Shown piece by piece: positions 1 to 37,261 of a stretch of 37,261 nt of DNA. The notes beneath the pieces were generated by a model. It saw only the letters and a list, made by a program, of their open reading frames with translations, was not told the DNA's origin and did not search any database. How positions within the stretch are numbered: the stretch's first letter is position 1; each line of letters starts with the position of its first letter. This stretch comes from Candidatus Stahliibacteriota bacterium (GTDB lineage: Bacteria > Hydrothermota > UBA3073): positions 1 through 37,261 of the forward strand of contig DAOUSS010000003.1 of NCBI GenBank assembly GCA_030627085.1. The letters are read 5' to 3'. The translations under genes and the position numbers were made by a program.

Positions 1-1
1 A

Positions 2-445
2 AACAAAGAAGTTCTTCTTGTTACAAAAAATGGTAGGGCATCCAGAATAAATGAAAATGAGGTGCGAATGATGGGCAGATCTGCCCAAGGTGTCATTGGG
101 ATGCGACTTAAAAAGAATGATTATATAGTGACCCTTGTCTCTCCAGGCAAAACGAGCTGTCTCTTTACTGTCACAGAGGACGGTCACGGGAAGAGAGTAA
201 AAGTTCAGAAGATCAGAAAGACCAGGAGAGGAAGCAAAGGGGTGGTTCTGGTTAAAGGCACTGTGGCAGGTGTTGTTCCTGTTGATGATGATTCAGAAGT
301 AATCTGTGTTACACAAAACGGACAGGTCATCAAGATAAAACTAAAAAGAGTGAGAATTATGGGGAGGGCTGCAAAAGGGGTAAAGATCATATTTCTAAAA
401 GAAGCCGATAAGGTCGTAGCAGTGGATAGGGTGGATAAGGAATAG
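2..445 (+). CDS. gyrA: DNA gyrase subunit A, C-terminal beta-pinwheel (5' truncated by window edge)
   Basis: Frame is open from base 2 (NKEVLLVTKNGRASRINENEVR...). Repeated blade motifs MGRSAQGVIGMRL, TRRGSKGV and MGRAAKGVKII. ParC cannot be fully excluded. Confidence 0.8.
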   Translation, partial: NKEVLLVTKNGRASRINENEVRMMGRSAQGVIGMRLKKNDYIVTLVSPGKTSCLFTVTEDGHGKRVKVQKIRKTRRGSKGVVLVKGTVAGVVPVDDDSEVICVTQNGQVIKIKLKRVRIMGRAAKGVKIIFLKEADKVVAVDRVDKE

Positions 446-493
446 GAAGAGCATTAGGGAGTCAGCTAATCAGTTATCGGTAATCAAGTCATT

Positions 494-519
494 GTAGGGA
501 CAGGGTACATCCCTGTCCG
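494..519 (+). repeat. GTAG-type REP palindrome
   Basis: GTAGGGACAGGG-TACAT-CCCTGTCCG; near-identical copy at 1732-1757. Confidence 0.85.
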
Positions 520-527
520 CAATCTTT

Positions 528-1724
528 GTGGTGAATTTTTTTTATGACTGGCTAGGCTTTTTCTGTGCACTTGCAGTATTGGTAGGTGTGTCAAGAAAAA
601 GTCTATCCCTTGCACTATTTCTGGGTGCCATAACACTCGGTTTTTTTACTCTCTCCCCTTTCCAATTGGGTACAGAGATTCTGGGAACACTGAAAGATCC
701 CTCTATAGTCCTGCTGGCAATTGCAGTGGGAATAATCCCATTGATTGGCGGGGTTATGAAAGAGGGGGGAGAGATAGACGGATTGATAAATAATTTCAGA
801 GTTGGCAAAAAGGCATTTCTTGCACTTACGCCTGCCTTGATGGGTATGCTACCAATGCCGGGAGGCGCCCTCCTTTCTGCCCCTATGGTCGAAGAGGCAG
901 GAATTGGCACAGATGAAAAGACAAAGGCCGCAATAAATGTGTGGTTCAGACATCTCTTCATCCTTATATATCCTCTCGCCCCTGCCCTTATTGCATCAAC
1001 AAAGATTGTAGAACTCACCGTTTATGATGTTATACCATGGCTGGTGCCCGAATTTCTTATTGCGTCTCTTACAGGTTATGTATTTTTTCTACGACGCATA
1101 AGGGGAAATATTGATTATGCTTCCCCATTTTCACTCAAAAATCTGCTTATACCGTTGTGCGTTGTCCTTGCCGCTCCCATCCTGGATTTTGCCTTGCGGT
1201 TTCTATTAAATTTCCCTATAAAGGAGACTGCCACTGTAATCGCGGTTCTCTTCTCTTTTGCATTATCCATCATCTTCAGTTCCAGAAAGCTTGATTTGAA
1301 GAGGATAGTGCTCAGAGCAAGGCCATGGAATTTTACATTCATAATACTGGGGATGTTTATCTTTTTAAACATCTTTATCGCTTCGGATACGGCATCGCGG
1401 GTGGCATCTCTCTCGCTCTCGGGCCCTGTTCTTTGTGTGATTGCTGGATTTCTCCTCGGATTGACCACGGGCAGAGTTCAGTTACCGGCATCCATAATAT
1501 TACCCGTTTATCTCGCTTCTTACGGTTCAATCTCCCCACTCGTGTTTTCTATAACCTATTTCAGCATATTCTGGGGATATATTATATCCCCTGTGCATCC
1601 CTGTATTGTTGTGTCGCTTGAATATTTCAATACCCGAATGAAGGACTTCTATCTTCGCATGCTTCCACCTGCCACTATTGTCTTCTTCTTAATACTCATA
1701 ACATCGTTTTTCCTTATTCCGTGA
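528..1724 (+). CDS. DUF401-family integral membrane protein (putative transporter)
   Basis: 398 aa with many hydrophobic segments; motifs GMLPMPGGALLSAPMV, NVWFRH and GYIISPVHPC. Confidence 0.75.
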   Translation: MVNFFYDWLGFFCALAVLVGVSRKSLSLALFLGAITLGFFTLSPFQLGTEILGTLKDPSIVLLAIAVGIIPLIGGVMKEGGEIDGLINNFRVGKKAFLALTPALMGMLPMPGGALLSAPMVEEAGIGTDEKTKAAINVWFRHLFILIYPLAPALIASTKIVELTVYDVIPWLVPEFLIASLTGYVFFLRRIRGNIDYASPFSLKNLLIPLCVVLAAPILDFALRFLLNFPIKETATVIAVLFSFALSIIFSSRKLDLKRIVLRARPWNFTFIILGMFIFLNIFIASDTASRVASLSLSGPVLCVIAGFLLGLTTGRVQLPASIILPVYLASYGSISPLVFSITYFSIFWGYIISPVHPCIVVSLEYFNTRMKDFYLRMLPPATIVFFLILITSFFLIP

Positions 1725-1731
1725 TGTTGAT

Positions 1732-1757
1732 GTAGGGACAGGGCTCGTCCCTGTCCG
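1732..1757 (+). repeat. GTAG-type REP palindrome
   Basis: GTAGGGACAGGG-CTCGT-CCCTGTCCG. Confidence 0.85.
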
Positions 1758-1771
1758 AGATGGCGCAATTT

Positions 1772-1998
1772 ACCACAAAGTTCACAAAGGACACAAAGTT
1801 TAAAAAATAAATAGCTTCTCTTTGTGTGCTTTGTGGTTTAAATAAAAAGAAATAAGTCCTTCTGTATTGATTAAGTTTTACCACACCTGTCTACCGACAG
1901 GTAGAAAGTTCACAAAGAATAAGAGATTTATTTAAAAAGTCAACATAATTAATTTCTCTGAAAATTCAAAATCTTGGTGTTCTTCGTGCCTTTGTGGT
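1772..1998. repeat. Two gene-less inverted 9-mer array elements (ACCACAAAG...CTTTGTGGT)
   Basis: 1772-1837: accacaaag ttcacaaag gacacaaag ... ctttgtgtg ctttgtggt. 1880-1998: same ends, with a 20-nt insert at 1886-1905. Confidence 0.8.
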
Positions 1999-2013
1999 GA
2001 AAAAGGAGGTCAT

Positions 2014-2634
2014 ATGCAATTATTTCTGTTACCCTTAATATTCCTTGCATCGGAGATAAAACTCCCCAAAGTGGAAACAGGGGATATGTCTCTTGAGGAA
2101 GCAATAAAAAGAAGGAGATCGGTACGAAGTTATGAGAAAACTGAACTCACACTACAACAGCTCTCTCAACTCCTGTGGGCTTCACAGGGCATTACGGATT
2201 CTGTGAGGGGATTTCGTTCTGCTCCATCTGCAGGCGCCCTCTATCCCCTCAAGGTATATCTTATCAAAAAAGATGGTATCTTTGAATATATACCATCTTC
2301 ACATTCAATAGTAAAAAAGGTGGATGGTGATAAAAGAGGAGAACTTTGTAAGGCGGCGCTATGGCAAAGTTTTATAAAGGAGGCGCCTGTAAGTTTTGTC
2401 ATAACCGCCATATACGAACGCACAACTGTAAAATACAGGGAAAGGGGTATAAGGTATGTGCATATAGAGGTGGGCCACTCTGCCCAGAATATTCACCTTG
2501 AGGCAGTTGCTCTGGGGCTCGCATCCGTTCCTGTCGGTGCATTTAAGGACGACGAGGTAAAAAAGGTGCTTTTCCTTCCTCCCTCTGAAGAACCACTGTA
2601 TATAATCCCTGTGGGATATGCAAGGGGACAATGA
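2014..2634 (+). CDS. SagB/ThcOx-like nitroreductase-family FMN oxidoreductase
   Basis: Motifs RRRSVRSY, LSQLLWASQG, RSAPSAGALYP, EVGHSAQNIHL and PVGAF; RBS AAGGAGG upstream. Confidence 0.85.
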   Translation: MQLFLLPLIFLASEIKLPKVETGDMSLEEAIKRRRSVRSYEKTELTLQQLSQLLWASQGITDSVRGFRSAPSAGALYPLKVYLIKKDGIFEYIPSSHSIVKKVDGDKRGELCKAALWQSFIKEAPVSFVITAIYERTTVKYRERGIRYVHIEVGHSAQNIHLEAVALGLASVPVGAFKDDEVKKVLFLPPSEEPLYIIPVGYARGQ

Positions 2635-2647
2635 TGGATTTTTCCCC

Positions 2648-2676
2648 TTGACAGGTGGGAAAAAATGTAGTATAAT
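2648..2676 (+). promoter_or_regulatory. Consensus sigma70 promoter
   Basis: TTGACA (2648-2653), 17-nt spacer, TATAAT (2671-2676). Confidence 0.8.
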
Positions 2677-2684
2677 ATTATTGG

Positions 2685-2837
2685 ATGACGCGAAATTGCA
2701 ATCCACAGAGATCAGATTATAATGGTAGTTATTTCTATTTTCCAGCCCAACCCCATTCCACTAATTGGCTTGATTGGGCACCACCACCCGATAAGTTGAT
2801 CCTTAATCGGAAGGAGGGAGCCCCGCCAATTGAATAA
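2685..2837 (+). other. Candidate leaderless 50-aa ORF and/or structured small RNA
   Basis: ATG lies 8 nt after the -10 box. Translation: MTRNCNPQRSDYNGSYFYFPAQPHSTNWLDWAPPPDKLILNRKEGAPPIE. Nested stems at 2763-2831. Confidence 0.35.
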
Positions 2838-2929
2838 GTTTAGCATAAATATGATGTTATTGCGACATAAAAGTTAAAAAACAGGTTGAAATTTGACATT
2901 ACATATAAAAAGGTAGTGTCAAATAGAAT

Positions 2930-3384
2930 ATGAAAGAATATGACAAACCACACCTGCCTGCCGTCAGGCAGGGAGGTCACAGAGTAAATTTAATTCTCTG
3001 TGCTCTCCAAAAGAGTTTCCTCTGAAAGATATAACGGAAAAGATAATTGCATGTGCGATTGAGGTTCATTCAAACTTGGGTCCTGGATTATTGGAAAGCG
3101 TTTATGAAGAAGCATTGGCATATGAATTTGAGTTGAGGGGAATTAATTTTGAAAGACAAAAAGAGATTATGCTTGAATACAAGGGGAAGAGTATAGGTCC
3201 GCATCGGGTAGATTTTTTAATAGAAGGGCAAGTGATATTAGAGATAAAGGCAACAGAGGGAATGAAGAAGATATTTGAGGCACAGGTTTTAACATATATG
3301 AAAGCAATAAAGAAAAAAGTGGGACTACTTATAAATTTCAATGTAGAAAGGTTGAAAGACGGGATAAAAAGATTGGTCTTATAA
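2930..3384 (+). pseudogene. GxxExxY protein (PD-(D/E)XK nuclease-like fold), 5' end apparently frameshifted by a 20-nt insertion
   Basis: Motifs GPGLLESVYE, RVDFLIEGQVILEIKA, AQVLTY and GLLINF. The typical N-terminus (ITEKIIACAIEVH) lies upstream of the TTG at 3076 with no in-frame ATG. Deleting 2953-2972 joins ATG 2930 in frame. Confidence 0.7.
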
Positions 3385-3457
3385 GAGGTCACAGAGGGGA
3401 GGGAGAACAATCTTTTGTAATTCCTTAATACTGAACATTCTCTGTGTTCTCTGTGGT
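2947..3457. mobile_element. Inverted 9-mer array element enclosing the GxxExxY gene
   Basis: Left end accaca[insert]gag gtcacagag; right end ctctgtgtt ctctgtggt; same end type as the empty copies. Confidence 0.55.
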
Positions 3458-3497
3458 TAGATTTTTGACAATACTCTAATAGAGAATAGGAGGGGAT

Positions 3498-3848
3498 ATG
3501 AAGGACTTAAGTGAACTTCGGATATATAAGCTAGCCGTTGATGTAGGAGAGTTGGTCTGGGAAGGAGTACAGGAATGGGAGAATTTTGCAAAGTGGACAA
3601 TCGGTAAGCAAGTTGTGGAATCCGCTGATGGTATTTCAGCTACTATGATGGAAGGATACTATCGCAACCAACCTGGAGACAAAAGGAAATTCTTCCAATA
3701 TGCACTATCATCTGCGAAAGAGACCGAGCTATGGTGCTGGAAAGCAAAAAATCGCAAAATTATGCCTTTGGAAAGGTATTCAGAGATCAAACAGTTGATA
3801 GATGACCTCTTGCCTCAATTAGTCAATTTCATAAAATCGATCCACTGA
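3498..3848 (+). CDS. Four-helix-bundle protein (23S rRNA IVP / Avd-like family)
   Basis: 116 aa; motifs ELRIYKLA, KQVVESADGISATMMEGYYR and FFQYALSSAKE; RBS AGGAGG. Confidence 0.85.
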   Translation: MKDLSELRIYKLAVDVGELVWEGVQEWENFAKWTIGKQVVESADGISATMMEGYYRNQPGDKRKFFQYALSSAKETELWCWKAKNRKIMPLERYSEIKQLIDDLLPQLVNFIKSIH

Positions 3849-3850
3849 TA

Positions 3851-3892
3851 CACCATTCCCTATTAACCATTCGCCATTCACTATTCACTAAT
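3851..3892 (+). repeat. 7-mer tandem array downstream of the four-helix-bundle gene
   Basis: ccattcc ctattaa ccattcg ccattca ctattca ctaat; short complementary remnant aatagagaatagg at 3478-3490. Confidence 0.75.
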
Positions 3893-3940
3893 CTGCCTAC
3901 CTACCCGCCTGACGGCAGGCAGGTAAGGAATTGAAACGAG

Positions 3941-3968
3941 GTAGGGGCGTATTGCAATACGCCCCTAC
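3941..3968. repeat. GTAG-type REP, perfect 28-bp palindrome between convergent genes
   Basis: GTAGGGGCGTATTGCAATACGCCCCTAC. Confidence 0.9.
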
Positions 3969-4038
3969 AGTTTAGGTGATAGTTATCGTAAAGCGTGAGG
4001 TGTAAATAGTAAATTGGAGGGGGGTAAAGGAATGTAAA

Positions 4039-5439
4039 TTATCCCAGGTTCAAGATGTTTTTTATCTCATCTACGAGTTGGGATACTTTTACTCTCTTCT
4101 GTCCAACCCTTGCTTCAAGCCACTTCTTCCTGTCACCTATCTCTTTCTCTATCCTCTCTTTTGCCCGTAAATCCTTTATTGAAACAATATCTTCTTTAAA
4201 TTCATCCTCACCAATTATTAAAGCAATAGGTATATCTTTCTTATCCGCATACTTCAGTTGTTTTCCAATTCCTTCTTCCCCGAGATAGACCTCTGTATTT
4301 ATGCCGTTCTCCCTCAATTTAAAGGCAAGTTTATGATATTCAACGAGTTTATCTCTCACCATACAGGTAATGAGGACATCTATATTATTCTTCCTTCGTT
4401 TTACAAGTCCCAGTTTCTGCATTGCCAAAACAAGTCTGTCCACACCTATAGATGCGCCTGTAGCAGGTATATCTTTGTCCATAAACTGTCCAATAAGCCT
4501 ATCGTATCTGCCTCCGCCCATAATACTCCCATATCCGGGTGCGTCCAGAAGTATCGCCTCATACACAGGACCTGTATAATAATCCAATCCTCTTGCTACT
4601 ACGAAATCAATTACTACCTTATCTTCGTCAATACCAACACCCTCAAGGTATCTGTCTATCTCTCTTAACTCTTCTATTCCCTCACAGTCTCCAAGAAGTA
4701 AAGTAACTGAATCGAGAGCCTCTTTTTGAGCCGCCTGCGGGAGCATAATAAACTCTTTTATTTTATCAATCTGTTCTTTTTTTAGAAAAAGTCCCCTTAT
4801 CTCTGCACCCGATGCATCAACCCTGCCCTCTCCCAATTCAGCAAGAACAGCATCAAGACCCTGTTTGTCAAGTTTATCAATCACACGAAATACCGAATGT
4901 GAAAGGGATGGCTCTATGCCAGCAAATCTAATCACCTCTTCTAGTATTTTTCTGTTGTTTATCCTTATCTTGAACCTTGCCACTCCGAGTGCCTTTATGG
5001 ACTGATACATAGCAGCTATAATCTCTGCATCTGCTATCACAGAAGAGATTCCAACTGTGTCTATATCAAATTGTAGAAACTCCCTGAACCTCCCCTTGTC
5101 AGGTTTATCATACCTGAATACTTCCTGTATCTGGTATCTTCTGAATGGCATTTCAAGGTTTTTATATTGTGCTATAACACGAGAAAGAGGGGATGTGAGG
5201 TCATACCGCAACCCTATGCTAATCTCATCAGGGTCACGGAAGGTGTATATCTGTTTGTTTGCTTCCTCCCCATACCCTACAAGAATGTCCTTGTATTCAA
5301 GGGCAGGAGTTGCGAGTGGAGAGAATCCATAGGATTCATACACCCTCTTTATTGTGGATACTACCTCCTCACGGGCCACTATCTCATCTGAGAATATGTC
5401 CTTGAATCCCTTGAGTGTTCTGGGTTCTATCTTTTTCAT
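4039..5439 (-). CDS. hisS: Histidine--tRNA ligase
   Basis: Motifs LRYDLT, FRYDKPDKGRFREFLQFDID, RGLDYYTG and GGGRYD; C-terminal anticodon-binding domain (KQLKYADK). Confidence 0.97.
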   Translation of the reverse strand: MKKIEPRTLKGFKDIFSDEIVAREEVVSTIKRVYESYGFSPLATPALEYKDILVGYGEEANKQIYTFRDPDEISIGLRYDLTSPLSRVIAQYKNLEMPFRRYQIQEVFRYDKPDKGRFREFLQFDIDTVGISSVIADAEIIAAMYQSIKALGVARFKIRINNRKILEEVIRFAGIEPSLSHSVFRVIDKLDKQGLDAVLAELGEGRVDASGAEIRGLFLKKEQIDKIKEFIMLPQAAQKEALDSVTLLLGDCEGIEELREIDRYLEGVGIDEDKVVIDFVVARGLDYYTGPVYEAILLDAPGYGSIMGGGRYDRLIGQFMDKDIPATGASIGVDRLVLAMQKLGLVKRRKNNIDVLITCMVRDKLVEYHKLAFKLRENGINTEVYLGEEGIGKQLKYADKKDIPIALIIGEDEFKEDIVSIKDLRAKERIEKEIGDRKKWLEARVGQKRVKVSQLVDEIKNILNLG

Positions 5440-5514
5440 ATTAATTCACCAATTCCTATAGAGGAAGACTTATCAGGTTGTGCAAAAAGTCAAGATATAA
5501 TTTTGGAGAACTCT

Positions 5515-5537
5515 CGCAACTTAAAAGTTGCGGCTAC
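5515..5537 (-). repeat. GTAG-type REP
   Basis: Minus strand reads GTAGCCGCAACTTTTAAGTTGCG. Confidence 0.8.
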
Positions 5538-5667
5538 CAGATTAACGGGTAATCAAGGCTATGTGGTTCCTCCTACTTATACGAGTCTATAACGAAGGAT
5601 ATACAGCAGACTCTGGCTAAATCAAATTTTACATTTTGATGTTTGACTTTTGGTTTTTTCACAAGAT

Positions 5668-5696
5668 ATTATACACCAAAAAACCAGATATGTCAA
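5668..5696 (-). promoter_or_regulatory. Consensus sigma70 promoter facing hisS
   Basis: Minus strand: TTGACA (5696-5691), 17-nt spacer, TATAAT (5673-5668). Confidence 0.75.
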
Positions 5697-5711
5697 GAAA
5701 AAATTGGGCTC

Positions 5712-5895
5712 CCACAGAGAACACAAATAGGTTAAATATTAAAATGCAAAATTAAATTCCAAAATCCAAATGACAAACGGAGGTGGATGTTAGTCATTAG
5801 GCACTGGTCATTGGCCATTAGTCATTGGGCATTTTATTGGAAATTGGTAATTGGAAATTTGATATTATAATTGGCGTTCTTGGTGTCTTGGTGGT
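5712..5895. repeat. Nested inverted arrays: a 7-mer element inside a 9-mer element
   Basis: Order: ccacagagaacacaaa / aaattccaaaatccaaatgacaaa / gtcattggccattagtcattg...ttggaaattggtaattggaaattt / cttggtgtcttggtggt. Confidence 0.7.
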
Positions 5896-5922
5896 TATGA
5901 ATATAGAGGAGTATAAAAATAC

Positions 5923-5951
5923 TTGACATTTCCAAAATGGTATGATAAAAT
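5923..5951 (+). promoter_or_regulatory. sigma70 promoter with extended -10
   Basis: TTGACA (5923-5928), 17-nt spacer, TG-n-TAAAAT (5946-5951); ATG follows at 5962. Confidence 0.75.
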
Positions 5952-5961
5952 AATAGCACTT

Positions 5962-6489
5962 ATGAAAAATATACTTTTAACAGGCAGGCCTGGTATCGGA
6001 AAAACAACCCTCATTTTGAAAGTAGTGAAAACTCTAAATATTGACGCAAGGGGATTCTACACACGAGAGATAAGAAAGGGTAGTGCGCGGGTGGGATTTG
6101 AGATTGTGGAGATAGGCAAAGACAATGCTAAAAGAGAGAGATTTGCACATATCGATTTTGATAAAAGATACAGGGTAGGCAAGTACGGAGTGAATATATC
6201 TATACTCGATGAGATCGGTGTAGAGGCAATAAAAAAGGGCATTGAAGAGAAAAAACTGATAATTATAGATGAAATCGGAAGGATGGAGTTATATTCAAAA
6301 AGATTCCGGGAGATGGTTATCCTTGCTCTAAATTCGTCATCGCCCGTCTTGACAACCATCACTATGAGCCCTCTTCCATTCGTACAGGATATTAAGCAAA
6401 GAAAAGATGTGACTATTTTAGAGATAACAAGAGACAACAGGAATAAGCTTTCAGATGAGATTATCACAAACTTTCAAGCCCTTCCATAA
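5962..6489 (+). CDS. THEP1/NTPase_1-family nucleoside triphosphatase
   Basis: Walker A GRPGIGKT; motifs GFYTREIR, RVGKYGVN and IIIDEIGRME. Start moved to ATG 5962 because the TTG at 5923 is the -35 box. Confidence 0.9.
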   Translation: MKNILLTGRPGIGKTTLILKVVKTLNIDARGFYTREIRKGSARVGFEIVEIGKDNAKRERFAHIDFDKRYRVGKYGVNISILDEIGVEAIKKGIEEKKLIIIDEIGRMELYSKRFREMVILALNSSSPVLTTITMSPLPFVQDIKQRKDVTILEITRDNRNKLSDEIITNFQALP

Positions 6490-7970
6490 ATTTCGGTCAT
6501 TTCCCTGAGCTTTCGTTTCAGCGCCGGTGTTATCTCGTCAGGTAGAAGTCGCCACTCCCAATTTCCTTTGGAGGTAGCAGGTCGGTTCATTCGAGCCTCT
6601 TCTCCCAGACCGAGAATATCCTGCATAGGAAAGATAACCATATTTGCAACAGACATCATAGTAAGTCGAATTAATTCCCAGTGAAGTTCTTCAAAAGGTA
6701 CCTCTCTCCCTATATAACAAAACAATCTCTTTCTTTCGTTAGACTTTGCTTCTCTCTCAAACCATCCCTTTATTGTATTATTGTCATGAGTCCCTGTATA
6801 GAAAACACAGTTTCTCACTACATTATGGGGTATGTAAGGATTTTGGGGGAAGCTTTCACCAAATGCAAAGAGAAGAACCTTCATTCCCGGGAACTTGTAA
6901 CGCTTCATTACATCTCTTACATCAGGTGTGATGACACCAAGGTCTTCAGCAATGATAGGTAAATGGGGAAATCTATCTTTAAGTTTATTAAAGAAATCCA
7001 TTGCTGGAGCCTTTATCCACTTGCCGTTAACAGCGGTCTTTTCTGTTGCCGGAACTTCCCAGTAGGCAACAAAGCCACGAAAATGGTCAACCCTTACAAA
7101 ATCGAATAAATTCAGATTATGCTCTATTCTCCGCAACCACCAATCATACCCCTTCTCCTTTAACATTTCCCAGTTATACAATGGATTTCCCCATAGTTGC
7201 CCCGTTTCACTGAAATAGTCCGGGGGCACACCGGCAACAACGTAAGGTCTTTTTTCGTTGTCAAGTTTAAATATCTCATGATGAGACCAGAGGTCCACAC
7301 TATCATAACTGACATAAATAGGTATATCTCCCATGATTTTAATACCTTTTTTATTAGAATATCTTCTGAGAGACAACCACTGTCTTGCAAAGACATATTG
7401 AATAAATTTTTCCCTCTCAATTTCATTATGAAGTTTCTCTTTTAAAGACCGCAAAGCCTCCGGCTGTTTATCCCGTATCTCAGTCGGCCATTCGCACCAA
7501 GCCTGACCGCGGAAATATACTTTAAGTGCAAGAAAAAGGGCATAATCTTCAAGCCAATAAGAATTTCCTGTACAGAATTCCTTGTATTCACGATTATTTC
7601 TCATCTTTTTAAAGCGCTCATAAGCAAGATTAAGAAGGTTTTTCTTGTAATTGCTAACCCCTTCATAATCGACTTTATCAGCGGGGAATTCAGATAAAGA
7701 AGAAATGTCCTCTCTTTTAACTAAACCGTCTCTTTCTAAAAGTTCCGGGCTTATTAGTAATGAGTTTCCTGCAAAAGCAGATATCGTGCCGTAAGGGGAA
7801 TTACCATAGACTAAATCTGTTGAGGCGAGAGGAAGAATCTGCCATAGACTCTGTTTGGTCTCAACAAGAAAATCGGCAAATCTGTAAGCCTCCGGTCCCA
7901 TATCCCCGATGCCGTATGGGGAAGGAAGGGATGTAATATGTAAAAGAATACCGCTTCCTCTTTTCATCAT
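6474..7970 (-). CDS. malQ: 4-alpha-glucanotransferase (amylomaltase, GH77)
   Basis: Motifs GILLHITSLP, GVPPDYFSETGQLWGNP, RVDHFRG, IAEDLG, YTGTHDN and RMNRP; start set at MMKRGSG. Confidence 0.95.
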   Translation of the reverse strand: MMKRGSGILLHITSLPSPYGIGDMGPEAYRFADFLVETKQSLWQILPLASTDLVYGNSPYGTISAFAGNSLLISPELLERDGLVKREDISSLSEFPADKVDYEGVSNYKKNLLNLAYERFKKMRNNREYKEFCTGNSYWLEDYALFLALKVYFRGQAWCEWPTEIRDKQPEALRSLKEKLHNEIEREKFIQYVFARQWLSLRRYSNKKGIKIMGDIPIYVSYDSVDLWSHHEIFKLDNEKRPYVVAGVPPDYFSETGQLWGNPLYNWEMLKEKGYDWWLRRIEHNLNLFDFVRVDHFRGFVAYWEVPATEKTAVNGKWIKAPAMDFFNKLKDRFPHLPIIAEDLGVITPDVRDVMKRYKFPGMKVLLFAFGESFPQNPYIPHNVVRNCVFYTGTHDNNTIKGWFEREAKSNERKRLFCYIGREVPFEELHWELIRLTMMSVANMVIFPMQDILGLGEEARMNRPATSKGNWEWRLLPDEITPALKRKLREMTEIYGRA

Positions 7971-7977
7971 ATAATTA

Positions 7978-8098
7978 AGTCGTTGAGTCATCGGGTCGTT
8001 GAGTCATTGGGTCATTGAGTCATTGGGTCGTTGGGTCCACAGGACGCTAAGACCCTACGACGCTAAGACGCTATGACGCTAAGACGCTATGACGCTAT
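7978..8098. repeat. Gene-less inverted 8-mer array element
   Basis: About 7 x GTCRTTGR, a 5-nt spacer, then 7 x GACGCTAN; ATTA on both sides (7974-7977 and 8097-8100). Confidence 0.9.
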
Positions 8099-9647
8099 TA
8101 CCTCCCATCCTTTTGTAAATCTTATTGTATTCAAGAATCATCCTGTGGGTATTGAAGTAAGATGCGTTTATTGCAATTGCGTTTTTCATTATCTCTGCCC
8201 ATTTCGTTCTATTATGATAAAATACAGGCAGAATTTCGTTTCCCAGTTTGTCGTAAAGGTTTTCTGCGTCGTCGGTCAAACTCCAGCCTGTTATTCCCTC
8301 GTTACATCCTTCAATCCACCATCCATCCAGCGTAGACAGAGAGGGAATCCCATTATGGGCTGCTTTCATACCGCTCGTTCCACATGCTTCCAGTGGCGGT
8401 TTCGGATTGTTAAGCCAGAGGTCCACTCCCTGTGTGAGAAGTTTTGCAATCCCAATATTATAGTTCTCAATGTATGTTACCTTTATCTTCCCATTTAACT
8501 CTCTGGCAATGTTTATTACTCGTTTTATTATACTTTTTCCCTCATTGTCATGTGGGTGTGCCTTGCCGGAGAATATTATTTGAATATCTCCCAAGCTCTT
8601 TAACCTGTCTAGATTTGAAAATATGATATCTGCCCTTTTATAACCAATAAATCGACGCGCAAACCCTATCGTAAAAGTGTTAAGGTTAAAATCACTTTTC
8701 ACAAATTCAAGTAACCTCTTTTTTGCCTTTATATGGGAGGACCATATTACTTCTGGGGGAACTCTCTCGGCCCCTCCAAGAAGATGAGGATCTTCTCTCC
8801 ATCCGGGTGTATACTCATCAAACAGGGTAGCAAATTCTGGTGATGTCCAGGTAGCAGAATGAACTCCGTTTGTAATTCCATCAATATTGTCCCTTTTAAA
8901 CATCTGCCTTGAGACATCCCTGTGCCTTTTTGATACACCATTAACATAACCTGAACCATAAAACGCAAGTTCTGTCATATCGAGTTCCCTGTCCCACTCC
9001 GGAAAAAATTCTTTTACAAGATTTGTCTCAAATCTATCATGCCCGGCTGGTATTGGTGTGTGAATGGTAAAAAGGCATCTGTTTTTTATTTCATCAATAC
9101 TCATCTTCTTTGACAATTCGTGTATAATAAGCGCAGAATGGCTTTCATTCATATGATAAACTGCATCTTTAATCCCGAGTTTCTTCAACATCCTAATACC
9201 TCCAATACCAAACACAATCTCCTGCATAAGTCGGTACCTCTTATCTCCTCTGTAGAGATATTGTGTTATTTTTCTCGTTTCGGGACTGTTCTCTGGAAGA
9301 TCGGTATCCAGAAAGTAGACAGGAACCTTGTAACCAGATATTCCTTCTATCTCGTATTTCCACGCCCCAATCGCCACATTTTCATCTCCAATGTCCACAT
9401 AAACCCGGTGTGGAAGAAACTCCATTACATCCGTTGGATTCCACTCCTCTGGTAATTCCTCCTGCGTTCCATCCTCCCTCAGTCTCTGTCTGAAGTATCC
9501 CCGGTGATAGATAAGGGTAACTCCAACAATTGGAATTTTGAGGTCTGCTGCAGATCTCAGCGTATCCCCGGCAAGAATGCCGAGACCACCACTATAAGTG
9601 GGAATTTTTTTATCAATACCTATCGCCATTGAAAAATATGCAATCAT
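8079..9647 (-). CDS. glgP: Alpha-glucan (glycogen/maltodextrin) phosphorylase, compact form, GT35
   Basis: Motifs YSGGLGILAGD, HMNESH, FTIHTP, ITNGVH, GFARR and GKAHP; PLP motif EACGTSGMKAAHNG. Confidence 0.93.
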   Translation of the reverse strand: MIAYFSMAIGIDKKIPTYSGGLGILAGDTLRSAADLKIPIVGVTLIYHRGYFRQRLREDGTQEELPEEWNPTDVMEFLPHRVYVDIGDENVAIGAWKYEIEGISGYKVPVYFLDTDLPENSPETRKITQYLYRGDKRYRLMQEIVFGIGGIRMLKKLGIKDAVYHMNESHSALIIHELSKKMSIDEIKNRCLFTIHTPIPAGHDRFETNLVKEFFPEWDRELDMTELAFYGSGYVNGVSKRHRDVSRQMFKRDNIDGITNGVHSATWTSPEFATLFDEYTPGWREDPHLLGGAERVPPEVIWSSHIKAKKRLLEFVKSDFNLNTFTIGFARRFIGYKRADIIFSNLDRLKSLGDIQIIFSGKAHPHDNEGKSIIKRVINIARELNGKIKVTYIENYNIGIAKLLTQGVDLWLNNPKPPLEACGTSGMKAAHNGIPSLSTLDGWWIEGCNEGITGWSLTDDAENLYDKLGNEILPVFYHNRTKWAEIMKNAIAINASYFNTHRMILEYNKIYKRMGGNSVIAS

Positions 9648-9654
9648 AATATTA

Positions 9655-10158
9655 AGTCTTAGAGTCTTGGAGTCATAGAGTCTTAGCGTCGTAGAGTCAT
9701 GGAAAACTTAAATATGTCGTTTGAGGGATCTGTTAAGATATTTAATCATACCGGAACCGAGTTGTGAAACTTTTTCTGCTTGATTATAGACGGCCTCTTT
9801 TTCGTCCTTTGTCAAGTATTTTTGGTCTAATGCTGCGTAACAAAGACTTTGAACTTCCGCTGCCGACCCCTTAGAAATCCATAAACCTCTCAAAAATTCT
9901 TTATCTGTCTCTCTTGCAAACCCCTCGGCTATATTGGACATTGAAGAAACAGCTGCTGATGAAAACTGGCCAGAAAACCTCAAGTCTGTGGAAAGAGCGA
10001 GATTTGCCCTTATTGCATCGTAAACCATTTTTACCAATTTCCGAGCCTCTTTCCAGCACTCCAAGTCCTCAAATCTCTCAATTTTCATAAAACCTCCATA
10101 ACACAATGACACTACAACTCAAAGACGCAACGACACTATGACTCTATGACGCAATGAC
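9655..10158. mobile_element. Inverted 8-mer array element enclosing a four-helix-bundle gene
   Basis: Left arm GTCTTAGA GTCTTGGA GTCATAGA GTCTTAGC GTCGTAGA; right arm GACGCAAC GACACTAT GACTCTAT GACGCAAT GAC. Confidence 0.65.
9708..10088 (-). CDS. Four-helix-bundle protein (23S rRNA IVP / Avd-like family)
   Basis: Motifs MKIERFEDLECWKEAR, SSMSNIAEGFAR and ISKGSAAEVQS; RBS GGAGG before ATG 10088. Confidence 0.92.
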   Translation of the reverse strand: MKIERFEDLECWKEARKLVKMVYDAIRANLALSTDLRFSGQFSSAAVSSMSNIAEGFARETDKEFLRGLWISKGSAAEVQSLCYAALDQKYLTKDEKEAVYNQAEKVSQLGSGMIKYLNRSLKRHI

Positions 10159-13100
10159 TTATTTCACTATCGGTTTGTCTAAGAAATTCGGGGGTATTCT
10201 TCCTGAAAGGATATATATATTCTTCAATGTCTCTCTATACATTTCATCCCATTTCTCATCCCCTTCAGGTGTCTCCATGTCTTCACCCAACCACCAGAAC
10301 CAGTCAGAACCTTCCGCTGCATAAAGTTCTTCCCATACCTCCTCTGGTATATTATCCCATCTTTCCATATCCCTTCTAACCCTCAATAGATACTCCCACG
10401 CCTTGTTCTCTTCATCCTCACCTATCCATATATCAAAATTGCCATTTATCCATGAGCCGGCAGCGAGGTCGTTCAGAATATGCAAAGGTAGATTTTCATT
10501 TAAAAATTCACTAACAGTAAGAGTTTTTACCCAATCTGCTTCTTCTATTTTTGAATAGAATGAATGAAAGAATTCCTTTCCATCTTCTTTATATGTCTCC
10601 CATGCATTCTCTCCGTCCATAATAATGCATACACATACAGGTTCATTTGTATCTTTGAACCTTTTATGTATTTCATAAAGCCTTCCAAGGAGGTCATTCG
10701 CTGCTGCCTTACCGGGCATAGAATTGTATCTGAATCCAATATCGTCAGAGAGCCTTGTATCCCTGAAGATAATTTGCACCTCCCTCTTATCAAATCTCGC
10801 TCTGTATGGTCTGTATTTATCCCGTTCACTAACTTCTCTATTGAGTGATTTTGCAAGTATCTGTTCACCTGTGGCTATCCACCTTACTCCTTTGTTAGCA
10901 AATATTGGAATTATTTGTTTTGCCACGGAACCCTCTGATGGCCACATACCCACGGGTTTTTTACCAAAAATCTTCTTGTAAAAATCTACGGATTTTTTTA
11001 CCTGAACAGCAGCATCCTGTGGATATGAAAATCTGAATGGCAGTTTTTTGTGATAAAGGTCCGTATCATATAGGAGGGGAATGATGGGATGATAGAAGGG
11101 TGTGGTTGTAACCTCTATCTTTCCCTCATCCATAAGCCTTTTATGGAGGGGTACTATCGCCTTCATAATCTCTACACCCTTATCAAGAACTTCACGTTTA
11201 TCCTCTTCTGTAAAATCTCTCTTCTTTTCAATCAGATTCCTTACTGTGATTCTCTTGCCGGTTACAAGTTCAACCTCATTTTTTTGAAATGATGGGTCAA
11301 ACCACGCAAGATTATACCATACCTGCAGGTCTCTAAAATCTTCCACAGAATAATTCCTTAAAGTAGCTTCTATGTCCATTTCTCCGTTTTTTATAATCCT
11401 CTTTTCATAAAGTTCCCTGTATCTGGGATGAGGGTCTATCAGATTTTCTTTATTTAGTGCGAAAAAGTTCATAAGAATATATTCCTTATCCTCTTTTGTA
11501 AGAAGTTCAGCAGGTTTCATAGTTACTTGCATACATTTATCAACAGGCCTACCATTTTCATATATATCTATCTCATCAAGAATTTGTAAGAGTAAGGAAG
11601 GAGTGAGGTTGATTGTAAAATGGACATTGAGATAGTCCTCCAAGATTGCTGCCATATCATAGTAATCCTTTGTTGAATGAAGCCTTACCCAGGGTTTCTC
11701 ATATATACCTGTCTTTCTATCCTTAAAATATCTCGGTTGGTGTTGATGCCACATAATTAGAAGATTGATGGGCTTACCTACCCTTTTTAGTTCTGCTGGT
11801 CTGGTCATTTTCTCTCCCTCTCCTACCACTATAACGGAATTAAACCCCTGAAATCCATCCGGTGACTTATCTGGATTTTTGGGGTCAGGTATCCAGTTCC
11901 CATTCACTATAAACTTATATTGATAAGTTCCTGGTAAAAGGTCCAAGGATATTCTCCATAGATTTCCATCGTTTTCCATAAGAGTGCCGCTCCAGCCATT
12001 GAACTCTCCAGCAATCTGGACAGATTTTGCATCTGGTGCATCGAGTTGAAATTCAACTTTTTTCATTGAAACTCCCTCCTCTTCTGCAACAATATTTGCC
12101 ACATCTCCTGTTCTTAATATAAATATGTCTCCCTCAAGAGGGTTGAGGGTTATAACAAGCCTTTCATAAGCCCTTATCGTATTACCTGTTATTGCCTCCT
12201 CCCATACACCCGGCGCCTGTATGCTCAATACTCTCTTTCTGTCTGATTTATTAAGAGCAACGATCACGCCATCTTTCCCATCTTCCAGAAGATATACATA
12301 TATATCTTTCTCCAAAAGGATTCTCTTTTCCCTACCCCTTCTTATAACACTGTTTTCGTTTCTTATATGGAGCAATCTGGATACATATTGAAGCGTCTCT
12401 TTTTCCATTTCATTTAATTCATCTTCAAACTTCATCATTCTGCGATTGTCAGGGTCACCTGCGCCGGGCATTCCAAACTCATCACCATAAAGAAGCACAG
12501 GCGCCCCCTTTATGGTGAGAAGAAATGTAAGCGCAAGCCGTAATCTTTTATACGATTCTTCTGTCGGCGGAGACGCTCCTTTCCAACCGACCTCTTTCTC
12601 ATCACCTTCCAGTTTACAGTATGTTATAAATCTCGAAAAATCATGGGTCCCAAGAAACGGACACATTATACTTCCTTTCGGATATACTCTATCAGATTCA
12701 CTTAATGCATAATCAAGTGCGAAGAAACCCTCCTTACCAGAAAATACATTTCTGAGTGTCCAGTAAAGCGGATAATCAAGTTGTCCATTAAGGAGATCAT
12801 CTCCAATAAATGCAGCTATCGTTTCTCTGTTGGATATAGTTTCTCCGAAGAGGAAAAAGTCCTTTCCGACTTCTTTGTCCAATCTTTCACGAAATTCTTC
12901 CCAGAATACGATCGGCATATGCTTTACAGCATCAAGTCTTGCACCATCCACTCCCGTTTCCTTTATGAGCCATATTGTAGTATCAATGAGTGCCTGCCTC
13001 GCCTCTTTTTTCTCATGATTTAAGGTCGGAGCGAACTCATCAAACCAGGTAGTAAAGGGGAACTCATCAAACAACCTGATATTTTTTCTCCCGTCTTCCA

Positions 13101-13674
13101 ATTTAAGTTTTGTAAACCAGTCGGGATGTTCTTTCCACCATGGATGGTCTATATGAACATGATTGAGGACGAGGTCAAGCATAATTTTTATATCATGCTC
13201 GTGCGCTTTTTCTACAAGTTCCTTCAACTCCTTCATATTTCCAAATCTCGGTTCGATCTCTGTATGGCTTACAGGCCAATACCCATGATATCCCGTAAAC
13301 TTGTGGTGTGGAGGTAAGGCATCTCTGTATGCTCCCTCGGGTGCCTTATATACAGGAGATAACCAGATGGCACCTATTCCGAGTGATGTAAAATATCCAT
13401 CTTCTATCTTCTGGATTATACCTCTGAAATCTCCACCCAAAAAATTGCATCTCGCATCAAGTTCCGGGTCTTTTATGGGAGAATCGTTTGCTACATTCCC
13501 ATTTTTGAACCTATCAGTTAAGATACAGTATATTACTCTATCCTGCCAGGTGGTAACAGATTTGCACGATTTGAAATCGTGTTTACAATTATCTTGTAGG
13601 CACAAATTCAATTTGTGCCCATGATTATAATCTATGATAGATGTCAAAAAAATCAAAGGTATATACATTAGCAT
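10159..13674 (-). CDS. Multidomain amylolytic enzyme: GH13 + CBM48-like + GH57
   Basis: GH13 motifs YHGYW, DLVLNH, GARLDAVKH, FGE and FLGTHD. CBM48 motifs IAGEFNGW and YQYKFIVNGNWIPDP. GH57 motifs WHQHQP, WPSEG, MDGENAW and AEGSDWFWW. Confidence 0.9.
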   Translation of the reverse strand: MLMYIPLIFLTSIIDYNHGHKLNLCLQDNCKHDFKSCKSVTTWQDRVIYCILTDRFKNGNVANDSPIKDPELDARCNFLGGDFRGIIQKIEDGYFTSLGIGAIWLSPVYKAPEGAYRDALPPHHKFTGYHGYWPVSHTEIEPRFGNMKELKELVEKAHEHDIKIMLDLVLNHVHIDHPWWKEHPDWFTKLKLEDGRKNIRLFDEFPFTTWFDEFAPTLNHEKKEARQALIDTTIWLIKETGVDGARLDAVKHMPIVFWEEFRERLDKEVGKDFFLFGETISNRETIAAFIGDDLLNGQLDYPLYWTLRNVFSGKEGFFALDYALSESDRVYPKGSIMCPFLGTHDFSRFITYCKLEGDEKEVGWKGASPPTEESYKRLRLALTFLLTIKGAPVLLYGDEFGMPGAGDPDNRRMMKFEDELNEMEKETLQYVSRLLHIRNENSVIRRGREKRILLEKDIYVYLLEDGKDGVIVALNKSDRKRVLSIQAPGVWEEAITGNTIRAYERLVITLNPLEGDIFILRTGDVANIVAEEEGVSMKKVEFQLDAPDAKSVQIAGEFNGWSGTLMENDGNLWRISLDLLPGTYQYKFIVNGNWIPDPKNPDKSPDGFQGFNSVIVVGEGEKMTRPAELKRVGKPINLLIMWHQHQPRYFKDRKTGIYEKPWVRLHSTKDYYDMAAILEDYLNVHFTINLTPSLLLQILDEIDIYENGRPVDKCMQVTMKPAELLTKEDKEYILMNFFALNKENLIDPHPRYRELYEKRIIKNGEMDIEATLRNYSVEDFRDLQVWYNLAWFDPSFQKNEVELVTGKRITVRNLIEKKRDFTEEDKREVLDKGVEIMKAIVPLHKRLMDEGKIEVTTTPFYHPIIPLLYDTDLYHKKLPFRFSYPQDAAVQVKKSVDFYKKIFGKKPVGMWPSEGSVAKQIIPIFANKGVRWIATGEQILAKSLNREVSERDKYRPYRARFDKREVQIIFRDTRLSDDIGFRYNSMPGKAAANDLLGRLYEIHKRFKDTNEPVCVCIIMDGENAWETYKEDGKEFFHSFYSKIEEADWVKTLTVSEFLNENLPLHILNDLAAGSWINGNFDIWIGEDEENKAWEYLLRVRRDMERWDNIPEEVWEELYAAEGSDWFWWLGEDMETPEGDEKWDEMYRETLKNIYILSGRIPPNFLDKPIVK
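13564..13620. repeat. REP doublet inside the amylase coding sequence
   Basis: GCACGATTTGAAATCGTGTTTAC and GTAGGCACAAATTCAATTTGTGCCC match intergenic copies (e.g. 31240, 32328). Confidence 0.9.
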
Positions 13675-13688
13675 TTCCCCTCCTATAC

Positions 13689-13748
13689 ATTAGGTCATTT
13701 GGTCATTAAGTCATTAGGTCATTAAGCACGATTTGAAATCGTGCCTAC
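13689..13748. repeat. 8-mer array arm plus GTAG-type REP
   Basis: (ATTAGGTC-like) x4, then GCACGATTTGAAATCGTGCCTAC. Confidence 0.8.
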
Positions 13749-13749
13749 A

Positions 13750-14949
13750 TTATTCCTCTTCGAGCAGTTTATTTACTTTTTCCGTTATTACAAATAGGGT
13801 TTCTTCTACGGAACGCTTGCCAGATAGAGCTGCTTCCATCTCTTGATTGACAACATTCTCTACTGCCGGGTAATCTGGTATAACAGGTCTCGGAACAGCG
13901 GTCTTCATCTGATGAAGAAAGGTCTCAAGATACGGATGTTTTATAATATCAACATCATCAAATGAGTTTACATTCACTGGAATCTGTCCCAGTTCGTTAG
14001 CCCATCTTATTTGATTTTCTTTGGAAACAAGAAATTTGAGGAAGTCAAAAGCAAGTTCTTTATCTTTTGTCCCTCTGAATATTACCATATTTGTTCCCCC
14101 TACTGTCGTAGCAGTCCCTGCTGGTCCCCTCGGTATCATACCAACACCAAAGTTTATACCTATGTTAAGGAGGGTTTTAATCCTCCAGGGGCCACTCAAT
14201 ACCATCGCGTACTTCTCATTCTGGAAGCCCATATCGGGCTCAACAGCACCCGCTTTCCATGCGCCTGCCTCTATCTTATACTTACTATAGAGGTCTACCT
14301 TGAACTGTAAACCCTCTACAGCTTCTTCCGTATTGAGAACACATTTCCCTTTGTCTATAAATCTTGCTCCAAATGTATAGAAGAATGGAAGTGTCCACCA
14401 TAATGTATTCCTCATACCAAATCCGAATATTTCTTTCTCTACGTCTGTGAGTTTTTCCCCGTAAGAAATAAATTCATCCCAAGTTGACGGCGGCTTCTCA
14501 GGGTCAAGTCCTGCCTCCTTAAAAAGCTTTTTGTTGTAAAAGAGACATATACAGTTTGTCTGGTCTGGTATACCATATATCTTGCCATCTATAATGTTTC
14601 CAGAGACAGCGGCAGGAACAAGTTCATCCACAAGTTCCCCTGCTCCAAATCCATCGAGAGCACATACCCCACCCCTCAATGCAAGTCTACTCACAAATGC
14701 ACAGTCCACCCTGGCTATATCAGGGGCTGTACGGGTTGCAAGTGCTGTGAGAACCTTTTGCTCTGTTCCATTAAAGGGTATTCTTTGAATCTCGACCTTT
14801 ATACCCTTTAGTTCCTCATAATTTTGGACAATCTCCGTGAATGTTCTATACTCCTCATCGTTATAACTCACCCAGATTGAGAGGCTACGAGCCAGAATTA
14901 TCTGGAATAATACTGTAACTATGAGAAAAACGGTAAAACTTTTCTTCAT
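13750..14949 (-). CDS. Sugar ABC transporter periplasmic solute-binding protein
   Basis: Signal peptide with no lipobox Cys; motifs APDIAR, DGKIYGIP, LFYNKKLFKEAGLDPEKPPSTWDEF and GPW. Confidence 0.9.
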   Translation of the reverse strand: MKKSFTVFLIVTVLFQIILARSLSIWVSYNDEEYRTFTEIVQNYEELKGIKVEIQRIPFNGTEQKVLTALATRTAPDIARVDCAFVSRLALRGGVCALDGFGAGELVDELVPAAVSGNIIDGKIYGIPDQTNCICLFYNKKLFKEAGLDPEKPPSTWDEFISYGEKLTDVEKEIFGFGMRNTLWWTLPFFYTFGARFIDKGKCVLNTEEAVEGLQFKVDLYSKYKIEAGAWKAGAVEPDMGFQNEKYAMVLSGPWRIKTLLNIGINFGVGMIPRGPAGTATTVGGTNMVIFRGTKDKELAFDFLKFLVSKENQIRWANELGQIPVNVNSFDDVDIIKHPYLETFLHQMKTAVPRPVIPDYPAVENVVNQEMEAALSGKRSVEETLFVITEKVNKLLEEE

Positions 14950-14967
14950 ATAATCCCCTTGTAAAAA

Positions 14968-15070
14968 ACCAAATCAAAATTATCAATTAGCAATTAACAT
15001 TTCAAAATTATTTCCCGCATTGCCTTTATCTTCCTCCATTGCTAATTGCTAATTTTACATTTTGAATTTT
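14968..15070. repeat. Gene-less inverted 7-mer array element
   Basis: caattag caattaa catttca ... ttgctaa ttgctaa ttttaca ttttgaa. Confidence 0.7.
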
Positions 15071-15074
15071 CAAA

Positions 15075-15881
15075 TTATCCCTTTATCGCTCCTTCTGTCA
15101 GACCGCGGATGAAGTATCTCTGCGTGAAGAGGAAGAGTATGGCTATCGGAAATATTGATATTGAAGATGCTGCCATCCTGAGTGTATAGAGTTCCTCATG
15201 AGCACTCCTGAACATAGCAAGACCAACAGGCACTGTATACATACTCTCTTTTGTGGTGACAATAAGTTGCCACAGGAAGTTATTCCAATGAAACTGAAAA
15301 CTCAATAAAAATACAGTTGCCACTATAGGCATCGAAAGCGGCAACACAACCCTTCTAATAACCCCAATCTCAGATGCTCCATCTATCCTTGATGCCTCAA
15401 TAAGCGATGTAGGTATTTGCCGTATAAACTGGGTGAGAAGAAACAATCCAAAAACATTTGCAAGATGTGGAACTACCATCGCCCTGTAAGTGTTTATCCA
15501 TCCCAATCTCGCAACGAGCACAAACTGGGGAATCATAAACATCATCCCCGGGACCATCATTGCAGAGAGAAAGAGTAGAAATAATCCATTCTTAAAAAAG
15601 AATCTTCGCTTTGCAAATGCATACGCTGCAAGGAGAGCAAAAAGGGTTGAAAATGTAGCTCCCAGTATAGCAACTATGAACGAATTGACAAAGTATTTAC
15701 TAAACCTGTACTGTGTAAGGACTAATTTGAAGTTATCTACCGTCGGGTTCTCCGGGATAATCTTCATAGAAAGACCACTTCCTAGAGGTTTGAAGGATGT
15801 TATAACCATCCAGAAAAACGGAAACAACACCACAAATGCAAGAACTATAAGGAAGATGTATATAAGTGCTTTTTTACCCAT
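15075..15881 (-). CDS. Carbohydrate ABC transporter permease (MalG-like)
   Basis: PFFWMVITSFK; EAA loop LIEASRIDGAS; WNNFLW; QRYFIRGLTEGAIKG. Confidence 0.92.
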   Translation of the reverse strand: MGKKALIYIFLIVLAFVVLFPFFWMVITSFKPLGSGLSMKIIPENPTVDNFKLVLTQYRFSKYFVNSFIVAILGATFSTLFALLAAYAFAKRRFFFKNGLFLLFLSAMMVPGMMFMIPQFVLVARLGWINTYRAMVVPHLANVFGLFLLTQFIRQIPTSLIEASRIDGASEIGVIRRVVLPLSMPIVATVFLLSFQFHWNNFLWQLIVTTKESMYTVPVGLAMFRSAHEELYTLRMAASSISIFPIAILFLFTQRYFIRGLTEGAIKG

Positions 15882-15884
15882 AAT

Positions 15885-16802
15885 TTATGTTTCCCTTAAA
15901 AGCCTCAGGCTTACAAGGGAGATAGCCATTGATATAAGAAGAAGAATAAAGGATATGGCAGCTGCATATCCAAGTTTCAAAGACTCAAAGTTTCTATAAA
16001 GATACATGCCTGTCACCCTGGTAGCGCCCACTATATTACCCTTGAAGTTGACCATTGGTCCCCCTCCTGTCATGCCGTAGAACTCGGCAAATGCAGATAA
16101 AGCTGCTATAGTGCCTATTATTACAAGAAATAAAATCACGGGCTTGATGAGAGGTATTGTTATATACCTGATTTTCTCAAAATTAGAAGCACCATCTATA
16201 GATGCTGCTTCAAAAAGGGATTGAGGTATATTATCCATAGCAGCGATAAAGAGAATCATTCCAAATCCAGCACCCTTAAGAGTCATAGCAATAACTATTG
16301 AAGGCATAGCAGTGGACGGAGTTGCAAGTGGAGGTGGAATCTTCAGGCCAATGAAATTGAATGCCCTCATAACCACTCCATAGGGACTTGAATATAGAAC
16401 TGTCCACACAATTGCAACTACAAATACATCAAGCACAAAAGGAAGAAAGAAACACGTCCTGAATATATTTCTACCTTTTATGTCCTTTCTCATAAGAAAT
16501 GCGAGAAGGAATGAGAATGCAATACCTATCGGGATTGATAGTATTGCATAATACAATGTCATAAGGAGTGCCCATCCAAATTCAACATCCTTGAAGAGTT
16601 TTATATAATTCCCCACACCTACAAGCTTCATACTACCAAAGACATCGTAGAGGTCAGTAACCTTGTGGAAACTGAGGATAAGTGAATAGACAATGGGATA
16701 GAGTAAAAAGATACAGAAGATTATAAGAAAAGGGAGTATAAGAGAATAGGATATAAGGCTCTCTCTTACTGAAACGGGATTGTTTTTAAATACTTTTTTC
16801 AT
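15885..16802 (-). CDS. Carbohydrate ABC transporter permease (MalF-like)
   Basis: LYPIVYSLILSF; EAA loop LFEAASIDGAS; ITIPLIKP; LGYAAAIS. Confidence 0.92.
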   Translation of the reverse strand: MKKVFKNNPVSVRESLISYSLILPFLIIFCIFLLYPIVYSLILSFHKVTDLYDVFGSMKLVGVGNYIKLFKDVEFGWALLMTLYYAILSIPIGIAFSFLLAFLMRKDIKGRNIFRTCFFLPFVLDVFVVAIVWTVLYSSPYGVVMRAFNFIGLKIPPPLATPSTAMPSIVIAMTLKGAGFGMILFIAAMDNIPQSLFEAASIDGASNFEKIRYITIPLIKPVILFLVIIGTIAALSAFAEFYGMTGGGPMVNFKGNIVGATRVTGMYLYRNFESLKLGYAAAISFILLLISMAISLVSLRLLRET

Positions 16803-16807
16803 CTGCG

Positions 16808-16878
16808 GGTTAGTTGGTAATTAGGGCATTAGGTGATTGGGCTATTGAGGTCATTGCACGATTAAAAATCGTGCCTAC
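16808..16878. repeat. Degenerate 8-mer arm plus GTAG-type REP
   Basis: ggtaatta gggcatta ggtgattg ggctattg; GCACGATTAAAAATCGTGCCTAC. Confidence 0.7.
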
Positions 16879-16943
16879 ATCTACAAGACAATAATTCCTG
16901 CAAGCGTAAGTTGAATTCGTGTCTATACTGATATTCCGAGTTC

Positions 16944-16972
16944 ATTATATCATAAAAGAGGAAAGTTGTCAA
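16944..16972 (-). promoter_or_regulatory. Consensus promoter of the ABC/amylase/glgP/malQ arm
   Basis: Minus strand: TTGACA (16972-16967), 17-nt spacer, TG-n-TATAAT (16949-16944). Confidence 0.85.
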
Positions 16973-16980
16973 GAAAAAAC

Positions 16981-17009
16981 TTGACAAACCGCTGAAAATG
17001 TTGTATAAT
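16981..17009 (+). promoter_or_regulatory. Consensus promoter of the TonB-receptor arm
   Basis: TTGACA (16981-16986), 17-nt spacer, TATAAT (17004-17009). Confidence 0.85.
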
Positions 17010-17069
17010 TCAGTCTACAATCTCTGCTTTCTCTCTGTTCTCTGTGGTTAAAATTTACAAGGAGGAAGG

Positions 17070-19703
17070 GTGAGAAAATCTTTTCTTCTCTTTATACTTT
17101 TTCCTGTTGTATACCTCTTTGCAGGAACAACTGGAAAGATTACAGGGAGGGTAGTAGACCTGACAACTGGTGAACTCCTCCCTTTTGTTAATGTGGTCGT
17201 TGAGGGCACAAATCTTGGAGCTGCCACTGATATTGATGGGTATTATTTTATTCTAAATGTACCCCCGGGTGAGTATACGCTGTCTGCATCTATGATCGGT
17301 TACAATCGTATGAGAGTTGAGGGTGTCAGGGTGTCCTTTGATTTCACCAGCGTTTGCAACTTTGAGCTCACCCCGACCATTTTGGAGGGGGAAGAGATTG
17401 TGGTGGTTGCCGAACGAGAGATAATAAGACCTGACCTTACATCGAGCCTCGCCGTCGTCGGGGCCGACGATATCGAGACGATGCCCGTACAGAACTTCAG
17501 GGATGTATTAAATCTTCAAGCGGGCATCGTCAAGGGACATATAAGGGGTGGGAGGTCTGGAGAGGTTGCCTATCTCATAGATGGAATCTCCGTCACTGAC
17601 GCATATTCGGGTGACATAGCAGTGGAGGTGGATAACTCTGCTATACAGGAACTTCAGGTCGTGAGTGGTACATTCAATGCAGAATACGGTCAGGCAATGT
17701 CTGGTATAGTAAATATTGTGACGAAAGAGGGCAGCAGAAAGTACTCTGGTCAGGTATCATCATGGATCGGAGACTATCTCACAGCAGATGAAAATTTTAC
17801 AGGATTGAATAAGCTAAATATACTCCAGAATAAGAATCTGCAGAGTACCATCTCAGGCCCGCTTCCCTTCTTAAAGAAAAGAGGGTCGTTCTTTGTCACT
17901 ACAAGATATTACTACAGTGACGGATGGCTTTATGGAAAGAGAGAGTTTACGCCACAGGGAGAACCTGGTGACGATAAGGTAGTGCCTATGAATTTTTACA
18001 ATAAGATCTTTGCACAGGGAAAGTTATCCCTCCAGCTGAAAGAAAATATTGAGTTAAATTATTCATACTTTACAGATCATGCGAAATATAAGACATATGA
18101 CCACTATTTTAAGTATAATCCTGATGGAGACTTCAATAGATCTAAGTCAGGATATAACCATCAATTAACCTTCACCCATATGATAAGCCCAAAGACATTT
18201 TACACCCTGAATGCGGCAAGGTTTTACTCTGAATATAAACATTATGTATATGAAGACCCCTATGACCCAAGGTATGTTCATCCCGACCTTCTCACAGCAC
18301 CTGCGTACTCCTTTGCACAAGGAGGAACAAAAATGCAGAATTTCACAAGATGGAGTAAAACCACTGCGGGAAAGCTTGACATTACATCCCAAATTGGGTC
18401 GTCAAACGAGGTAAAAGGAGGCATAGAAACAAGGTTTCACAATCTATTCCTCCATGAATTTGATATAGTGCCAAAGCGCACTGAGACTGGAGAGATTGTG
18501 CCGTTTGAACCTGATATACCCGATATTACAGCTCCAAACCATAATAGATATAACAAAAAACCATACGAGTTGTCCTGTTACCTGCAGGATAAAATAGAAC
18601 TGAAGGATATGATAGTCAATCTTGGCATAAGGTATGACTACTTTGAACCCAATGGTGTTGTGCTTGCCGACCCATCCGACCCGAACATAAACGATCCCTG
18701 GAAGCCTGAACACAAGGATATGACACTTGAGGAAAGGGAAGAGATATGGTGGAAGAAGGCATCATCAAAAACCCAAATAAGCCCAAGATTTGGAGTGGCG
18801 TACCCTATTACAGACAGGGGTGTTATACACTTCTCATATGGTCACTTCCTTCAAATCCCTCCATTTGAATATCTCTATAAAAATCCGGAGTTCGAGGTGC
18901 CAAAAACCTCAGGCATAAGCACGATTTTGGGTAACACAGATCTCGATGCACAGCGCACTGTTATGTATGAAATAGGCCTACAGCAGGCATTTACCGATGA
19001 TATTGCAACTGATGTAACACTCTTCTATCGTGATATAAGAAACTGGGTAGGAACCTCTCCGGAGATAAACACAGTAATACCGGGAACAAAGTATGTCAAG
19101 TATATAAATAAGGACTATGCAAATGTAAGGGGAATAACATTCTCCCTTGACAAGTACCGAATAGATAAATTTGGAGTAAGTCTTGATTATACATACCAGA
19201 TAGCCGAAGGCACATCCTCAAATCCCGACGATGCATTCAATGACGCAAGAGCGGGAAGAGAGCCAAGAAAAGAGGTAATTCCTTTAAACTGGGATCAGAG
19301 CCATACCTTCAACCTCTCAATTCTCTTTGGAAACGCAGGACTTATATTCAGATACGGTTCTGGACTTCCATACACACCGTGGATCGTCCAGGGAACACGA
19401 GTTGGACGGACCCTTGCCACTGGATTGAAAGAAAACAGTGAACGCCGACCAACTACAATCACTGCTGATTTTAACTACAGCTATGATATAAAGATAGGAA
19501 AGTCCACAGTTTCGTTCATTATAAGAATTCTGAACATCTTTGATACCAGAAATGAAGAGGGAGTATTTACAGATACAGGAAGAGCAACTTACACATTAGA
19601 GGAACGTATAGCAGGTGCAGACGCCTCGCCCGAATGGTTCATACGACCCGATTTTTATTCAGAGCCAAGACAGATACAGGTGGGGATGTCGGTAAGGTTC
19701 TAA
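17070..19703 (+). CDS. TonB-dependent receptor with N-terminal carboxypeptidase-regulatory-like domain
   Basis: Signal peptide; GTTGKITGRV...GAATDIDGYY; plug motifs HIRGGR and GTFNAEYGQAMSGIVNIVTK; SPRFGVAYP; C-terminal Phe; RBS AAGGAGG. Confidence 0.92.
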   Translation: MRKSFLLFILFPVVYLFAGTTGKITGRVVDLTTGELLPFVNVVVEGTNLGAATDIDGYYFILNVPPGEYTLSASMIGYNRMRVEGVRVSFDFTSVCNFELTPTILEGEEIVVVAEREIIRPDLTSSLAVVGADDIETMPVQNFRDVLNLQAGIVKGHIRGGRSGEVAYLIDGISVTDAYSGDIAVEVDNSAIQELQVVSGTFNAEYGQAMSGIVNIVTKEGSRKYSGQVSSWIGDYLTADENFTGLNKLNILQNKNLQSTISGPLPFLKKRGSFFVTTRYYYSDGWLYGKREFTPQGEPGDDKVVPMNFYNKIFAQGKLSLQLKENIELNYSYFTDHAKYKTYDHYFKYNPDGDFNRSKSGYNHQLTFTHMISPKTFYTLNAARFYSEYKHYVYEDPYDPRYVHPDLLTAPAYSFAQGGTKMQNFTRWSKTTAGKLDITSQIGSSNEVKGGIETRFHNLFLHEFDIVPKRTETGEIVPFEPDIPDITAPNHNRYNKKPYELSCYLQDKIELKDMIVNLGIRYDYFEPNGVVLADPSDPNINDPWKPEHKDMTLEEREEIWWKKASSKTQISPRFGVAYPITDRGVIHFSYGHFLQIPPFEYLYKNPEFEVPKTSGISTILGNTDLDAQRTVMYEIGLQQAFTDDIATDVTLFYRDIRNWVGTSPEINTVIPGTKYVKYINKDYANVRGITFSLDKYRIDKFGVSLDYTYQIAEGTSSNPDDAFNDARAGREPRKEVIPLNWDQSHTFNLSILFGNAGLIFRYGSGLPYTPWIVQGTRVGRTLATGLKENSERRPTTITADFNYSYDIKIGKSTVSFIIRILNIFDTRNEEGVFTDTGRATYTLEERIAGADASPEWFIRPDFYSEPRQIQVGMSVRF

Positions 19704-19705
19704 AC

Positions 19706-19792
19706 ATAGTTGAATAGTTAATTAGTTGATTAGTTAATTAGTTGATTAGTTGAATGATTGTTTTGGAAATGCTAACAAACTTACCAACTAAA
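19706..19792. repeat. Inverted 8-mer array element (TAGTTRAT type)
   Basis: tagttgaa tagttaat tagttgat tagttaat tagttgat tagttgaa ... aacaaact taccaact aaac. Confidence 0.75.
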
Positions 19793-19807
19793 CACATTGG
19801 GGGGAAG

Positions 19808-22800
19808 ATGAAAAGATATATGATTTTTGCTTTTCTGCTCCTTTATTACTGTCTCTTTGCCCAGACAGGCTCCTTTGAAGAGAGGAAAAAAGGAGTTCAC
19901 TCGGGCAATCAGGTAAGAACCACATTCTTCAACTATGGTTTAATAGGTAGGATATCTACTGCAGAGGATTTTGGTGGGGAATGGCCAATAAACTCCGGAC
20001 ATGAGTATATCGGCGATGTGAGTGTACTTGTCGGTGCTGAGGTCCCCATAACCATACGGGTGATAGATACAATTATTGGCACAGACACACTTTACCGCGA
20101 CAGTACAGCAATCATATATTCTGTTGAAGTATCGGATGGTCCGAGGGGTAACAATGAATATTCTCCTGATGGAACTACATTCTGGGGCTGGGAACCAATC
20201 GGTGGTTATGCAAATCCTGATACAGACCTCATTGCAGTGAGCCATATAAGGGAATCCTGGCCACCATACTGGCCTGACAGAATGAATGAGATAGATGACC
20301 CCGGATGGTCGGGTGCCTGGAATGGATACTTTGGTAAGAATCAGATGAATGCAGACCAGGAAAGTTACTTTGTTATGGACGACAATACTGATGAGGAGTT
20401 CTCATTTTATCCGGATTCTACGGATTCAACAAGAAGGGGTCTCGGGCTCCGGGTTGGCGTCAGGGGATTTCAGTGGTCCCATCCACTTGCTCAGGATTGT
20501 ATATTCTGGCATTACGACATAACAAATCTGGGTACATCTACCCTGAACAAAGTGGTTTTTGGAATGATAGTTGGAACCATAACAGGAGGAGATGGTGATA
20601 CACAGGATGACTGTGCAGATTTTATAAAAGAAGAAAATATAACATATTCGTATGATTGGGATGGTGTTGGCGCAGGAGGATGGTACCCTGTTGGATACGC
20701 AGGTTATGCCTTCTTAGAGAGTCCAGGAGACCCGTATAACGGTTTGGATGATGATGGAGATGGAGCGGATGGACCTGGGCCAGTTTTAACATTACAGGAT
20801 TTTGAGCCAAAGGTATACGCTGTTGGCGACGATATAGTTCTTATAGATTACAACACACTTGAAAGGACTGTTACCACGATGCCGGATACCGGAATACTCA
20901 TCTATTTTCGAGGAGACACTCTCAGAATACACCCAGGAGAAACACTTGTAGAAAATTCCCATAACCGCATGGACGATAACCTCAATGGCTTGATAGATGA
21001 AAACTCTGACATACATTTGAAATATACTTGCAAATATAAAAACTGGATAACAGGAGAGGGTCTTGACAATCTCCTGATAGACGAGTCAAGAGATGATGGA
21101 ATTGATAATGATGGAGACTGGGATCCTATGACTGACGACGTGGGCGCAGACGGATGTCCAGGAACAGGGGATACGGGAGAGGGAGATGGAATCCCTACAC
21201 CGGGAGAACCAAACTTTGACGCCACAGACAAAGACGAGTCTGACCAGATAGGCCTCACATCATTTTACTTCTTTCACCCGTTTAACAAAGTGAAACTAAG
21301 AAATGACGAACAGTTATGGAGTTGTATGAAACCAGGGTATTTTAACGCTACAGAGCAGAATGTGGATGGTGATTTCATATATGGCTCTGGATATTTTTCC
21401 CTCAAGCCGGGGCAGACAGAAAGATTCTCTATGGCACTCCTTTTCGGGGATAATGCTGACGCCATTGTAAGAACAAAACAGACCGTTCAGCAGATATACA
21501 ACTGGAATTACAGGTTTGCAAAGGCGCCGGATCTACCAACTCTTAGGGCAGTTCCCGGTGATAAAATGGTAACATTATACTGGAACGATAGGGCTGAATA
21601 TTCTTTTGACCCGATGACGGGCTACGATTTTGAAGGTTATAAGATATATCGTGCAACCTGGCCAACGTGGGACGATGCAGGTGAGATTACCGATGGTTTT
21701 GGTATTGCGAAGTTCAATGTTCCAATCGCCCAGTTTGACCTTAAAGATAGCATTGTGGGGTTTTTTCCTCAGGGTATGGATGGAATTCAATTCTATCTTG
21801 GAGATGATACAGGACTTCAGCACTCATTTGTGGATTCGACTGTCCAGAATGGACAGACATACTTCTATGCCGTCACCGCATACGACAGAGGAGATACAGT
21901 GCAAAGTATTACACCCTCTGAAACATCAAAGTTCGCTACGATAGACCAGGCAGGACAGGTAATTACTGGTATAAATGTGGTTGCCGTTACTCCTGAGGCG
22001 CCCGCTGCTGGATATGTACCCCCATCTTTAGAAGAATTTGAACATCTCTCTGGGTTTGCTACAGGAAAGGCCGAAGTAGAAGTCATTGACCCGAAGGATG
22101 TAAGGGATGGACATACATATCAGATCACTTTCAATGACTCTGCTTTTGTTACTAAATTTTTCACACTTGTAGATATCACAGAACTCTATAATCCGGATAC
22201 CCTTATTAAAGATTCCCCGGAGGTGGAACCCTGGGAAGAGAGAGATATCTGTCACGGACTAAGACTATATCTTGATAATGACCAATATATATCAGTAATT
22301 GACAGCGTATCAGGATGGAATGATACAACTCTCCTTCCCGTGGAGAATATAACTACCCTCGTAACTCCTGCGTATCAGGGCAAGAGATATCCTGCAGATT
22401 ATGCTATAATATTCGGAGAGGGGATAATGGATACATCTATTCATCTCCAGGTTGGTTATCCATATCCTCTAAATCTCCCTGCAGTACCTGTAAACTTCAC
22501 TATTGTAAACACGAATACTGGAAACAGCGTGGAATTTGCGCTTCATGAAAAAAGCGGAACCGTTGATTCAACCATATCCCCCGAAGAGAGAATAATATTC
22601 TTACAGGAAATAGAACCAGATACATCCCTCACTCCAACATGGATTATCAAATTCAGTAAAGATACCCTCGCAACTATTCCAGGGGAAGGTGATACACTTT
22701 ATATATGCACCACAAAACCCTTCTTATCAAGTGATGTATATGAATTTACTGTTAAGGGAGCATCTATTGATAGAGAACAGGCAAAGTTCGACCTTGAGAA

Positions 22801-23107
22801 GATAAAAGTGGTACCAAATCCCTATATTGCTGCCGCCACCTGGGAGAAACACAATCCCTATACAACCGGTAGGGGACCGAGAGAACTCCATTTTATTCAT
22901 TTGCCTGCAAAGTGCACTATAAGGATTTATAATGTAAGGGGAGAACTTATCCAGAAGATAGAGCATGAATCTGAACTGAATGATGGAACTTGCAGGTGGA
23001 ATATGCTGACAAAGGATAACCTGGATATTTCTTATGGTGTATACTTCTATCACATTGACGCTCCGGGAATTGGAGAAAAGACAGGCAAGTTTGCAGTGAT
23101 AAAATGA
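19808..23107 (+). CDS. Large secreted acidic protein with DxDxDG-type Ca-binding motifs, an FN3-like segment and a variant T9SS-type C-terminal domain
   Basis: Signal MKRYMIFAFLLLYYCLFA; motifs GLDDDGDG, DDNLNGLIDE and GIDNDGDW; DFEGYKIYR...YFYAVTAYD; C-terminus IKVVPNPY...TIRIYNVRGE...GVYFYHI...KFAVIK. Confidence 0.75.
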   Translation: MKRYMIFAFLLLYYCLFAQTGSFEERKKGVHSGNQVRTTFFNYGLIGRISTAEDFGGEWPINSGHEYIGDVSVLVGAEVPITIRVIDTIIGTDTLYRDSTAIIYSVEVSDGPRGNNEYSPDGTTFWGWEPIGGYANPDTDLIAVSHIRESWPPYWPDRMNEIDDPGWSGAWNGYFGKNQMNADQESYFVMDDNTDEEFSFYPDSTDSTRRGLGLRVGVRGFQWSHPLAQDCIFWHYDITNLGTSTLNKVVFGMIVGTITGGDGDTQDDCADFIKEENITYSYDWDGVGAGGWYPVGYAGYAFLESPGDPYNGLDDDGDGADGPGPVLTLQDFEPKVYAVGDDIVLIDYNTLERTVTTMPDTGILIYFRGDTLRIHPGETLVENSHNRMDDNLNGLIDENSDIHLKYTCKYKNWITGEGLDNLLIDESRDDGIDNDGDWDPMTDDVGADGCPGTGDTGEGDGIPTPGEPNFDATDKDESDQIGLTSFYFFHPFNKVKLRNDEQLWSCMKPGYFNATEQNVDGDFIYGSGYFSLKPGQTERFSMALLFGDNADAIVRTKQTVQQIYNWNYRFAKAPDLPTLRAVPGDKMVTLYWNDRAEYSFDPMTGYDFEGYKIYRATWPTWDDAGEITDGFGIAKFNVPIAQFDLKDSIVGFFPQGMDGIQFYLGDDTGLQHSFVDSTVQNGQTYFYAVTAYDRGDTVQSITPSETSKFATIDQAGQVITGINVVAVTPEAPAAGYVPPSLEEFEHLSGFATGKAEVEVIDPKDVRDGHTYQITFNDSAFVTKFFTLVDITELYNPDTLIKDSPEVEPWEERDICHGLRLYLDNDQYISVIDSVSGWNDTTLLPVENITTLVTPAYQGKRYPADYAIIFGEGIMDTSIHLQVGYPYPLNLPAVPVNFTIVNTNTGNSVEFALHEKSGTVDSTISPEERIIFLQEIEPDTSLTPTWIIKFSKDTLATIPGEGDTLYICTTKPFLSSDVYEFTVKGASIDREQAKFDLEKIKVVPNPYIAAATWEKHNPYTTGRGPRELHFIHLPAKCTIRIYNVRGELIQKIEHESELNDGTCRWNMLTKDNLDISYGVYFYHIDAPGIGEKTGKFAVIK

Positions 23108-23130
23108 AACTATGCATGGATGAACACAAC

Positions 23131-23342
23131 AAAATTTCAAAATCCGAATTTCTAATTTCCAATGAAAATCCAAATGCCATAACACAGATTACACAGATAA
23201 AAACATAGATAACACTGATTTATTTCACAATCTGTGTAATCCAATCAAATCTGTGCCATCTGTGTTTTGGAAATTTAGACATTCTCCAATAATCTCGTGT
23301 AATCTTGTGGTTTCAAAATTTTTGCATTTTGATATTTGATTT
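23131..23342. repeat. Nested 7-mer and 9-mer inverted arrays
   Basis: 7-mer arm 23131-23178; aacacagat tacacagat...atctgtgcc atctgtgtt at 23181-23266; 7-mer complementary arm; cttgtggtt; tttgcattttgatatttgattt. Confidence 0.7.
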
Positions 23343-23359
23343 AACTTTTTGGGGGTGCT

Positions 23360-24364
23360 ATGCGTAAATTTATTTTTGGGCTTATTATTATAGCTACCGT
23401 TCTGTACGGGGGTGTCACCAAAGTTGGCACGACTGCTGCCTCCTTTCTTACAATACCTGTGGGACCGAGAGCACTTGGAATGGGCGGTGCGTTTGTCTCG
23501 GTTGCAGATGATGCTACTGCTATGTTCTGGAATGTTGCAGGCATCGGAAGGCTTAAAAAAAATGAGATAGTTCTTGTTCACACAAACTGGCTTTTGGATA
23601 CATACTTTGAATACGCTGGAGTAGTAATTCCAGTCCCAAACTACGGCACCTTGGGTGTAAATTTTACACATATGAATCTTGGAGAGATGGAACAGACAAC
23701 AGAGCAGGATCCTGATGGGAATGGATTAAAATTTTCTTGCGGCAGTTTCGCAATTGGCCTTTCCTATGCAAGGGCGCTTACAGACAGGTTCGCCATAGGA
23801 TTCAATGCAAAGTATATACAGGAGAGTATAATGAACTGTGGAGCAACGGGATTTGCTATTGATGTGGGCACTTTATTCAGGACACAGTTTAAGGATGCAA
23901 GATTGGGTATGAGTATCTCAAACTTCGGAACGAAGATGCAAATAATGGGAAATGATCTGCTTGTCCAACACGATATAGACCCGGGGCTTGCGGGGAACAA
24001 TCCATATGTAAATGCTTTTCTCGCAACGGGAAGGTTTGACCTCCCTCTAATTTTAAGGGTTGGTATGTCTATTGACTTAATAAACACGCCTCAGAACCGT
24101 CTTACACTATCCTGTGATGCCCTTCACCCAAACGATAATACCGAATCAGTGAACATTGGTACTGAATATGTATTTAACAACTTACTATCTCTGAGAGCGG
24201 GCTATAAAGCAATGTATAAAGTGGACTCTGAAGAGGGATTTACCCTCGGTGCAGGACTTTTTACTAATATTGGTAAAGTGGTGAGATTGAAGGTTGATTA
24301 CGCATATGAATTATTTGGAAGACTAAATAATGTGCAGAAGCTCGCTATAGCTTTGGAATTCTAA
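23360..24364 (+). CDS. PorV/PorQ-family (UPF0164-like) outer membrane beta-barrel
   Basis: TTAASFLTIPVGPRALGMGGA, ADDATAMFWNVAG, LSLRAGY, VDYAY; C-terminal Phe. Confidence 0.88.
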   Translation: MRKFIFGLIIIATVLYGGVTKVGTTAASFLTIPVGPRALGMGGAFVSVADDATAMFWNVAGIGRLKKNEIVLVHTNWLLDTYFEYAGVVIPVPNYGTLGVNFTHMNLGEMEQTTEQDPDGNGLKFSCGSFAIGLSYARALTDRFAIGFNAKYIQESIMNCGATGFAIDVGTLFRTQFKDARLGMSISNFGTKMQIMGNDLLVQHDIDPGLAGNNPYVNAFLATGRFDLPLILRVGMSIDLINTPQNRLTLSCDALHPNDNTESVNIGTEYVFNNLLSLRAGYKAMYKVDSEEGFTLGAGLFTNIGKVVRLKVDYAYELFGRLNNVQKLAIALEF

Positions 24365-24450
24365 TACTCGTATTTTTACAATCACGATCTTTTTATAAGT
24401 ATATACAAACTTATCGTAGATAACCACTGGCTTGTCTTAACAGAACCCTT

Positions 24451-24611
24451 GCAGGCACAAATTCAATTTGTGCCTGCACGATTTGAATTCGTGCCTATAT
24501 TCACCGTGTGAAGAATAAGATTCAGATTGTTATTATTTCGTTTTTTTTCCTATTAATGTAAGGCAAACCTTTAGGTTTGCTTACATATGCAAGGCTGACG
24601 CCTTGCCCTAC
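24451..24611. repeat. Cluster of four REP palindromes
   Basis: GCAGGCACAAATTCAATTTGTGCCTGC; GCACGATTTGAATTCGTGCC; GTAAGGCAAACCTTTAGGTTTGCTTAC; GCAAGGCTGACGCCTTGCCCTAC. Confidence 0.85.
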
Positions 24612-24683
24612 AATATTGGTGTAGACTAACTGATATCCTGTCTCTCATGCGGGGTGCTTAGATAGTGAGATTTTATTTTTTTC

Positions 24684-24712
24684 TTGACAAAATGATGTTT
24701 TTGTGATATATT
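24684..24712 (+). promoter_or_regulatory. sigma70 promoter with extended -10
   Basis: TTGACA (24684-24689), 17-nt spacer, TG-n-TATATT (24707-24712). Confidence 0.7.
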
Positions 24713-24780
24713 ATACAGTAGGATAAATATGAAGGGAGGTAATGCGAAAAGAGAATAGATAAATGATAGGTCTAATTGAC

Positions 24781-25022
24781 AGAGTTCTAATAGGGCTTCA
24801 CAAAACTAAAGGTCATTGAAATCTGCGGTGTTATGGAATTCCTTGCGAGACAACGGATTACGATAGCACTCATTTCTAGGGAACTTGGCTGAATTTTGCT
24901 TCAAATTCATAACGCATTGATACGCAAGGACTTACAAGGTGGAGGTGAAATCAAAAAGCAGGCTGCTTGTAATCCTATAAATAGCAAGGGATTACGAATT
25001 TTGTGAAAGGCAAGAGTTCTAA
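24781..25022. mobile_element. MITE-like element with 10-bp flanking direct repeat
   Basis: AGAGTTCTAA at 24781-24790 and 25013-25022; imperfect terminal inverted repeats with core TTCACAAAA/TTTTGTGAA; no ORF. Confidence 0.7.
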
Positions 25023-25119
25023 AGAAAGGAGGTGGTAGAGATAAATTGGGGGTTATAACCCAGCGTTGTGTTCAGCGTTTTTGTTGCAGTAGTTATTAGT
25101 TATATAGAAAGGAGGTTGT

Positions 25120-27192
25120 ATGGCAAGGAAATTGGGTGTTGCACTCATCGTCTTGCTTATTGCAGGTATGGGATTTGCCCAGAATGAGGTTACATTCAAT
25201 GTGAATATGAGCGTGCAAGCTATTATGGGGACATTTAATCCCGCAACGGATACAGTCGTGGTAAGGGGAGGTACTGCACCCCTTGCCTGGGATGGGTATG
25301 ATAATCTTCTTACAGACCCCGAGGGTGACAGCATTTATACGATAACCCTTGATTTTGGAACTGAAACAGGCACTGTGGAGTATAAGTATGTGATGAAGCC
25401 CGCAGGTGGGAGTGATGTTTGGGAGAGTGTACCCAACCGTACATTTGAACTTACTGGTAGTCCACTGGTTCTTGATACGGTCTATTTCAGTGACCAGGCA
25501 GGAGTTCCTGTTGAGGGAACTGTCATCTTCCAGGTAGATATGAGGGTACAGGAGGCGGTCGGTAATTTCACCCCGGGTGTGGACCACATCACCCTTCGTG
25601 GCTCGCCGCCCCCACTTGATTGGGCAGAGACCCCTGACCTTGAAATGGAACCCTGGGATACTATGTATACCAAATCAATTACATTCAATATGCCAAGACA
25701 CTCAACCATAGAATACAAATATAATCTCGTGCCTGCGGCAGATTGGGGTAATGATAATGTCTATGACGGAACATGGGAATCTGGTGACAACAGGGTAGTA
25801 GACTACGACCCGGATGAATCAGGCTATCAGATAGTTCCTCTAAGATACTTTAATGATATAGGTCCTGAAGACATCATTCTGCAGGAAGTGATAGCAATAT
25901 TCAAGGTGGACCTAAGATATGTATTCTATGCTATTGCAGAACAGGGATACTGGTATGCAGAGGGTGCACTGGATACTGTCTACAGCGTGGATAGTATGTA
26001 CATCGCAGGCGGAACTTCTCCACTACAATGGGTATGGGATCAGCCAGCTTATCCACCTGAGCTACAGATGAAGGACGATGGCGCATATCCAGATGAGATT
26101 GCTGGAGATAGTATCTACACAGTTTTTATCACTTTCCCCGTGGGTACTTCAAAGCGCATAGAACATAAGTACGGTGTCAATGGCTTAGATACTGAGCTTG
26201 GTTTTGCCCAGAACCACTTTATCACCATGAGTGATGCTGAAGCCATCTTTCATGTACCACTTGAACTTTTCGGTTCACTCATATGGGCAATCGCTGCCAA
26301 TGATGATGAGAATGGTGTATCCTTACAGGATGGAGAGGTCGTTGTTGGGAAAGGTGTTGTCACAGTTGCAAACGAATTTGGAGGTCCCAGCTACATTCAG
26401 GATTTTGCAGCTGGTATCGCAGTCTATGATGCTACATTTACCGGCTCTGTGAGTGTCGGCAATGAGGTCAAATTCAGTGGAACTGTCAGTAACTACCGTG
26501 GATTAACGGAACTTACAGACATTGCCTCGCTTGATGTCTTGAATGAAAGCGTTCCATATGACACACTCCTTATAACCTGCGCTGACTTAGCGGATACGGT
26601 GGGTGAACAATATGAGGGAAGATTGGTTAAGATAGAGAATGTTACAACAACGGATGCTTTCCCGGATGCGGGACAGAACGCGAATATAACTATCACAGAT
26701 GCCACTGGAAGTTGCACTATGAGAATAGATAAGGATACGGATATTGATGGAACCACTGCACCAACAGAATCCTTCGATGTAGTAGGAGTTGTGACACAAT
26801 ACGACTCAGACTCGCCCTACTGGAGTGGATACCAGATTATGCCTCGCACCCTTGGAGATATCCTTGTTGGAATAGAAGAGGAAGAGGGGAGTCCTAAGGT
26901 CTACGCACTCTCTCAGAATTATCCAAATCCTTTCAGTTCTGGAACAATAATTAAGTACCAGTTAGCAAAGAGCGGAAAGGTTAGCATAGGTATTTATAAC
27001 CTCTTGGGAGAGAGGATAGCCACGCTGGTGGATGAACCGCAGAAAGCAGGATACTACAACGCTTACTGGAACGGAAAGGATAGTAAAGGCAATAAGATCG
27101 CCTCTGGTATCTACTTCTGCAGAATGGAAGTAAAGACAGAATCTGGAAATTCCAGTTTCACAAGAACGAGGAAACTCGTGATGTTTAAGTAG
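25120..27192 (+). CDS. Secreted non-catalytic protein: tandem CBM20-like modules, Ca-loop domain, OB-fold-like pair, T9SS-type CTD
   Basis: Repeated VTFNVNM/VIFQVDM...RG...W...EYKY; MKDDGAYPDEIAGDSIYT; YEGRLVKIENV; YQIMPR; LSQNYPNPF...WNGKD...SGIYFCRM; RBS AAGGAGG. Confidence 0.75.
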   Translation: MARKLGVALIVLLIAGMGFAQNEVTFNVNMSVQAIMGTFNPATDTVVVRGGTAPLAWDGYDNLLTDPEGDSIYTITLDFGTETGTVEYKYVMKPAGGSDVWESVPNRTFELTGSPLVLDTVYFSDQAGVPVEGTVIFQVDMRVQEAVGNFTPGVDHITLRGSPPPLDWAETPDLEMEPWDTMYTKSITFNMPRHSTIEYKYNLVPAADWGNDNVYDGTWESGDNRVVDYDPDESGYQIVPLRYFNDIGPEDIILQEVIAIFKVDLRYVFYAIAEQGYWYAEGALDTVYSVDSMYIAGGTSPLQWVWDQPAYPPELQMKDDGAYPDEIAGDSIYTVFITFPVGTSKRIEHKYGVNGLDTELGFAQNHFITMSDAEAIFHVPLELFGSLIWAIAANDDENGVSLQDGEVVVGKGVVTVANEFGGPSYIQDFAAGIAVYDATFTGSVSVGNEVKFSGTVSNYRGLTELTDIASLDVLNESVPYDTLLITCADLADTVGEQYEGRLVKIENVTTTDAFPDAGQNANITITDATGSCTMRIDKDTDIDGTTAPTESFDVVGVVTQYDSDSPYWSGYQIMPRTLGDILVGIEEEEGSPKVYALSQNYPNPFSSGTIIKYQLAKSGKVSIGIYNLLGERIATLVDEPQKAGYYNAYWNGKDSKGNKIASGIYFCRMEVKTESGNSSFTRTRKLVMFK

Positions 27193-27225
27193 TCGTTCTC
27201 TATGATTGGAACTGAAATTGTTAAA

Positions 27226-27257
27226 GCAGAAGGGGGAGTATATACTCCCCCTTCTGC
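27226..27257. terminator. Perfect 32-bp palindrome (terminator-like or mRNA-stabilising hairpin)
   Basis: GCAGAAGGGGGAGTA-TA-TACTCCCCCTTCTGC, 33 nt after the stop codon; no U-tract on the + strand. Confidence 0.55.
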
Positions 27258-27273
27258 GTAAAATACGCATAAT

Positions 27274-27372
27274 GTGGGGCAAACCTTCAGGTTTGCTTAC
27301 AAACGCAAGGCTAAAGCCTTGCCCTACACTTTCAAACAAACGCAAGGCTAAAGCCTTGCCCTACACTTTCAA
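27274..27372. repeat. REP cluster with exact 37-bp tandem duplication
   Basis: GTGGGGCAAACCTTCAGGTTTGC, then 2 x ACAAACGCAAGGCTAAAGCCTTGCCCTACACTTTCAA. Confidence 0.9.
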
Positions 27373-27381
27373 GAAGATAAA

Positions 27382-30300
27382 ATGAAAAATTTCCTGTTTA
27401 TTATTATACTTTTTGCCCTTCCCCTGCTTTCTCAGAATCAGGCGTGGTGGGAACCGGAGAATCCCTCTCCGGGAGATTCTGTAACAATATATTATAACAC
27501 AAGACTGGGAACACTGCCTGAGAATAGTGACTGGATAAAGCTCCACTGGGGCGTAAATGGATGGACACTTCCTTCAGAGAGTCTGTGGCCACCGAATACT
27601 ACCCCATGGGAAGATAGCTGTGCCGTTGAATCCCCTATGATACCGGAAGACGACACAATATGGACCATACCACTCACAACTAACGAGATCGTTGAAACAA
27701 TAGATTTTTGCTTTCATGGTAATACTGATTGGGATAACAACTCCGGAGCAGATTGGCATATATATTTAGGTGAACTCCCAGCGATAATCCCCGTAAGATT
27801 TATTCTGGATACCCGTAGCTGTAATTTTTCATATACAGGCTCATCTATAACCGGGGTAAACCTCGCAGGCTCATTCAACGGATGGTCCACTACCGCAATG
27901 CCTATGACACAGACGGAGAACCCATATATATGGGAGAGATGGGTTGATCTTTATGAAGGAACGTACGAATATAAATTTGTGATAAATGGCCATGTATGGG
28001 TCCCTGACCCCGACAATCCACGCTACACAGGTGAATTCCAGAATGCAGTTGTTATAGTGAAAAAGGATATATGCCCAAAGATAGATATTGAATCTCCACG
28101 ATGTGGGTCTGTATTTTATGATACCACATCTATAGATGTAATAGCAATTGTGAAAAAGGGAGATGATGGAATACCGATAGACGAATCATCTATTATAGTA
28201 ATAATCGACAACGATTCCCTATCTTACCTCTTTGACCCTGACAGTCTTATCATCACAGCAAATGCATCTGGACTCTCATACGGCCTTCATCTAATTTCTG
28301 TATCTTTATCGGATACGGCAGGCAATGCTACAGAGAAAACATCCTCCTTCGGAATATACCCATCAGGGAGCGGATATCATGCCATTGACGCATTCTATGA
28401 TGAAAACTACTTATACCCGGATTATGTTGCAGATGGCACATGCGATATAAAGGATCTTAACATAAAAAAGAATGCCGATTCACTTAAATTCACAGTTTTC
28501 ATCAGAAATCTTTCAGAGTATACGAAACTCGCTATGCAGATATCAACTATGGATGTAGCACCTATGGTTGAAACTTCACTCCCATTGGAAATAAAAACAA
28601 GGGAATGGAATGGCAGTGGTGTCTTCCTTACAGTTATAGATCCATCTTCACCATCTTTTAATCCTTCTTTTGATAACAGAATCTATATTCAAAGGTATCC
28701 ACCAGCGCTGGGTGACTCTATAGATGTAACTGTATCAGGTGATAGCCTTATCTTTAATATCTCTGTCTCACTCCTTGAGAGTATTCTCGGCAGTTACAAT
28801 GTTCCCTGGTATTTTTACCTATTCTCATTCATTCCTGATTTTGAGCCCGACTCATCTGTTGCTGGGAACGACCTTATTATAGACCCTGATATATACGATG
28901 CAGTCTTTTTTGAAACTAAAGACCTTGAAGATAAACTCCTTGCAAATTACATACCTGATGGGTCTTTGGGTGGTCCAAGAATGGCATCACTTGATGGCGT
29001 TGGAAGGGGTATTGGAAAGATAGAGGCATACGATATAGACAGCTCGCTCTTCAACCCAGGTCCTGTTGTAAGACTTCTGACCCGTAGCGGGGTTGTATAT
29101 GACTCTATATACCCAGTTGACGGAACAATAAGTGATGCTGATATAAATGAGGCAATTCTCACCATAAATGGGATAGACACAACAATATCCGTATCTTCAG
29201 GATTTTTCTCCGTCCCGATAAGGCTTGTAGAAGGTGATAATATAATATCATGCAGGGCAGAAAATAACGAAGGAGTTGGCTCTTCTCCGTCAATAAATCT
29301 TGAACTTTTTGTAGACCATACGCCAAAGGCAGTCATTGATACGGTGTATCTTGAGAGCAATAATATCTATGTCAATGGAAGTACAAGTTATGACCCTGAT
29401 GGCAATGAACTTACATATCTCTGGTTTCAAGATAGCCTTAATCCGCAGGAGATAATATTCAGCATCCCAAATTCTGCGATAACATCCTTTTCGGTACCAT
29501 CTGTGAATGGAGAATACTACTTTAATCTTATGGTGGAAGACCCTGACGGAAATCGGGATTTTGCCAGAAGTTTCATAACCGTGAGAGATGGGGATGTAAG
29601 CATCGCAGGAACAGATAGTATCGCAGATTGGATAAGAAATGCGATTGTCTATGAGATCTTTCTGCAGTCGTTCAGTGATAAAGGGAATTTTAGGGGGGTG
29701 AGTGAAAAAATCTCCCAAATTAAGGACCTCGGGGTAAACTGCATCTGGTTTATGCCGATAAATCCAAGCACATATACAAATGGCTACTCTGTCACAGACT
29801 ATTATGGCATAAGGACGGATTACGGCACAGAGGAAGATCTCAAGGAACTACTTACGCTTTGCACGGAAAATGGTATAAAAGTAATAATTGACCATGTCGT
29901 AAATCACTGCTCAAATCAACATCCCTGGATGGTAGATGCACAGTGTTTTGGAGAATATTCCCACTTCTATAATAATTTTATGTGGGATGCAGGCGGAAAT
30001 TACCATTACACGGCAGGTGCCGATTTGCCTGATTTGAACTATGGTAATGAACATCTAAAGGAATATCTTCTTGATATGGCAGAATACTGGCTCACCGAAT
30101 TTGACATATACGGGTTCAGGTGTGATATGGCGTGGGCAGTGGAGCAAAGAGACAATACATACTGGAGGCTATGGAGGAAGAGGCTTAAATCCAAAAAGCC
30201 CGAGGTGTTTTTGCTTGCAGAGGCGACTTCAACAGATTTTACATATTTTCAGTCAAGATTTGATGCAGCCTATGATTGGAACCTTCATCACGAGTCACCT

Positions 30301-31233
30301 GCCAGTTTTGCGAAAATATTTGACGGTGGTGTAACTGGTGAAGATATAAATACGCTTCATAACACCATAGTAAACTATGGATATTCATTCCCAAAGGATA
30401 GATTCCCTCTGAGATTTTTAGAAAATCATGATGAGACAAGATATATAGCGTATCATACACCCGAACAGACCAAACTTATGGCAGCCTTGCTTCTCACAAT
30501 TCCGGGTATTCCACTCATATATTCTGGACAGGAAGTTGGAGAGCTCACCCTTAGAGATAGAATTGACTGGAGTGACCCTAATAACCTGAGACCGTATTAT
30601 AAAAAACTCTGCTGGATAAGGAATAACTTCTCTTCTATAAGAGAACCGAATATTACACGCATCAATGCATCGTCGCAAACAGTGTACTCTTTTTATAGAA
30701 AAAACAGTGAGAATACAGTGATATGTGGTTTTAACTTTTCCCCTGGTGGAAACACAGGCCCATTATCCATACCTATTGATTCACTTGGAATAGAGCCTGA
30801 CTCGACATACTATATGAATGATGTATTGAGTAACAAGTATAAGCAAGTTTCGGGTTCCGAGCTTTCGAGTTTTGTTGTTAATTTCCCTGGATACGGGGCA
30901 AAGATATGGGTGCTCGCGGATTCAATAATAACAGGTGTTGAGAAATCCCCTGTCTATATAAATAAACTCTGTCAAAACTATCCAAATCCATTTAAGGGAA
31001 CTACAGATATTAGATTCCAGATTTCAGATTTTAGTAAAGTCTCGCTAAAGGTATATGATGTATCTGGAAGACTGGTAAGGACACTTATAGATGGAAAGCT
31101 TGAGGCAGGTTCTCACAGTGTAAGATGGAATGGAAGAGACGATAGAGGAAGAAAGGTGGGGAAAGGTATCTATTTCTGTAGACTTACTATCGGTGAGTTT
31201 AGAGACACACAGAAGATGGTGCTTTTGAGGTAG
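27382..31233 (+). CDS. Secreted multimodular GH13 alpha-amylase-family enzyme with starch-binding modules and T9SS-type CTD
   Basis: Signal peptide; LHWGVNGW...WDNNSGADW (CBM25/53-like); LAGSFNGW...YEYKFVING (CBM48-like); SYDPDG PKD-like segment; GH13 motifs DHVVNH, GFRCDMA, LLAE and FLENHD; QNYPNPF CTD. Confidence 0.88.
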   Translation: MKNFLFIIILFALPLLSQNQAWWEPENPSPGDSVTIYYNTRLGTLPENSDWIKLHWGVNGWTLPSESLWPPNTTPWEDSCAVESPMIPEDDTIWTIPLTTNEIVETIDFCFHGNTDWDNNSGADWHIYLGELPAIIPVRFILDTRSCNFSYTGSSITGVNLAGSFNGWSTTAMPMTQTENPYIWERWVDLYEGTYEYKFVINGHVWVPDPDNPRYTGEFQNAVVIVKKDICPKIDIESPRCGSVFYDTTSIDVIAIVKKGDDGIPIDESSIIVIIDNDSLSYLFDPDSLIITANASGLSYGLHLISVSLSDTAGNATEKTSSFGIYPSGSGYHAIDAFYDENYLYPDYVADGTCDIKDLNIKKNADSLKFTVFIRNLSEYTKLAMQISTMDVAPMVETSLPLEIKTREWNGSGVFLTVIDPSSPSFNPSFDNRIYIQRYPPALGDSIDVTVSGDSLIFNISVSLLESILGSYNVPWYFYLFSFIPDFEPDSSVAGNDLIIDPDIYDAVFFETKDLEDKLLANYIPDGSLGGPRMASLDGVGRGIGKIEAYDIDSSLFNPGPVVRLLTRSGVVYDSIYPVDGTISDADINEAILTINGIDTTISVSSGFFSVPIRLVEGDNIISCRAENNEGVGSSPSINLELFVDHTPKAVIDTVYLESNNIYVNGSTSYDPDGNELTYLWFQDSLNPQEIIFSIPNSAITSFSVPSVNGEYYFNLMVEDPDGNRDFARSFITVRDGDVSIAGTDSIADWIRNAIVYEIFLQSFSDKGNFRGVSEKISQIKDLGVNCIWFMPINPSTYTNGYSVTDYYGIRTDYGTEEDLKELLTLCTENGIKVIIDHVVNHCSNQHPWMVDAQCFGEYSHFYNNFMWDAGGNYHYTAGADLPDLNYGNEHLKEYLLDMAEYWLTEFDIYGFRCDMAWAVEQRDNTYWRLWRKRLKSKKPEVFLLAEATSTDFTYFQSRFDAAYDWNLHHESPASFAKIFDGGVTGEDINTLHNTIVNYGYSFPKDRFPLRFLENHDETRYIAYHTPEQTKLMAALLLTIPGIPLIYSGQEVGELTLRDRIDWSDPNNLRPYYKKLCWIRNNFSSIREPNITRINASSQTVYSFYRKNSENTVICGFNFSPGGNTGPLSIPIDSLGIEPDSTYYMNDVLSNKYKQVSGSELSSFVVNFPGYGAKIWVLADSIITGVEKSPVYINKLCQNYPNPFKGTTDIRFQISDFSKVSLKVYDVSGRLVRTLIDGKLEAGSHSVRWNGRDDRGRKVGKGIYFCRLTIGEFRDTQKMVLLR

Positions 31234-31239
31234 CTGATT

Positions 31240-31262
31240 GCACGATTTGAAATCGTGCCTAC
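31240..31262 (-). repeat. GTAG-type REP between convergent genes
   Basis: GCACGATTTGAAATCGTGCCTAC. Confidence 0.9.
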
Positions 31263-31267
31263 ATTAC

Positions 31268-32275
31268 CTATACTGCTACTGCTTTCTCGCTGTATCCGAG
31301 TGAGAATGCCATAATTATTGCATTACACTCACACTTCTTATAACAGAGCGCACACCCTATACACTTTGAAAGGTCAACCTTGTGTTGCTCTCCTTTTTCT
31401 CCTGTTATTGCATCAGTAGGACATACTGATTTACATTCCTCACATCCAGTACAGTTTGTCCCAATCATTGCCCTTGGTCTTGATGCTGCCTTATCTACTA
31501 TGCACTTTGTCGGACATTTTAAAATACATATTGTCGCATTTTCGCATACAGCAGGGTCTATCCTTGCTAAGTTGTTTTCTACCTTTATCGCACCATAAGG
31601 ACAGTTCTTCTCACAGAGTTTGCAAGCAATACACCCTGCACTACATACCTTCTTCACCAAAGGCGCTTTTAATCTTGAATTACAGGCAACATATACCTTT
31701 TGTGTTTTGGGAATAAGCTCAAGAACATCTCTGGGACACTCTTTAACGCATAATCCACATCCTGTGCACTTATCATCCGCTATGAGAGGTAGTCCATCGT
31801 CTCCCATTTTAATTGCATCAAACGGACATACCCTTTCACAGTTCCCATACCCAAGACAGCCATACTCACATCCCTTATTCCCTTTCTGTATCAGGTCTGC
31901 AGCAACGCAATCCATAAGACCGTCATAAATAAATCTCTCCTTTGCTTTGTTCTTATCTCCTCCACACCGTAACACTACAACCATTGGTTCAATCTCTGAT
32001 GGTGCAACACCGAGTATCTCGGAAATTTTTTTATCAATCTCTTCCCCGCCAACAGGACAGAATCCTGCACTCTTGCCAGATTTGGCGAGGGCAGCGGCAA
32101 ACGCCTCGCATCCAGGATACCCACAGCTACCACAGTTCGTACCTGGCAGTATCTGAATAAGGTTTCTTTCGATTTCTGAATGTGTTACTGCAAGTTTCGT
32201 ATAGGCAAATGTAAGACCCAGCCCTAATATAAGTCCAAGTCCTCCAAGCACCACAACCGCTGTCATTACTGTCAT
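31268..32275 (-). CDS. rnfB: Rnf electron transport complex subunit B (long polyferredoxin form)
   Basis: N-terminal TM helix; LPGTNCGSCGYPGC; CPVGG; GCLGYGNCERVCPFDAI; several CxxCxxCxxxC motifs. Start set at ATG 32275 after GGGGG. Confidence 0.9.
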   Translation of the reverse strand: MTVMTAVVVLGGLGLILGLGLTFAYTKLAVTHSEIERNLIQILPGTNCGSCGYPGCEAFAAALAKSGKSAGFCPVGGEEIDKKISEILGVAPSEIEPMVVVLRCGGDKNKAKERFIYDGLMDCVAADLIQKGNKGCEYGCLGYGNCERVCPFDAIKMGDDGLPLIADDKCTGCGLCVKECPRDVLELIPKTQKVYVACNSRLKAPLVKKVCSAGCIACKLCEKNCPYGAIKVENNLARIDPAVCENATICILKCPTKCIVDKAASRPRAMIGTNCTGCEECKSVCPTDAITGEKGEQHKVDLSKCIGCALCYKKCECNAIIMAFSLGYSEKAVAV

Positions 32276-32327
32276 AAAACCCCCTGCAATAGAGTTAGAT
32301 TTTGTAAAAACTGATACATCGAAGGTT

Positions 32328-32381
32328 GTAGGCACAAATTGAATTTGTGCTGTTATTTGCACGGTTTGAAACCGTGCCTAC
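32328..32381. repeat. Convergent REP doublet
   Basis: GTAGGCACAAATTGAATTTGTGC ... GCACGGTTTGAAACCGTGCCTAC. Confidence 0.9.
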
Positions 32382-32403
32382 AAGTTGTCCGTGAAGCAAG
32401 TTT

Positions 32404-32679
32404 CTAATCACAGATACAGGGTGTCTTACTACACTTCGGGCATCCATTCTCGTATTTTCTTATAGCGTCTTCCATACTCACATCCACTATATTCGCTATA
32501 GAGAAAAGCCAGGCAGTACAGTCAGCCAGTTCCTCCTCAAAATTCTGTTCATTTCTTATTGCCCTTGCGAGTTCACCTACTTCCTCAACAAACCAGGTAA
32601 ATGTTCCTTCAATCCCCCTGTCTGCATCTTTCCTTAAGTATATCTCTTTTATCTTCTTCTGAAATTCGTCTATGGTCAT
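32404..32679 (-). CDS. MazG-like nucleotide pyrophosphohydrolase
   Basis: WFVEEVGELARA, EEELAD; C-terminal CPKCSKTPCIC. Confidence 0.88.
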   Translation of the reverse strand: MTIDEFQKKIKEIYLRKDADRGIEGTFTWFVEEVGELARAIRNEQNFEEELADCTAWLFSIANIVDVSMEDAIRKYENGCPKCSKTPCICD

Positions 32680-32718
32680 CTTCTATCCTTTCGCAAGATA
32701 AAGTATTGTCAAAAATCT

Positions 32719-33016
32719 AACCACAGAGAGCACAGAGAATTACAGAGTAATAAAGAATCGCAGAAGATTTTCATCTCTCTCCTCTGTGACCTCTCTCTAA
32801 GACCAATTTCTTTGTCCCATTTTTTTAAACCACAAAGAACACAAAGTGTCTTTAACACGAAGTGTCTCTAACCCAGAAGTAGCAGAACCCATTGAGAAAG
32901 AATCTAAAATTTGAAAAATCTCCCTGTGTTCTCTTGGAATCTCTGTGAACTCTGTGGTTAAAAAGTAGGCACGATTTCAAATCGTGCAAATTGGCACAAA
33001 TTGAATTTGTGCCTAC
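32719..33016. repeat. 9-mer inverted arrays followed by a REP doublet
   Basis: accacagag agcacagag; accacaaag aacacaaag; ctctgtgaa ctctgtggtt; GTAGGCACGATTTCAAATCGTGC...GCACAAATTGAATTTGTGCCTAC. Confidence 0.8.
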
Positions 33017-33046
33017 AATTTTGGCTTAATGTTTGATGTGTAAAAA

Positions 33047-33856
33047 TCATGCTTTACCAATAAGTTCCATTATCATAGTTGCTGACTCTTCTATCGATTT
33101 CGATGTAACATCAATAACCATCCAGCCCATTCCGTTAAATATTTCATTACTGTATTTTATCTCTTCCTTTATTTTGTCTATATCTGTATATCTATCACCC
33201 AAGTCTATAATAAGACGACTTGCCCTTGCTGCCCTTATTGCCTGGAGTCTATCAGGTCTTATAGTCAATCCTATAACCTTTCTCCTATTAAGTTCATAAA
33301 TCTGGCGTGGGAGCTCAACTCTCATTATCACGGGCACATTCGCAATCTTATATCCTCTGTAGGATAGATAGATACTTATAGGTGTCTTTGAGGTTCTGGA
33401 AACCCCAACAAGTACAAGGTCAGCAAGGTGTAGATCCTCTGGCTTACATCCGTCGTCATGATTTACCGCGAAATCTATTGCCTCAATCCTTGCAAAATAA
33501 TCCTCATCAAGATGCCTAAAAAGACCAGGTAGTGCAAGAGGTGAAATCTCAAGAAGGTCGGTGAATCTTGAAAGAATAGGTCCCATAATATCAATTGTAG
33601 GGACAGCCCTCTTAATTCCCTCCCTATGCATCACCTTCCTGAACTCTGGAGAAACAAGTGTAAAGACTACAACTCCTTGAACCTTACTGGCTTCCTCAAC
33701 AACCTCTTTTACCTGCTTTATATCTCTCACATACTGAACTTTGTGAAGTATAGCCTTCGAGGTATCAAATTGAGTAAGAGCAGCCTTTACCACAAGCTCA
33801 CAGGTGTGTCCTGTAGCATCGGACACAATAAATATATGTCTCTGTCTTCCCGGCAT
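33047..33856 (-). CDS. ppsR: PEP synthetase / pyruvate phosphate dikinase regulatory kinase-pyrophosphorylase (DUF299)
   Basis: Motifs VSDATGHT, YFARIEAIDFAVNHDDG, LVGVSRTSKTP and IDVTSKSIEE. Confidence 0.92.
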   Translation of the reverse strand: MPGRQRHIFIVSDATGHTCELVVKAALTQFDTSKAILHKVQYVRDIKQVKEVVEEASKVQGVVVFTLVSPEFRKVMHREGIKRAVPTIDIMGPILSRFTDLLEISPLALPGLFRHLDEDYFARIEAIDFAVNHDDGCKPEDLHLADLVLVGVSRTSKTPISIYLSYRGYKIANVPVIMRVELPRQIYELNRRKVIGLTIRPDRLQAIRAARASRLIIDLGDRYTDIDKIKEEIKYSNEIFNGMGWMVIDVTSKSIEESATMIMELIGKA

Positions 33857-33864
33857 ATATAGCC

Positions 33865-35058
33865 TCAACTACTCCCTGCTTCCAATCTTTTTATCAATTC
33901 AGGTATCACTTCAAACAGATCTCCTACTATGCCAAGATCTGCAACCTTAAATATAGGGGCATCCGGATCCTTGTTTATGGCAATGATATAATCCGATGAA
34001 GACATTCCTGCAAGATGCTGTATGGAGCCAGATATTCCACAGGCTATATATACCTTTGGTCTCACTGTTTTACCTGTCTGCCCAACCTGGTGAGAATACG
34101 GAATCCATCCATCATCCACAGGCGGTCTTGATGAACCAAGCGCTGCTCCAAGCAGGTCTGCAAACTCCTGTAAGAGTGCGAAGTTTTTCGCATTCTGGAT
34201 ACCTCTTCCCCCGGATACAATTATATCAGCATCTTCAAGATTTATCTTCTGTGTCTCATCAAGCACATCTTTCAATAATTCTGTCCGAGATGCTTTGGGT
34301 ACAAATTCTTCAATTACAACCTCTCCGTTTCTCTTCTGTTCTATTGCCTCCTCCATAACCTTATATCTTACGGTTGCCATCTGGGGCCTTCTGTGTTCGC
34401 ATATAATTTTTGCCATTATATTTCCGCCGAACGCTGGTCTGGTCTGAACTAAAAGCCCGTCCTCGTTTATATCAAGCCCCGTGCAATCAGCCGTAAGTCC
34501 TGTTTTAAGCCGCGCAGCAACTCTCGGGAGAAGACTTCTGCCCTCTGATGTTGCCCCGGCCAAAACTATCTCGGGTTTATATTTCTCTATCAAATAAGCG
34601 AGGGCATCGGTATATGGCTCTATCAAAAATTCCTTGAATGTCTCATTCCTTACTATGTAAACTGTATCAGCACCCCTTGCTATTATCCCATCTATAATTT
34701 CATCCCTGGTAGGAAACTCTTTATCCACGACCAATACAACAGCCAGTTCTGTATTTAACCTATCCGCCAGCTCTCTACCCTTGGAAAGTAATTCGTATAC
34801 CACTCTATGAATCCCATTCCTCGTCCTCTCACCGTATACCAATACCTTGTGATAATCTGAAGGAGGATGCAAGTGACTGGTTTCCTTCTCTATTACTATT
34901 GCCTCAAAAGGACACTCTGGCACACAGGCACCACACAGATTACAATTGTCAAGGTCTATGCGAGCAATTCCATCTTGTATACTGATTGCCCCATATGGAC
35001 AGACAGGTACACATGCTTCACATCCATTGCAACTACCCTCAATTACCTTTATTGACAT
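33865..35058 (-). CDS. etfA: Electron transfer flavoprotein alpha subunit with N-terminal 2[4Fe-4S] ferredoxin
   Basis: CNGCEACVPVCP and CNLCGACVPECP; GLTADCT; RPAFGGN; QVGQTGK; GISGSIQH. Confidence 0.95.
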   Translation of the reverse strand: MSIKVIEGSCNGCEACVPVCPYGAISIQDGIARIDLDNCNLCGACVPECPFEAIVIEKETSHLHPPSDYHKVLVYGERTRNGIHRVVYELLSKGRELADRLNTELAVVLVVDKEFPTRDEIIDGIIARGADTVYIVRNETFKEFLIEPYTDALAYLIEKYKPEIVLAGATSEGRSLLPRVAARLKTGLTADCTGLDINEDGLLVQTRPAFGGNIMAKIICEHRRPQMATVRYKVMEEAIEQKRNGEVVIEEFVPKASRTELLKDVLDETQKINLEDADIIVSGGRGIQNAKNFALLQEFADLLGAALGSSRPPVDDGWIPYSHQVGQTGKTVRPKVYIACGISGSIQHLAGMSSSDYIIAINKDPDAPIFKVADLGIVGDLFEVIPELIKRLEAGSS

Positions 35059-35076
35059 ATTACCTCCGAATATCTG

Positions 35077-35859
35077 TCAGGATGAGATATCTTTTAAAAA
35101 TTCTATTACCTTATCTGCTGCTTCTTCTCTGGTTCCCACAAATTTCTTTCCCATCTTTTTACGTTCGGGTGTAAATATCTTTATAACCTTTGTGGGAGAA
35201 CCTAACAATCCAACTCTTTCTTGTTCTGTTTCAATATCATTTAACCCCCAGTGGGGAATTTCTGCACTTTTTGCCTTTATCTTTCCCCGTAAGGATGGCA
35301 ACCTCGGCACATTTATCTCCTTTACCACTGTAAAAACTGCAGGAAGAGGAGTTTCTATCACCTGATATCCCCACTCTGTCATCCTTTCAACGACCGCTCT
35401 CTTTTCATCTATTTCTTCTATCTTTCGCACATAGGTAACCTGCGGAATCCCGAGTAGTTCCGCAATTTCAGGTCCAACCTGTGCGGTGTCTCCATCTATT
35501 GCTTGTTTACCACATAGTATCAAATCATAATCTCCTATCTTTTCAATTGCCTTCTTTAGTGTATATGAGGTTGCAAGGGTATCTGCACCCTTGAATTTCA
35601 CATCGGTAAGGAGAACCGCATTATCCGCACCCATACCTATTGCCTCCCTTAAAACATCTTCTGCCTGAGGCGGTCCCATAGACAGTACAATTACCTCTCC
35701 CCCACCTTTCTCCTTTATCTTAATTGCCTCTTCAACAGCATATGCGTCAAGGGGATTCATTATAGACGGTACTCCTTCTCTTATCAGCGTATTTGTTTCA
35801 GGGTCTATCTTAATATCCTGTGTATCAGGAACCTGCTTTATACATACAATAATTCTCAT
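35077..35859 (-). CDS. etfB: Electron transfer flavoprotein beta subunit
   Basis: MRIIVCIKQVPD, SMGPPQA, GADTLATS, GKQAIDGDTAQVGP; RBS AAGGAAGG. Confidence 0.95.
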   Translation of the reverse strand: MRIIVCIKQVPDTQDIKIDPETNTLIREGVPSIMNPLDAYAVEEAIKIKEKGGGEVIVLSMGPPQAEDVLREAIGMGADNAVLLTDVKFKGADTLATSYTLKKAIEKIGDYDLILCGKQAIDGDTAQVGPEIAELLGIPQVTYVRKIEEIDEKRAVVERMTEWGYQVIETPLPAVFTVVKEINVPRLPSLRGKIKAKSAEIPHWGLNDIETEQERVGLLGSPTKVIKIFTPERKKMGKKFVGTREEAADKVIEFLKDISS

Positions 35860-35924
35860 ACACCGCCCTTCCTTTTGTAGATTAAAATTTAGACATAATC
35901 CCGAAATGCTGTAATAATATCGTT

Positions 35925-36004
35925 GTAGGGACAGACCTTCAGGCCTGCCCGACCTGTCCTGCACGATTTAAAATCCCCGCCTGTGACGGGGCAGGCGTGC
36001 CTAC
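35925..36004. repeat. REP doublet, second REP interrupted by a 21-nt palindromic insert
   Basis: GTAGGGACAGACCTTCAGGCCTGCCC; GCACGATTTAAAAT[CCCCGCCTGTGACGGGGCAGG]CGTGCCTAC. Confidence 0.8.
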
Positions 36005-36044
36005 AATCTCTCGGATAGATCTAAAAACAACAGGGTAGGTAATC

Positions 36045-36407
36045 TCACTTCGTAAAAACCATATGCAAGCCTATTAAAAGCAATGCCACACCAAAGACCT
36101 TTCGCAGGATTTCATTTGATAGCCCAGTCGCTATTCTTGCACCCAATAAACCACCAACAAAGAATCCCATACATACAAAAAGCGCTATAGTCAAATTCAC
36201 ATAACCCTGTCTATAATAAGTCCATGCAGCAAGTAAGCCAATTGGGGGCACTAACAATGCCAATGTTGTCCCCTGAGCCTGGTGCTGTGATAGACCAAAT
36301 AAATAAATCAATGCTGGCACGATAACCACACCACCCCCGATACCGATTAAACCGCTTATAACCCCGGCTGTCAAACCAAGCAACACATAAATAATAATAT
36401 TAATCAT
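36045..36407 (-). CDS. TauE/SafE (TSUP) family membrane protein, half-size
   Basis: GVISGLIGIGGGVVIVPAL, QHQAQGTTLA; 4 hydrophobic segments. Confidence 0.88.
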   Translation of the reverse strand: MINIIIYVLLGLTAGVISGLIGIGGGVVIVPALIYLFGLSQHQAQGTTLALLVPPIGLLAAWTYYRQGYVNLTIALFVCMGFFVGGLLGARIATGLSNEILRKVFGVALLLIGLHMVFTK

Positions 36408-36469
36408 CCTTAGTTATTTATTATTATATCTGTCTTCTACTGAAGGGCCTTTATGCAAATTCAAGTAGA

Positions 36470-37261
36470 TCAAACATCTCTTCTTCCTTCTGCTAACCAT
36501 TTTTCCAATTCCTCAAGTGGTAAGGCATTTATTACATCGCTCTTCTCCACCCATCCCCTTCTTGCTATTCCAATCCCAAATTTAATCTGTGAAAGTTTAT
36601 CCTTATTATGTGCATCTGAACATATTGAAAATTTTACCCCGTATTTCTTTGCTTCTCTTGAGTTTATATCCGAGAGGTCAAGTCTATCGGGATATCCATT
36701 TATCTCAAGTATTGTATTACTTCTTGCAGCCTCTATAAAAATCGTTTTTAGGTTTATTTTGTATTCCTTTCTTCTTGATATCAATATACCCGTTGGGTGA
36801 GCAAAGATATGAATATAAGGAAATGCAGAGATCACATCACTGGTAAAATCGTAATCTTTTTTTCTCTGATGGATTGCAAGTGTAACTATATCAAGTTCAC
36901 GAAGTACTTCCTTTGAGTAGTCAAGTCCCTTAGGTATCAGTTCGAGTTCAATCCCTTTAAATATCCTTAAACCTACCTCCTTTTCAATCCTCTCGCACTC
37001 CTTATTCCTCTCAGCCAGTTTTGAGGAAGAAAGACCTCCGGCATATCTTGCCTTCTGTGAATGGTCAGTTATACATATGTATTCGTACCCGAGTTCCTTT
37101 GCCTTTTTTGCAATTTCATAGATTGAACTTATCCCATCCGAGTAATTTGAGTGTATATGCAAGTCACCTTTTATATCAGAATACCCTATGAGCTCTGGCA
37201 GGGCTCCTTCCAGAGCAGCTTCTATTTCACCTGAATCTTCTCTTATCTCCGGAGGAATCCA
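36470..37261 (-). CDS. polX: DNA polymerase X family / PHP exonuclease, C-terminal part (5' truncated by window edge)
   Basis: Frame is open to the edge: WIPPEIREDSGEIEAA...KGDLHIHSNYSDG; motifs ITDHS, AHPTG, EINGYPDRLDL, SDAH and ARRGW. Confidence 0.92.
   Translation of the reverse strand, partial: WIPPEIREDSGEIEAALEGALPELIGYSDIKGDLHIHSNYSDGISSIYEIAKKAKELGYEYICITDHSQKARYAGGLSSSKLAERNKECERIEKEVGLRIFKGIELELIPKGLDYSKEVLRELDIVTLAIHQRKKDYDFTSDVISAFPYIHIFAHPTGILISRRKEYKINLKTIFIEAARSNTILEINGYPDRLDLSDINSREAKKYGVKFSICSDAHNKDKLSQIKFGIGIARRGWVEKSDVINALPLEELEKWLAEGRRDV

Follow-up and report, generated by a model that had tools for sequence, protein, structure and literature searches.

The window analysed here, a stretch of 37,261 nucleotides from a Candidatus Stahliibacteriota bacterium, contains two kinds of tiny cassette that look the same; with a probability of roughly 0.6, those of the GxxExxY kind are DNA transposable elements, and those with a four-helix-bundle gene, together with the genome's hundreds of empty hairpins of 7-mers and 8-mers, are insertions that resemble 23S rRNA intervening sequences (IVS). 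A sequence-only reading of the window had proposed several parallel families built to one plan, a small gene or none between inverted arrays of short units, and this plan was confirmed; every array that it listed is present, at the same coordinates or a few bases off, and the three cargo genes are, as it had named them, one GxxExxY nuclease (PF13366) and two four-helix-bundle proteins (PF05635), on which Pfam and NCBIfam agree. All copies studied sit between protein-coding orfs, and no rRNA genes were found in the window. The full-length GxxExxY element is laid out as follows.

2912-3475, plus strand: full-length GxxExxY transposable element, with left terminal inverted repeat (TIR) 2912-2923 and right TIR 3464-3474 (plus T at 3475)
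2947-2952 with 2973-2984 (left) and 3440-3458 (right): outer arms of this element, the left one split by a nested hairpin at 2953-2972
2994-3008 (left) and 3385-3396 (right): inner arms of this element
3025-3384, plus strand: GxxExxY (PDDEXK_3) nuclease gene, 120 amino acids, with the domain at 3025-3375 and the stop codon at 3382-3384

This cassette is a true DNA transposable element that had not previously been noticed. Its ends had been placed at 2947 and 3457, which proved wrong: the true ends are 2912 and 3474/3475, where 12-bp TIRs (GGTAGTGTCAAA ... TTTGACAATACY) lie outside the 9-mer arms, these being subterminal and made up of tandem 9-nt units around a CACAGAG core. About 50 loci of the same genome have the same ends, one full gene copy among them, and the 12-mer of the left TIR occurs 6-27 times per genome in all eight genomes of taxonomic family f1 versus 0-1 times in five genomes of other families, the reversed control also giving 0-1. 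Among 20 complete copies, including two from Calditrichia, the 8-bp target-site duplication matches at 8/8 positions in nine and at 7/8 in four (at least 7/8 in 13 of 20), and at no more than 4/8 in seven, compared to 8/8 in none and 7/8 in three of 380 pairings of mismatched partners. The element at 2912-3475 itself has no target duplication (3/8), nor do five further copies among eight from the same genome, perhaps because these copies are old, have recombined with one another or were joined across repeats during assembly (the MAG consists of 347 contigs). Full copies of this family encode the GxxExxY gene only, and its gene-less copies are MITE-like, 133-473 bp in length. Because a generic scan for TIRs and target duplications gave no excess over a shifted control, either in other GxxExxY families (107 cassettes) or in 66 four-helix-bundle cassettes (one of which, L187, matched at 9/9), the transposon reading is shown for the window's GxxExxY family only.

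In 17 of 26 copies, 23-25 nt separate the right end from the start codon of a downstream, co-directional gene that has a GGAGG-type Shine-Dalgarno sequence, and in 24 of 26 the distance is at most 60 nt, as it is for 111 of 400 positions picked at random; of 11 left ends, none has a divergent start next to it. A purine-rich run resembling a Shine-Dalgarno sequence (mostly GGAGG) was present 11-19 nt past the right end in all nine relatives' flanks that were inspected. The element lands directly 5′ of the Shine-Dalgarno site of a host gene and in the orientation of that gene, so that the nuclease gene becomes the first cistron of the host transcript and the host gene retains its ribosome-binding site. 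Elements of GxxExxY type without the gene, and a composite, were located in the window as follows.

1772-1837, no strand assigned: empty GxxExxY-type element consisting of three CACAAAG 9-mers, a 19-nt loop and two inverted units, with ends ACCAC...GTGGT
1880-1998, no strand assigned: empty GxxExxY-type element with CACAAAG-type 9-mers, the first unit split by a nested hairpin of about 19-20 nt at 1886-1904
5712-5895, no strand assigned: composite empty element with outer arms of degenerate 9-mers and 7-mer arrays nested at 5738-5860
17021-17052, plus strand: GxxExxY-type right-end half copy with CTCTGT units and terminal GTGGTT
23181-23266, no strand assigned: empty GxxExxY-type element of the CACAGAT variety
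32699 (approximate start) to 32959, minus strand: composite of gene-less GxxExxY-type elements

The half copy at 17021-17052 is about 20 nt ahead of a GTG start at 17070 and is missing from the equivalent site in genome G003. Within the last composite, positions 32699-32824 (minus strand) have 82% identity to 3355-3478, the right part of the full-length element, and their right end is 23 nt ahead of the start of a MazG-like gene (32404-32679).

The protein encoded by the full-length element scores 144.2 bits with PF13366 (cut-off 22) and 148.1 bits with TIGR04256 (cut-off 35), and residues G21, E24, Y27, D63, E73 and K75 are invariant in 13 GxxExxY sequences and invariant or at least 90% conserved in 59. 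Its AF2 model (pLDDT 96.7) has a PD-(D/E)XK fold, to which lambda exonuclease, Cas4 and RecE were the nearest among the fold-search matches listed, with no TnsA chain among them. There is no in-frame ATG, GTG or TTG ahead of the domain, and this lack of a canonical start in the gene of the window's lineage counts against the transposon reading; yet the gene, with a dN/dS of 0.03-0.04 versus copies in three other genomes, is under strong purifying selection.

Whole units of gene plus arms, with 66-97% protein identity, are found in WOR-3, Zixibacteria, Lentisphaerae, Nitrospirota, Myxococcota and Calditrichia. When protein clade was checked against arm sequence, the arm motif was found to track the clade across phyla: motif labels change 23 times on the GxxExxY protein tree versus a shuffled mean of 35.9 (none of 200 shuffles being as low). 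The wide GxxExxY sample was chosen by likeness to the window's protein and contains at least three duplicates (L027 identical to L061, L009 to L062, and L070 nearly so to L073). Phyla are mixed within single-motif clades of the protein tree. The core C[AG]C[AGT][AG]A[GT] occurs at least twice in both arms of 51 of 109 GxxExxY cassettes versus none of 67 four-helix-bundle cassettes. The nuclease may be the element's own mobility enzyme and bind this repeated core, because of which the arm motif and its spacing (8-11 nt, about one helical turn) would travel with the protein clade. The earlier suggestion that each family is mobilised or templated by its cognate protein is plausible for the GxxExxY element, for which the evidence is indirect (a motif that follows the clade, TIRs, duplications, gene-less derivatives, and no other transposase that matches the ends), and it is unsupported for the four-helix-bundle cassettes, which have no common arm motif and in which no duplications were found. 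It is possible, if rather doubtful, that transposition is carried out by the 120-aa nuclease alone, in what would be a new class of minimal transposon about 550 bp long; the nuclease would recognise tandem CAC(A/G)(A/G)A(G/T) units near the ends and steer insertion to the 8 bp directly before Shine-Dalgarno sites, which would make the element a leader cistron on host transcripts, and its clades would have spread, each with its own arm motif, through most bacterial phyla. We know of no PD-(D/E)XK enzyme that performs strand transfer.

Alternatively, with a probability that is low yet appreciable, the GxxExxY elements are non-autonomous and MITE-like, mobilised in trans by a DDE transposase encoded elsewhere (such as one of the IS1595 family), and the nuclease is a passenger that aids their persistence in some other way. 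Duplications of 8 bp, typical of DDE transposases and made by the IS1595 family, fit this explanation, as do the PF12762 transposase genes in G000 and four of five other genomes of family f1 versus none of three genomes of other families, and the IS1595-type 26-bp TIRs of genome G001, which include TTTGACACTA, complementary to the 10-mer at the cassette's end. However, this common 10-mer is oppositely oriented relative to the end, the IS1595 copy of the window's own genome has unrelated TIRs, and no pair of cassette TIRs in that genome encloses a transposase. PF12762 was not found in two of five cassette-carrying genomes of other phyla, among them the Calditrichia genome in which the 8-bp duplication is perfect. 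IS6-type PF13610 matches are present in only two of nine genomes, G002 having a partial frame of 118 aa and G003 an open frame of 430 aa. The gene and the TIRs remain linked across phyla. A known-family transposase or parent IS with the same ends was not found in the incomplete MAGs searched; since MAGs often lack IS copies, a missing transposase is weak evidence.

The GxxExxY family resembles bacterial MITEs and their parent IS in its TIRs, its fixed 8-bp duplication, its intergenic location, and its many short gene-less and rare longer copies. Unlike them, its longer copies encode the 120-aa PD-(D/E)XK nuclease only and no known transposase, it inserts in a single orientation and at a constant spacing ahead of start codons, and its subterminal tandem arrays form hairpins. 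Like Tn7 TnsA, Rpn/YhgA-like proteins and homing endonucleases, GxxExxY is a PD-(D/E)XK nuclease encoded by mobile DNA, but TnsA acts together with TnsB, a DDE protein, and the GxxExxY element contains no such partner. PMC3424549 classes TnsA among the transposases and both PDDEXK_2 and YhgA-like among putative ones, and it gives the function of PDDEXK_3 as "Unknown".

The second kind of cassette, and the gene-less arrays of 7-mers and 8-mers, occupy the following positions.

3476-3892, plus strand: four-helix-bundle cassette with gene 3498-3848, about two left units at 3476-3489 and a right 7-mer arm at 3851-3892
7979-8097, no strand assigned: gene-less 8-mer hairpin with left-hand GTCATTGR units, a right-hand array imperfectly complementary to them and a 5-nt loop
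9648-10158, minus strand: four-helix-bundle cassette with gene 9708-10112 and 8-mer arms at 9655-9703 and 10104-10158
13688-13724, no strand assigned: single 8-mer array of GGTCATTA type
14968-15070, no strand assigned: empty 7-mer hairpin element
16808-16850, no strand assigned: single 8-mer array of GTCATT type
19707-19753, no strand assigned: 8-mer array of six units

The two four-helix-bundle genes score 58.3 and 88.5 bits with PF05635 (23S_rRNA_IVP; cut-off 33.8) and 61.2 and 81 bits with TIGR02436 (cut-off 24). In these cassettes and in the empty 7-mer and 8-mer hairpins, the arm sequence is different at every locus, and orthologous four-helix-bundle cassettes within one genus have different heptamers. 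Between genomes of the same genus, arrays vary by whole units: the array at 19707-19753 has six units versus four in G003, a difference of exactly two, and that at 13688-13724 varies in unit number in the same-genus G002 and G003 and is absent from G005. The hairpin at 7979-8097 occupies the whole spacer separating two co-directional genes, and its orthologous site is empty in G005 and contains a different element in G003; at one intergenic site, four related genomes have no hairpin, a 10-mer element, an 8-mer hairpin with a remnant, and an 8-mer hairpin alone. Such hairpins, with or without a four-helix-bundle gene, evolve through gain and loss of whole units with the complementarity of both arms maintained, and the most likely role of the stem would be to form a hairpin in the transcript that allows the insert to be tolerated between co-transcribed genes.

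By analogy, they seem to be like the IVS of 23S rRNA, which are inserted in helix 25 or 45 and are also present as the S23p type in Leptospira. The S23p-type IVS of Coxiella is described (PMC4990558) as a small, selfish, horizontally acquired insert with a PF05635 orf between inverted repeats that is excised by RNase III. Here, too, a PF05635 orf is framed by inverted repeats and gene-less versions exist, but the inserts are between protein genes rather than in rRNA helices and their arms are 7-nt or 8-nt tandem units; the window's GxxExxY family adds TIRs and target duplications, neither of which we know to be described for IVS. The intergenic tandem heptamers of cyanobacterial STRR repeats, some of which presumably have GTCATTG-like units, belong to another phylum, whereas the arrays here are paired as inverted arms, sometimes with a gene. 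It is quite unlikely that all of the inserts, GxxExxY included, are purely RNA-level and IVS-like, with arms that serve only as an RNase III-cleaved stem and with spread by recombination instead of transposition. The architecture is the same as that of the excised S23p-type IVS, the cargo genes are co-directional with their neighbours on either side (82 of 89 upstream, 77 of 94 downstream), and sense-strand mismatches are mildly skewed to G-U over A-C (63 versus 48 for four-helix-bundle, 97 versus 82 for GxxExxY), yet defined TIRs flanked by 8-bp duplications, a fixed distance to start codons and near-identical ends scattered over dozens of sites are hallmarks of insertion as DNA, in the window's GxxExxY family at least.

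Tandem arrays in this genome are far above chance expectation: compared to a dinucleotide shuffle in 500-bp blocks, TRF arrays with scores of at least 40 number 246 versus 0 for period 7, 143 versus 1 for period 8, 49 versus 2 for period 9 and 36 versus 2 for period 10. In this genome, 27% of randomly chosen long orfs are accompanied by a significant flank array, as if the arrays might be slippage-prone microsatellites or regulatory repeats near the cargo genes by chance, but this is highly improbable, being contradicted by the shuffle and random-orf controls and by the co-inheritance of arms and gene across phyla. Nor are the arrays equally frequent around random genes: inverted complementary flanks (stem score of at least 14) were found at 71 of 110 GxxExxY genes and 42 of 69 four-helix-bundle genes (the share of cargo genes also being put at 64-65%) versus 11 of 400 random long orfs.

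A survey of 183 cassettes from many phyla found four-helix-bundle arms to consist mostly of 7-mers (45) or 8-mers (10), with 9-mers in three, and GxxExxY arms of 9-mers (36), 8-mers (23) or 10-11-mers (13), with 7-mers in only one. Period 7 versus periods of at least 9 is thus divided 45 to 3 for four-helix-bundle and 1 to 49 for GxxExxY (Fisher p = 5e-23), so that the proposed matching of unit length to cargo stands as a strong tendency but not as a rule, period 8 being common to both. Random orf flanks in this genome have periods of 7 (51), 8 (35) and 9 (12); 7-mers and 8-mers are therefore the genome background, and the deviation sits in the GxxExxY arms. The strong dependence of period on cargo, and the GxxExxY arm motif that tracks its clade, would be expected if every family, four-helix-bundle included, were mobilised or templated by its own small protein, the footprint of which sets the unit length. 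This is nevertheless unlikely, given that no motif is common to four-helix-bundle arms (0 of 67), that heptamers differ between orthologous cassettes of one genus, that 7-mer and 8-mer arrays number in the hundreds in a genome with 14 four-helix-bundle matches, and that period 8 occurs with both cargo types and 9-mers in three four-helix-bundle cassettes.

To our knowledge, few small genes annotated as "hypothetical" are commoner in uncultured bacteria than those for GxxExxY (PDDEXK_3) and four-helix-bundle proteins, for which no function is known. The placement of a GxxExxY family in an element that is bounded by TIRs, duplicates its target, produces MITEs and is fixed in its site gives it a concrete, testable biochemical role. 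The elements account for many MAG contig breaks at these repeats, and they affect annotation by adding leader cistrons and hairpins to 5′ untranslated regions and arm-encoded peptide tails to predicted proteins. Should the nuclease prove to move the element unaided, it would represent a novel type of transposase, very small in size and with a useful built-in target preference.

All of the repeat arrays listed by the sequence-only reading are present in the window, which is contig C318 of a 1.93-Mb MAG in 347 contigs; the best relatives of the window's proteins belong to candidate division WOR-3. The small genes that lie between inverted arrays (arms) of short tandem units, in what are termed cassettes below, were identified with Pfam and NCBIfam as follows:

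3025-3384, within the element at 2912-3475 (plus strand): GxxExxY gene, encoding a PDDEXK_3 nuclease (PF13366)
3498-3848: four-helix-bundle (4HB) gene, 23S_rRNA_IVP (PF05635)
9708-10112, minus strand: 4HB gene, 23S_rRNA_IVP (PF05635)

Short-unit repeats are far in excess of chance in this genome: arrays with a TRF score of at least 40 numbered 246 for period 7, 143 for period 8, 49 for period 9 and 36 for period 10, versus 0, 1, 2 and 2, respectively, in a block-wise dinucleotide shuffle. Because the same genome has only nine matches to PF13366 and 14 to PF05635, most arrays must be gene-less. Among the 284 heptamer arrays, 92 types of unit were distinguished, versus 48 among the 164 octamer arrays; an ungapped inverted partner above the 99% null was found for 81 of 889 TRF arrays, a test that is too strict for imperfect arms. 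Contig ends are a frequent location of cargo genes and of element ends (e.g. C2, C71, C134, C343, C156 and C160); the assembly appears to have broken at these repeats, and their flanks may be mis-joined.

It had been proposed that 9-mer arms accompany GxxExxY genes and 7- or 8-mer arms accompany 4HB genes. Cassettes were collected from this genome, from 30 genomes in its phylum and from many other phyla, and for each one the best-scoring period within 120 nt to either side was called against the 99th percentile of shuffled flanks. Four weak or partial matches from relatives (L022-L025), the own-genome fragments C20:25443, C339 and C86, and own-genome rows duplicated in the relatives' list were excluded; the wide GxxExxY set, picked by similarity to the window protein, includes at least three duplicates (L027 = L061, L009 = L062 and L070, nearly L073).

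Table. Best period of the flanking arrays, by cargo gene (number of loci).
GxxExxY (n = 112): period 6, 0; period 7, 1; period 8, 23; period 9, 36; period 10, 12; period 11, 1; no call, 39
4HB (n = 71): period 6, 2; period 7, 45; period 8, 10; period 9, 3; period 10, 0; period 11, 0; no call, 11

The association of period with cargo is real (period 7 against 9 or more, Fisher p = 5e-23), but it is a tendency only, since period 8 is common to both cargos and periods 7 and 8 are a general background of this genome, in which 107 of 400 random long ORFs have a flanking array (period 7, 51; period 8, 35; period 9, 12). Another 40 PF13366 matches from 30 diverse genomes, about 11 of which are loci already counted, gave period 9 in 13, period 8 in eight, period 10 in seven, period 7 in none and no call in 12. 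Complementary flanks occur at 71 of 110 GxxExxY and 42 of 69 4HB cassettes versus 11 of 400 random long ORFs, so that the possibility allowed for by the sequence-only reading, that such arrays are equally frequent around random genes, does not hold.

When read inward from either end, GxxExxY arms have the core C[AG]C[AGT][AG]A[GT] in common. Of 109 GxxExxY cassettes, 51 contain it at least twice in each arm, versus 0 of 67 4HB cassettes. In a phylogeny of 59 GxxExxY proteins, in which the window's copy clusters with Lentisphaerota, the arm-motif labels require 23 changes versus a shuffled mean of 35.9 (as low in 0 of 200 shuffles), and well-supported single-motif clades span several phyla: Chloroflexota and Poribacteria for the CGAAT motif; Planctomycetota, Bacteroidota and Bacillota for the CGAAG motif. 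Arm motif thus follows protein clade across phyla, indicating that the gene and its arms travel and change together.

The arms of 4HB cassettes are unlike at each locus, and orthologous cassettes of one genus have different heptamers. At the cassette at G000:C56:628-942 of this genome, the heptamer differs from those of its orthologues at the same locus in other genomes (L031 and L037); these cassettes are directly upstream of a gene starting MYTILVYDMNEKRV, which may be cas2. Stop triplets in 4HB arms number 231 reading inward and 136 reading outward, and no frame is left open in 26 of 83 arms inward versus 11 of 83 outward, which is suggestive of translational insulation; the two arms of one cassette being non-independent, this excess was given no weight. 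G-U and A-C appositions in the stems (63 versus 48) show no clear bias. The 4HB genes are co-directional with the upstream neighbor in 47 of 52 cases and with the downstream neighbor in 43 of 52.

The content of 4HB and hairpin sites varies among related genomes. The intergenic site delimited by the genes at 7991 and 8079 contains an 8-mer hairpin alone in the window, an 8-mer hairpin plus the remnant of a 10-mer GxxExxY-type element in G002, that 10-mer element in empty form in G003, and no hairpin in G005. At the site of the 4HB cassette between 9647 and 10159, G005 has other content and G003 has 8-mer arms that enclose no gene and contain nested hairpins. Within the genus, array lengths differ by whole units at 19707 (six versus four), with a comparable difference at 13688. 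A scan for terminal inverted repeats (TIRs) with target-site duplications found none of the latter at 4HB cassettes except one 9/9 case (L187). The closest system to the 4HB cassettes and empty hairpins is the ORF-bearing intervening sequences of 23S rRNA (PMC4990558), but the cassettes and hairpins are instead located between protein genes.

The window's GxxExxY element is a transposable element. In this genome, about 50 loci share the ends of 2860-3520 by BLAST, only one of them with a full copy of the gene, and the shared stretch starts at 2912 (GGTAGTGTCAAA) and ends at 3474/5 (TTTGACAATACT), defining 12-bp TIRs outside the 9-mer arms. The left TIR 12-mer is present in 6-27 copies in each of eight genomes of the taxonomic family that includes this one, versus 0-1 in five genomes of other families; the reversed control is found 0-1 times. 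Complete copies range from 133 bp (without the gene) to 601 bp, some with nested small elements. When the 8 nt preceding the left TIR were compared with the 8 nt following the right TIR in 20 complete copies, the match was 8/8 in nine (including two copies from Calditrichia, another phylum), 7/8 in four and at most 4/8 in seven, versus 8/8 in 0 of 380 and 7/8 in 3 of 380 mismatched partners. The duplication is absent from six of eight own-genome copies, the window's among them, for which old age, recombination among the copies and joins made across repeats during assembly are each a possible cause. The generic TIR and duplication scan found no excess of duplications outside this family.

Of 26 copies in this genome, 17 have the right end 23-25 nt upstream of a co-directional start codon that is preceded by a ribosome-binding site of the GGAGG type, and 24 have it within 60 nt of a co-directional start, versus 111 of 400 random positions; the duplicated 8-mer is therefore located 5′ of the Shine-Dalgarno site by a few bases. 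None of 11 left ends faces a divergent start. GxxExxY genes are co-directional with the upstream neighbor in 82 of 89 cases and with the downstream neighbor in 77 of 94. A promoter in the right TIR was considered and rejected: TTGACA is present, but the inspected flanks have no -10 box at a steady 17-bp spacing.

The nuclease retains the D...ExK residues, and its predicted fold (pLDDT 96.7) has a PD-(D/E)XK core nearest to lambda exonuclease, Cas4 and RecE (TM about 0.5); a sequence search of solved structures returned only an insignificant match to T7 endonuclease I (E = 0.72). Comparison with its counterparts in G003, G005 and a Zixibacteria MAG gave dN/dS of 0.03-0.04, indicating that the nuclease is subject to strong purifying selection. 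Sister copies have an in-frame ATG immediately before the first arm unit, indicating that the arms are translated. In the window lineage, no in-frame ATG, GTG or TTG precedes the nuclease domain (the ATG at 2940 is in another frame), and translation may depend on a CTG start or a frameshift.

As for the enzyme that moves the element, no transposase was found between paired TIRs of this family in the own genome, and IS6-type (PF13610) matches are limited to two of nine genomes (in G002 a partial frame, in G003 one of 430 aa). A DDE enzyme acting in trans is a slightly less probable mover than the element's own nuclease. IS1595-type transposases make 8-bp duplications, and their genes (PF12762) are present in this genome, in four of five other genomes of its family and in 0 of 3 genomes of other families; their TIRs do not match those of the element, the terminal 10-mer occurring only in those of G001, inverted, and IS1595 matches are absent from two of five other-phylum genomes that carry the cassette. 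The search for a partner transposase with matching ends, which covered IS6 (PF13610), IS1595 (PF12762) and TIR-pair scans, found none. Since no transposase was found within the TIR pairs of this genome and IS1595 is mismatched in its TIRs and absent from two of the five genomes, the element's own GxxExxY nuclease is tentatively favored as the enzyme that may move it (probability about 0.3-0.4).

Other small elements were observed. Hairpins of about 20 nt, GC-rich and of the CCTGCCTGCCGTCAGGCAGG type, are inserted in arm units at exact points, e.g. between ACCACA and GAGG (window 2953-2972, 1886-1904 and 3895-3923; also L030, L149, L156 and L157), and others (TTCACCCCGTTAGAT... type) between GGTCA and CAGAG; such hairpins are mobile inserts of very small size, aimed at arms. 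In some relatives' copies (L149, L156), a different nested element takes the place of the GxxExxY gene; its arm units are of about 10 nt (AATCTCTT/ACAGGGAT type), the same arm type that flanks GxxExxY genes L020 and L021. At L264 (G001:C1), an IS1595-family element some 910 bp long with perfect 26-bp TIRs (locus coordinates 1308-2337) is adjoined by a further, solo copy of the TIR that forms a 146-bp hairpin. A separate dispersed family, the REP-like palindrome GCACGAWTTNAAATCGTGCCTACA, follows many genes (window 13727-13749, 16851-16875, 24460-24510, 31238-31262, 32363-32385, 32965-33025 and 35965-36000), perhaps as terminators. At 27299-27372, a hairpin unit (GCAAGGCTAAAGCCTTGCCCTACA type) occurs as an exact tandem duplication of 37 bp; a related copy is found 2.7 kb upstream (24560-24620). 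The 755 bp at 24365-25119, with no long ORF or Rfam match and a promoter-like TTGACA...TATATT, may be an unannotated RNA or leader.

In the literature covered, largely at listing or abstract level, no published description of these GxxExxY and 4HB cassettes was found; a survey of PD-(D/E)XK nucleases gives PDDEXK_3 as "Unknown ... multiple transfers" (PMC3424549). New here are the link between period and cargo put in numbers, the conserved GxxExxY arm core that tracks protein clade and, for one GxxExxY family, that of the window, TIRs, 8-bp duplications, MITE-like offspring and a fixed insertion site 5′ of ribosome-binding sites.

Follow-up and report, generated by a model that had tools for sequence, protein, structure and literature searches.

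Four copies of a very short palindrome in the window

The window, i.e., the whole 37,261-nt stretch of DNA analyzed here, contains four copies of an ultra-short palindromic element (Table 1), all of which were found where a first-pass annotation of the sequence had placed them. Their proposed relatedness needs one amendment: copies 1–3 belong to a single 20-nt family, CCTGYCTRCCGNCAGGYAGR, while copy 4 represents a sister subfamily of 21 nt. Family elements open with CCTG and close with either CAGG or TAGA, and a degenerate pattern of the family (≤2 mismatches) matched three loci in the window, compared to none in each of 100 shuffles. Copy 1 interrupts the repeat ACCACA/AAGTTCACAAAG (slashes mark insertion points), which is unbroken further upstream as had been claimed, and eight empty matches to its joined flanks occur at other places in the genome. 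Copies 1 and 2 are both preceded by ACCACA, and copy 3 is indeed 19/20 identical to the reverse complement of copy 2. Adjoining copy 3 lies CTGCCTACC, which corresponds to nt 2–10 of the commonest variant and, to judge from this match, is plausibly a remnant of another family copy.

Table 1. Copies of the element and associated features in the window.
Feature	Position	Strand	Remark
Intact (empty) paralogue of the copy-1 target	1773..1789	+	Read from sequence
Host repeat ACCACA/AAGTTCACAAAG, interrupted by copy 1	1880..1917	+	Read from sequence
Copy 1, variant A (CCTGTCTACCGACAGGTAGA)	1886..1905	+	27 exact genome copies
GxxExxY (PD-(D/E)XK-like) gene, with a frameshift at codon 8 caused by copy 2	2930..3384	+	
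Copy 2, variant B (CCTGCCTGCCGTCAGGCAGG)	2953..2972	+	14 exact genome copies
CTGCCTACC, possible 5′ remnant of another copy	3894..3902	+	Sequence reading only
Copy 3, diverged B variant, opposite orientation	3904..3923	+	1 base off copy-2 reverse complement
Intact copy of the REP that copy 4 interrupts	13726..13749	-	
Intact copy of the REP that copy 4 interrupts	16856..16879	-	
Unoccupied target; exact match to joined flanks of variant-A copy C76:1007	24967..24989	-	
Intact copy of the REP that copy 4 interrupts	31240..31263	-	
GTAG-type REP (TGTAGGCACG...CGTGCA), interrupted by copy 4 between loop and 3′ arm	35960..36005	-	
Copy 4, 21-nt sister subfamily (CCCCG CCTG TGA CGGGG CAGG)	35975..35995	+	

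The frame that opens at the ATG of the GxxExxY gene reads MKEYDKP, then enters copy 2 and stops after 31 codons, and the protein body, which matches TIGR04256, is encoded in a different frame, past a stop at 2941. A homologue from another genus (G005:C8) is intact (144 aa), lacks exactly the 20 nt of copy 2 and has near-identical flanks. GxxExxY genes are found in all 14 carriers with at least two strand matches to the family pattern. A link between gene and element was nevertheless rejected, as the genes also occur in 13 of the 26 genomes with at most one match and none adjoined the element at ten loci checked in other phyla.

Copy 4 splits the REP TGCACGATTTAAAAT/CGTGCCTACA, of which three unbroken copies lie in the window, as had been noted before. 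A search with the 21-nt subfamily, YCCCGCCTKTGACGGGRCAGG, returned 23 matches at ≤4 errors (0.2 for shuffled queries), most of them at an identical position within two REP subfamilies, and this subfamily may spread together with its REP. The orthologous loci of two further genomes carry an insertion at the copy-4 point, which in G002 is shorter and diverged and in G003 contains an extra 38-nt insertion nested inside. Covariation was also seen within the sister subfamily (C1/G17 vs T1/A17).

Genome-wide abundance and hairpin architecture

Counting the motif genome-wide, as the first-pass annotation had suggested, revealed 116 family loci (looser regular expression) in the 1.93-Mb genome, a fragmented assembly of 347 contigs that is 94% complete, where none are expected by chance; the exact sequences of copies 3 and 4 occur once each. 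A reversed-pattern control gave no match in any of the 41 genomes searched. The family is strongly intergenic: only 19 of the 116 midpoints fall in long ORFs, which span 85% of the genome.

The elements share the layout X Y cc gN X′ Y′, e.g., CCTG TCTA CC GA CAGG TAGA, so that one strand can fold into either of two overlapping 6-bp hairpins (nt 1–16 and nt 5–20). Depending on the hairpin, four nucleotides stay unpaired as either a 3′ or a 5′ tail. For copy 1, the first of the two hairpins was predicted (6 bp, nt 1–16, with the 4-nt 3′ tail; −4.8 kcal/mol, z −3.2), and copy 2 is predicted to form a plain 8-bp hairpin (−8.7 kcal/mol, z −4.5). Covariation among 366 instances, both at positions 5–12 (C:G 177, T:A 102, A:T 7) and at positions 8–17 (G:C 213, A:T 54), supports the two overlapping 6-bp hairpins. 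Positions 13 and 16 are invariant, and the 5–12 pair is broken in variants B and E (C-T, 53 instances); such counts are of instances rather than of independent events.

Exact presence and absence of the elements

When 55 sites of G003, a 94–98% identical relative, were compared with this genome (G000), five were exactly empty in the latter, with flanks that align to the last base, and two nested doubles of G003 were likewise absent. Five sites are filled in both genomes, with one G000 copy being 4 nt shorter; 24 have no syntenic pair and the remainder is complex. Pre-insertion sites, whose reconstruction had been proposed, could also be recovered within the genome by BLAST: 61 of the 116 copies have an intact empty paralogue, compared to 4 of 300 control deletions, and 17 copies lie within another family member, almost always at CTRC/CG. 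No target duplication was seen at any printed junction or exact empty/filled pair, and both orientations occur, also at the same target type. In Flagellimonas, G072 carries a filled orthologous locus; an empty allele was not found. The exact 20-nt indels, the empty paralogues and the nesting bear out the claim of a mobile unit far below MITE size that lands in other repeats: the family elements are mobile as exact units.

The hairpin could instead be immobile on its own and spread passively, by gene conversion or recombination among host repeats or by co-amplification, e.g., of a REP plus its insert by a RAYT. Such a route would fit the 61 copies, which sit in sequences that are themselves repeated, the shared REP positions of most near matches to copy 4, and the long flanks that several copies have in common. 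It fits less well with exact insertions that have no other filled paralogue (e.g., L036 vs C340 and L062 vs C20), with the dissimilar flanks of 82 non-redundant sites, with the two orientations at one target type, with nesting at essentially one internal point, or with the occurrence of the 20-mer between ordinary single-copy genes in other phyla, and we consider it unlikely.

That the copies are assembly or library artefacts has a practically negligible probability, even though the window comes from a fragmented assembly and the check rested on contigs, not raw reads. The same insertions are present at orthologous sites of separately assembled genomes, and the family is found in cultured isolates and complete chromosomes with flanks of 28–71% GC. 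Moreover, Logan contigs of four runs (X1, X3, X5 and X6), labelled as three habitats, independently bridge copy 3, in X6 with a 4-nt deletion at 3914. No bridging of copies 1 and 2 was seen among the listed Logan contig pieces, and two empty forms, ACCACA/AAGTTCACAAAG and AAACCACA/GAGGTCACAGAG, appear at loose contig ends but may derive from paralogues.

Target preference and orientation

A stem of at least 5 bp spans the junction at 17 of the 82 non-redundant sites, compared to 6.7% of 5000 non-coding controls, and a similar excess was observed in other phyla (12 of 81 vs 5.6%) and at viral loci (10 of 80 vs 4.9%); approximately 80% of the sites lie outside any obvious hairpin loop. Favoured targets are the element's own loop (CTRC/CG), other small hairpins, at their loops or dyads, and a CACR/RA motif at the start of GxxExxY genes. 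In the flanks, tendencies were seen rather than a clearly fixed tetranucleotide of the kind required by an IS608-like enzyme: T is frequent at −2 (11 of 21 sites in one set, 21 of 32 in another) and R at +2, with A there in 16 of 21. Within the family's own loop, the cut always falls at CTRC/CG.

Dyad-symmetric targets such as CTCTTT/AAAGAG are frequent, which together with blunt, duplication-free junctions in both orientations and the lack of a linked Y1 gene could point to insertion of double-stranded DNA, either by a dimeric site-specific nuclease or recombinase acting on the palindrome or by end joining that takes up excised 20-bp palindromes where blunt breaks occur. A candidate gene was not found, end joining would not yield such exact, recurrent junctions or the fixed CTRC/CG point, and the covariation favours two shifted hairpins over a simple duplex palindrome. 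We regard double-stranded insertion as improbable.

The insertions show no strand bias relative to genes (20 same, 12 opposite). In G016, six orientation switches among 19 adjacent pairs were not significant; on its contig C2, GC skew tracks gene orientation and the replichore is not visible. At five loci where the element looks as if it sat inside a tRNA gene (L105, L126, L139, L140 and L144), ARAGORN called a junction-spanning tRNA after deletion of the 20 nt only in L144, and this tRNA is an odd one of 86 nt. The element at L109 merely abuts a tRNA.

Distribution across phyla and phages

In this anaerobic lineage, the family has expanded to 100–190 pattern strand matches per genome. At low copy number the family also occurs in Bacteroidota, Patescibacteria, Nitrospirota (one to six copies in these and others), Proteobacteria, other phyla and phage contigs, indicating that it is not lineage-specific. 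Carriers include cultured Flavobacteriia and Sphingobacteriia isolates as well as a P22-like phage, and some 21-nt copies lie in frame inside phage ORFs.

The near identity of the 20-mer across distant phyla and its strongly intergenic placement would also be expected of a functional site under selection, e.g., a protein-binding site, a terminator or an RNA motif, whose mobility is incidental. Set against this are the unbiased orientation relative to neighbouring genes, the lack of any Rfam match in the window, the gene frameshifted by copy 2, the copies within phage ORFs, and an approximately 100-fold difference in copy number between related genomes, and we give a chiefly functional role only a slim chance.

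Search for the mobilising enzyme

The mobilising enzyme is absent from the window, as the first-pass annotation had stated, and no enzyme tied to the family was found anywhere in the 94%-complete genome. The genome does encode five Y1_Tnp (Y1/HUH) genes as well as RAYT-like genes, and it contains GTAG-tagged REPs. The idea that a HUH or RAYT enzyme might be flanked by the same motif found no match, since none of the five Y1 genes has the element on both sides and each has its own, different repeat; those on C264 and C207 have one family copy within 200 nt, on one side only. Among the 41 genomes, a C207-type Y1 is present in five that are element-free (G010, G019, G022, G025 and G028), searches for it gave no match in the element-rich G001, G012, G016 and G037, the C264 type occurs in only six, and the C286 type in 31 irrespective of the element. 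PF01797 was found in G000 and in eight of ten other carriers, with no clade tracking the element, and was not found in the remaining two, G012 and the Nitrospiraceae chromosome G044. Neither neighbourhood nor phyletic pattern linked a Y1 transposase to the family.

Two other enzyme types were considered. A Type IIS enzyme that recognizes ACCTGC and cleaves 4/8 would hit the self-insertion point; it was dropped, as the corresponding 4-nt duplication was not seen. Integron-attC or Xer-type hairpin recombination was judged unlikely by reasoning, because two recombinase sites cannot fit in 20 nt.

A possible single-strand route

We consider it likely, with modest confidence, that the family comprises non-autonomous, GC-rich elements of 19–21 nt that are inserted and lost exactly, in either orientation and without target duplication, via a single-strand route. 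We infer both the single-stranded intermediate and the class of enzyme. The element would travel as single-stranded DNA: a trans-acting nuclease-ligase would cut exactly at both ends beside the hairpins, reseal the donor and paste the 20-mer into single-stranded target DNA, a ‘peel and paste’ scheme as for the Y1 HUH enzymes of IS200/IS605 or REP-RAYT systems. The mover might specifically be a HUH enzyme, which we put forward as a tentative possibility. On a broader reading, which we hold to be less likely than not, the family would be a ‘double-hairpin’ transposon of 20 nt, pan-bacterial and carried by phages, and no smaller self-defined mobile DNA would be known. The two hairpins would then act as both of its ends, with an enzyme provided in trans cutting and ligating single strands.

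A hairpin of 19–21 nt is among the smallest mobile DNA units seen. Such elements frameshift genes, as does copy 2, reshape intergenic regions between near-identical genomes and break assemblies. We know of no mover or intermediate for repeats of ∼20 nt since the cyanobacterial small dispersed repeats (SDRs) were described. The present family supplies exact pairs of empty and filled sites, inserts into itself at a fixed point and has two covarying hairpins, an architecture that suggests where the cuts fall, and its presence in cultured Flavobacteriia and Sphingobacteriia and in the P22-like phage makes the question of mobility testable at the bench.

Relation to other small repeats

Judged by their description, the SDRs (Elhai et al. 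2008, Genome Res 18:1484) are the closest known kind: very short dispersed repeats held to be mobile, without a known enzyme. SDR1–8 are reported from heterocyst-forming cyanobacteria, and are said to be 21–27 nt long, to nest within each other and to share a hairpin fold. The family described here likewise interrupts otherwise conserved sequences exactly and nests in other such repeats. In contrast to the SDRs, it measures 19–21 nt (against 21–27 nt), has different targets, crosses phyla and occurs in phages. A cyanobacterial host was rejected for the window based on HIP1 counts (3 vs ∼11 expected) and gene content (T9SS, SusC-like, Rnf, Etf). Neither a family copy nor a repeated insert in HIP1 was found in the first 50 of 354 kb of the Nostoc punctiforme plasmid pNPUN01, and the family 20-mers were not found printed in the literature searched.

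With IS200/IS605 elements the family shares exact excision and insertion without duplication and, putatively, hairpin dependence and single-stranded targets, and some of its targets (TTA/C, CTA/C) resemble TTAC, the site of IS608. In contrast, 20 nt are too few to hold a left and a right end side by side, the flanks show tendencies rather than a clearly fixed tetranucleotide, and a cognate TnpA was not found. Rickettsia palindromic elements are small invading hairpins of >100 nt that are sometimes located in genes, a likeness to the in-frame family copies in phage ORFs. Organellar GC clusters and repetitive hairpin-forming elements, e.g., those of sponge mitochondria (PMC2800124), are likewise small hairpins found in intergenic DNA and occasionally in genes, and no enzyme is known for either kind. 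Both kinds reside in organelle or obligate-intracellular genomes, exceed the present family in length and have unrelated sequences. MITEs, at 50–500 bp and with terminal inverted repeats, differ in size and in the target duplication that is lacking here.

REP and REPIN-RAYT sequences, as far as the consulted parts of two reports describe them (PMC3116915, PMC3733652), resemble the family as intergenic, high-copy, GC-rich imperfect palindromes of 20–40 nt without target duplication, and one end of their hairpins carries a conserved tag, either GTAG or CGTC (PMC3733652). The family differs in that it flanks no Y1/RAYT gene on both sides, inserts into REPs and into itself, and lacks the regular, fixed-spacing inverted doublets of REPINs; only six adjacent pairs are ≤300 nt apart, with gaps of 11–247 nt. 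It also has no 5′ GTAG/CGTC tag: GTAG is found just internally, on one strand and in some variants. On one viral contig, the only one of this kind, three of seven copies are preceded by GTAG.

A family of short GC-rich hairpin elements

The four strings that the first-pass annotation had singled out are all present in the window at the positions listed below, together with the interruptions and the near-identity of copies 2 and 3 that it described. Of the four related copies that it listed, copies 1–3 form one family; copy 4 lies outside it, in a related 21-nt sister subfamily. Pattern CCTGYCTRCCGNCAGGYAGR with up to two mismatches matched three loci in the window and none in 100 shuffles.

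Positions of hairpin copies and associated features in the window (^, insertion point)
Feature	Position	Observation
Copy 1	1886–1905	Interrupts ACCACA^AAGTTCACAAAG
Uninterrupted target of copy 1	1773–1789	
Copy 2	2953–2972	Splits GxxExxY gene
Copy 3	3904–3923	One base different from reverse complement of copy 2
Copy 4	35975–35995	Interrupts REP TGCACGATTTAAAAT^CGTGCCTACA
Uninterrupted REP	13726, 16856, 31240	
GxxExxY leader	2911–2952	42 nt directly 5′ of copy 2
GxxExxY ATG	2930	Frame enters copy 2, stop after 31 codons
REP opposite L006	1740–1767	54-nt loop insertion in G003, absent from window
GTAG REP	35926–35962	GTAGGGACAGACCTTCAGG CCTGCCCGAC CTGTCC
4-nt deletion within copy 3	3914	In groundwater contig (run X6)

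A genome-wide count in the host genome (G000) gave 27 exact copies of copy 1 and 14 of copy 2, and 116 loci matched the expression CCTG[CT]CT.{3,7}CAGG[CT]AG[AG]. These comprise variants A (CCTGTCTACCGACAGGTAGA, 27 loci), C (CCTGCCTACCGGCAGGCAGG, 19), B (CCTGCCTGCCGTCAGGCAGG, 14; given as the reverse complement by the expression), the 19-nt D (CCTGCCTACCGCAGGCAGG, 12) and E (CCTGCCTACCGTCAGGCAGG, 8), an unlettered 19-nt form (CCTGCCTGCCGCAGGCAGG, 6), and rarer variants. Only 19 of the 116 copies have their midpoint within a long open reading frame (stop-to-stop, at least 120 aa), although such frames make up 85% of the genome. The sister subfamily of copy 4 (YCCCGCCTKTGACGGGRCAGG) gave 23 matches at up to four errors, compared to 0.2 for shuffled queries, and its members are mostly located at one same point of two REP subfamilies.

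Exact gain and loss of the element

That the element is a mobile unit, as first proposed, is borne out by exact filled/empty differences between genomes, by empty counterparts within G000 and by nesting. Pre-insertion sites were reconstructed by joining 12+12 nt of the flanks and matching them within G000: an intact empty counterpart was found elsewhere in this genome for 61 of the 116 copies, in contrast to 4 of 300 random 20-nt deletions. Seventeen copies have a further family member as their host, most of them inserted at CCTGYCTRC^CGNCAGG, and nesting of the same kind is seen in one Bacteroidales, one Actinomycetota, one delta- and two gamma-proteobacterial MAGs and a phage contig.

Comparison with the close relative G003, whose flanking genes are 94–98% identical to those of G000, covered 45 loci of G003: every one of its 19 variant-A sites, plus the first 26 loci among a second pattern's 72 strand matches. 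Together they correspond to 55 distinct sites. Five of these are exactly empty in G000, with a gap of 0 and both flanks aligning through the last base (G003 locus/G000 contig: L034/C14, L036/C340, L052/C57, L062/C20, and L064/C185). A further two are nested doubles (∼40 nt) of G003 that are missing from G000 (L059/C130 and L034_121/C14). Four sites are filled in both genomes, a 4-nt slip separates the two genomes at one (20 nt vs 16 nt), 24 have no syntenic flank pair in G000, and the remainder are complex. No duplicated flank bases were found at any junction displayed. Where the flanks permit no shift, the element ends are exactly CCTG...CAGG, and the same target type accepts the element in both orientations. 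The 4-nt slips among family members, exemplified by the 20-nt CCTGTCTGCCGGCAGGCAGG of L052 and the 16-nt CCTGCCGGCAGGCAGG of G000 contig C57, agree with the 4-nt periodicity of the element.

At the level of contigs and assemblies, the copies are not artefacts of library construction or assembly, a reading raised in the first-pass annotation: separately assembled genomes have insertions in common, copy 3 is spanned by contigs of four runs, whose habitat labels are marine sediment, hydrothermal vent and groundwater, and the family is also present in isolates and complete chromosomes.

For copy 2, the homologous GxxExxY cassette of G005, a genome of a different genus, reads ...ATGACAAACCACA^GAGGTCACAGAG..., so that exactly the 20 nt of copy 2 are missing; its flanks are near-identical to the window and its reading frame of 144 aa is intact. 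In the window, the protein body lies in a frame other than that of the ATG. The leader segment 5′ of copy 2 comprises a promoter or leader and the first eight GxxExxY codons; it recurs at 98–100% identity at many loci in genomes of two genera (G001–G006), and the alignments break off exactly where copy 2 is inserted. With 10 matches in G000, GxxExxY cassettes are multi-copy, and their conserved 5′ leader encodes KPQRSQS from CACAGAG repeats. A link between these genes and the family was rejected: they occur in all carriers with at least two strand matches, yet half of the genomes with at most one have them too.

The orthologous REP of G003 and of G002, where the form is shorter and diverged, bears an insertion at the point of copy 4, indicating that this insertion is old. 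In G003 a further 38-nt insertion is nested within it. Between two bordering genes of 95–98% identity, the intergenic region of copy 1 is wholly remodelled in G003; its counterpart contains a different family member within a different hairpin, as well as a REP (GTAGGGACAGGGC...GTCCCTGTCC, locus L006 on G003 contig C350) whose loop carries a 54-nt insertion that is missing in G000. The 38-nt and 54-nt insertions indicate that other small elements also nest in hairpin loops. The GTAG REP of the window resembles the genome's GGACAGACCTTCAGGTCTGTCC hairpin with ∼10 extra bases that look like half a family member, a structure kept in G003 and G002.

Target choice

As expected from the first-pass annotation, copies interrupt recognisable sequences. 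Recurrent targets are the family's own loop (CCTGCCTAC^CGGCAGGCAGG), the REP, AAGGCTTA^CGCCTT (a tandem array in which an empty unit adjoins the filled one), GCGACTRG^RAAGTCGC, TTCTCTTT^CAATCCCTG, and CACR^RA at codon 8 of GxxExxY genes; a further target form is ACCACA^GAGGTCACAGAG. Filtering the 116 copies at 75% flank similarity left 82 non-redundant sites; at 17 of them a stem of 5 bp or more bridges the junction, compared to 6.7% of 5000 random non-coding positions. Independent sets gave 12/81 vs 5.6% and 10/80 vs 4.9%. Thus, hairpin loops and dyads are favoured about threefold, though they account for a minority of sites. A T at −2 was found at 11 of 21 variant-A sites and 21 of 32 sites of variants C, D, and E. 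The right flank of variant A reads [AT]A[AG]G: 16 of the 21 sites have A at +2, and 15 have G at +4.

Two overlapping hairpins

Covariation was analyzed in 366 context-unique instances, of which G000 supplied 82 and other sources 284; these are instances rather than independent events. Counts were C:G 177, T:A 102, A:T 7, C-T 53, and C-A 12 for positions 5 and 12; G:C 213, A:T 54, and A-C 97 for positions 8 and 17; and C:G 243, T:A 49, and T.G 64 for positions 5 and 20; positions 13 and 16 are invariant. These pair counts support a predicted architecture of two overlapping 6-bp hairpins (nt 1–16 and nt 5–20) and not merely a plain 8-bp palindrome. The element is laid out as X Y cc gN X' Y', and the perfect palindrome has a CCTGCC/GGCAGG stem common to both hairpins. 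Folded as single-stranded DNA, variant A gives the hairpin of nt 1–16 with a 4-nt tail and variant B an 8-bp hairpin. The sister subfamily shares the layout (CCCCG CCTG TGA CGGGG CAGG), with covariation of C1/G17 vs T1/A17.

Candidate mover

The search for an HUH/Y1 enzyme flanked by the same motif came out negative in G000: its five PF01797 (Y1_Tnp) genes are each bounded by their own, different hairpin family, namely CCCACYGC...GTGGG (contig C264), GGGGTCAGRC (C286 and C196), GTAGGGGCG... (C207), and GTGTCAGGAG... (C84). A family copy lies less than 200 nt from the C264 and C207 genes, on one side only. The C207 gene contains an in-frame duplicated GTAGGGGTTCAATATATT REP, and that of C84 ends in a TPDTT repeat. 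No Y1 clade tracking the element was found across 41 genomes, a sample too small for copy-number profiling, and the search of 10 other carriers gave no PF01797 match in 2 of them.

Exact gain and loss without duplication, hairpin dependence, the preference for single-stranded loops and the two shifted hairpins fit a single-strand peel-and-paste mechanism. Each of the two hairpins would leave one end of the element exposed, 4 nt from the hairpin foot, and an HUH-type enzyme acting in trans might move the element as a single strand. We lean slightly towards the general peel-and-paste model; an HUH enzyme as the specific mover is a more tentative proposal, which we consider possible but rather doubtful.

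The family's 20-mers had no occurrence in the main texts of the papers searched.

Distribution across bacteria and phages

Within the phylum, 15 of 41 genomes have a match (reversed-pattern control, 0 in all), and 11 have at least 13 strand matches, including all four of the genus (82–192 each); one genus of the same taxonomic family had none in this search. Scanning 596 Gb of genomes turned up at least 121 matching stretches, against a chance yield for the whole collection that we estimate at ∼70. The 80 loci listed among these matches fall into Bacteroidota (∼33), Patescibacteria (∼17), Proteobacteria sensu lato (∼11), Ignavibacteriota, Omnitrophota, Planctomycetota, Nitrospirota, Chloroflexota, Actinomycetota, and Bacillota. 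Cultured carriers among the matches listed include Winogradskyella, Gaetbulibacter, Olivibacter and Flagellimonas. The sequences flanking the 80 loci are non-random and show both nesting and CCACAGA^TTCACAGAT targets, and five of these genomes searched whole had 1–6 sites each (control 0), located between ordinary genes. In several Patescibacteria and Bacteroidota records (L105, L126, L139, L140, and L144) the element sits within or next to tRNA-like sequence, e.g., a T-loop split as GGTTC^AAGTCC; only L144 among them gave a junction-spanning tRNA call once the 20 nt were deleted.

IMG/VR contained 92 matching stretches. At least 12 copies are present on a 28.8-kb viral contig (G048; L321/L322) that encodes a P22-like portal and coat as well as a D5-type primase; among them are a 21-nt variant, nested pairs and some that lie within open reading frames. 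The length of this local variant is a multiple of three; a nested 42-nt pair lies within the open frame of the primase, and the final codons of the portal frame contain another copy.

Host genome and other repeats

The G000 assembly (1.93 Mb, 347 contigs, 40% GC, 94% completeness) includes the window as one entire contig. A cyanobacterial host was ruled out by HIP1, which occurs three times vs ∼11 expected, and by the gene content of the window, which encodes T9SS PorV and sorting domains, a SusC-like receptor, RnfB, EtfAB, amylases and hisS, as well as the GxxExxY protein and a four-helix-bundle protein. Further abundant repeats of G000 are GACTGAAGTCTGCGGCTACC (31 copies), CGCAACTTAAAAGTTGCG (32 copies), AACCACAGAG (116 copies), and GAGAAGA tandem arrays, and heptamer arrays such as AGATTAC/AGATTGT and TAATGAC adjoin the elements.

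What the first reader, a model, noticed from the sequence alone, without database searches (positions are those of the whole stretch)
2930..3384. A 20-nt palindrome frameshifts the GxxExxY gene; removing it restores both the ORF and the repeat
Seen: CCTGCCTGCCGTCAGGCAGG (2953-2972) splits accaca|gaggtcacagag. Deleting exactly these 20 nt rebuilds the 9-mer unit ACCACAGAG. It also gives one continuous frame from ATG 2930: MKEYDKPQRSQSKFNSLCSPKEFPLKDITEKIIACAIEVH...GPGLLESVYE. With the insert present there is no in-frame ATG upstream of the conserved N-terminus. Inference: the palindrome is a clean insertion without an evident target duplication that inactivates (or switches) the gene.
Basis: partly seen in the sequence, partly recalled or inferred. 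Interest (0 to 1): 0.75.

Follow-up and report, generated by a model that had tools for sequence, protein, structure and literature searches.

The report
Tiny mobile palindrome splits nuclease gene
A 20-base hairpin-forming repeat that jumps around this uncultured bacterium's genome without leaving a footprint has landed between the start codon and the body of a small nuclease-like gene, cutting its reading frame.

Summary
CCTGCCTGCCGTCAGGCAGG lies at 2953-2972. It separates ATG 2930 (frame 2) from the GxxExxY body (frame 1), which has no ATG/GTG/TTG before TTG 3076.

It is a true insertion. A same-genus allele carries a different 38-nt insert at the same bond.

The palindrome is a dispersed repeat: 94 loci in this 1.93-Mb WOR-3 (Stahlbacteria) genome, found in 14 of 41 relatives searched (own genome included) and in 58 IMG/VR stretches. 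Cutting out exactly 20 nt recreates sequence found elsewhere in the genome for 27 of 91 copies (random cuts: 1 of 5000). So the element is exactly 20 nt and makes no target duplication. It is mostly extragenic, mostly single, often nested in other hairpins, and has no end tag and no adjacent RAYT.

The mover is unknown. A hairpin-specific Y1 or GIY-YIG enzyme is only inferred.

The effect on the gene is open. The long ORF is broken, but the body is intact and conserved (dN/dS 0.03 against the other interrupted allele).

Earlier scan notes describe what is probably the same 20-bp palindrome on other DNA.

It is a new variant of REP/SDR-like mini-elements.

The parts
2953..2972 (+). 20-nt mobile palindrome CCTGCCTGCCGTCAGGCAGG, 8-bp stem and 4-nt loop: the insert
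   Evidence: 14 exact copies and 94 loci at up to 3 mismatches in the own genome; excising exactly 20 nt restores sequence found elsewhere.
2912..2952 (+). Left part of the dispersed host repeat (GTAGTGTCAAATAGAATATGAAAGAATATGACAAACCACA). It carries ATG 2930-2932, the start of the uninterrupted 144-aa ORF.
   Evidence: copies in C73, C83, C104, C156, C245 and others, with or without a gene behind them; 40 copies in G001-G007; 144-aa ORF in G005:C8.
2973..3012 (+). Host word-armed hairpin GAGGTCACAGAG-TAAATTTAATT-CTCTGTGCTCTCC. The palindrome abuts its 5' foot.
   Evidence: RNA fold, both hairpins side by side, MFE -31.8 kcal/mol, z -3.6; the same design in cassettes of other phyla.
2930..3025 (+). 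Frame-2 ORF of 31 codons that starts at the true ATG and runs into TGA 3023-3025 because of the +20 shift
2944..3384 (+). Frame-1 open frame holding the GxxExxY (TIGR04256, PD-(D/E)XK-like) body. It is closed upstream by TGA 2941-2943 and ends at stop TAA 3382-3384. The first canonical start is TTG 3076. Non-canonical CTG codons lie at 2998 and 3022.
   Evidence: TIGR04256 at 148 bits against a cut-off of 35; 128-aa homologues start at the codon homologous to 2998.
2970..2992 (+). AGGGAGG (2970-2976, created by the insert's 3' end plus GAGG), a 9-nt spacer, then A_AAT_TTA (2986-2992) in the -1 slippery phase of the ATG-2930 frame. Speculative frameshift site.
   Evidence: Read. The same phase and the same GGGAGG occur in the 38-nt allele. 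The resemblance to dnaX is recalled, not tested.
3385..3475 (+). 3' module of the cassette: a direct repeat of GAGGTCACAGAG, a second word-armed hairpin (CTCTGTGTTCTCTGTGG) and TTAGATTTTTGACAATACT
   Evidence: about 60 copies of the 3' part in the genome..
3904..3923 (-). Second copy of the palindrome family in the window (CCTGCCTGCCGTCAGGCGGG, 1 mismatch)

Best explanation
The 20-nt palindrome is one copy of a non-autonomous, footprint-free mobile mini-element. It is REP/SDR-like: a single hairpin with no end tag, no target duplication and no gene of its own.

It, or a host-repeat module already carrying it, entered the 5' coding extension of a GxxExxY nuclease-like gene cassette. The entry point is the 5' foot of the cassette's word-armed hairpin, at ACCACA^GAGGTCACAGAG. 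This spot is hit repeatedly by several families of small palindromes.

The +20 nt shift uncouples the cassette's ATG (2930) from the conserved body. The normal 144-aa protein therefore cannot be made by ordinary translation.

Shown: the insertion, its exact edges, its multiplicity, the empty alleles and the broken long ORF.

Inferred: the element moves as a DNA hairpin handled by a trans-acting structure-specific enzyme. A Y1/HUH RAYT-like transposase is the leading candidate and a small GIY-YIG nuclease the alternative. Also inferred: the event is recent, so the gene is newly silenced or strongly down-regulated rather than long dead.
For: 1. Empty and filled alleles at one bond. G005:C8 is empty with a 144-aa ORF. 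The window has the 20-nt insert. G003:C169 has a 38-nt insert. P0001 equals the predicted restored protein.

2. Copy number. There are 94 loci in the own genome. The element is found in 14 of the 41 genomes searched, own genome included, with the reversed-pattern control at 0. There are 58 IMG/VR stretches with GC from 36 to 71%.

3. Exact 20-nt excision recreates an 11+11-mer present elsewhere for 27 of 91 copies. Cuts of 19 or 21 nt give at most 2 per offset cell, and random cuts give 1 of 5000. By BLAST, 55 of 91 copies have a junction-spanning paralogue; most of the listed matches are gapless.

4. Hot spot. Of 40 host-repeat copies in G001-G007, 20 carry this family at ACCACA^GAGG and 11 are empty there. 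The other 9 carry four other small palindromes at or next to the bond.

5. The hairpin matters. The sister family CCTGTC-N4-GACAGG (38 loci) differs by a compensatory pair, and mixed arms are rare at 5+5 matches.

6. The N-terminal extension is translated in intact alleles. Other phyla have a Shine-Dalgarno sequence plus ATG directly before CCACAGAG and keep the frame. EFPLK[DE], upstream of the family profile, varies like a peptide.

7. Recency. The copy is identical to the commonest variant. Window 2912-2984 is 100% identical to G003:C97, while the gene stretch differs by about 13%.
Against: No mobilising enzyme is tied to the element.

- The one RAYT-like gene with flanking REPs in this genome (C264) is flanked by a different GTAG-tagged REP.
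- Y1_Tnp is present in 13 of 14 palindrome-positive genomes but also in 18 of 27 palindrome-negative ones.
- It was found in none of 5 multi-copy viral records.
- Flanks show no conserved target motif, at most 0.56 bit. IS200/IS605 elements have one.

Against silencing: the body has no stop or frameshift. dN/dS is 0.033 against the other interrupted allele, from 24 synonymous and 4 non-synonymous differences. The filled cassette with an intact gene recurs in unrelated flanks (L232). Homologues of 128 aa start at the codon homologous to CTG 2998, so a weak non-AUG start cannot be excluded.

ATG 2930 has no obvious Shine-Dalgarno sequence.

The filled state at this locus may have come by gene conversion from another filled host repeat rather than by a fresh transposition.
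Confidence: 0.7

Rival explanations
1. The insert is tolerated and the gene still works. Translation of the body would start at a non-canonical codon behind the insert: CTG 2998, homologous to the ATG/TTG start of the 128-aa homologues, or CTG 3022. Alternatively the long N-terminal extension is dispensable. On this view the palindrome is only a 5'-leader passenger.
For: The body is intact and dN/dS is 0.033-0.043 against its closest alleles. Two independently interrupted alleles, the window and G003, both keep perfect bodies. L232 carries the filled cassette with an intact gene elsewhere. Homologues P0069, P0074 and P0082 start M-C/Y-A-Q at the codon aligned with 2998, and P0066 and P0106 start with L there. 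P0008, the G003-type allele, is annotated from the codon aligned with 3022.
Against: CTG is a rare bacterial start (general knowledge). No Shine-Dalgarno sequence lies 5-10 nt before 2998 or 3022. In other phyla codon 3022 is TTA, an internal Leu. EFPLK upstream of 3022 is conserved as a peptide, so a start at 3022 would lose it. The conservation could simply predate a recent insertion.
Confidence: 0.25
2. No transposition occurred at this locus. The palindrome arrived by homologous recombination or gene conversion between copies of the host repeat, some of which already carried it. The whole filled cassette is then the unit that spreads.
For: The host repeat plus palindrome (window 2912-2984) is 100% identical to gene-less copies such as G003:C97, and near-identical to own C311. 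20 of 40 host repeats in relatives are filled at the same bond. L232 is the same filled cassette, about 97% identical, in unrelated flanks. Its central gene tract matches G005-type alleles, which is a mosaic.
Against: This only moves the original insertion to another copy. Across the genome the element sits in many unrelated contexts with exact 20-nt edges. The same bond holds four other insert types and both loop orientations of this family (L202 against L185). That pattern fits repeated targeting.
Confidence: 0.3
3. The palindrome is an assembly or sequencing artefact, such as an adapter or a chimeric junction, and is not present in the organism's DNA.
For: It is a short, near-perfect palindrome seen in many metagenome assemblies. 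The own genome is a fragmented MAG of 347 contigs.
Against: The family has lineage-specific sequence variants. It has compensatory sister families. It is present in some genera and not found in others of the same phylum. It has fixed sites shared between independent assemblies. It is also present in Logan contigs of independent runs: X1 record 3 covers 2911-2970.
Confidence: 0.02

Closest known systems
REPs (repetitive extragenic palindromes), GTAG- and CGTC-tagged superfamilies, with RAYT (TnpA-REP) Y1 transposases. Sources: Di Nocera et al. 2013, PMC3733652 (abstract, section 6 and passages read); Bertels & Rainey 2011, PMC3116915 (passages read).
   Same: A 20-40-bp imperfect palindrome in high copy and mostly extragenic (18 of 94 copies in long open frames against 85% of the genome). 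It is sometimes inside genes and is often inserted within other palindromes. A RAYT-like Y1 gene flanked by REPs exists in this genome.
   Different: There is no unpaired GTAG or CGTC tag at an end; those tetramers sit in the centre of the hairpin and the flanks carry at most 0.56 bit. Copies are mostly single rather than REPIN doublets, with 4 pairs within 300 nt among 94. The RAYT-like gene is flanked by another REP. The same 20 nt recur across families of the phylum and in viral contigs. Exact footprint-free gain is shown directly.
Small dispersed repeats (SDR) of heterocystous cyanobacteria: Elhai et al. 2008, Genome Res 18:1484. The paper is not held. It was seen only in reference lists, and its content is recalled.
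   Same: As recalled: 21-27-nt hairpin repeats, nested in one another and in other repeats, gained and lost without target duplication, in genomes rich in tandem heptamer words.
   Different: A different phylum (WOR-3) and a different sequence. The size is 20 nt. Here one copy breaks a coding frame. I could not compare sequences or check the paper's details.
IS200/IS605-family single-strand transposition and its non-autonomous derivatives (PATEs). General knowledge; the abstract of PMC6006769 was seen in a search listing.
   Same: No target duplication, hairpin-dependent, and precise seamless excision is possible. That would make such an insert reversible.
   Different: Those elements need two different subterminal hairpins and insert 3' of a fixed tetra- or pentanucleotide. 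Here there is one 20-nt hairpin and no conserved flank.
Rickettsia palindromic elements (RPE) inside ORFs, as described in PMC3733652 (Background passage)
   Same: Small palindromic repeats found inside protein-coding genes.
   Different: RPEs are longer and are inserted in frame, adding a peptide segment. This 20-nt element cannot be in frame and shifts the reading frame by +2.
ORF-bearing word-armed hairpin cassettes: GxxExxY and four-helix-bundle or 23S-IVS-type genes. From earlier scan notes e1-3383247, e1-3383252 and e1-3383248.
   Same: The host of the insert is such a cassette: ATG, then CACAGAG words, a loop, CTCTGTG words, the gene, then a second hairpin. It is conserved in WOR-3, Zixibacteria, Nitrospirota, Lentisphaerae and others.
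   Different: Those notes concern the cassette itself. The present finding is a second, much smaller element that lands in it.

Membership tests
REP (tagged REP superfamilies of Di Nocera et al. 2013) | Short (20-40 bp) imperfect palindrome present in many dispersed copies | tested here: met
   94 loci at up to 3 mismatches, 14 of them exact, in 1.93 Mb. 0 expected by chance in the window.
REP (tagged REP superfamilies of Di Nocera et al. 2013) | Predominantly extragenic | tested here: met
   18 of 94 copies lie inside stop-free frames of at least 120 codons, against 85.4% of all genome positions. This is an ORF proxy, not a gene annotation.
REP (tagged REP superfamilies of Di Nocera et al. 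2013) | Unpaired GTAG or CGTC tag at one end of the stem | tested here: not met
   The 8 positions on each flank carry at most 0.56 bit in 92 copies. CGTC- and GTAG-like tetramers lie in the centre of the palindrome.
REP/RAYT system | A RAYT (Y1 HUH) gene flanked by copies of the same REP | tested here: not met
   The own-genome RAYT-like gene (C264) is flanked by GTAGCCCACYGCTTTAGCRGTGGG, not by this palindrome. No Y1 hit lies on the same contig within 1.5 kb of a listed palindrome in G012, G014, G016, G017 or G037. Those lists were truncated, so the test is incomplete.
REPIN (Bertels & Rainey 2011) | Replicative unit is an inverted doublet of REPs about 70-110 bp apart | tested here: not met
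   Only 4 pairs lie within 300 nt among 94 copies, 3 of them in direct orientation. Single 20-nt units are gained.
IS200/IS605-derived non-autonomous elements | No target duplication | tested here: met
   The excision test peaks at exactly 20 nt. Cuts of 19 or 21 nt give at most 2 per offset cell of 91 copies.
IS200/IS605-derived non-autonomous elements | Insertion 3' of a conserved tetra- or pentanucleotide, and distinct left and right subterminal hairpins | tested here: not met
   No conserved flank. The element is a single hairpin of 20 nt.
MITE | Terminal inverted repeats plus a target-site duplication, length about 70-300 bp | tested here: not met
   20 nt and no duplication.
SDR (Elhai et al. 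2008) | A 21-27-nt hairpin repeat nested in other repeats and gained without a footprint (features recalled) | tested here: inconclusive
   Nesting and footprint-free gain are met. The size of 20 nt lies just outside the recalled range. Sequence relatedness was not testable because the paper is not held.
GxxExxY protein (TIGR04256 / PF13366) | Profile match above the curated cut-off | tested here: met
   148.2 bits against a cut-off of 35, covering profile positions 1-116 of 116. Homologues carry PF13366.
Rickettsia-type in-frame palindromic insertions (RPE) | Insert length is a multiple of three and the host ORF is kept | tested here: not met
   20 nt equals 2 mod 3. The ATG-2930 frame stops at 3023-3025.

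The most novel reading that the evidence does not exclude
The insert does not kill the gene. It converts the gene into a frameshift-dependent one.

Both independent inserts at this bond are 3n+2: 20 nt here and 38 nt in the sister species. Both end in GG, so that with the host GAGG they create AGGGAGG or GGGAGG. Nine nucleotides further on, both put the loop heptamer A_AAT_TTA (2986-2992) into the exact X_XXY_YYZ phase of the ATG-2930 frame.

A -1 slip there would return the ribosome to the GxxExxY frame. The layout resembles dnaX, with an internal Shine-Dalgarno sequence about 10 nt before the slippery site; this comparison is recalled, not tested.

The tiny mobile hairpin would then act as a dimmer of a selfish nuclease cassette. 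If it is excised precisely by a hairpin-specific enzyme, it would be a reversible switch. This would fit the strong purifying selection on the interrupted alleles (dN/dS 0.03).
Probability: 0.07. Interest if true: 0.8.

Novelty: new variant of a known kind. Interest (0 to 1): 0.6.

Why it matters
Direct evidence that a REP-sized palindrome moves as a single unit is scarce. REPs are thought to move as doublets with a RAYT. As I recall, the cyanobacterial SDRs are the only described elements of this size that are gained and lost cleanly.

Here a 20-nt hairpin shows three things:
- exact, footprint-free presence or absence at orthologous and paralogous sites;
- a hot spot shared with four other mini-palindromes;
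- the same sequence in several families of one phylum and in viral contigs, including inside tRNA genes.

That defines a tractable system for asking which enzyme moves the smallest known mobile DNA, and what it recognises. The evidence points to hairpin feet and loops rather than to a sequence.

For annotation, such inserts split real genes. They produce truncated or oddly started gene calls, as in P0008 and the 102-aa TTG ORF here.

Tried and rejected
- Reads. The look-up of sequencing runs listed 22 runs (20 holders of the stretch), all Logan DNA contigs, with no RNA holder listed. Laying 4 runs gave contigs that break at the repeats. None bridges from 2952 into gene-specific DNA beyond about 3010. 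So there is no answer on insert-free alleles in the source population, on expression, or on RNA-level removal of the hairpin.
- Rfam. Nothing meaningful in 2400-4100; the best E-value was 0.21.
- Orthologous intergenic DNA around the second copy (3904-3923) is not conserved within the genus, so no empty-or-filled call was possible there.
- Y1_Tnp co-occurrence across 41 genomes does not discriminate. There is no Y1_Tnp in 5 multi-copy viral records.
- GIY-YIG lead from earlier notes. PF01541 is in all 41 genomes, partly as UvrC. By my reading of the lists, about 12 of 14 palindrome-positive genomes have small GIY-YIG ORFs, against about 12-13 of 27 negative ones. Only 1 of about 11 small GIY-YIG genes checked against the printed palindrome lists is adjacent to a copy (G016:C4). 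The own-genome small GIY-YIG gene (C339) has no copy within 375 nt. This is suggestive but not established.
- The cassette's relatives in five other phyla do not carry the palindrome, with 0, 1, 0, 0 and 1 weak hits. So it does not travel with the cassette.
- Literature. No paper in the held library contains any of four 20-mer variants. 'GxxExxY' occurs in 3 papers, none on this topic. Elhai 2008 could not be read.
- A first fuzzy-regex version of the boundary test timed out and was replaced by an exact k-mer test.
- Using L232 to date selection after the insertion was rejected. Its differences are clustered and match G005-type alleles, which indicates a recombination mosaic.

Full report
**1. 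Observation**

The window reads ...ATGAAAGAATATGACAAACCACA[CCTGCCTGCCGTCAGGCAGG]GAGGTCACAGAGTAAATTTAATTCTCTGTGCTCTCC..., with the bracketed 20-mer at 2953-2972. It has an 8-bp stem and a 4-nt loop. Shuffles expect 0 such matches, and a second copy with 1 mismatch lies at 3904-3923 on the minus strand.

ATG 2930 opens a 31-codon frame that ends at TGA 3023-3025. The frame of the GxxExxY body is open from 2944 to TAA 3382-3384, and its first ATG/GTG/TTG is TTG 3076. The body matches TIGR04256 at 148 bits against a cut-off of 35.

**2. It is an insertion**

A three-way alignment of the cassette was decisive.
- G005:C8, another genus of the same family, reads AAACCACA|GAGGTCACAGAG without interruption. 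It has a 144-aa ORF from the same ATG, MKEYDKPQRSQSKFNSLCSPKEFPLKDITEKII....
- The window has the 20-mer at that bond.
- G003:C169, the same genus, has a different 38-nt insert at exactly the same bond. It also has a further 20-nt insert just before the stop codon.

Within the own genome, paralogous copies of the surrounding repeat are uninterrupted in C73 and C83. A metagenome record, L232, holds the same cassette at about 97% identity. It carries the palindrome with A instead of G at position 8, an intact gene, and unrelated flanks. This rules out a local assembly error.

**3. What the 20-mer is**

It is a dispersed repeat. There are 14 exact copies and 94 loci at up to 3 mismatches in the 1.93-Mb, 347-contig genome.

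Cutting out exactly those 20 nt and joining 11+11 flanking bases gives a 22-mer that exists elsewhere in the genome for 27 of 91 testable copies. Cuts of 19 or 21 nt succeed at most twice per offset cell. Random 20-nt cuts succeed 1 time in 5000. The same-length cuts shifted by one base gave 11 and 8, which reflects sliding over identical bases.

With BLAST, 55 of 91 joined flanks have a paralogue that spans the junction; most of the listed matches are gapless. This test only works where the flanks are themselves repeated, so it cannot measure any preference for repeats.

The element is therefore exactly 20 nt and leaves no target duplication. Its other properties:
- Of the 27 well-supported cases, about half sit in the loop of a sister palindrome, at CCTGTCTAC^CGACAGG or CCTGTCG^GTAGACAGG. 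Others sit at the centre of unrelated hairpins.
- Flanks carry at most 0.56 bit, so there is no tag or target motif.
- Only 4 pairs lie within 300 nt, so copies are mostly single.
- 18 of 94 copies lie in open frames of at least 120 codons, against 85% of the genome.
- The sister family CCTGTC-N4-GACAGG (38 loci) differs by a compensatory base pair, and mixed arms are rare. The hairpin is what is kept.
- The genome holds many other small palindrome families.

**4. Distribution**

At up to 2 mismatches the palindrome occurs in 14 of the 41 genomes searched, the own genome included. These cover all 3 other genomes of the genus, 3 of 4 others in the family, and members of four further families. 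It was not found in the other 27. The reversed-sequence control gave 0 everywhere.

A degenerate form occurs in 58 IMG/VR stretches with GC from 36 to 71%, and 40 of these are the perfect palindrome. There it again splits word arrays. In three cases it splits tRNA genes. ARAGORN still calls L144 a tRNA-Met, with the palindrome as a long variable arm.

Five genomes of other phyla that carry the closest GxxExxY cassettes lack the palindrome.

No paper in the held library contains the sequence.

Earlier notes of this scan (e1-4401860, e1-847609, e1-1077007, e1-1288260) describe a 20-bp GC palindrome with the same behaviour in other phyla and phages. Their letters are hidden, so identity with this element is probable but not verified.

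**5. The target**

ATG 2930 and the following CCACAGAG words belong to a dispersed host repeat, which also occurs without any gene. The gene is flanked by direct repeats of GAGGTCACAGAG, at 2973-2984 and 3385-3396.

The cassette design is conserved in WOR-3, Zixibacteria, Desulfurellaceae, Lentisphaerae, Nitrospirota, Deltaproteobacteria and others, at 66-97% protein identity. It runs: ATG, CACAGAG words, a loop, CTCTGTG words, (K/E)EFPLKD, the gene, then a second word hairpin.

Of 40 host-repeat copies fetched from G001-G007:
- 20 carry this palindrome family at ACCACA^GAGG;
- 11 are empty there;
- 9 carry four other small palindromes at or beside the bond.

One of those four is an 18-mer. 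With a nested 20-mer, it makes up the 38-nt insert of G003.

In the RNA fold the palindrome hairpin abuts the 5' foot of the host hairpin. The bond is therefore a structural hot spot. Some filled copies may have multiplied as units, so the count of 20 is not a count of separate events.

**6. Consequence for the gene**

In intact alleles the N-terminal extension is translated. Several alleles from other phyla have a clear Shine-Dalgarno sequence and ATG directly before CCACAGAG, for example aaggagaaaatATGaaaccacagag in L031, and similarly in L030, L034, L035, L037 and L040. Their frames run into the body. The segment EFPLK[DE], upstream of the family profile, varies as a peptide does. The codon at 3022 is TTA in those phyla, so it is an internal Leu and not a start.

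With the insert, the normal protein cannot be made by ordinary initiation at ATG 2930.

Several observations argue against a long-dead gene.
- The body is intact.
- The window and the G003 allele, both interrupted, differ by 24 synonymous and 4 non-synonymous changes, giving dN/dS 0.033.
- The filled cassette with an intact gene recurs in L232.

L232's differences are a recombination mosaic, so they cannot date selection after the insertion.

The insert copy equals the commonest variant. Window 2912-2984 is 100% identical to a gene-less copy in G003, while the gene stretch differs by about 13%. So the filled 5' module is young, or it is homogenised by recombination.

Homologues of 128 aa start at the codon aligned with CTG 2998, so a weak non-AUG start is conceivable.

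My split of the probabilities is roughly:
- 0.55 newly silenced or strongly reduced;
- 0.25 tolerated through a non-canonical start;
- 0.07 rescued by -1 frameshifting;
- the remainder is unresolved.

**7. Who moves it**

This is inferred, not shown. Footprint-free gain, dependence on the hairpin and targeting of hairpin feet and loops point to a structure-specific single-strand DNA enzyme.

The genome has five Y1_Tnp matches. One is a 171-aa RAYT-like gene flanked by inverted GTAG-tagged REPs of another sequence, with a relative of the sister palindrome about 110 nt away. Y1 presence does not track the palindrome across the 41 genomes and is missing from 5 multi-copy viral records.

The GIY-YIG lead from earlier notes was partly reproduced. 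In G016 the palindrome sits in the D-loop of a tRNA-Arg 5' remnant, 35 nt before an 84-aa GIY-YIG ORF, with the intact tRNA downstream. Most copies, however, are far from such genes.

**8. Comparison and verdict**

The element works like a REP or SDR. It fails the defining tests for tagged REPs (no end tag), REPINs (not doublets), REP/RAYT pairs (no flanking RAYT), IS200/IS605 derivatives (no fixed target, only one hairpin) and MITEs (no duplication).

It is best filed as a new variant of the small palindromic mobile repeats. In this window it is caught breaking a gene, with the empty allele preserved in a relative.

Noticed in passing
window 2912-3475; L232; L026-L046: The whole GxxExxY cassette (5' word hairpin, gene, 3' word hairpin ending in TTTTTGACAATACT) occurs at 66-97% protein identity in MAGs labelled WOR-3, Zixibacteria, Desulfurellaceae, Lentisphaerae, Nitrospirota, Deltaproteobacteria, Sumerlaeota and Calditrichia. 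In L232 it sits in flanks unrelated to the window's. The gene is bracketed by a 12-nt direct repeat, GAGGTCACAGAG. The cassette looks mobile or horizontally exchanged.
   Followed up: partly
L144 (IMG/VR) 156-247; L110; L158: In viral contigs the same 20-nt palindrome lies inside tRNA genes. In L110 and L144 it is in the variable loop of a tRNA-Met(CAT), and ARAGORN still calls L144 as a 92-nt tRNA. In L158 it is in a D-arm (GGTAGCTCAGTTGGTA|GAGCG).
   Followed up: partly
L180 = G016:C4:164900-165800: A tRNA-Arg 5' remnant with the palindrome in its D-loop is followed 35 nt later by an 84-aa GIY-YIG ORF. An intact tRNA-Arg(CCT) overlaps that ORF's 3' end. This is the tRNA-targeting GIY-YIG cassette described in earlier scan notes, here in the same class as the window's organism.
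   Followed up: partly
L009 = G000:C264:2308-5649, positions 1361-1384 and 1949-1972: A 171-aa Y1 (IS200-like, RAYT-type) gene is flanked by inverted GTAG-tagged REPs, GTAGCCCACYGCTTTAGCRGTGGG. This is a classical REP-RAYT arrangement in a WOR-3 genome. Only 3 loci of that REP were found.
   Followed up: partly
L015/L026 (G003:C169), cassette 5' and 3' ends: A second family of 20-nt inserts (CCTTACGGATCCGTATGGAT / CCGTGCGGATCCGTATGAAT). One copy is nested in an 18-nt palindrome at the 5' hot spot. Another sits just before the stop codon, giving the read-through C-terminus of database protein P0008.
   Followed up: partly
G000:C146:4029-4048 and C245:2338-2357: The variant palindrome CCTGTCTGCCGACAGGCAAG is inserted just before the stop codon of a GxxExxY remnant (C146). 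It also occurs at the 5' hot spot of a gene-less host repeat (C245), followed in both by ATAAGAGGTCAC. This suggests recombination between cassette ends.
   Followed up: no
window 2886-2905; G000:C207:7137-7248; C188:1-68: CAGGTTGAAATTTGACATTACA is a repeated promoter-like segment containing TTGACA. In two other contigs it lies directly upstream of a ribosome-binding site and ATG of unrelated genes.
   Followed up: no
own genome, many contigs: Many other small palindrome families are present, for example CGCAGACTGAAGTCTGCG (about 32 copies), CGCAACTTAAAAGTTGCG (about 32) and GCACAAATTCAATTTGTGC (about 25). Several are preceded by GTAG. Many contigs begin or end in the cassette's 3' repeat, so the repeats fragment the assembly.
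   Followed up: no

Follow-up and report, generated by a model that had tools for sequence, protein, structure and literature searches.

A four-helix-bundle gene between convergent octamer arrays at an operon junction of a Candidatus Stahliibacteriota bacterium: a probable copy of a widespread transposase-free cassette

Intervening sequences that bear an open reading frame (ORF) occur in the 23S rRNA of Coxiella, Leptospira and others, and encode the four-helix-bundle protein known as S23p. These proteins have been known from rRNA intervening sequences for decades; to our knowledge, no function has been assigned to them. A separate group of elements, the STRR repeats of cyanobacteria, consists of intergenic tandem arrays of heptamers or octamers. 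The intervening sequence of Coxiella, as described in PMC4990558, contains a four-helix ORF, three to four tandem heptamers at its 5' end, whose copy number varies between strains, and a 28-bp terminal stem; RNase III excises it, cutting at the first repeat. In the same account the element is regarded as selfish. The Coxiella ORF is reported as decaying. Four-helix-bundle proteins of the same Pfam family include Avd, a pentameric positively charged barrel that binds structured RNA or stem-loops beside complementary upstream and downstream segments (bioRxiv 10.1101/2023.10.23.563531); like Avd, the solved members of the family are pentamers (PMC4990558; bioRxiv 10.1101/2023.10.23.563531).

Short-unit arrays have been reported independently in several groups, i.e., convergent GGGAATC pairs in Xanthomonas (PMC4692102), TAACTGA repeats in Beggiatoaceae, cyanobacteria and Bacteroidetes (PMC4679880), and paired octa- and heptanucleotide "global regulator sites" in Geobacter metallireducens, for which an unidentified global regulator was proposed by the authors (PMC2700814). 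The main texts of these three reports do not mention S23, four-helix proteins or intervening sequences; the additional files of PMC2700814, which concern the genes beside paired arrays, might show four-helix-bundle genes. Likewise, a search of the literature found no paper linking the PF05635/TIGR02436 gene family to arrays.

The cassette and the other arrays of the window

The locus described here lies in a stretch of 37,261 nucleotides from contig DAOUSS010000003.1 of a Candidatus Stahliibacteriota bacterium, hereafter the window. The array coordinates are those given by TRF.

3498-3848, plus strand: second four-helix-bundle gene of the window (PF05635, E 1.9e-15; TIGR02436, 1.1e-16)
3851-3888, plus strand: heptamer array directly 3' of the second gene (downstream arm)
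5790-5860: nested gene-less arrays, convergent, of GTCATTG-type and ATTGGAA-type units; complementary units at 5738-5777
6474 to approx. 7970, minus strand: GH77 MalQ, next to the gene-less pair
7979-8037: array A of the gene-less inverted pair, GTCATTGG, 7.4 copies of an 8-mer, approx. 8 nt upstream of the malQ start (sense strand)
8043-8097: array B of the gene-less inverted pair, GACGCTAA, 6.9 copies of an 8-mer
8079-9647, minus strand: short phosphorylase-family protein (glgP), between the cassette and the gene-less pair
9655-9703, minus strand: array C, 3' arm of the cassette, unit AGTCTTAG, 5.5 tandem 8-mer copies (called to 9698 or 9703)
9708-10088, minus strand: four-helix-bundle gene, 126 aa, with profile matches to PF05635 and TIGR02436
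10104-10158, minus strand: array D, which is the cassette's 5' arm when read on the sense (minus) strand; approx. 7 tandem 8-mers, of G-type in that strand
10159-13674, minus strand: GH13+GH57 fusion (amylase), neighbour of the cassette
13688-13724: solo array of the GTCATT-type family, 4.6 copies of an 8-mer, between a terminator-like hairpin and the amylase ribosome-binding site
14970-15054: further gene-less inverted heptamer pair, between two genes

The cassette lies in the space between amylase and glgP and not within a helix of 23S rRNA; the spacers between the genes of this operon are taken up by arrays. Array D directly adjoins the amylase stop codon (10159-10161) and is read by TRF as a 24-mer, i.e., three 8-mers, in 2.3 copies or as the 8-mer GACTCTAT in 3.5 copies; array C stops 7 nt short of the start codon of glgP (9645-9647). 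The likely start of the enclosed gene is the ATG at 10088, preceded by GGAGG at 10093-10097, and its TAA stop is at 9708-9710. The two arms, D and C, are 76% complementary, or 74-78% over 45-50 nt, with an inverted score of 23 (21 for the gene-less pair), the 99th percentile of chance being 21 among 3000 random array pairs from the same genome. The original prediction, that octamer arrays enclose a four-helix-bundle gene at 9655-10158, holds in coordinates and anatomy by TRF and profile match, and its gene-less facing pair was borne out, with a gap of 5 nt at 8038-8042. Both left ends read TTAAG on the plus strand, and the arrays begin at or overlap stop codons, but a consistent target could not be derived, and the TAA(T) target that it proposed was not established.

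The final six codons of glgP and its TAG stop (8079-8097) fall within array B. The complementarity of A with B is only 71%, and is higher across glgP, reaching 86% over 43 nt for B with C, its best partner, and 77% for A with D. In a genome of the same genus (G002) a homologous gene-less pair is found at the junction corresponding to the A/B site. The pair at 7979-8097 is a member of the array family of the cassette arms, and to that extent the proposed autonomous/non-autonomous pair stands; the term autonomous is unproven, because the four-helix-bundle protein has no known mobility activity. The second four-helix-bundle gene also has a short matching upstream arm at approx. 3476-3492, and with an inverted flank score of 14 it ranks 80 among 1349 ORFs.

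The cassette ORF matches PF05635 with an E value of 4e-25 (88.5 bits, cut-off 33.8) and TIGR02436 with 5.6e-23 (81.2 bits, cut-off 24), and it also matches XCC0516 (PDB 2GSC) with 1.5e-8. In the family alignment Q35, S42, N46 and E49 are nearly invariant and E72 is invariant; all these Q, S, N, E and E columns are present in the cassette protein, in which a commonly conserved Arg pair is Ser-Ser. The conserved motif published for the family, GxxRxxxSxxxNxxE (PMC3936711), is likewise kept in its S, N and E columns, with Ser at the Arg position. The dN/dS ratios of homologues range from 0.02 to 0.13 in 10 pairs (three more pairs were saturated), and judging from these ratios the protein is maintained by purifying selection. 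The genome carries 14 four-helix-bundle copies, divergent and with no near-identical ones among them, of which at least 4 are fragments or contain a stop; within the lineage there are up to 16 copies per genome. No transposase was found in the cassette, whose only ORF is the 126-aa protein, with no other Pfam family. PADLOC gave no hit for the cassette, an Rfam search of the window at the gathering cut-offs returned 0 matches, and a tblastn search of a phage collection found no match to the protein. A search of the genome, which is 94.5% complete, for a reverse transcriptase of family PF00078 gave no match; a gene for RNase III is present.

Likeness to described elements

The cassette resembles the 23S rRNA intervening sequences in its protein family, in having the ORF inside stem-forming terminal inverted repeats, and in its tandem repeats; the analogy gains a direct link because the Coxiella element has tandem heptamers at its stem (PMC4990558). 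It differs in being placed in an mRNA operon between protein genes and in its longer arms (5.5-7 x 8 nt). Moreover, the Coxiella ORF is reported as decaying, whereas the cassette gene has a good ribosome-binding site and homologues that are under purifying selection. The arrays of this genome have the properties of the intergenic heptamer/octamer (STRR-like) class, i.e., tandem units of 7-8 nt, an intergenic location and many copies per genome. They share with the published arrays approx. 3-6 copies of the unit, a frequent occurrence in operons and as convergent pairs, a length that varies between close relatives and, in some cases, an overlap with stop codons. However, the published arrays have one unit per genome, whereas the present genome has many units, each tied to a cassette.

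MITEs and REP/RAYT elements are also intergenic and hairpin-forming, exist in gene-carrying and gene-less versions and insert recurrently at the same junctions; in contrast to these, the cassette has no transposase or Y1 enzyme, its termini differ from one cassette to another, and its arms are tandem arrays instead of unique inverted repeats. Avd of the diversity-generating retroelements belongs to the same Pfam family, but the cassette is accompanied by neither a reverse transcriptase nor template and variable repeats, and its neighbours are glycoside-metabolism genes. Integron cassettes have in common with the present ones a small promoterless ORF, an imperfect palindromic site recognised by shape and not by sequence, and expression by read-through; nevertheless, they carry one attC at one end and depend on an integrase and on a fixed attI platform, whereas the cassettes described here have two arrays and are scattered singly at operon junctions.

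Gene and arms across genomes

The association of the gene with inverted arrays is not particular to this locus. Among loci from many phyla, 66 of 75 have inverted 7-9-mer arrays on both sides of the homologous gene, whereas such arrays surround 10 of 276 shifted control positions (75 evaluable loci of 80 fetched, scored for an inverted score of at least 14 within 220 nt of the gene, and confined to one subfamily, the "SNIAEG" clade, because a 6-row alignment was used as the query). Inverted arms are also present at 24 of 29 loci in relatives and at 6 of 8 in the own genome, where ORFs of the four-helix-bundle family rank 8, 9, 23 and 27 of 1349 for inverted flanks. The co-occurrence test that had been proposed earlier was therefore strongly positive. 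Arm-bearing loci include those of Flavobacterium, Olleya, Aquimarina, Hymenobacter and Sphingobacterium. Of 192 flanks, 161 contain a tandem array with a period of 7-9 by TRF, with a median of 4.4 copies (IQR 3.6-4.9) and 31 nt. The gene and its arms are one unit that recurs across phyla, and its plan is a TIGR02436/PF05635 gene between two convergent complementary arrays of approx. 4-5 units of 7-9 nt each (5.5-7 x 8 nt here). Cassettes are co-oriented with both neighbours in 82 of 99 cases (83%), a mild excess over a baseline of 72% that comes from G000 alone.

The arm unit varies between cassettes while the two arms remain complementary, and the unit tracks the protein phylogeny. The duplex of cognate arms has a median energy of -35.5 kcal/mol, and the complementarity is locus-specific, since 86% of 96 cognate duplexes lie below the 5th percentile of non-cognate pairs. 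Arms are common to 32% of the 112 pairs with at least 55% protein identity and to 1-4% of more distant pairs. Several arm-sharing pairs have unrelated flanks (loci L150 of Methylomirabilota and L162 of Proteobacteria, L141 of Syntrophorhabdus and L144 of Omnitrophota, and the own C20 copy and G040), and the joint movement of gene and arms to unrelated sites is supported. Between syntenic orthologues the unit consensus differs at 16 of 90 positions, when approx. 54 are expected at the synonymous rate, a comparison in which the rotation-minimised Hamming distance biases the differences downward. In array D, an insertion of one 8-nt unit at 10121 is seen in run X5, from another population.

Other properties of the arms were less informative. 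The repeat period is a weak clade marker on the protein tree, with 12 changes versus 15.4 in shuffles (3 of 300 shuffles reach 12). Upstream arms could not be described as G+T-rich (mean 0.59, with 23 of 96 below 0.5); in 83 of 96, the strand that reads inward does show a G>C skew. As frame-independent translation stops the arms have a modest effect that is not general, all three inward frames being stopped in 34% of 192 arms, versus 20% in shuffles and 19% outward, and a role of the downstream arm as supplier of an ATG was discarded, given that 81 of 96 such arms contain none.

The own genome (1.93 Mb) contains 779 merged arrays, 663 of them intergenic, most with no four-helix-bundle gene nearby; strict arrays number 16.2 per 100 kb and none in block shuffles. 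Ordinary genes are also flanked by matching arrays, and an operon on contig C204 has arrays of the same family at every junction. Close array pairs (gap below 30 nt) are convergent in 38 cases and divergent in 5. For the resident cassette arms the median number of other arrays matched is 28, whereas 66 foreign decoys give 1.5 and 60 controls with permuted units give 4.5; these dispersed arm-matching arrays are consistent with a family of full and gene-less members. Across 18 genomes the array density correlates with the gene copy number (rho 0.66, p 0.003), a result that is only suggestive because the genomes are kin and one of them is a clear exception. The relative G039 has approx. 10 strict arrays per 100 kb, yet no PF05635 match was found in this genome.

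Empty sites in relatives had also been predicted for the junctions of this operon, and they were found: the glgP-amylase junction is free of the four-helix-bundle gene in G003, G005, G007, G009 and G011. Another junction, beside an Mrp-like gene, is an ATGA overlap in G000; G005 has a gene-less pair of 72 nt there, and G001 and G003 contain two different cassettes at this point. In G004 the C20 cassette site measures 88 nt. The cassette of the window is present at approx. 89% identity in run X5, and runs X6 and X7 have no coverage of 9705-9991. In three other populations dissimilar sequence takes the place of the array content at the malQ-glgP junction, and single units stand at corresponding positions in relatives. 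Cassettes are thus gained, lost and replaced, since related cassettes occupy unrelated sites and since, among close relatives, one and the same site has no insert, a gene-less one or a different one. At the Mrp-like junction approx. 10 nt, including the stop/start overlap and a ribosome-binding site, are repeated on either side of three inserts, which may reflect selection for intact flanking genes instead of a target-site duplication. In G001 an IS200/RAYT-like gene with REP-like ends lies at a junction that takes cassettes in relatives; therefore, cassette junctions do receive hairpin-type mobile DNA.

Possible excision, recognition and movement of the cassette

The segment 9655-10158 is probably one instance of a mobile cassette that is widespread, lacks a transposase and belongs to the intervening-sequence type; here it stands in sense orientation at a junction of an mRNA operon. 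According to this reading, the arms would pair in the read-through transcript into an imperfect stem of approx. 30-35 bp, which the host RNase III could cut, by analogy with the rRNA version, for which cutting has been shown experimentally. The cut would allow the insert to be tolerated, set the expression of its gene, or both, and by the same analogy the cassette may be excised from the operon transcript. Slippage within the arms and template switching between them would keep the arms repetitive and complementary. In the isolated cassette RNA the arms are paired in the fold, with a z of only -1.64; as an RNA hairpin the gene-less pair reaches -38.7 kcal/mol versus -35.3 for shuffles, a weak difference (z -0.9). 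The minimum-energy fold of the longer transcript, given below, also speaks against pairing of the local arms. The asymmetry between G·U and A·C mismatches in the arms, intended as a marker of selection on the sense RNA, showed no significant strand-specific G·U excess (sense G·U 163 versus A·C 133, p 0.09; per locus 40 versus 27, p 0.14). Sense and antisense arm duplexes do not differ in energy (50 of 96), and therefore pairing could act at the DNA level as well as at the RNA level.

A tentative proposal, compatible with the RNA stem, is that the arms are putative binding sites of the cassette's own pentamer, with approx. five tandem cognate units bound as RNA or single-stranded DNA, for autoregulation, protection or recognition during mobility; further targets of the pentamer would be the dispersed gene-less arrays. 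The similarity of the arm unit follows protein similarity, the unit consensus is conserved far below synonymous divergence, although the count of 16 in 90 is biased downward by the distance used, and the arms vary little in size (approx. 4-5 units, IQR 3.6-4.9), although the TRF score floor cuts off short arms. The pentameric state of family members and Avd, and the binding of RNA stem-loops by the latter (PMC4990558; bioRxiv 10.1101/2023.10.23.563531), point in the same direction, as do the excess of arrays matched by the resident arms over decoys and permuted units and the global regulator that was independently proposed for the paired arrays of Geobacter (PMC2700814). On the other hand, the protein tree requires 12 or more changes of repeat period, only a little below the number in shuffles, G039 has arrays without the gene, and the match of five units to five subunits is numerology at present. 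In its full form, which we consider possible but doubtful, the pentamer would be a sequence-specific reader of its own repeats with approx. one subunit per unit, making the cassette a self-recognising mobile module without transposase; gene-less copies would have given rise to the STRR-type arrays and "global regulator sites" found in many bacterial genomes, and the rRNA intervening sequences would represent those copies whose insertion happened to be in rRNA.

It is rather unlikely that the cassette is a transposon-like element acting at the DNA level, in which the arms would be terminal inverted repeats (hairpin or cruciform) processed in trans by a structure-specific enzyme of the host or of another element, the gene would be carried along or would encode an accessory factor, and the gene-less pairs would be miniature derivatives. 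Presence, absence and replacement at identical junctions, the joint transfer of gene and arms across phyla, the convergent polarity of close pairs and the equal energetics of both strands agree with such an element, and so do the duplicated stop/start overlap and ribosome-binding site around three inserts and the IS200/RAYT-like gene of G001. Nevertheless, the arm sequences differ between cassettes, which disfavours one sequence-specific transposase; the 14 own copies are divergent, with none near-identical, no clear target-site duplication is seen, and PF00078 was not found in the 94%-complete genome.

An operon-level RNA architecture, in which the junction arrays would pair across cistrons to set the processing or stability of the polycistronic mRNA and the four-helix-bundle gene would be incidental here, is improbable. 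The best complementarity is indeed that of B with C around glgP, and the minimum-energy fold of the 2.2-kb transcript uses C:B (38 bp) and D:A (31 bp) instead of the local arms; operons of the C204 type would also agree with it. However, this fold ignores co-transcriptional folding, where the first partner that D encounters is C; relatives that share the operon do not conserve its junction arrays, and the tie to one gene family across phyla is left unaccounted for. Finally, the reading of the arrays as generic slippage microsatellites of any spacer, where four-helix-bundle genes land or survive and there is no cassette, is already disfavoured and very unlikely: the 779 arrays with 663 intergenic, the ordinary genes with matching flanks, the arrays of G039, the single units in relatives, which could be seeds grown in place and not remnants, and the replaced content of the malQ-glgP junction would fit it, but the 66 of 75 loci versus 10 of 276 controls across phyla, including genomes not necessarily rich in arrays, the arms shared by related proteins at unrelated sites and a unit conservation that exceeds the synonymous expectation would not.

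If the cassette reading is true, two old puzzles would be joined, i.e., the S23p proteins and the 7-9-nt arrays of cyanobacteria, Xanthomonas, Geobacter and Beggiatoaceae, which have been reported separately and without explanation; cultured carriers would allow the link between gene and arrays to be tested directly. Should the two form a single element, the arrays acquire a candidate protein partner, and the rRNA intervening sequence would be one particular form within a far larger family of cassettes that reside in operons. In that case, the genes annotated as "four helix bundle protein" in cas, ribosomal and metabolic operons would be insertions and not members of the pathways in which they are found.

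Arrangement of the cassette and the neighbouring arrays

Throughout this region the genes lie on the minus strand. Between 'glgP' and a large amylase gene there is a small ORF that matches the PF05635 profile (E 4e-25) and also TIGR02436, and that is related to XCC0516 (PDB 2GSC; E 1.5e-8), a protein of solved, pentameric structure. A GGAGG motif is found 4 bases 5' of its ATG. Arrays C and D are the arms of this cassette, and arrays A and B form a gene-less pair at the other end of glgP:

6474 to about 7970, minus strand, GH77 4-alpha-glucanotransferase
7979-8037, array A, 8-mer array (TRF)
8043-8097, array B, 8-mer array (TRF)
8079-9647, minus strand, phosphorylase-family protein ('glgP'), 522 aa
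9655-9703, array C, 8-mer array (TRF)
9708-10088, minus strand, small ORF, PF05635, 126 aa
10104-10158, array D, 8-mer array (TRF)
10159-13674, minus strand, GH13+GH57 fusion, 1171 aa

The first base of array D is the base directly after the amylase stop, the glgP start lies 7 nt beyond the end of array C, the last six codons and the stop of glgP are inside array B, and 5 nt separate arrays A and B. The TRF arrays, the ORF positions and the family matches therefore show that the original prediction described the locus correctly. The amylase is a single ORF with a GH13 alpha-amylase domain, CBM48/AMPK-type glycogen-binding modules and a GH57 domain. The 'glgP' product is short; it matches the phosphorylase model only at positions 288-583 of 713, has a weak match to the starch-synthase catalytic domain, and its C-terminal residues, whose coding DNA is the repeat array, vary among relatives.

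All four arrays are members of a single family, in which A and C share one type and B and D have the complementary one. Complementarity is 76% for C with D, 71% for A with B, 86% for B with C across glgP, and 77% for A with D; inverted scores of 21-23 correspond to about the 99th percentile of random array pairs in the host genome. When the cassette RNA is folded in isolation its arms are paired (z -1.64), and the gene-less pair does not fold better than dinucleotide shuffles (z -0.9). When the full 2.2-kb sense RNA is folded, the minimum-energy structure joins C to B over 38 bp and D to A over 31 bp. The proposal of a full and an empty form of the same element thus holds for the array family, but two independent hairpins are not what thermodynamics alone predicts.

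Association of the gene family with inverted arrays

The host assembly (1.93 Mb in 347 contigs, 94.5% complete; the window is contig C318) contains 779 merged arrays of period 7 or 8, or multiples, with highly diverse units; 663 of them are outside ORF calls that are crude and span 79% of the DNA. Strict arrays occur at 16.2 per 100 kb versus none in block shuffles. Arrays lying close together mostly converge, the G-rich strand reading inward (38 convergent versus 5 divergent pairs at gaps <30 nt). PF05635 has 14 matches in this genome, at least four being fragments or stop-bearing. Among 1349 ORFs with both flanks available, members of the family rank 8, 9, 23 and 27 for inverted flanks, arms are visible by eye at two further copies (contigs C56 and C276), and each cassette locus has its own unit. 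Ordinary genes, glgP included, also rank high because successive junctions hold arrays of the same family. On contig C204 (about 6335-10177), a hydrogenase/Nuo-like operon, named from translations only, has same-family arrays at every intergenic junction, so each ordinary gene there looks bracketed. Depth spikes and many chimeric joints were observed at the arrays in contigs of four metagenome runs (window positions 5687-5973, 7983-8269 and 13436-13722), and contigs of the host and its relatives frequently break off at an array, which makes the arrays a likely source of the fragmented state of these assemblies.

The original prediction that genes of this family co-occur with inverted arrays was borne out beyond the host. 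PF05635 was found in 28 of the 41 genomes of the phylum that were searched (0 to 16 copies per genome), and inverted arms, scored >=14 within 220 nt on either side of the gene, were present at 24 of 29 fetched loci of relatives. Across phyla, a 6-row alignment used to search species-representative genomes gave 80 loci, from Desulfobacterota, Ignavibacteria, Bipolaricaulota, Omnitrophota, Chloroflexota, Acidobacteriota, Nitrospirota, Verrucomicrobiota, Firmicutes, a Daviesbacteria genome, Meiothermus, Proteobacteria and Bacteroidota, the last including cultured Flavobacterium, Olleya, Aquimarina, Hymenobacter and Sphingobacterium. Inverted arms occur at 66 of the 75 loci with both flanks, versus 10 of 276 control positions shifted 1.3 or 1.9 kb. 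Since this sample was drawn by one peptide pattern it represents one large subfamily; the set from the relatives spans other subfamilies too.

In the pooled set of 96 positive loci (host, relatives and cross-phylum) the median arm length by alignment is 34 nt, and 161 of 192 flanks carry a TRF array of period 7-9 with a median of 4.4 copies (IQR 3.6-4.9); the period is 7 at 53 loci, 8 at 10 and 9 at 7. G exceeds C on the inward-reading strand in 83 loci. Cognate arm duplexes have a median of -35.5 kcal/mol, 86% being below the 5th percentile of non-cognate combinations. Array density increases with gene copy number (rho 0.66) in 18 sampled genomes that are kin to one another, with the exception of G039. 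This genome of the same phylum (99% complete; loci L124-L126) has no PF05635 match, yet it holds about 10 strict arrays per 100 kb, with heptamers of the AACTATT type and others.

Mobility, turnover and selection

It is well supported by sequence comparison that gene and arms move as one unit. Arms are shared in 32% of 112 pairs with at least 55% protein identity, and in 1-4% below that value. Several arm-sharing pairs differ in phylum and have unrelated flanks, for example L150 (Methylomirabilota) and L162 (Proteobacteria), L141 (Syntrophorhabdus) and L144 (Omnitrophota), L165 (Dehalococcoidia) and L184, and the host copy on contig C20 and one in G040.

Comparison of sites in related genomes shows turnover at three junctions, and the predicted empty sites were found. 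The glgP-amylase junction is without the four-helix-bundle gene in G003, G005, G007, G009 and G011; in G003, of the same genus, a same-family inverted pair surrounds 217 nt of other repeats. At the malQ-glgP junction a homologous gene-less pair is kept in G002, a different pair is present in G003 and G007, the spacer is 2 nt in G005, and the genes overlap in G009 and G011. At a junction of an Mrp-like operon, the host has an ATGA stop/start overlap, G005 a gene-less inverted pair of 72 nt, and G001 and G003 cassettes that differ from each other, arms included; every filled site has a stop, and a ribosome-binding site plus ATG, on both sides. Where the host has the C20 cassette, G004 has 88 nt, and G001 has, at exactly this position, an IS200/RAYT-like gene between REP-like ends. 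Among other populations, metagenome run X5 contains the window's cassette (about 89% identical), its array D being longer by one 8-nt unit; in X6 and X7 both neighbours are covered and 9705-9991 is not. All three runs have unlike sequence, of 166, 171 and 65 letters, in place of the A-B pair.

A second, REP-like repeat class, in which CCTACA follows a short GC-rich hairpin, is found in the window at 3944-3969, 13727-13750 and 27299-27372, the last a perfect 37-nt tandem duplicate, and outside it at L024 (G003:C19, about 610-870) and L211 (G001:C2, contig coordinates about 53580-53640 and 54150-54200). Elements of similar kind lie on both sides of the IS200/RAYT-like gene of G001.

For ten unsaturated homologue pairs dN/dS is 0.02-0.13, so the four-helix-bundle protein is functional. 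Consensus units of syntenic orthologues show 16 differences in 90 positions versus about 54 predicted from synonymous divergence; given that the rotation-minimised distance pushes this count downward, it is only an indication that the unit is constrained. For arms of resident cassettes, the median number of matching arrays elsewhere among the genome's 779 is 28, versus 1.5 for the arms of 66 foreign cassettes (p 4e-6) and 4.5 for 60 unit-permuted arms, with a heavy tail up to 72.

Possible mode of propagation and known systems

The feature is classed as an intervening-sequence-type cassette living in mRNA operons. Three parts of the original interpretation are well supported: the concept of an element, the tie of the gene family to inverted arrays, and the existence of empty sites; the term 'autonomous' is unproven. 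No transposase was found in the cassette, whose only ORF is the four-helix-bundle gene, no reverse transcriptase (PF00078) in the 94.5% complete host genome, and no firm target duplication at the compared insertion sites. The closest experimentally studied relative is the intervening sequence of 23S rRNA. In Coxiella it has a 28-bp terminal stem and three to four tandem heptamers 5' of the ORF, whose number varies by strain, and RNase III cleaves at the first repeat (PMC4990558). The cassette in the window shows this anatomy of stem, tandem repeats and ORF; excision as in Coxiella would be expected here by analogy.

The best reading is that cassettes would ride in host transcripts, where the arms could pair into a stem that host RNase III would process. 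The gene for RNase III is present in the host genome, and cassettes are co-oriented with both neighbours in 82 of 99 cases, a modest excess over the 72% baseline. Three tests for RNA-level selection (arm G·U versus A·C mismatches, sense versus antisense duplex energy, and the fold of the gene-less pair) were negative or neutral. A second reading, which can coexist with the RNA stem, is that the pentamer may bind its own repeats; in its favour, the repeat unit covaries with the protein and is conserved, arm size is narrow (4-5 units), and the homologous Avd binds RNA (bioRxiv 10.1101/2023.10.23.563531). Two established mutational processes, slippage and template switching between quasi-palindromic arms, could preserve both the repetition and the complementarity of the arms in the absence of selection.

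Among the openly accessible main texts that could be searched, no paper was found that connects the gene family with flanking arrays other than in rRNA; an earlier mention elsewhere is possible. Heptamer or octamer arrays have been described in Xanthomonas and Nostoc, convergent pairs included (PMC4692102), and in Beggiatoaceae (PMC4679880), and paired 'global regulator sites' at operon junctions in Geobacter (PMC2700814); in term searches within these three reports, S23, four-helix and intervening sequence were all absent. A survey of cas genes listed 18 such four-helix-bundle genes in cas operons, one of them inserted between cmr3 and cmr2, and suggested that they may have to do with CRISPR (PMC3936711). 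A host cassette with CGTGAAT-type arms (L001, G000:C56:1-2442) adjoins a Cas1-like ORF, a likeness from translation only, and echoes these published cases. The cassette view would account for the four-helix-bundle genes of cas operons as insertions, and it is plausibly relevant to how heptamer arrays arose in bacteria at large.

Follow-up and report, generated by a model that had tools for sequence, protein, structure and literature searches.

The uptake of glycans across the outer membrane is understood mainly from the SusC/SusD systems of the Bacteroidota. Many relatives of this group in sediment, the subsurface and the ocean degrade polysaccharides, and their uptake machinery is poorly known. 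In the attachment complex of the T9SS (type IX secretion system), with its pairs PorZ-PorQ and PorU-PorV, the tail stays on the barrel; PorZ retains its tail and binds PorQ (PMC10202324, accessible part). According to the same part of that source, the gene of a type B cargo protein clusters with that of its own PorV-like barrel (PorP/SprF), the proposed anchor. In the Bacteroidota BAM complex BamG, a FadL-like barrel, keeps BamH, which is a surface protein, next to BamA (PMC12578637, accessible part).

We analysed a window of 37,261 nt, the whole stretch of DNA considered here, from a contig of a Candidatus Stahliibacteriota bacterium. The genes for a TonB-dependent transporter, a large secreted protein and an outer-membrane barrel follow each other at 17070-24364, in the following surroundings:

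13750..16802, minus strand: sugar ABC importer (binding protein and two permeases), transcribed divergently from the trio
16944..17009, both strands: candidate divergent sigma-70-type promoter pair, TTGACA-17-TATAAT on either strand (consensus matches only)
17070-19703, plus strand: TonB-dependent transporter, 877 aa (ORF list)
19707..19761, plus strand: spacer of about six 8-nt tandem units (TAGTTGAW; repeat family D1), which includes the upstream ATG at 19754
19754-23107, plus strand: ORF of the large secreted protein, 1117 aa (ORF list)
19808..23107, plus strand: large protein from its likely start M19, 1099 aa (1117 aa if the ORF is read from 19754)
19862..21517, plus strand: beta-supersandwich N-domain with a galactose-mutarotase-like, glycoside-hydrolase-type fold (approximately residues 19-570 in the numbering from M19)
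20747..21253, plus strand: Asp/Gly-rich acidic loops (DDDGDG, DDNLNG, DNDGDWD) inserted in the N-domain (invariant D/G/E columns)
21530..22012, plus strand: FN3 domain with an insertion (pLDDT of the segment model 94; Z 8-9 to FN3 structures over 84-93 aligned residues)
22013..22762, plus strand: two more beta-rich domains, the least conserved part of the family (model and alignment)
22772..23104, plus strand: divergent type A T9SS tail, which forms the C-terminal domain (hhalign and fold match)
23172..23275, no strand: inverted repeat I3, 27-nt arms, 81% complementary, in the spacer between the genes of the large protein and the barrel
23360-24364, plus strand: PorV/PorQ-family outer-membrane barrel, 334 aa (ORF list and profile matches)
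25120..27192, plus strand: surface protein, 690 aa, with CBM20, DUF5689 and an ordinary type A tail (domain matches)
27382..31233, plus strand: GH13 alpha-amylase, 1283 aa, with CBM48-type modules and an ordinary type A tail (domain matches)

The ORFs and domains of the trio match the first-pass annotation, which had read the three genes as an uptake triad inside an alpha-glucan locus. The locus itself is of that nature: an ABC sugar transporter, GH57+GH13, GH77 and a phosphorylase-like gene lie upstream of the trio, and the CBM20 protein and the GH13 amylase lie downstream. The arrangement resembles the Sus system of Bacteroides (SusC/SusD, SusE/F, SusG), in which a transporter with a CarboxypepD_reg-like N-terminal domain also adjoins the gene of a surface partner, and a CBM20 starch-binding surface protein and a surface GH13 amylase follow in the same locus. 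However, the partner in the present locus is a 1100-aa all-beta protein instead of an alpha-helical SusD lipoprotein, T9SS-type tails are found in place of lipid anchors, and a barrel constitutes the third core gene. The transporter has a signal peptide, an N-terminal CarbopepD_reg_2 domain (CarboxypepD_reg-like), a Plug and an OMP_b-brl_4 domain, and scores far under the cut-off of the SusC/RagA model TIGR04056 (65.6 bits against 368.25, with the N-terminal part alone covered). Moreover, SusD_RagB gave no match in the host genome, which is 94.5% complete, whereas the positive control, Bacteroides thetaiotaomicron, did match. SusD-family genes do occur in three of the five tested genomes that carry the module, which is not limited to genomes lacking SusD. 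On the whole we consider it probable that the trio represents one copy, linked to alpha-glucans, of an outer-membrane module that is unannotated and widespread in Bacteroidota relatives, at a locus that parallels the Bacteroides starch system with T9SS-type tails replacing the lipid anchors. The module may fill the role of the SusC/SusD sugar-uptake pair.

A survey of related loci revealed a real and strictly syntenic module. The transporter is encoded upstream of the large protein in 66 of 66 evaluable loci and the barrel at most 600 nt downstream of it in 67 of 68; the median spacers measure 45.5 and 72 nt, and several phyla are represented. The 80 loci sampled had been selected for their resemblance to the large protein, and a single family, the Balneolaceae, contributes about half of them, so that these counts are not independent. 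The host genome itself shows a similar picture. All six evaluable full-length paralogues of the transporter are followed by a paralogue of the large protein, a barrel or both, and a barrel comes after five of the six evaluable ORFs that bear this type of tail; on contig C236 the ORF after such a tail, of 440 aa, is not PorV-like. The three genes could be neighbours with separate roles, for instance an adhesin and its anchor beside an unrelated importer, and the physical link to the transporter is indeed only a proposal so far. Nevertheless, the gene order and spacing across phyla argue against this, as does the persistence of that order among the genome's own paralogues, and we regard it as very improbable. 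With this query the large protein was found in only 12 of the 81 sampled genomes of its own phylum, and the trio is described in no paper found by our literature searches.

The substrate suggested by the genomic context could be followed in the same loci. Among 55 scanned first ORFs downstream of the barrel, 36 contain CBM20 and 42 a Por_Secre_tail. Homologues of alpha-glucan genes occur in 40 of the 50 loci of at least 13 kb, and a homologue of the 690-aa CBM20 protein is found in the flanks of 37 of the 50 long related loci. Thus the proposed link to starch holds for this orthologue group. The fact that the group follows one substrate class fits substrate handling better than generic assembly, and so bears on the suggestion that the large protein and the barrel are factors for the assembly or stability of the transporter, comparable to BamG/BamH or to PorZ/PorQ of the T9SS attachment complex. 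Several observations would agree with such a function: in 38 of 58 related loci the gene immediately upstream of the transporter encodes a SurA-like PPIase, contig C164 encodes a transporter and a barrel without the large protein, the periplasmic domain of YidC has the same supersandwich fold (Z 12.7), and the BamG/BamH complex provides a precedent (PMC12578637, accessible part). However, the window's own ORFs include no PPIase gene adjoining the trio, and we hold an assembly role to be improbable compared with the handling of substrate.

The large protein belongs to a family of 1536 clusters at 50% identity (E<=1e-30); among the 120 family matches listed, every one is named 'hypothetical protein' in its source. 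No Pfam family was matched over threshold (the nearest, CHU_C, PF13585, scored 16.9 bits against 27), and neither an NCBIfam family nor a sequence-level match in the PDB was found. We place the start at 19808, because the homologues begin at M19 and the upstream ATG lies inside the 8-nt tandem repeat. The AlphaFold2 model (pLDDT 81.2, pTM 0.70) is almost all beta, with seven helices beyond the signal peptide, all of them short and the longest 17 residues. The protein is therefore not SusD-like, which, together with the lack of a match to a SusD family, agrees with the earlier view that it is no SusD homologue.

The N-domain adopts a beta-supersandwich, which is a fold typical of carbohydrate-handling proteins. 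Its closest fold matches are 9ju0 (Z 19.9, rmsd 3.1, 257 aligned), 1ulv (Z 19.2) and 1lf6 (Z 19.0), followed by the N-domains of GH94, GH65 and GH116 enzymes (Z 15-18), and it has no Pfam match. In fact, the likeness to the N-domains of GH15 glucoamylase/glucodextranase, GH65 and GH94 extends over 230-277 residues at Z 15-20, with the best matches coming from alpha-glucan enzymes; unlike those enzymes, the large protein has no (alpha/alpha)6 catalytic domain and no sequence-level match to them, and acidic loops are inserted in the domain. The two beta-rich domains further downstream gave weak FlgL-like fold matches alone (Z 9.2 and 8.4). It is conceivable that the protein acts as an enzyme at the surface, from a family not yet recognised and with, for instance, a glycan-modifying, lyase-like or mutarotase-like activity, which prepares the substrate for the transporter and has no part in binding or gating. 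Aldose 1-epimerases, in which the supersandwich is catalytic, are matched at Z 11.7-13.3 and some entries for lyases and GH174 at Z 12-14, and in the alignment of the N-domain many columns are invariant for D, E, H, R, W or Y. Yet it is with non-catalytic N-domains, those of GH15, GH65, GH94 and GH116 enzymes, that the best matches (Z 15-20) were obtained, the catalytic domain of these fold relatives is absent from a model almost without helices, and Pfam, NCBIfam and the PDB offer no match in sequence. An enzymatic function is therefore unlikely in our judgement, in line with the non-catalytic appearance noted before.

The first-pass annotation had also reported DxDxDG motifs in this protein. 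One strict copy (residue 332) is present, accompanied by one DxNxNG (residue 407), where 0.22 are expected in shuffled sequences, and the positions of the acidic motifs are invariant across 65 homologues. Judging from these motifs, the acidic loops are candidate calcium sites; the model is of low confidence around residues 430-480. With respect to glycan binding, it is solely the fold that points to such a function of the large protein, since no carbohydrate-binding module was recognised in it by Pfam or NCBIfam and the CBM20 protein encoded downstream is the obvious starch binder.

The C-terminal tail (VVPNPY...KFAVIK) is a variant T9SS tail and differs, as had been pointed out, from the QNYPNPF tails of the two downstream genes, which match Por_Secre_tail; the large protein itself matches neither of the Por_Secre_tail models PF18962 and TIGR04183 over threshold. 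Comparison with the genome's own type A tails by hhalign gave a probability of 98.1% (E 1.3e-13, 98 columns), and the model of the tail is closest to the tail of PorZ (5m11_A; Z 12.0, rmsd 2.1, 92 aligned, 27% identity). The tail also contains an insert specific to the family, about 14 residues long (WEPxNPYxxGRGPRELHF). A type B tail was rejected in view of the homology to type A and the CHU_C score given above.

The downstream barrel belongs to the PorV/PorQ family, as had been proposed: it reaches PorV_fam (NF033709) with 222.8 bits against a cut-off of 90 and remains below the equivalog cut-offs (PorV 89.5 against 250, PorQ 102.3 against 220; NF033710 / NF033711). Presumably the NCBIfam library includes a PorP/SprF model, and a PorP/SprF identity was rejected because no such family is among the four NCBIfam matches of the barrel (PorV_fam, PorQ, PorV and PorV2). 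The comparison with type B cargo and PorP/SprF drawn earlier does not hold for tail and barrel, the former being divergent type A and PorZ-like; what is shared, going by the accessible part of PMC10202324, is that the gene of a cargo protein with a variant tail is clustered with its own barrel gene. A better parallel is provided by PorZ-PorQ and PorU-PorV, where a protein with a type A-like tail is likewise paired with a PorV/PorQ-family barrel; the tail is closest to that of PorZ, and its binding is predicted. The pair described here differs in that the barrel stays under both the PorQ and the PorV equivalog cut-offs, the body of the cargo consists of supersandwich and FN3 domains, and the pair occurs in multiple copies in this genome, always adjoining a TonB-dependent transporter.

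Complex prediction supports binding of the tail to the barrel: ipSAE was 0.91, 0.88 and 0.91 against 0.00 for the best control, and likeness to solved T9SS complexes may also be reflected in these values. The contacts agree for at least 90% between runs, with a partner pLDDT of at least 72. Of 80 solved complexes 58 come up to this mark, as do 2 of the 110 pairs that were mismatched. Invariant barrel residues are overrepresented in the predicted interface (10 of 27, 4.3 expected, p 0.004), and the family-specific insert of the tail lies outside it, in a part of low model confidence. The predicted binding would be compatible with a shuttle as well as an anchor; of the earlier proposal of an export or anchor partner, the placement of the tail on the barrel is thus backed by the prediction, which does not distinguish between the two functions.

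More specifically, the barrel could act as a private shuttle only, which takes the large protein over from the translocon; the tail would then be cleaved and the protein released or attached to lipopolysaccharide like ordinary type A cargo. The homology of the tail to cleavable type A tails and the PorU-like pieces in the host genome are in line with this, and the predicted binding mode leaves room for it. In the same genome a 1750-aa frame matches SprA_N over the cut-off, and there are 14 PorV_fam barrels and 67 tail-bearing ORFs, about 59 of which have ordinary tails. GldK and GldM were not found in this 94.5%-complete genome, the search with one Gld model being uninformative because its control matched nowhere. 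Other barrels of the genome outscore that of the trio on the PorV and PorQ models alike, and a better general PorV candidate, on contig C22, could serve the ordinary tails. Moreover, the fact that a separate barrel paralogue is kept beside the paralogues of the large protein would argue for a lasting partner, and we give a role as shuttle only little credence. The term 'private' used before is apt in so far as the paralogue is separate from the best PorV-like and PorQ-like barrels; the pairing is not one-to-one, considering the two large proteins with a single barrel at L001, the locus on C164 and the tail on C236 that lacks a PorV-like neighbour.

Considering the module as part of an alpha-glucan pathway, the following sequence of events can be envisaged. 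The secreted GH13 amylase and the CBM20 protein would work on starch at the cell surface. The large protein would be made with a Sec signal peptide and cross the outer membrane by virtue of its T9SS-type tail, and this tail would remain on the dedicated PorV/PorQ-family barrel, as predicted, in the way PorZ does on PorQ. The protein would then be tethered at the surface beside the transporter, where its beta-supersandwich domain might capture malto-oligosaccharides and pass them on to the TonB-dependent transporter. The last steps of the pathway would fall to the ABC importer and to the GH57/GH13, GH77 and phosphorylase-like enzymes in the cytoplasm.

We tentatively go one step further, to a reading that is possible and, in its full extent, still rather doubtful. 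Transporter, large protein and barrel could form one stable outer-membrane machine. In it, the barrel would be attached laterally to the transporter and would position the large protein above the mouth of the latter, as a lid that captures glycans. Such a machine would constitute a second, independently evolved lidded TonB-dependent glycan importer, serving many substrates in several phyla, with a secretion-system tail and a private barrel replacing the lipid anchor. The geometry is that of BamG-BamH, where a FadL/PorV-like barrel sits on a bigger barrel and its loops hold a large extracellular protein (PMC12578637, accessible part), although that is another machine, its proteins are unrelated as far as tested, and docking on the transporter is only proposed here. 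The missing surface component has a strong candidate in this unnamed family of at least 1536 clusters, whose genes are always flanked by those of a TonB-dependent transporter and a PorV-like barrel. If the proposal is true, thousands of 'hypothetical' genes would obtain a role, such loci would become predictable in genomes where SusD-based searches fail, and type IX secretion tails and PorV-family barrels would have a new use as permanent anchors for parts of nutrient-uptake systems.

The spacer between the genes of the large protein and the barrel measures 252 nt, and no terminator-like site was called at the inverted repeat within it. The candidate promoters upstream of the trio agree with the consensus at 12 of 12 positions on either strand, and the -35 boxes of both lie inside a palindrome (16966-16987). 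One of the two would be directed toward the trio and the other toward the ABC-transporter operon.

The alpha-glucan locus of the window contains three consecutive genes that the first-pass annotation had singled out as a transporter, a large non-catalytic-looking protein with a variant tail and a barrel, and this composition was borne out by the ORFs and the domain searches:

17070-19703, plus strand, TonB-dependent transporter of 877 aa (domains CarbopepD_reg_2, Plug and OMP_b-brl_4)
19754-23107, plus strand, ORF of the large secreted protein, with a likely start at 19808 that yields 1099 aa
23360-24364, plus strand, PorV/PorQ-family barrel of 334 aa, assigned by the subfamily model

Two observations favour the start at 19808: M19 is where the homologues begin, and the ATG ahead of it falls within an 8-nt tandem repeat. 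The spacer between transporter and large protein (19707-19761) is filled by about six such units, TAGTTGAW, with a stop codon in each. The transporter scored 65.6 bits against the SusC/RagA model (cut-off 368). The barrel scored 222.8 bits against the PorV/PorQ subfamily model (cut-off 90) and stayed below the equivalog cut-offs of both PorV and PorQ; the top matches to these two models in the own genome are the barrels on contigs C22 and C20, respectively. The trio is surrounded by alpha-glucan genes. Downstream are a CBM20/DUF5689 protein and a GH13 amylase, each with an ordinary type A tail, and upstream, on the opposite strand, a sugar ABC importer, a GH57+GH13 fusion, a GH77 gene and a phosphorylase-like gene. 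A single protein of 1171 aa (10159-13674, minus strand) joins a GH13 domain, a CBM48 and a GH57 domain.

The gene order is strongly conserved. Among 80 loci from species-representative genomes, which are not independent samples because resemblance to the large protein was the selection criterion and about half belong to the Balneolaceae, the transporter lies directly upstream of the large protein in all 66 evaluable cases and a barrel follows within 600 nt in 67 of 68, with median spacers of 45.5 nt and 72 nt, respectively. The sole exception, L001 (5983-13715) of the closest related genome, has a transporter, a large protein of 1109 aa, a second paralogue of 949 aa and one barrel. Two loci (L051 and L055) carry the large protein/barrel pair twice in a row behind the transporter. 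Moreover, behind each of the six evaluable full-length transporter paralogues of the own genome lies a large-protein paralogue, a barrel or both; at 547-4342 of L085, on contig C164, a PorV-family barrel directly follows the transporter paralogue with no large protein in between. Immediately upstream of the transporter, 38 of 58 related loci have a co-oriented PPIase gene of about 560 aa (e.g. L026, 1328-3019), SurA-like in a few cases, which the window lacks at this position.

The large protein belongs to a sizeable family. In a word-indexed search 8000 candidates were scored, of which 3261 reached E<=0.001; none of the 120 matches listed had a Pfam domain, and every source-given name was 'hypothetical protein'. 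When 1.84 billion cluster representatives were searched in full with a profile, 1536 matched at E<=1e-30; the number rose to 4931 at E<=1e-10 and to 9136 at E<=0.001, where generic tail or FN3 matches are probably included. The nearest relatives (75-96% identity) are labelled candidate division WOR-3. Since orthologues occur in other phyla at 45-60% identity and the protein was found, with this query, in only 12 of 81 sampled genomes of the own phylum, the distribution is patchy. Among titles and the opening parts of abstracts, outside subscription journals and supplements, no description of the trio was found, and a term search of a 2026 review on glycoside transporters of bacteria (PMC13543919) gave no occurrence of 'PorV', 'type IX', 'Ignavibacteri', 'Marinimicrobia' or 'Fibrobacter'.

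No Pfam domain above threshold and no NCBIfam family was assigned to the large protein. An AlphaFold2 model based on 65 sequences (pLDDT 81.2, pTM 0.70) is almost all beta. SusD is alpha-helical, and thus the large protein is not a SusD homologue, in agreement with the initial proposal. A structure search independent of Foldseek matched the N-domain (residues ~19-570) to beta-supersandwich N-domains, those of dextran dextrinase 9ju0 (Z 19.9, rmsd 3.1, 257 aligned), glucodextranase 1ulv (Z 19.2), glucoamylase 1lf6 (Z 19.0) and GH116, GH94 and GH65 enzymes (Z 15-18), and to aldose 1-epimerases (Z 11.7-13.3). The (alpha/alpha)6 catalytic domain that follows this fold in the matched enzymes is missing from the model. 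The modelled fold is compatible with carbohydrate handling, which falls short of proving binding. The acidic motifs are real though few (a single DxDxDG and a single DxNxNG, where chance would give 0.22), and their columns are invariant; the acidic loops make up an insertion that is modelled with low confidence. Residues 575-990, modelled separately (pLDDT 94), comprise an FN3 domain that carries an insertion (Z 8-9) and two further beta domains with no clear structural match, the search with residues 736-985 giving weak FlgL-like matches only (Z 9.2 and 8.4). The family profile had no matches at E<=1 among PDB sequences, the whole model retrieved only generic Ig/FN3 strings from the PDB with Foldseek (TM 0.1 or less), and residues 19-600 retrieved only uncharacterised clusters from the ESM Atlas. 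A 972-aa protein of the own genome (L084 on contig C277, 3298-6213) resembles the large protein in its N-terminal region (75.5 bits, residues 16-326) but has an ordinary type A tail; only 160 nt of the contig remain past the gene.

The tail of the large protein (VVPNPY...KFAVIK) is indeed unlike the QNYPNPF tails of the two downstream genes, and carries an insert of ~14 residues relative to type A tails. Nevertheless, it is a divergent type A tail: a type B reading was rejected because a profile of 121 family tails matched a profile of 32 ordinary type A tails of the own genome (98.1% probability, E 1.3e-13, 98 columns), and because the modelled tail resembles that of PorZ (5m11_A; Z 12.0, rmsd 2.1, 92 aligned, 27% identity). 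Seven or eight of the 67 ORFs with a T9SS-type tail in the own genome have a tail of the family type, and in five of six evaluable cases the next gene encodes a PorV-family barrel. In the sixth (L081 on contig C236, 1560-3534) a 440-aa ORF follows that is not of the PorV family and has no Pfam or other family match.

Complex prediction with barrel residues 18-334 and tail residues 960-1099, using alignments built by us, predicted that the tail binds the barrel, with scores of 0.91, 0.88 and 0.91 (0.00 for the best of three controls), at least 90% contact agreement between runs and a partner pLDDT of at least 72. Among 80 solved complexes, 58 attained the same mark, as did 2 of 110 mismatched pairs, and the result may reflect likeness to solved T9SS complexes. 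Invariant residues of the barrel are enriched in the predicted interface (10 of 27, 4.3 expected, p 0.004), as are those of the tail (10 of 21, 6.3 expected, p 0.05); the family-specific insert falls outside it. Such predicted binding would suit a shuttle as well as an anchor. In a barrel tree, made by a quick method and with long branches, four of the five barrels adjoining large-protein paralogues cluster together with the orthologues (SH-aLRT 86) and the fifth, on contig C89, groups with the C22 and C24 barrels (85). The tree was considered too weak for a claim of tail/barrel co-evolution, which was dropped.

The link with starch extends beyond the window. Pfam domains of 55 of the 57 first ORFs downstream of the barrel were distributed as follows.

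Pfam domains in the first ORF downstream of the barrel (55 ORFs scanned)
Por_Secre_tail, 42
CBM20, 36
AMPK1_CBM, 14
DUF5689, 12
CBM48, 9
Pullulanase X25, 7

In addition, 40 of the 50 loci of at least 13 kb have homologues of the window's alpha-glucan genes in their flanks, and 37 of the 50 a homologue of the CBM20 protein. Thus the starch context suspected at the outset applies to this orthologue group of the large protein. The recognisable starch binder is the CBM20 protein and not the large protein, which is therefore left in the SusD-like place of a Sus-like gene order. Directly after a second large protein/barrel pair of the own genome (L086 on contig C10, 2025-3725) lies a 567-aa protein with a CBM20, a purple-acid-phosphatase-type metallophosphoesterase and a type A tail, which could be a starch-bound phosphatase.

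We favour, with reasonable though far from full confidence, a role in which the large protein would be exported via its tail, kept at the surface by its own barrel, adjacent to the transporter, and serve the latter in the capture of alpha-glucan oligosaccharides. What the data show is the gene content, the synteny, the likeness in fold, the homology of the tail and the starch context; the tail-barrel binding is a prediction, and tail retention, glycan binding and any transporter contact are inferred. That it forms a lid proper on the transporter, as first proposed, seems rather unlikely. The nearest described counterparts are SusC/SusD with SusE/F and SusG, the PorZ-PorQ and PorU-PorV pairs as well as type B cargo with PorP/SprF (PMC10202324), and BamG-BamH (PMC12578637). 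In Melioribacter roseus, Mros0761-0759 were named SusC, SusD and SusE of a starch operon (PMC3534657); these may be genuine, since true susCD tandems are reported in Ignavibacteriae by PULDB (PMC5753385).

The own genome (1.93 Mb, 347 contigs, 94.5% complete) had no SusD_RagB match in a search whose control was detected. The description as SusD-free holds for this genome, but not for the module in general: SusD-family genes are also present in three of the five carrier genomes tested, and therefore the module is not limited to SusD-free genomes. With respect to secretion, the own genome contains 14 PorV_fam barrels above cut-off, a SprA_N match on a 1750-aa frame and PorU-like sequences in pieces only. 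GldK and GldM were not found at this completeness, one GldM search being uninformative as its control was detected nowhere. The secretion system is perhaps reduced, or else highly divergent.

Transcription signals were called as consensus matches only. Perfect matches at 16944-17009 would form divergent promoters, and no terminator-like sites were called within the trio. Another strong match (24684-24712) precedes the CBM20 gene, ~400 nt ahead of its start codon, in the 755 nt that separate it from the barrel gene (24365-25119). This stretch has a perfect 14-nt palindrome at 24450-24478, no contained ORF of at least 100 aa and no Rfam match, as holds for the whole window at gathering thresholds. 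A 19-nt palindrome, GCACGA-N7-TCGTGC, is present before both plus-strand operons and occurs six times in the window (13564, 13726, 16856, 24476, 31240 and 32969). It was considered as a starch-regulon operator, an idea that was rejected because the 1.93-Mb genome contains 50 copies with at most one mismatch. The copies are often located just 3' of genes, and the palindrome looks like a dispersed REP-like or hairpin element.
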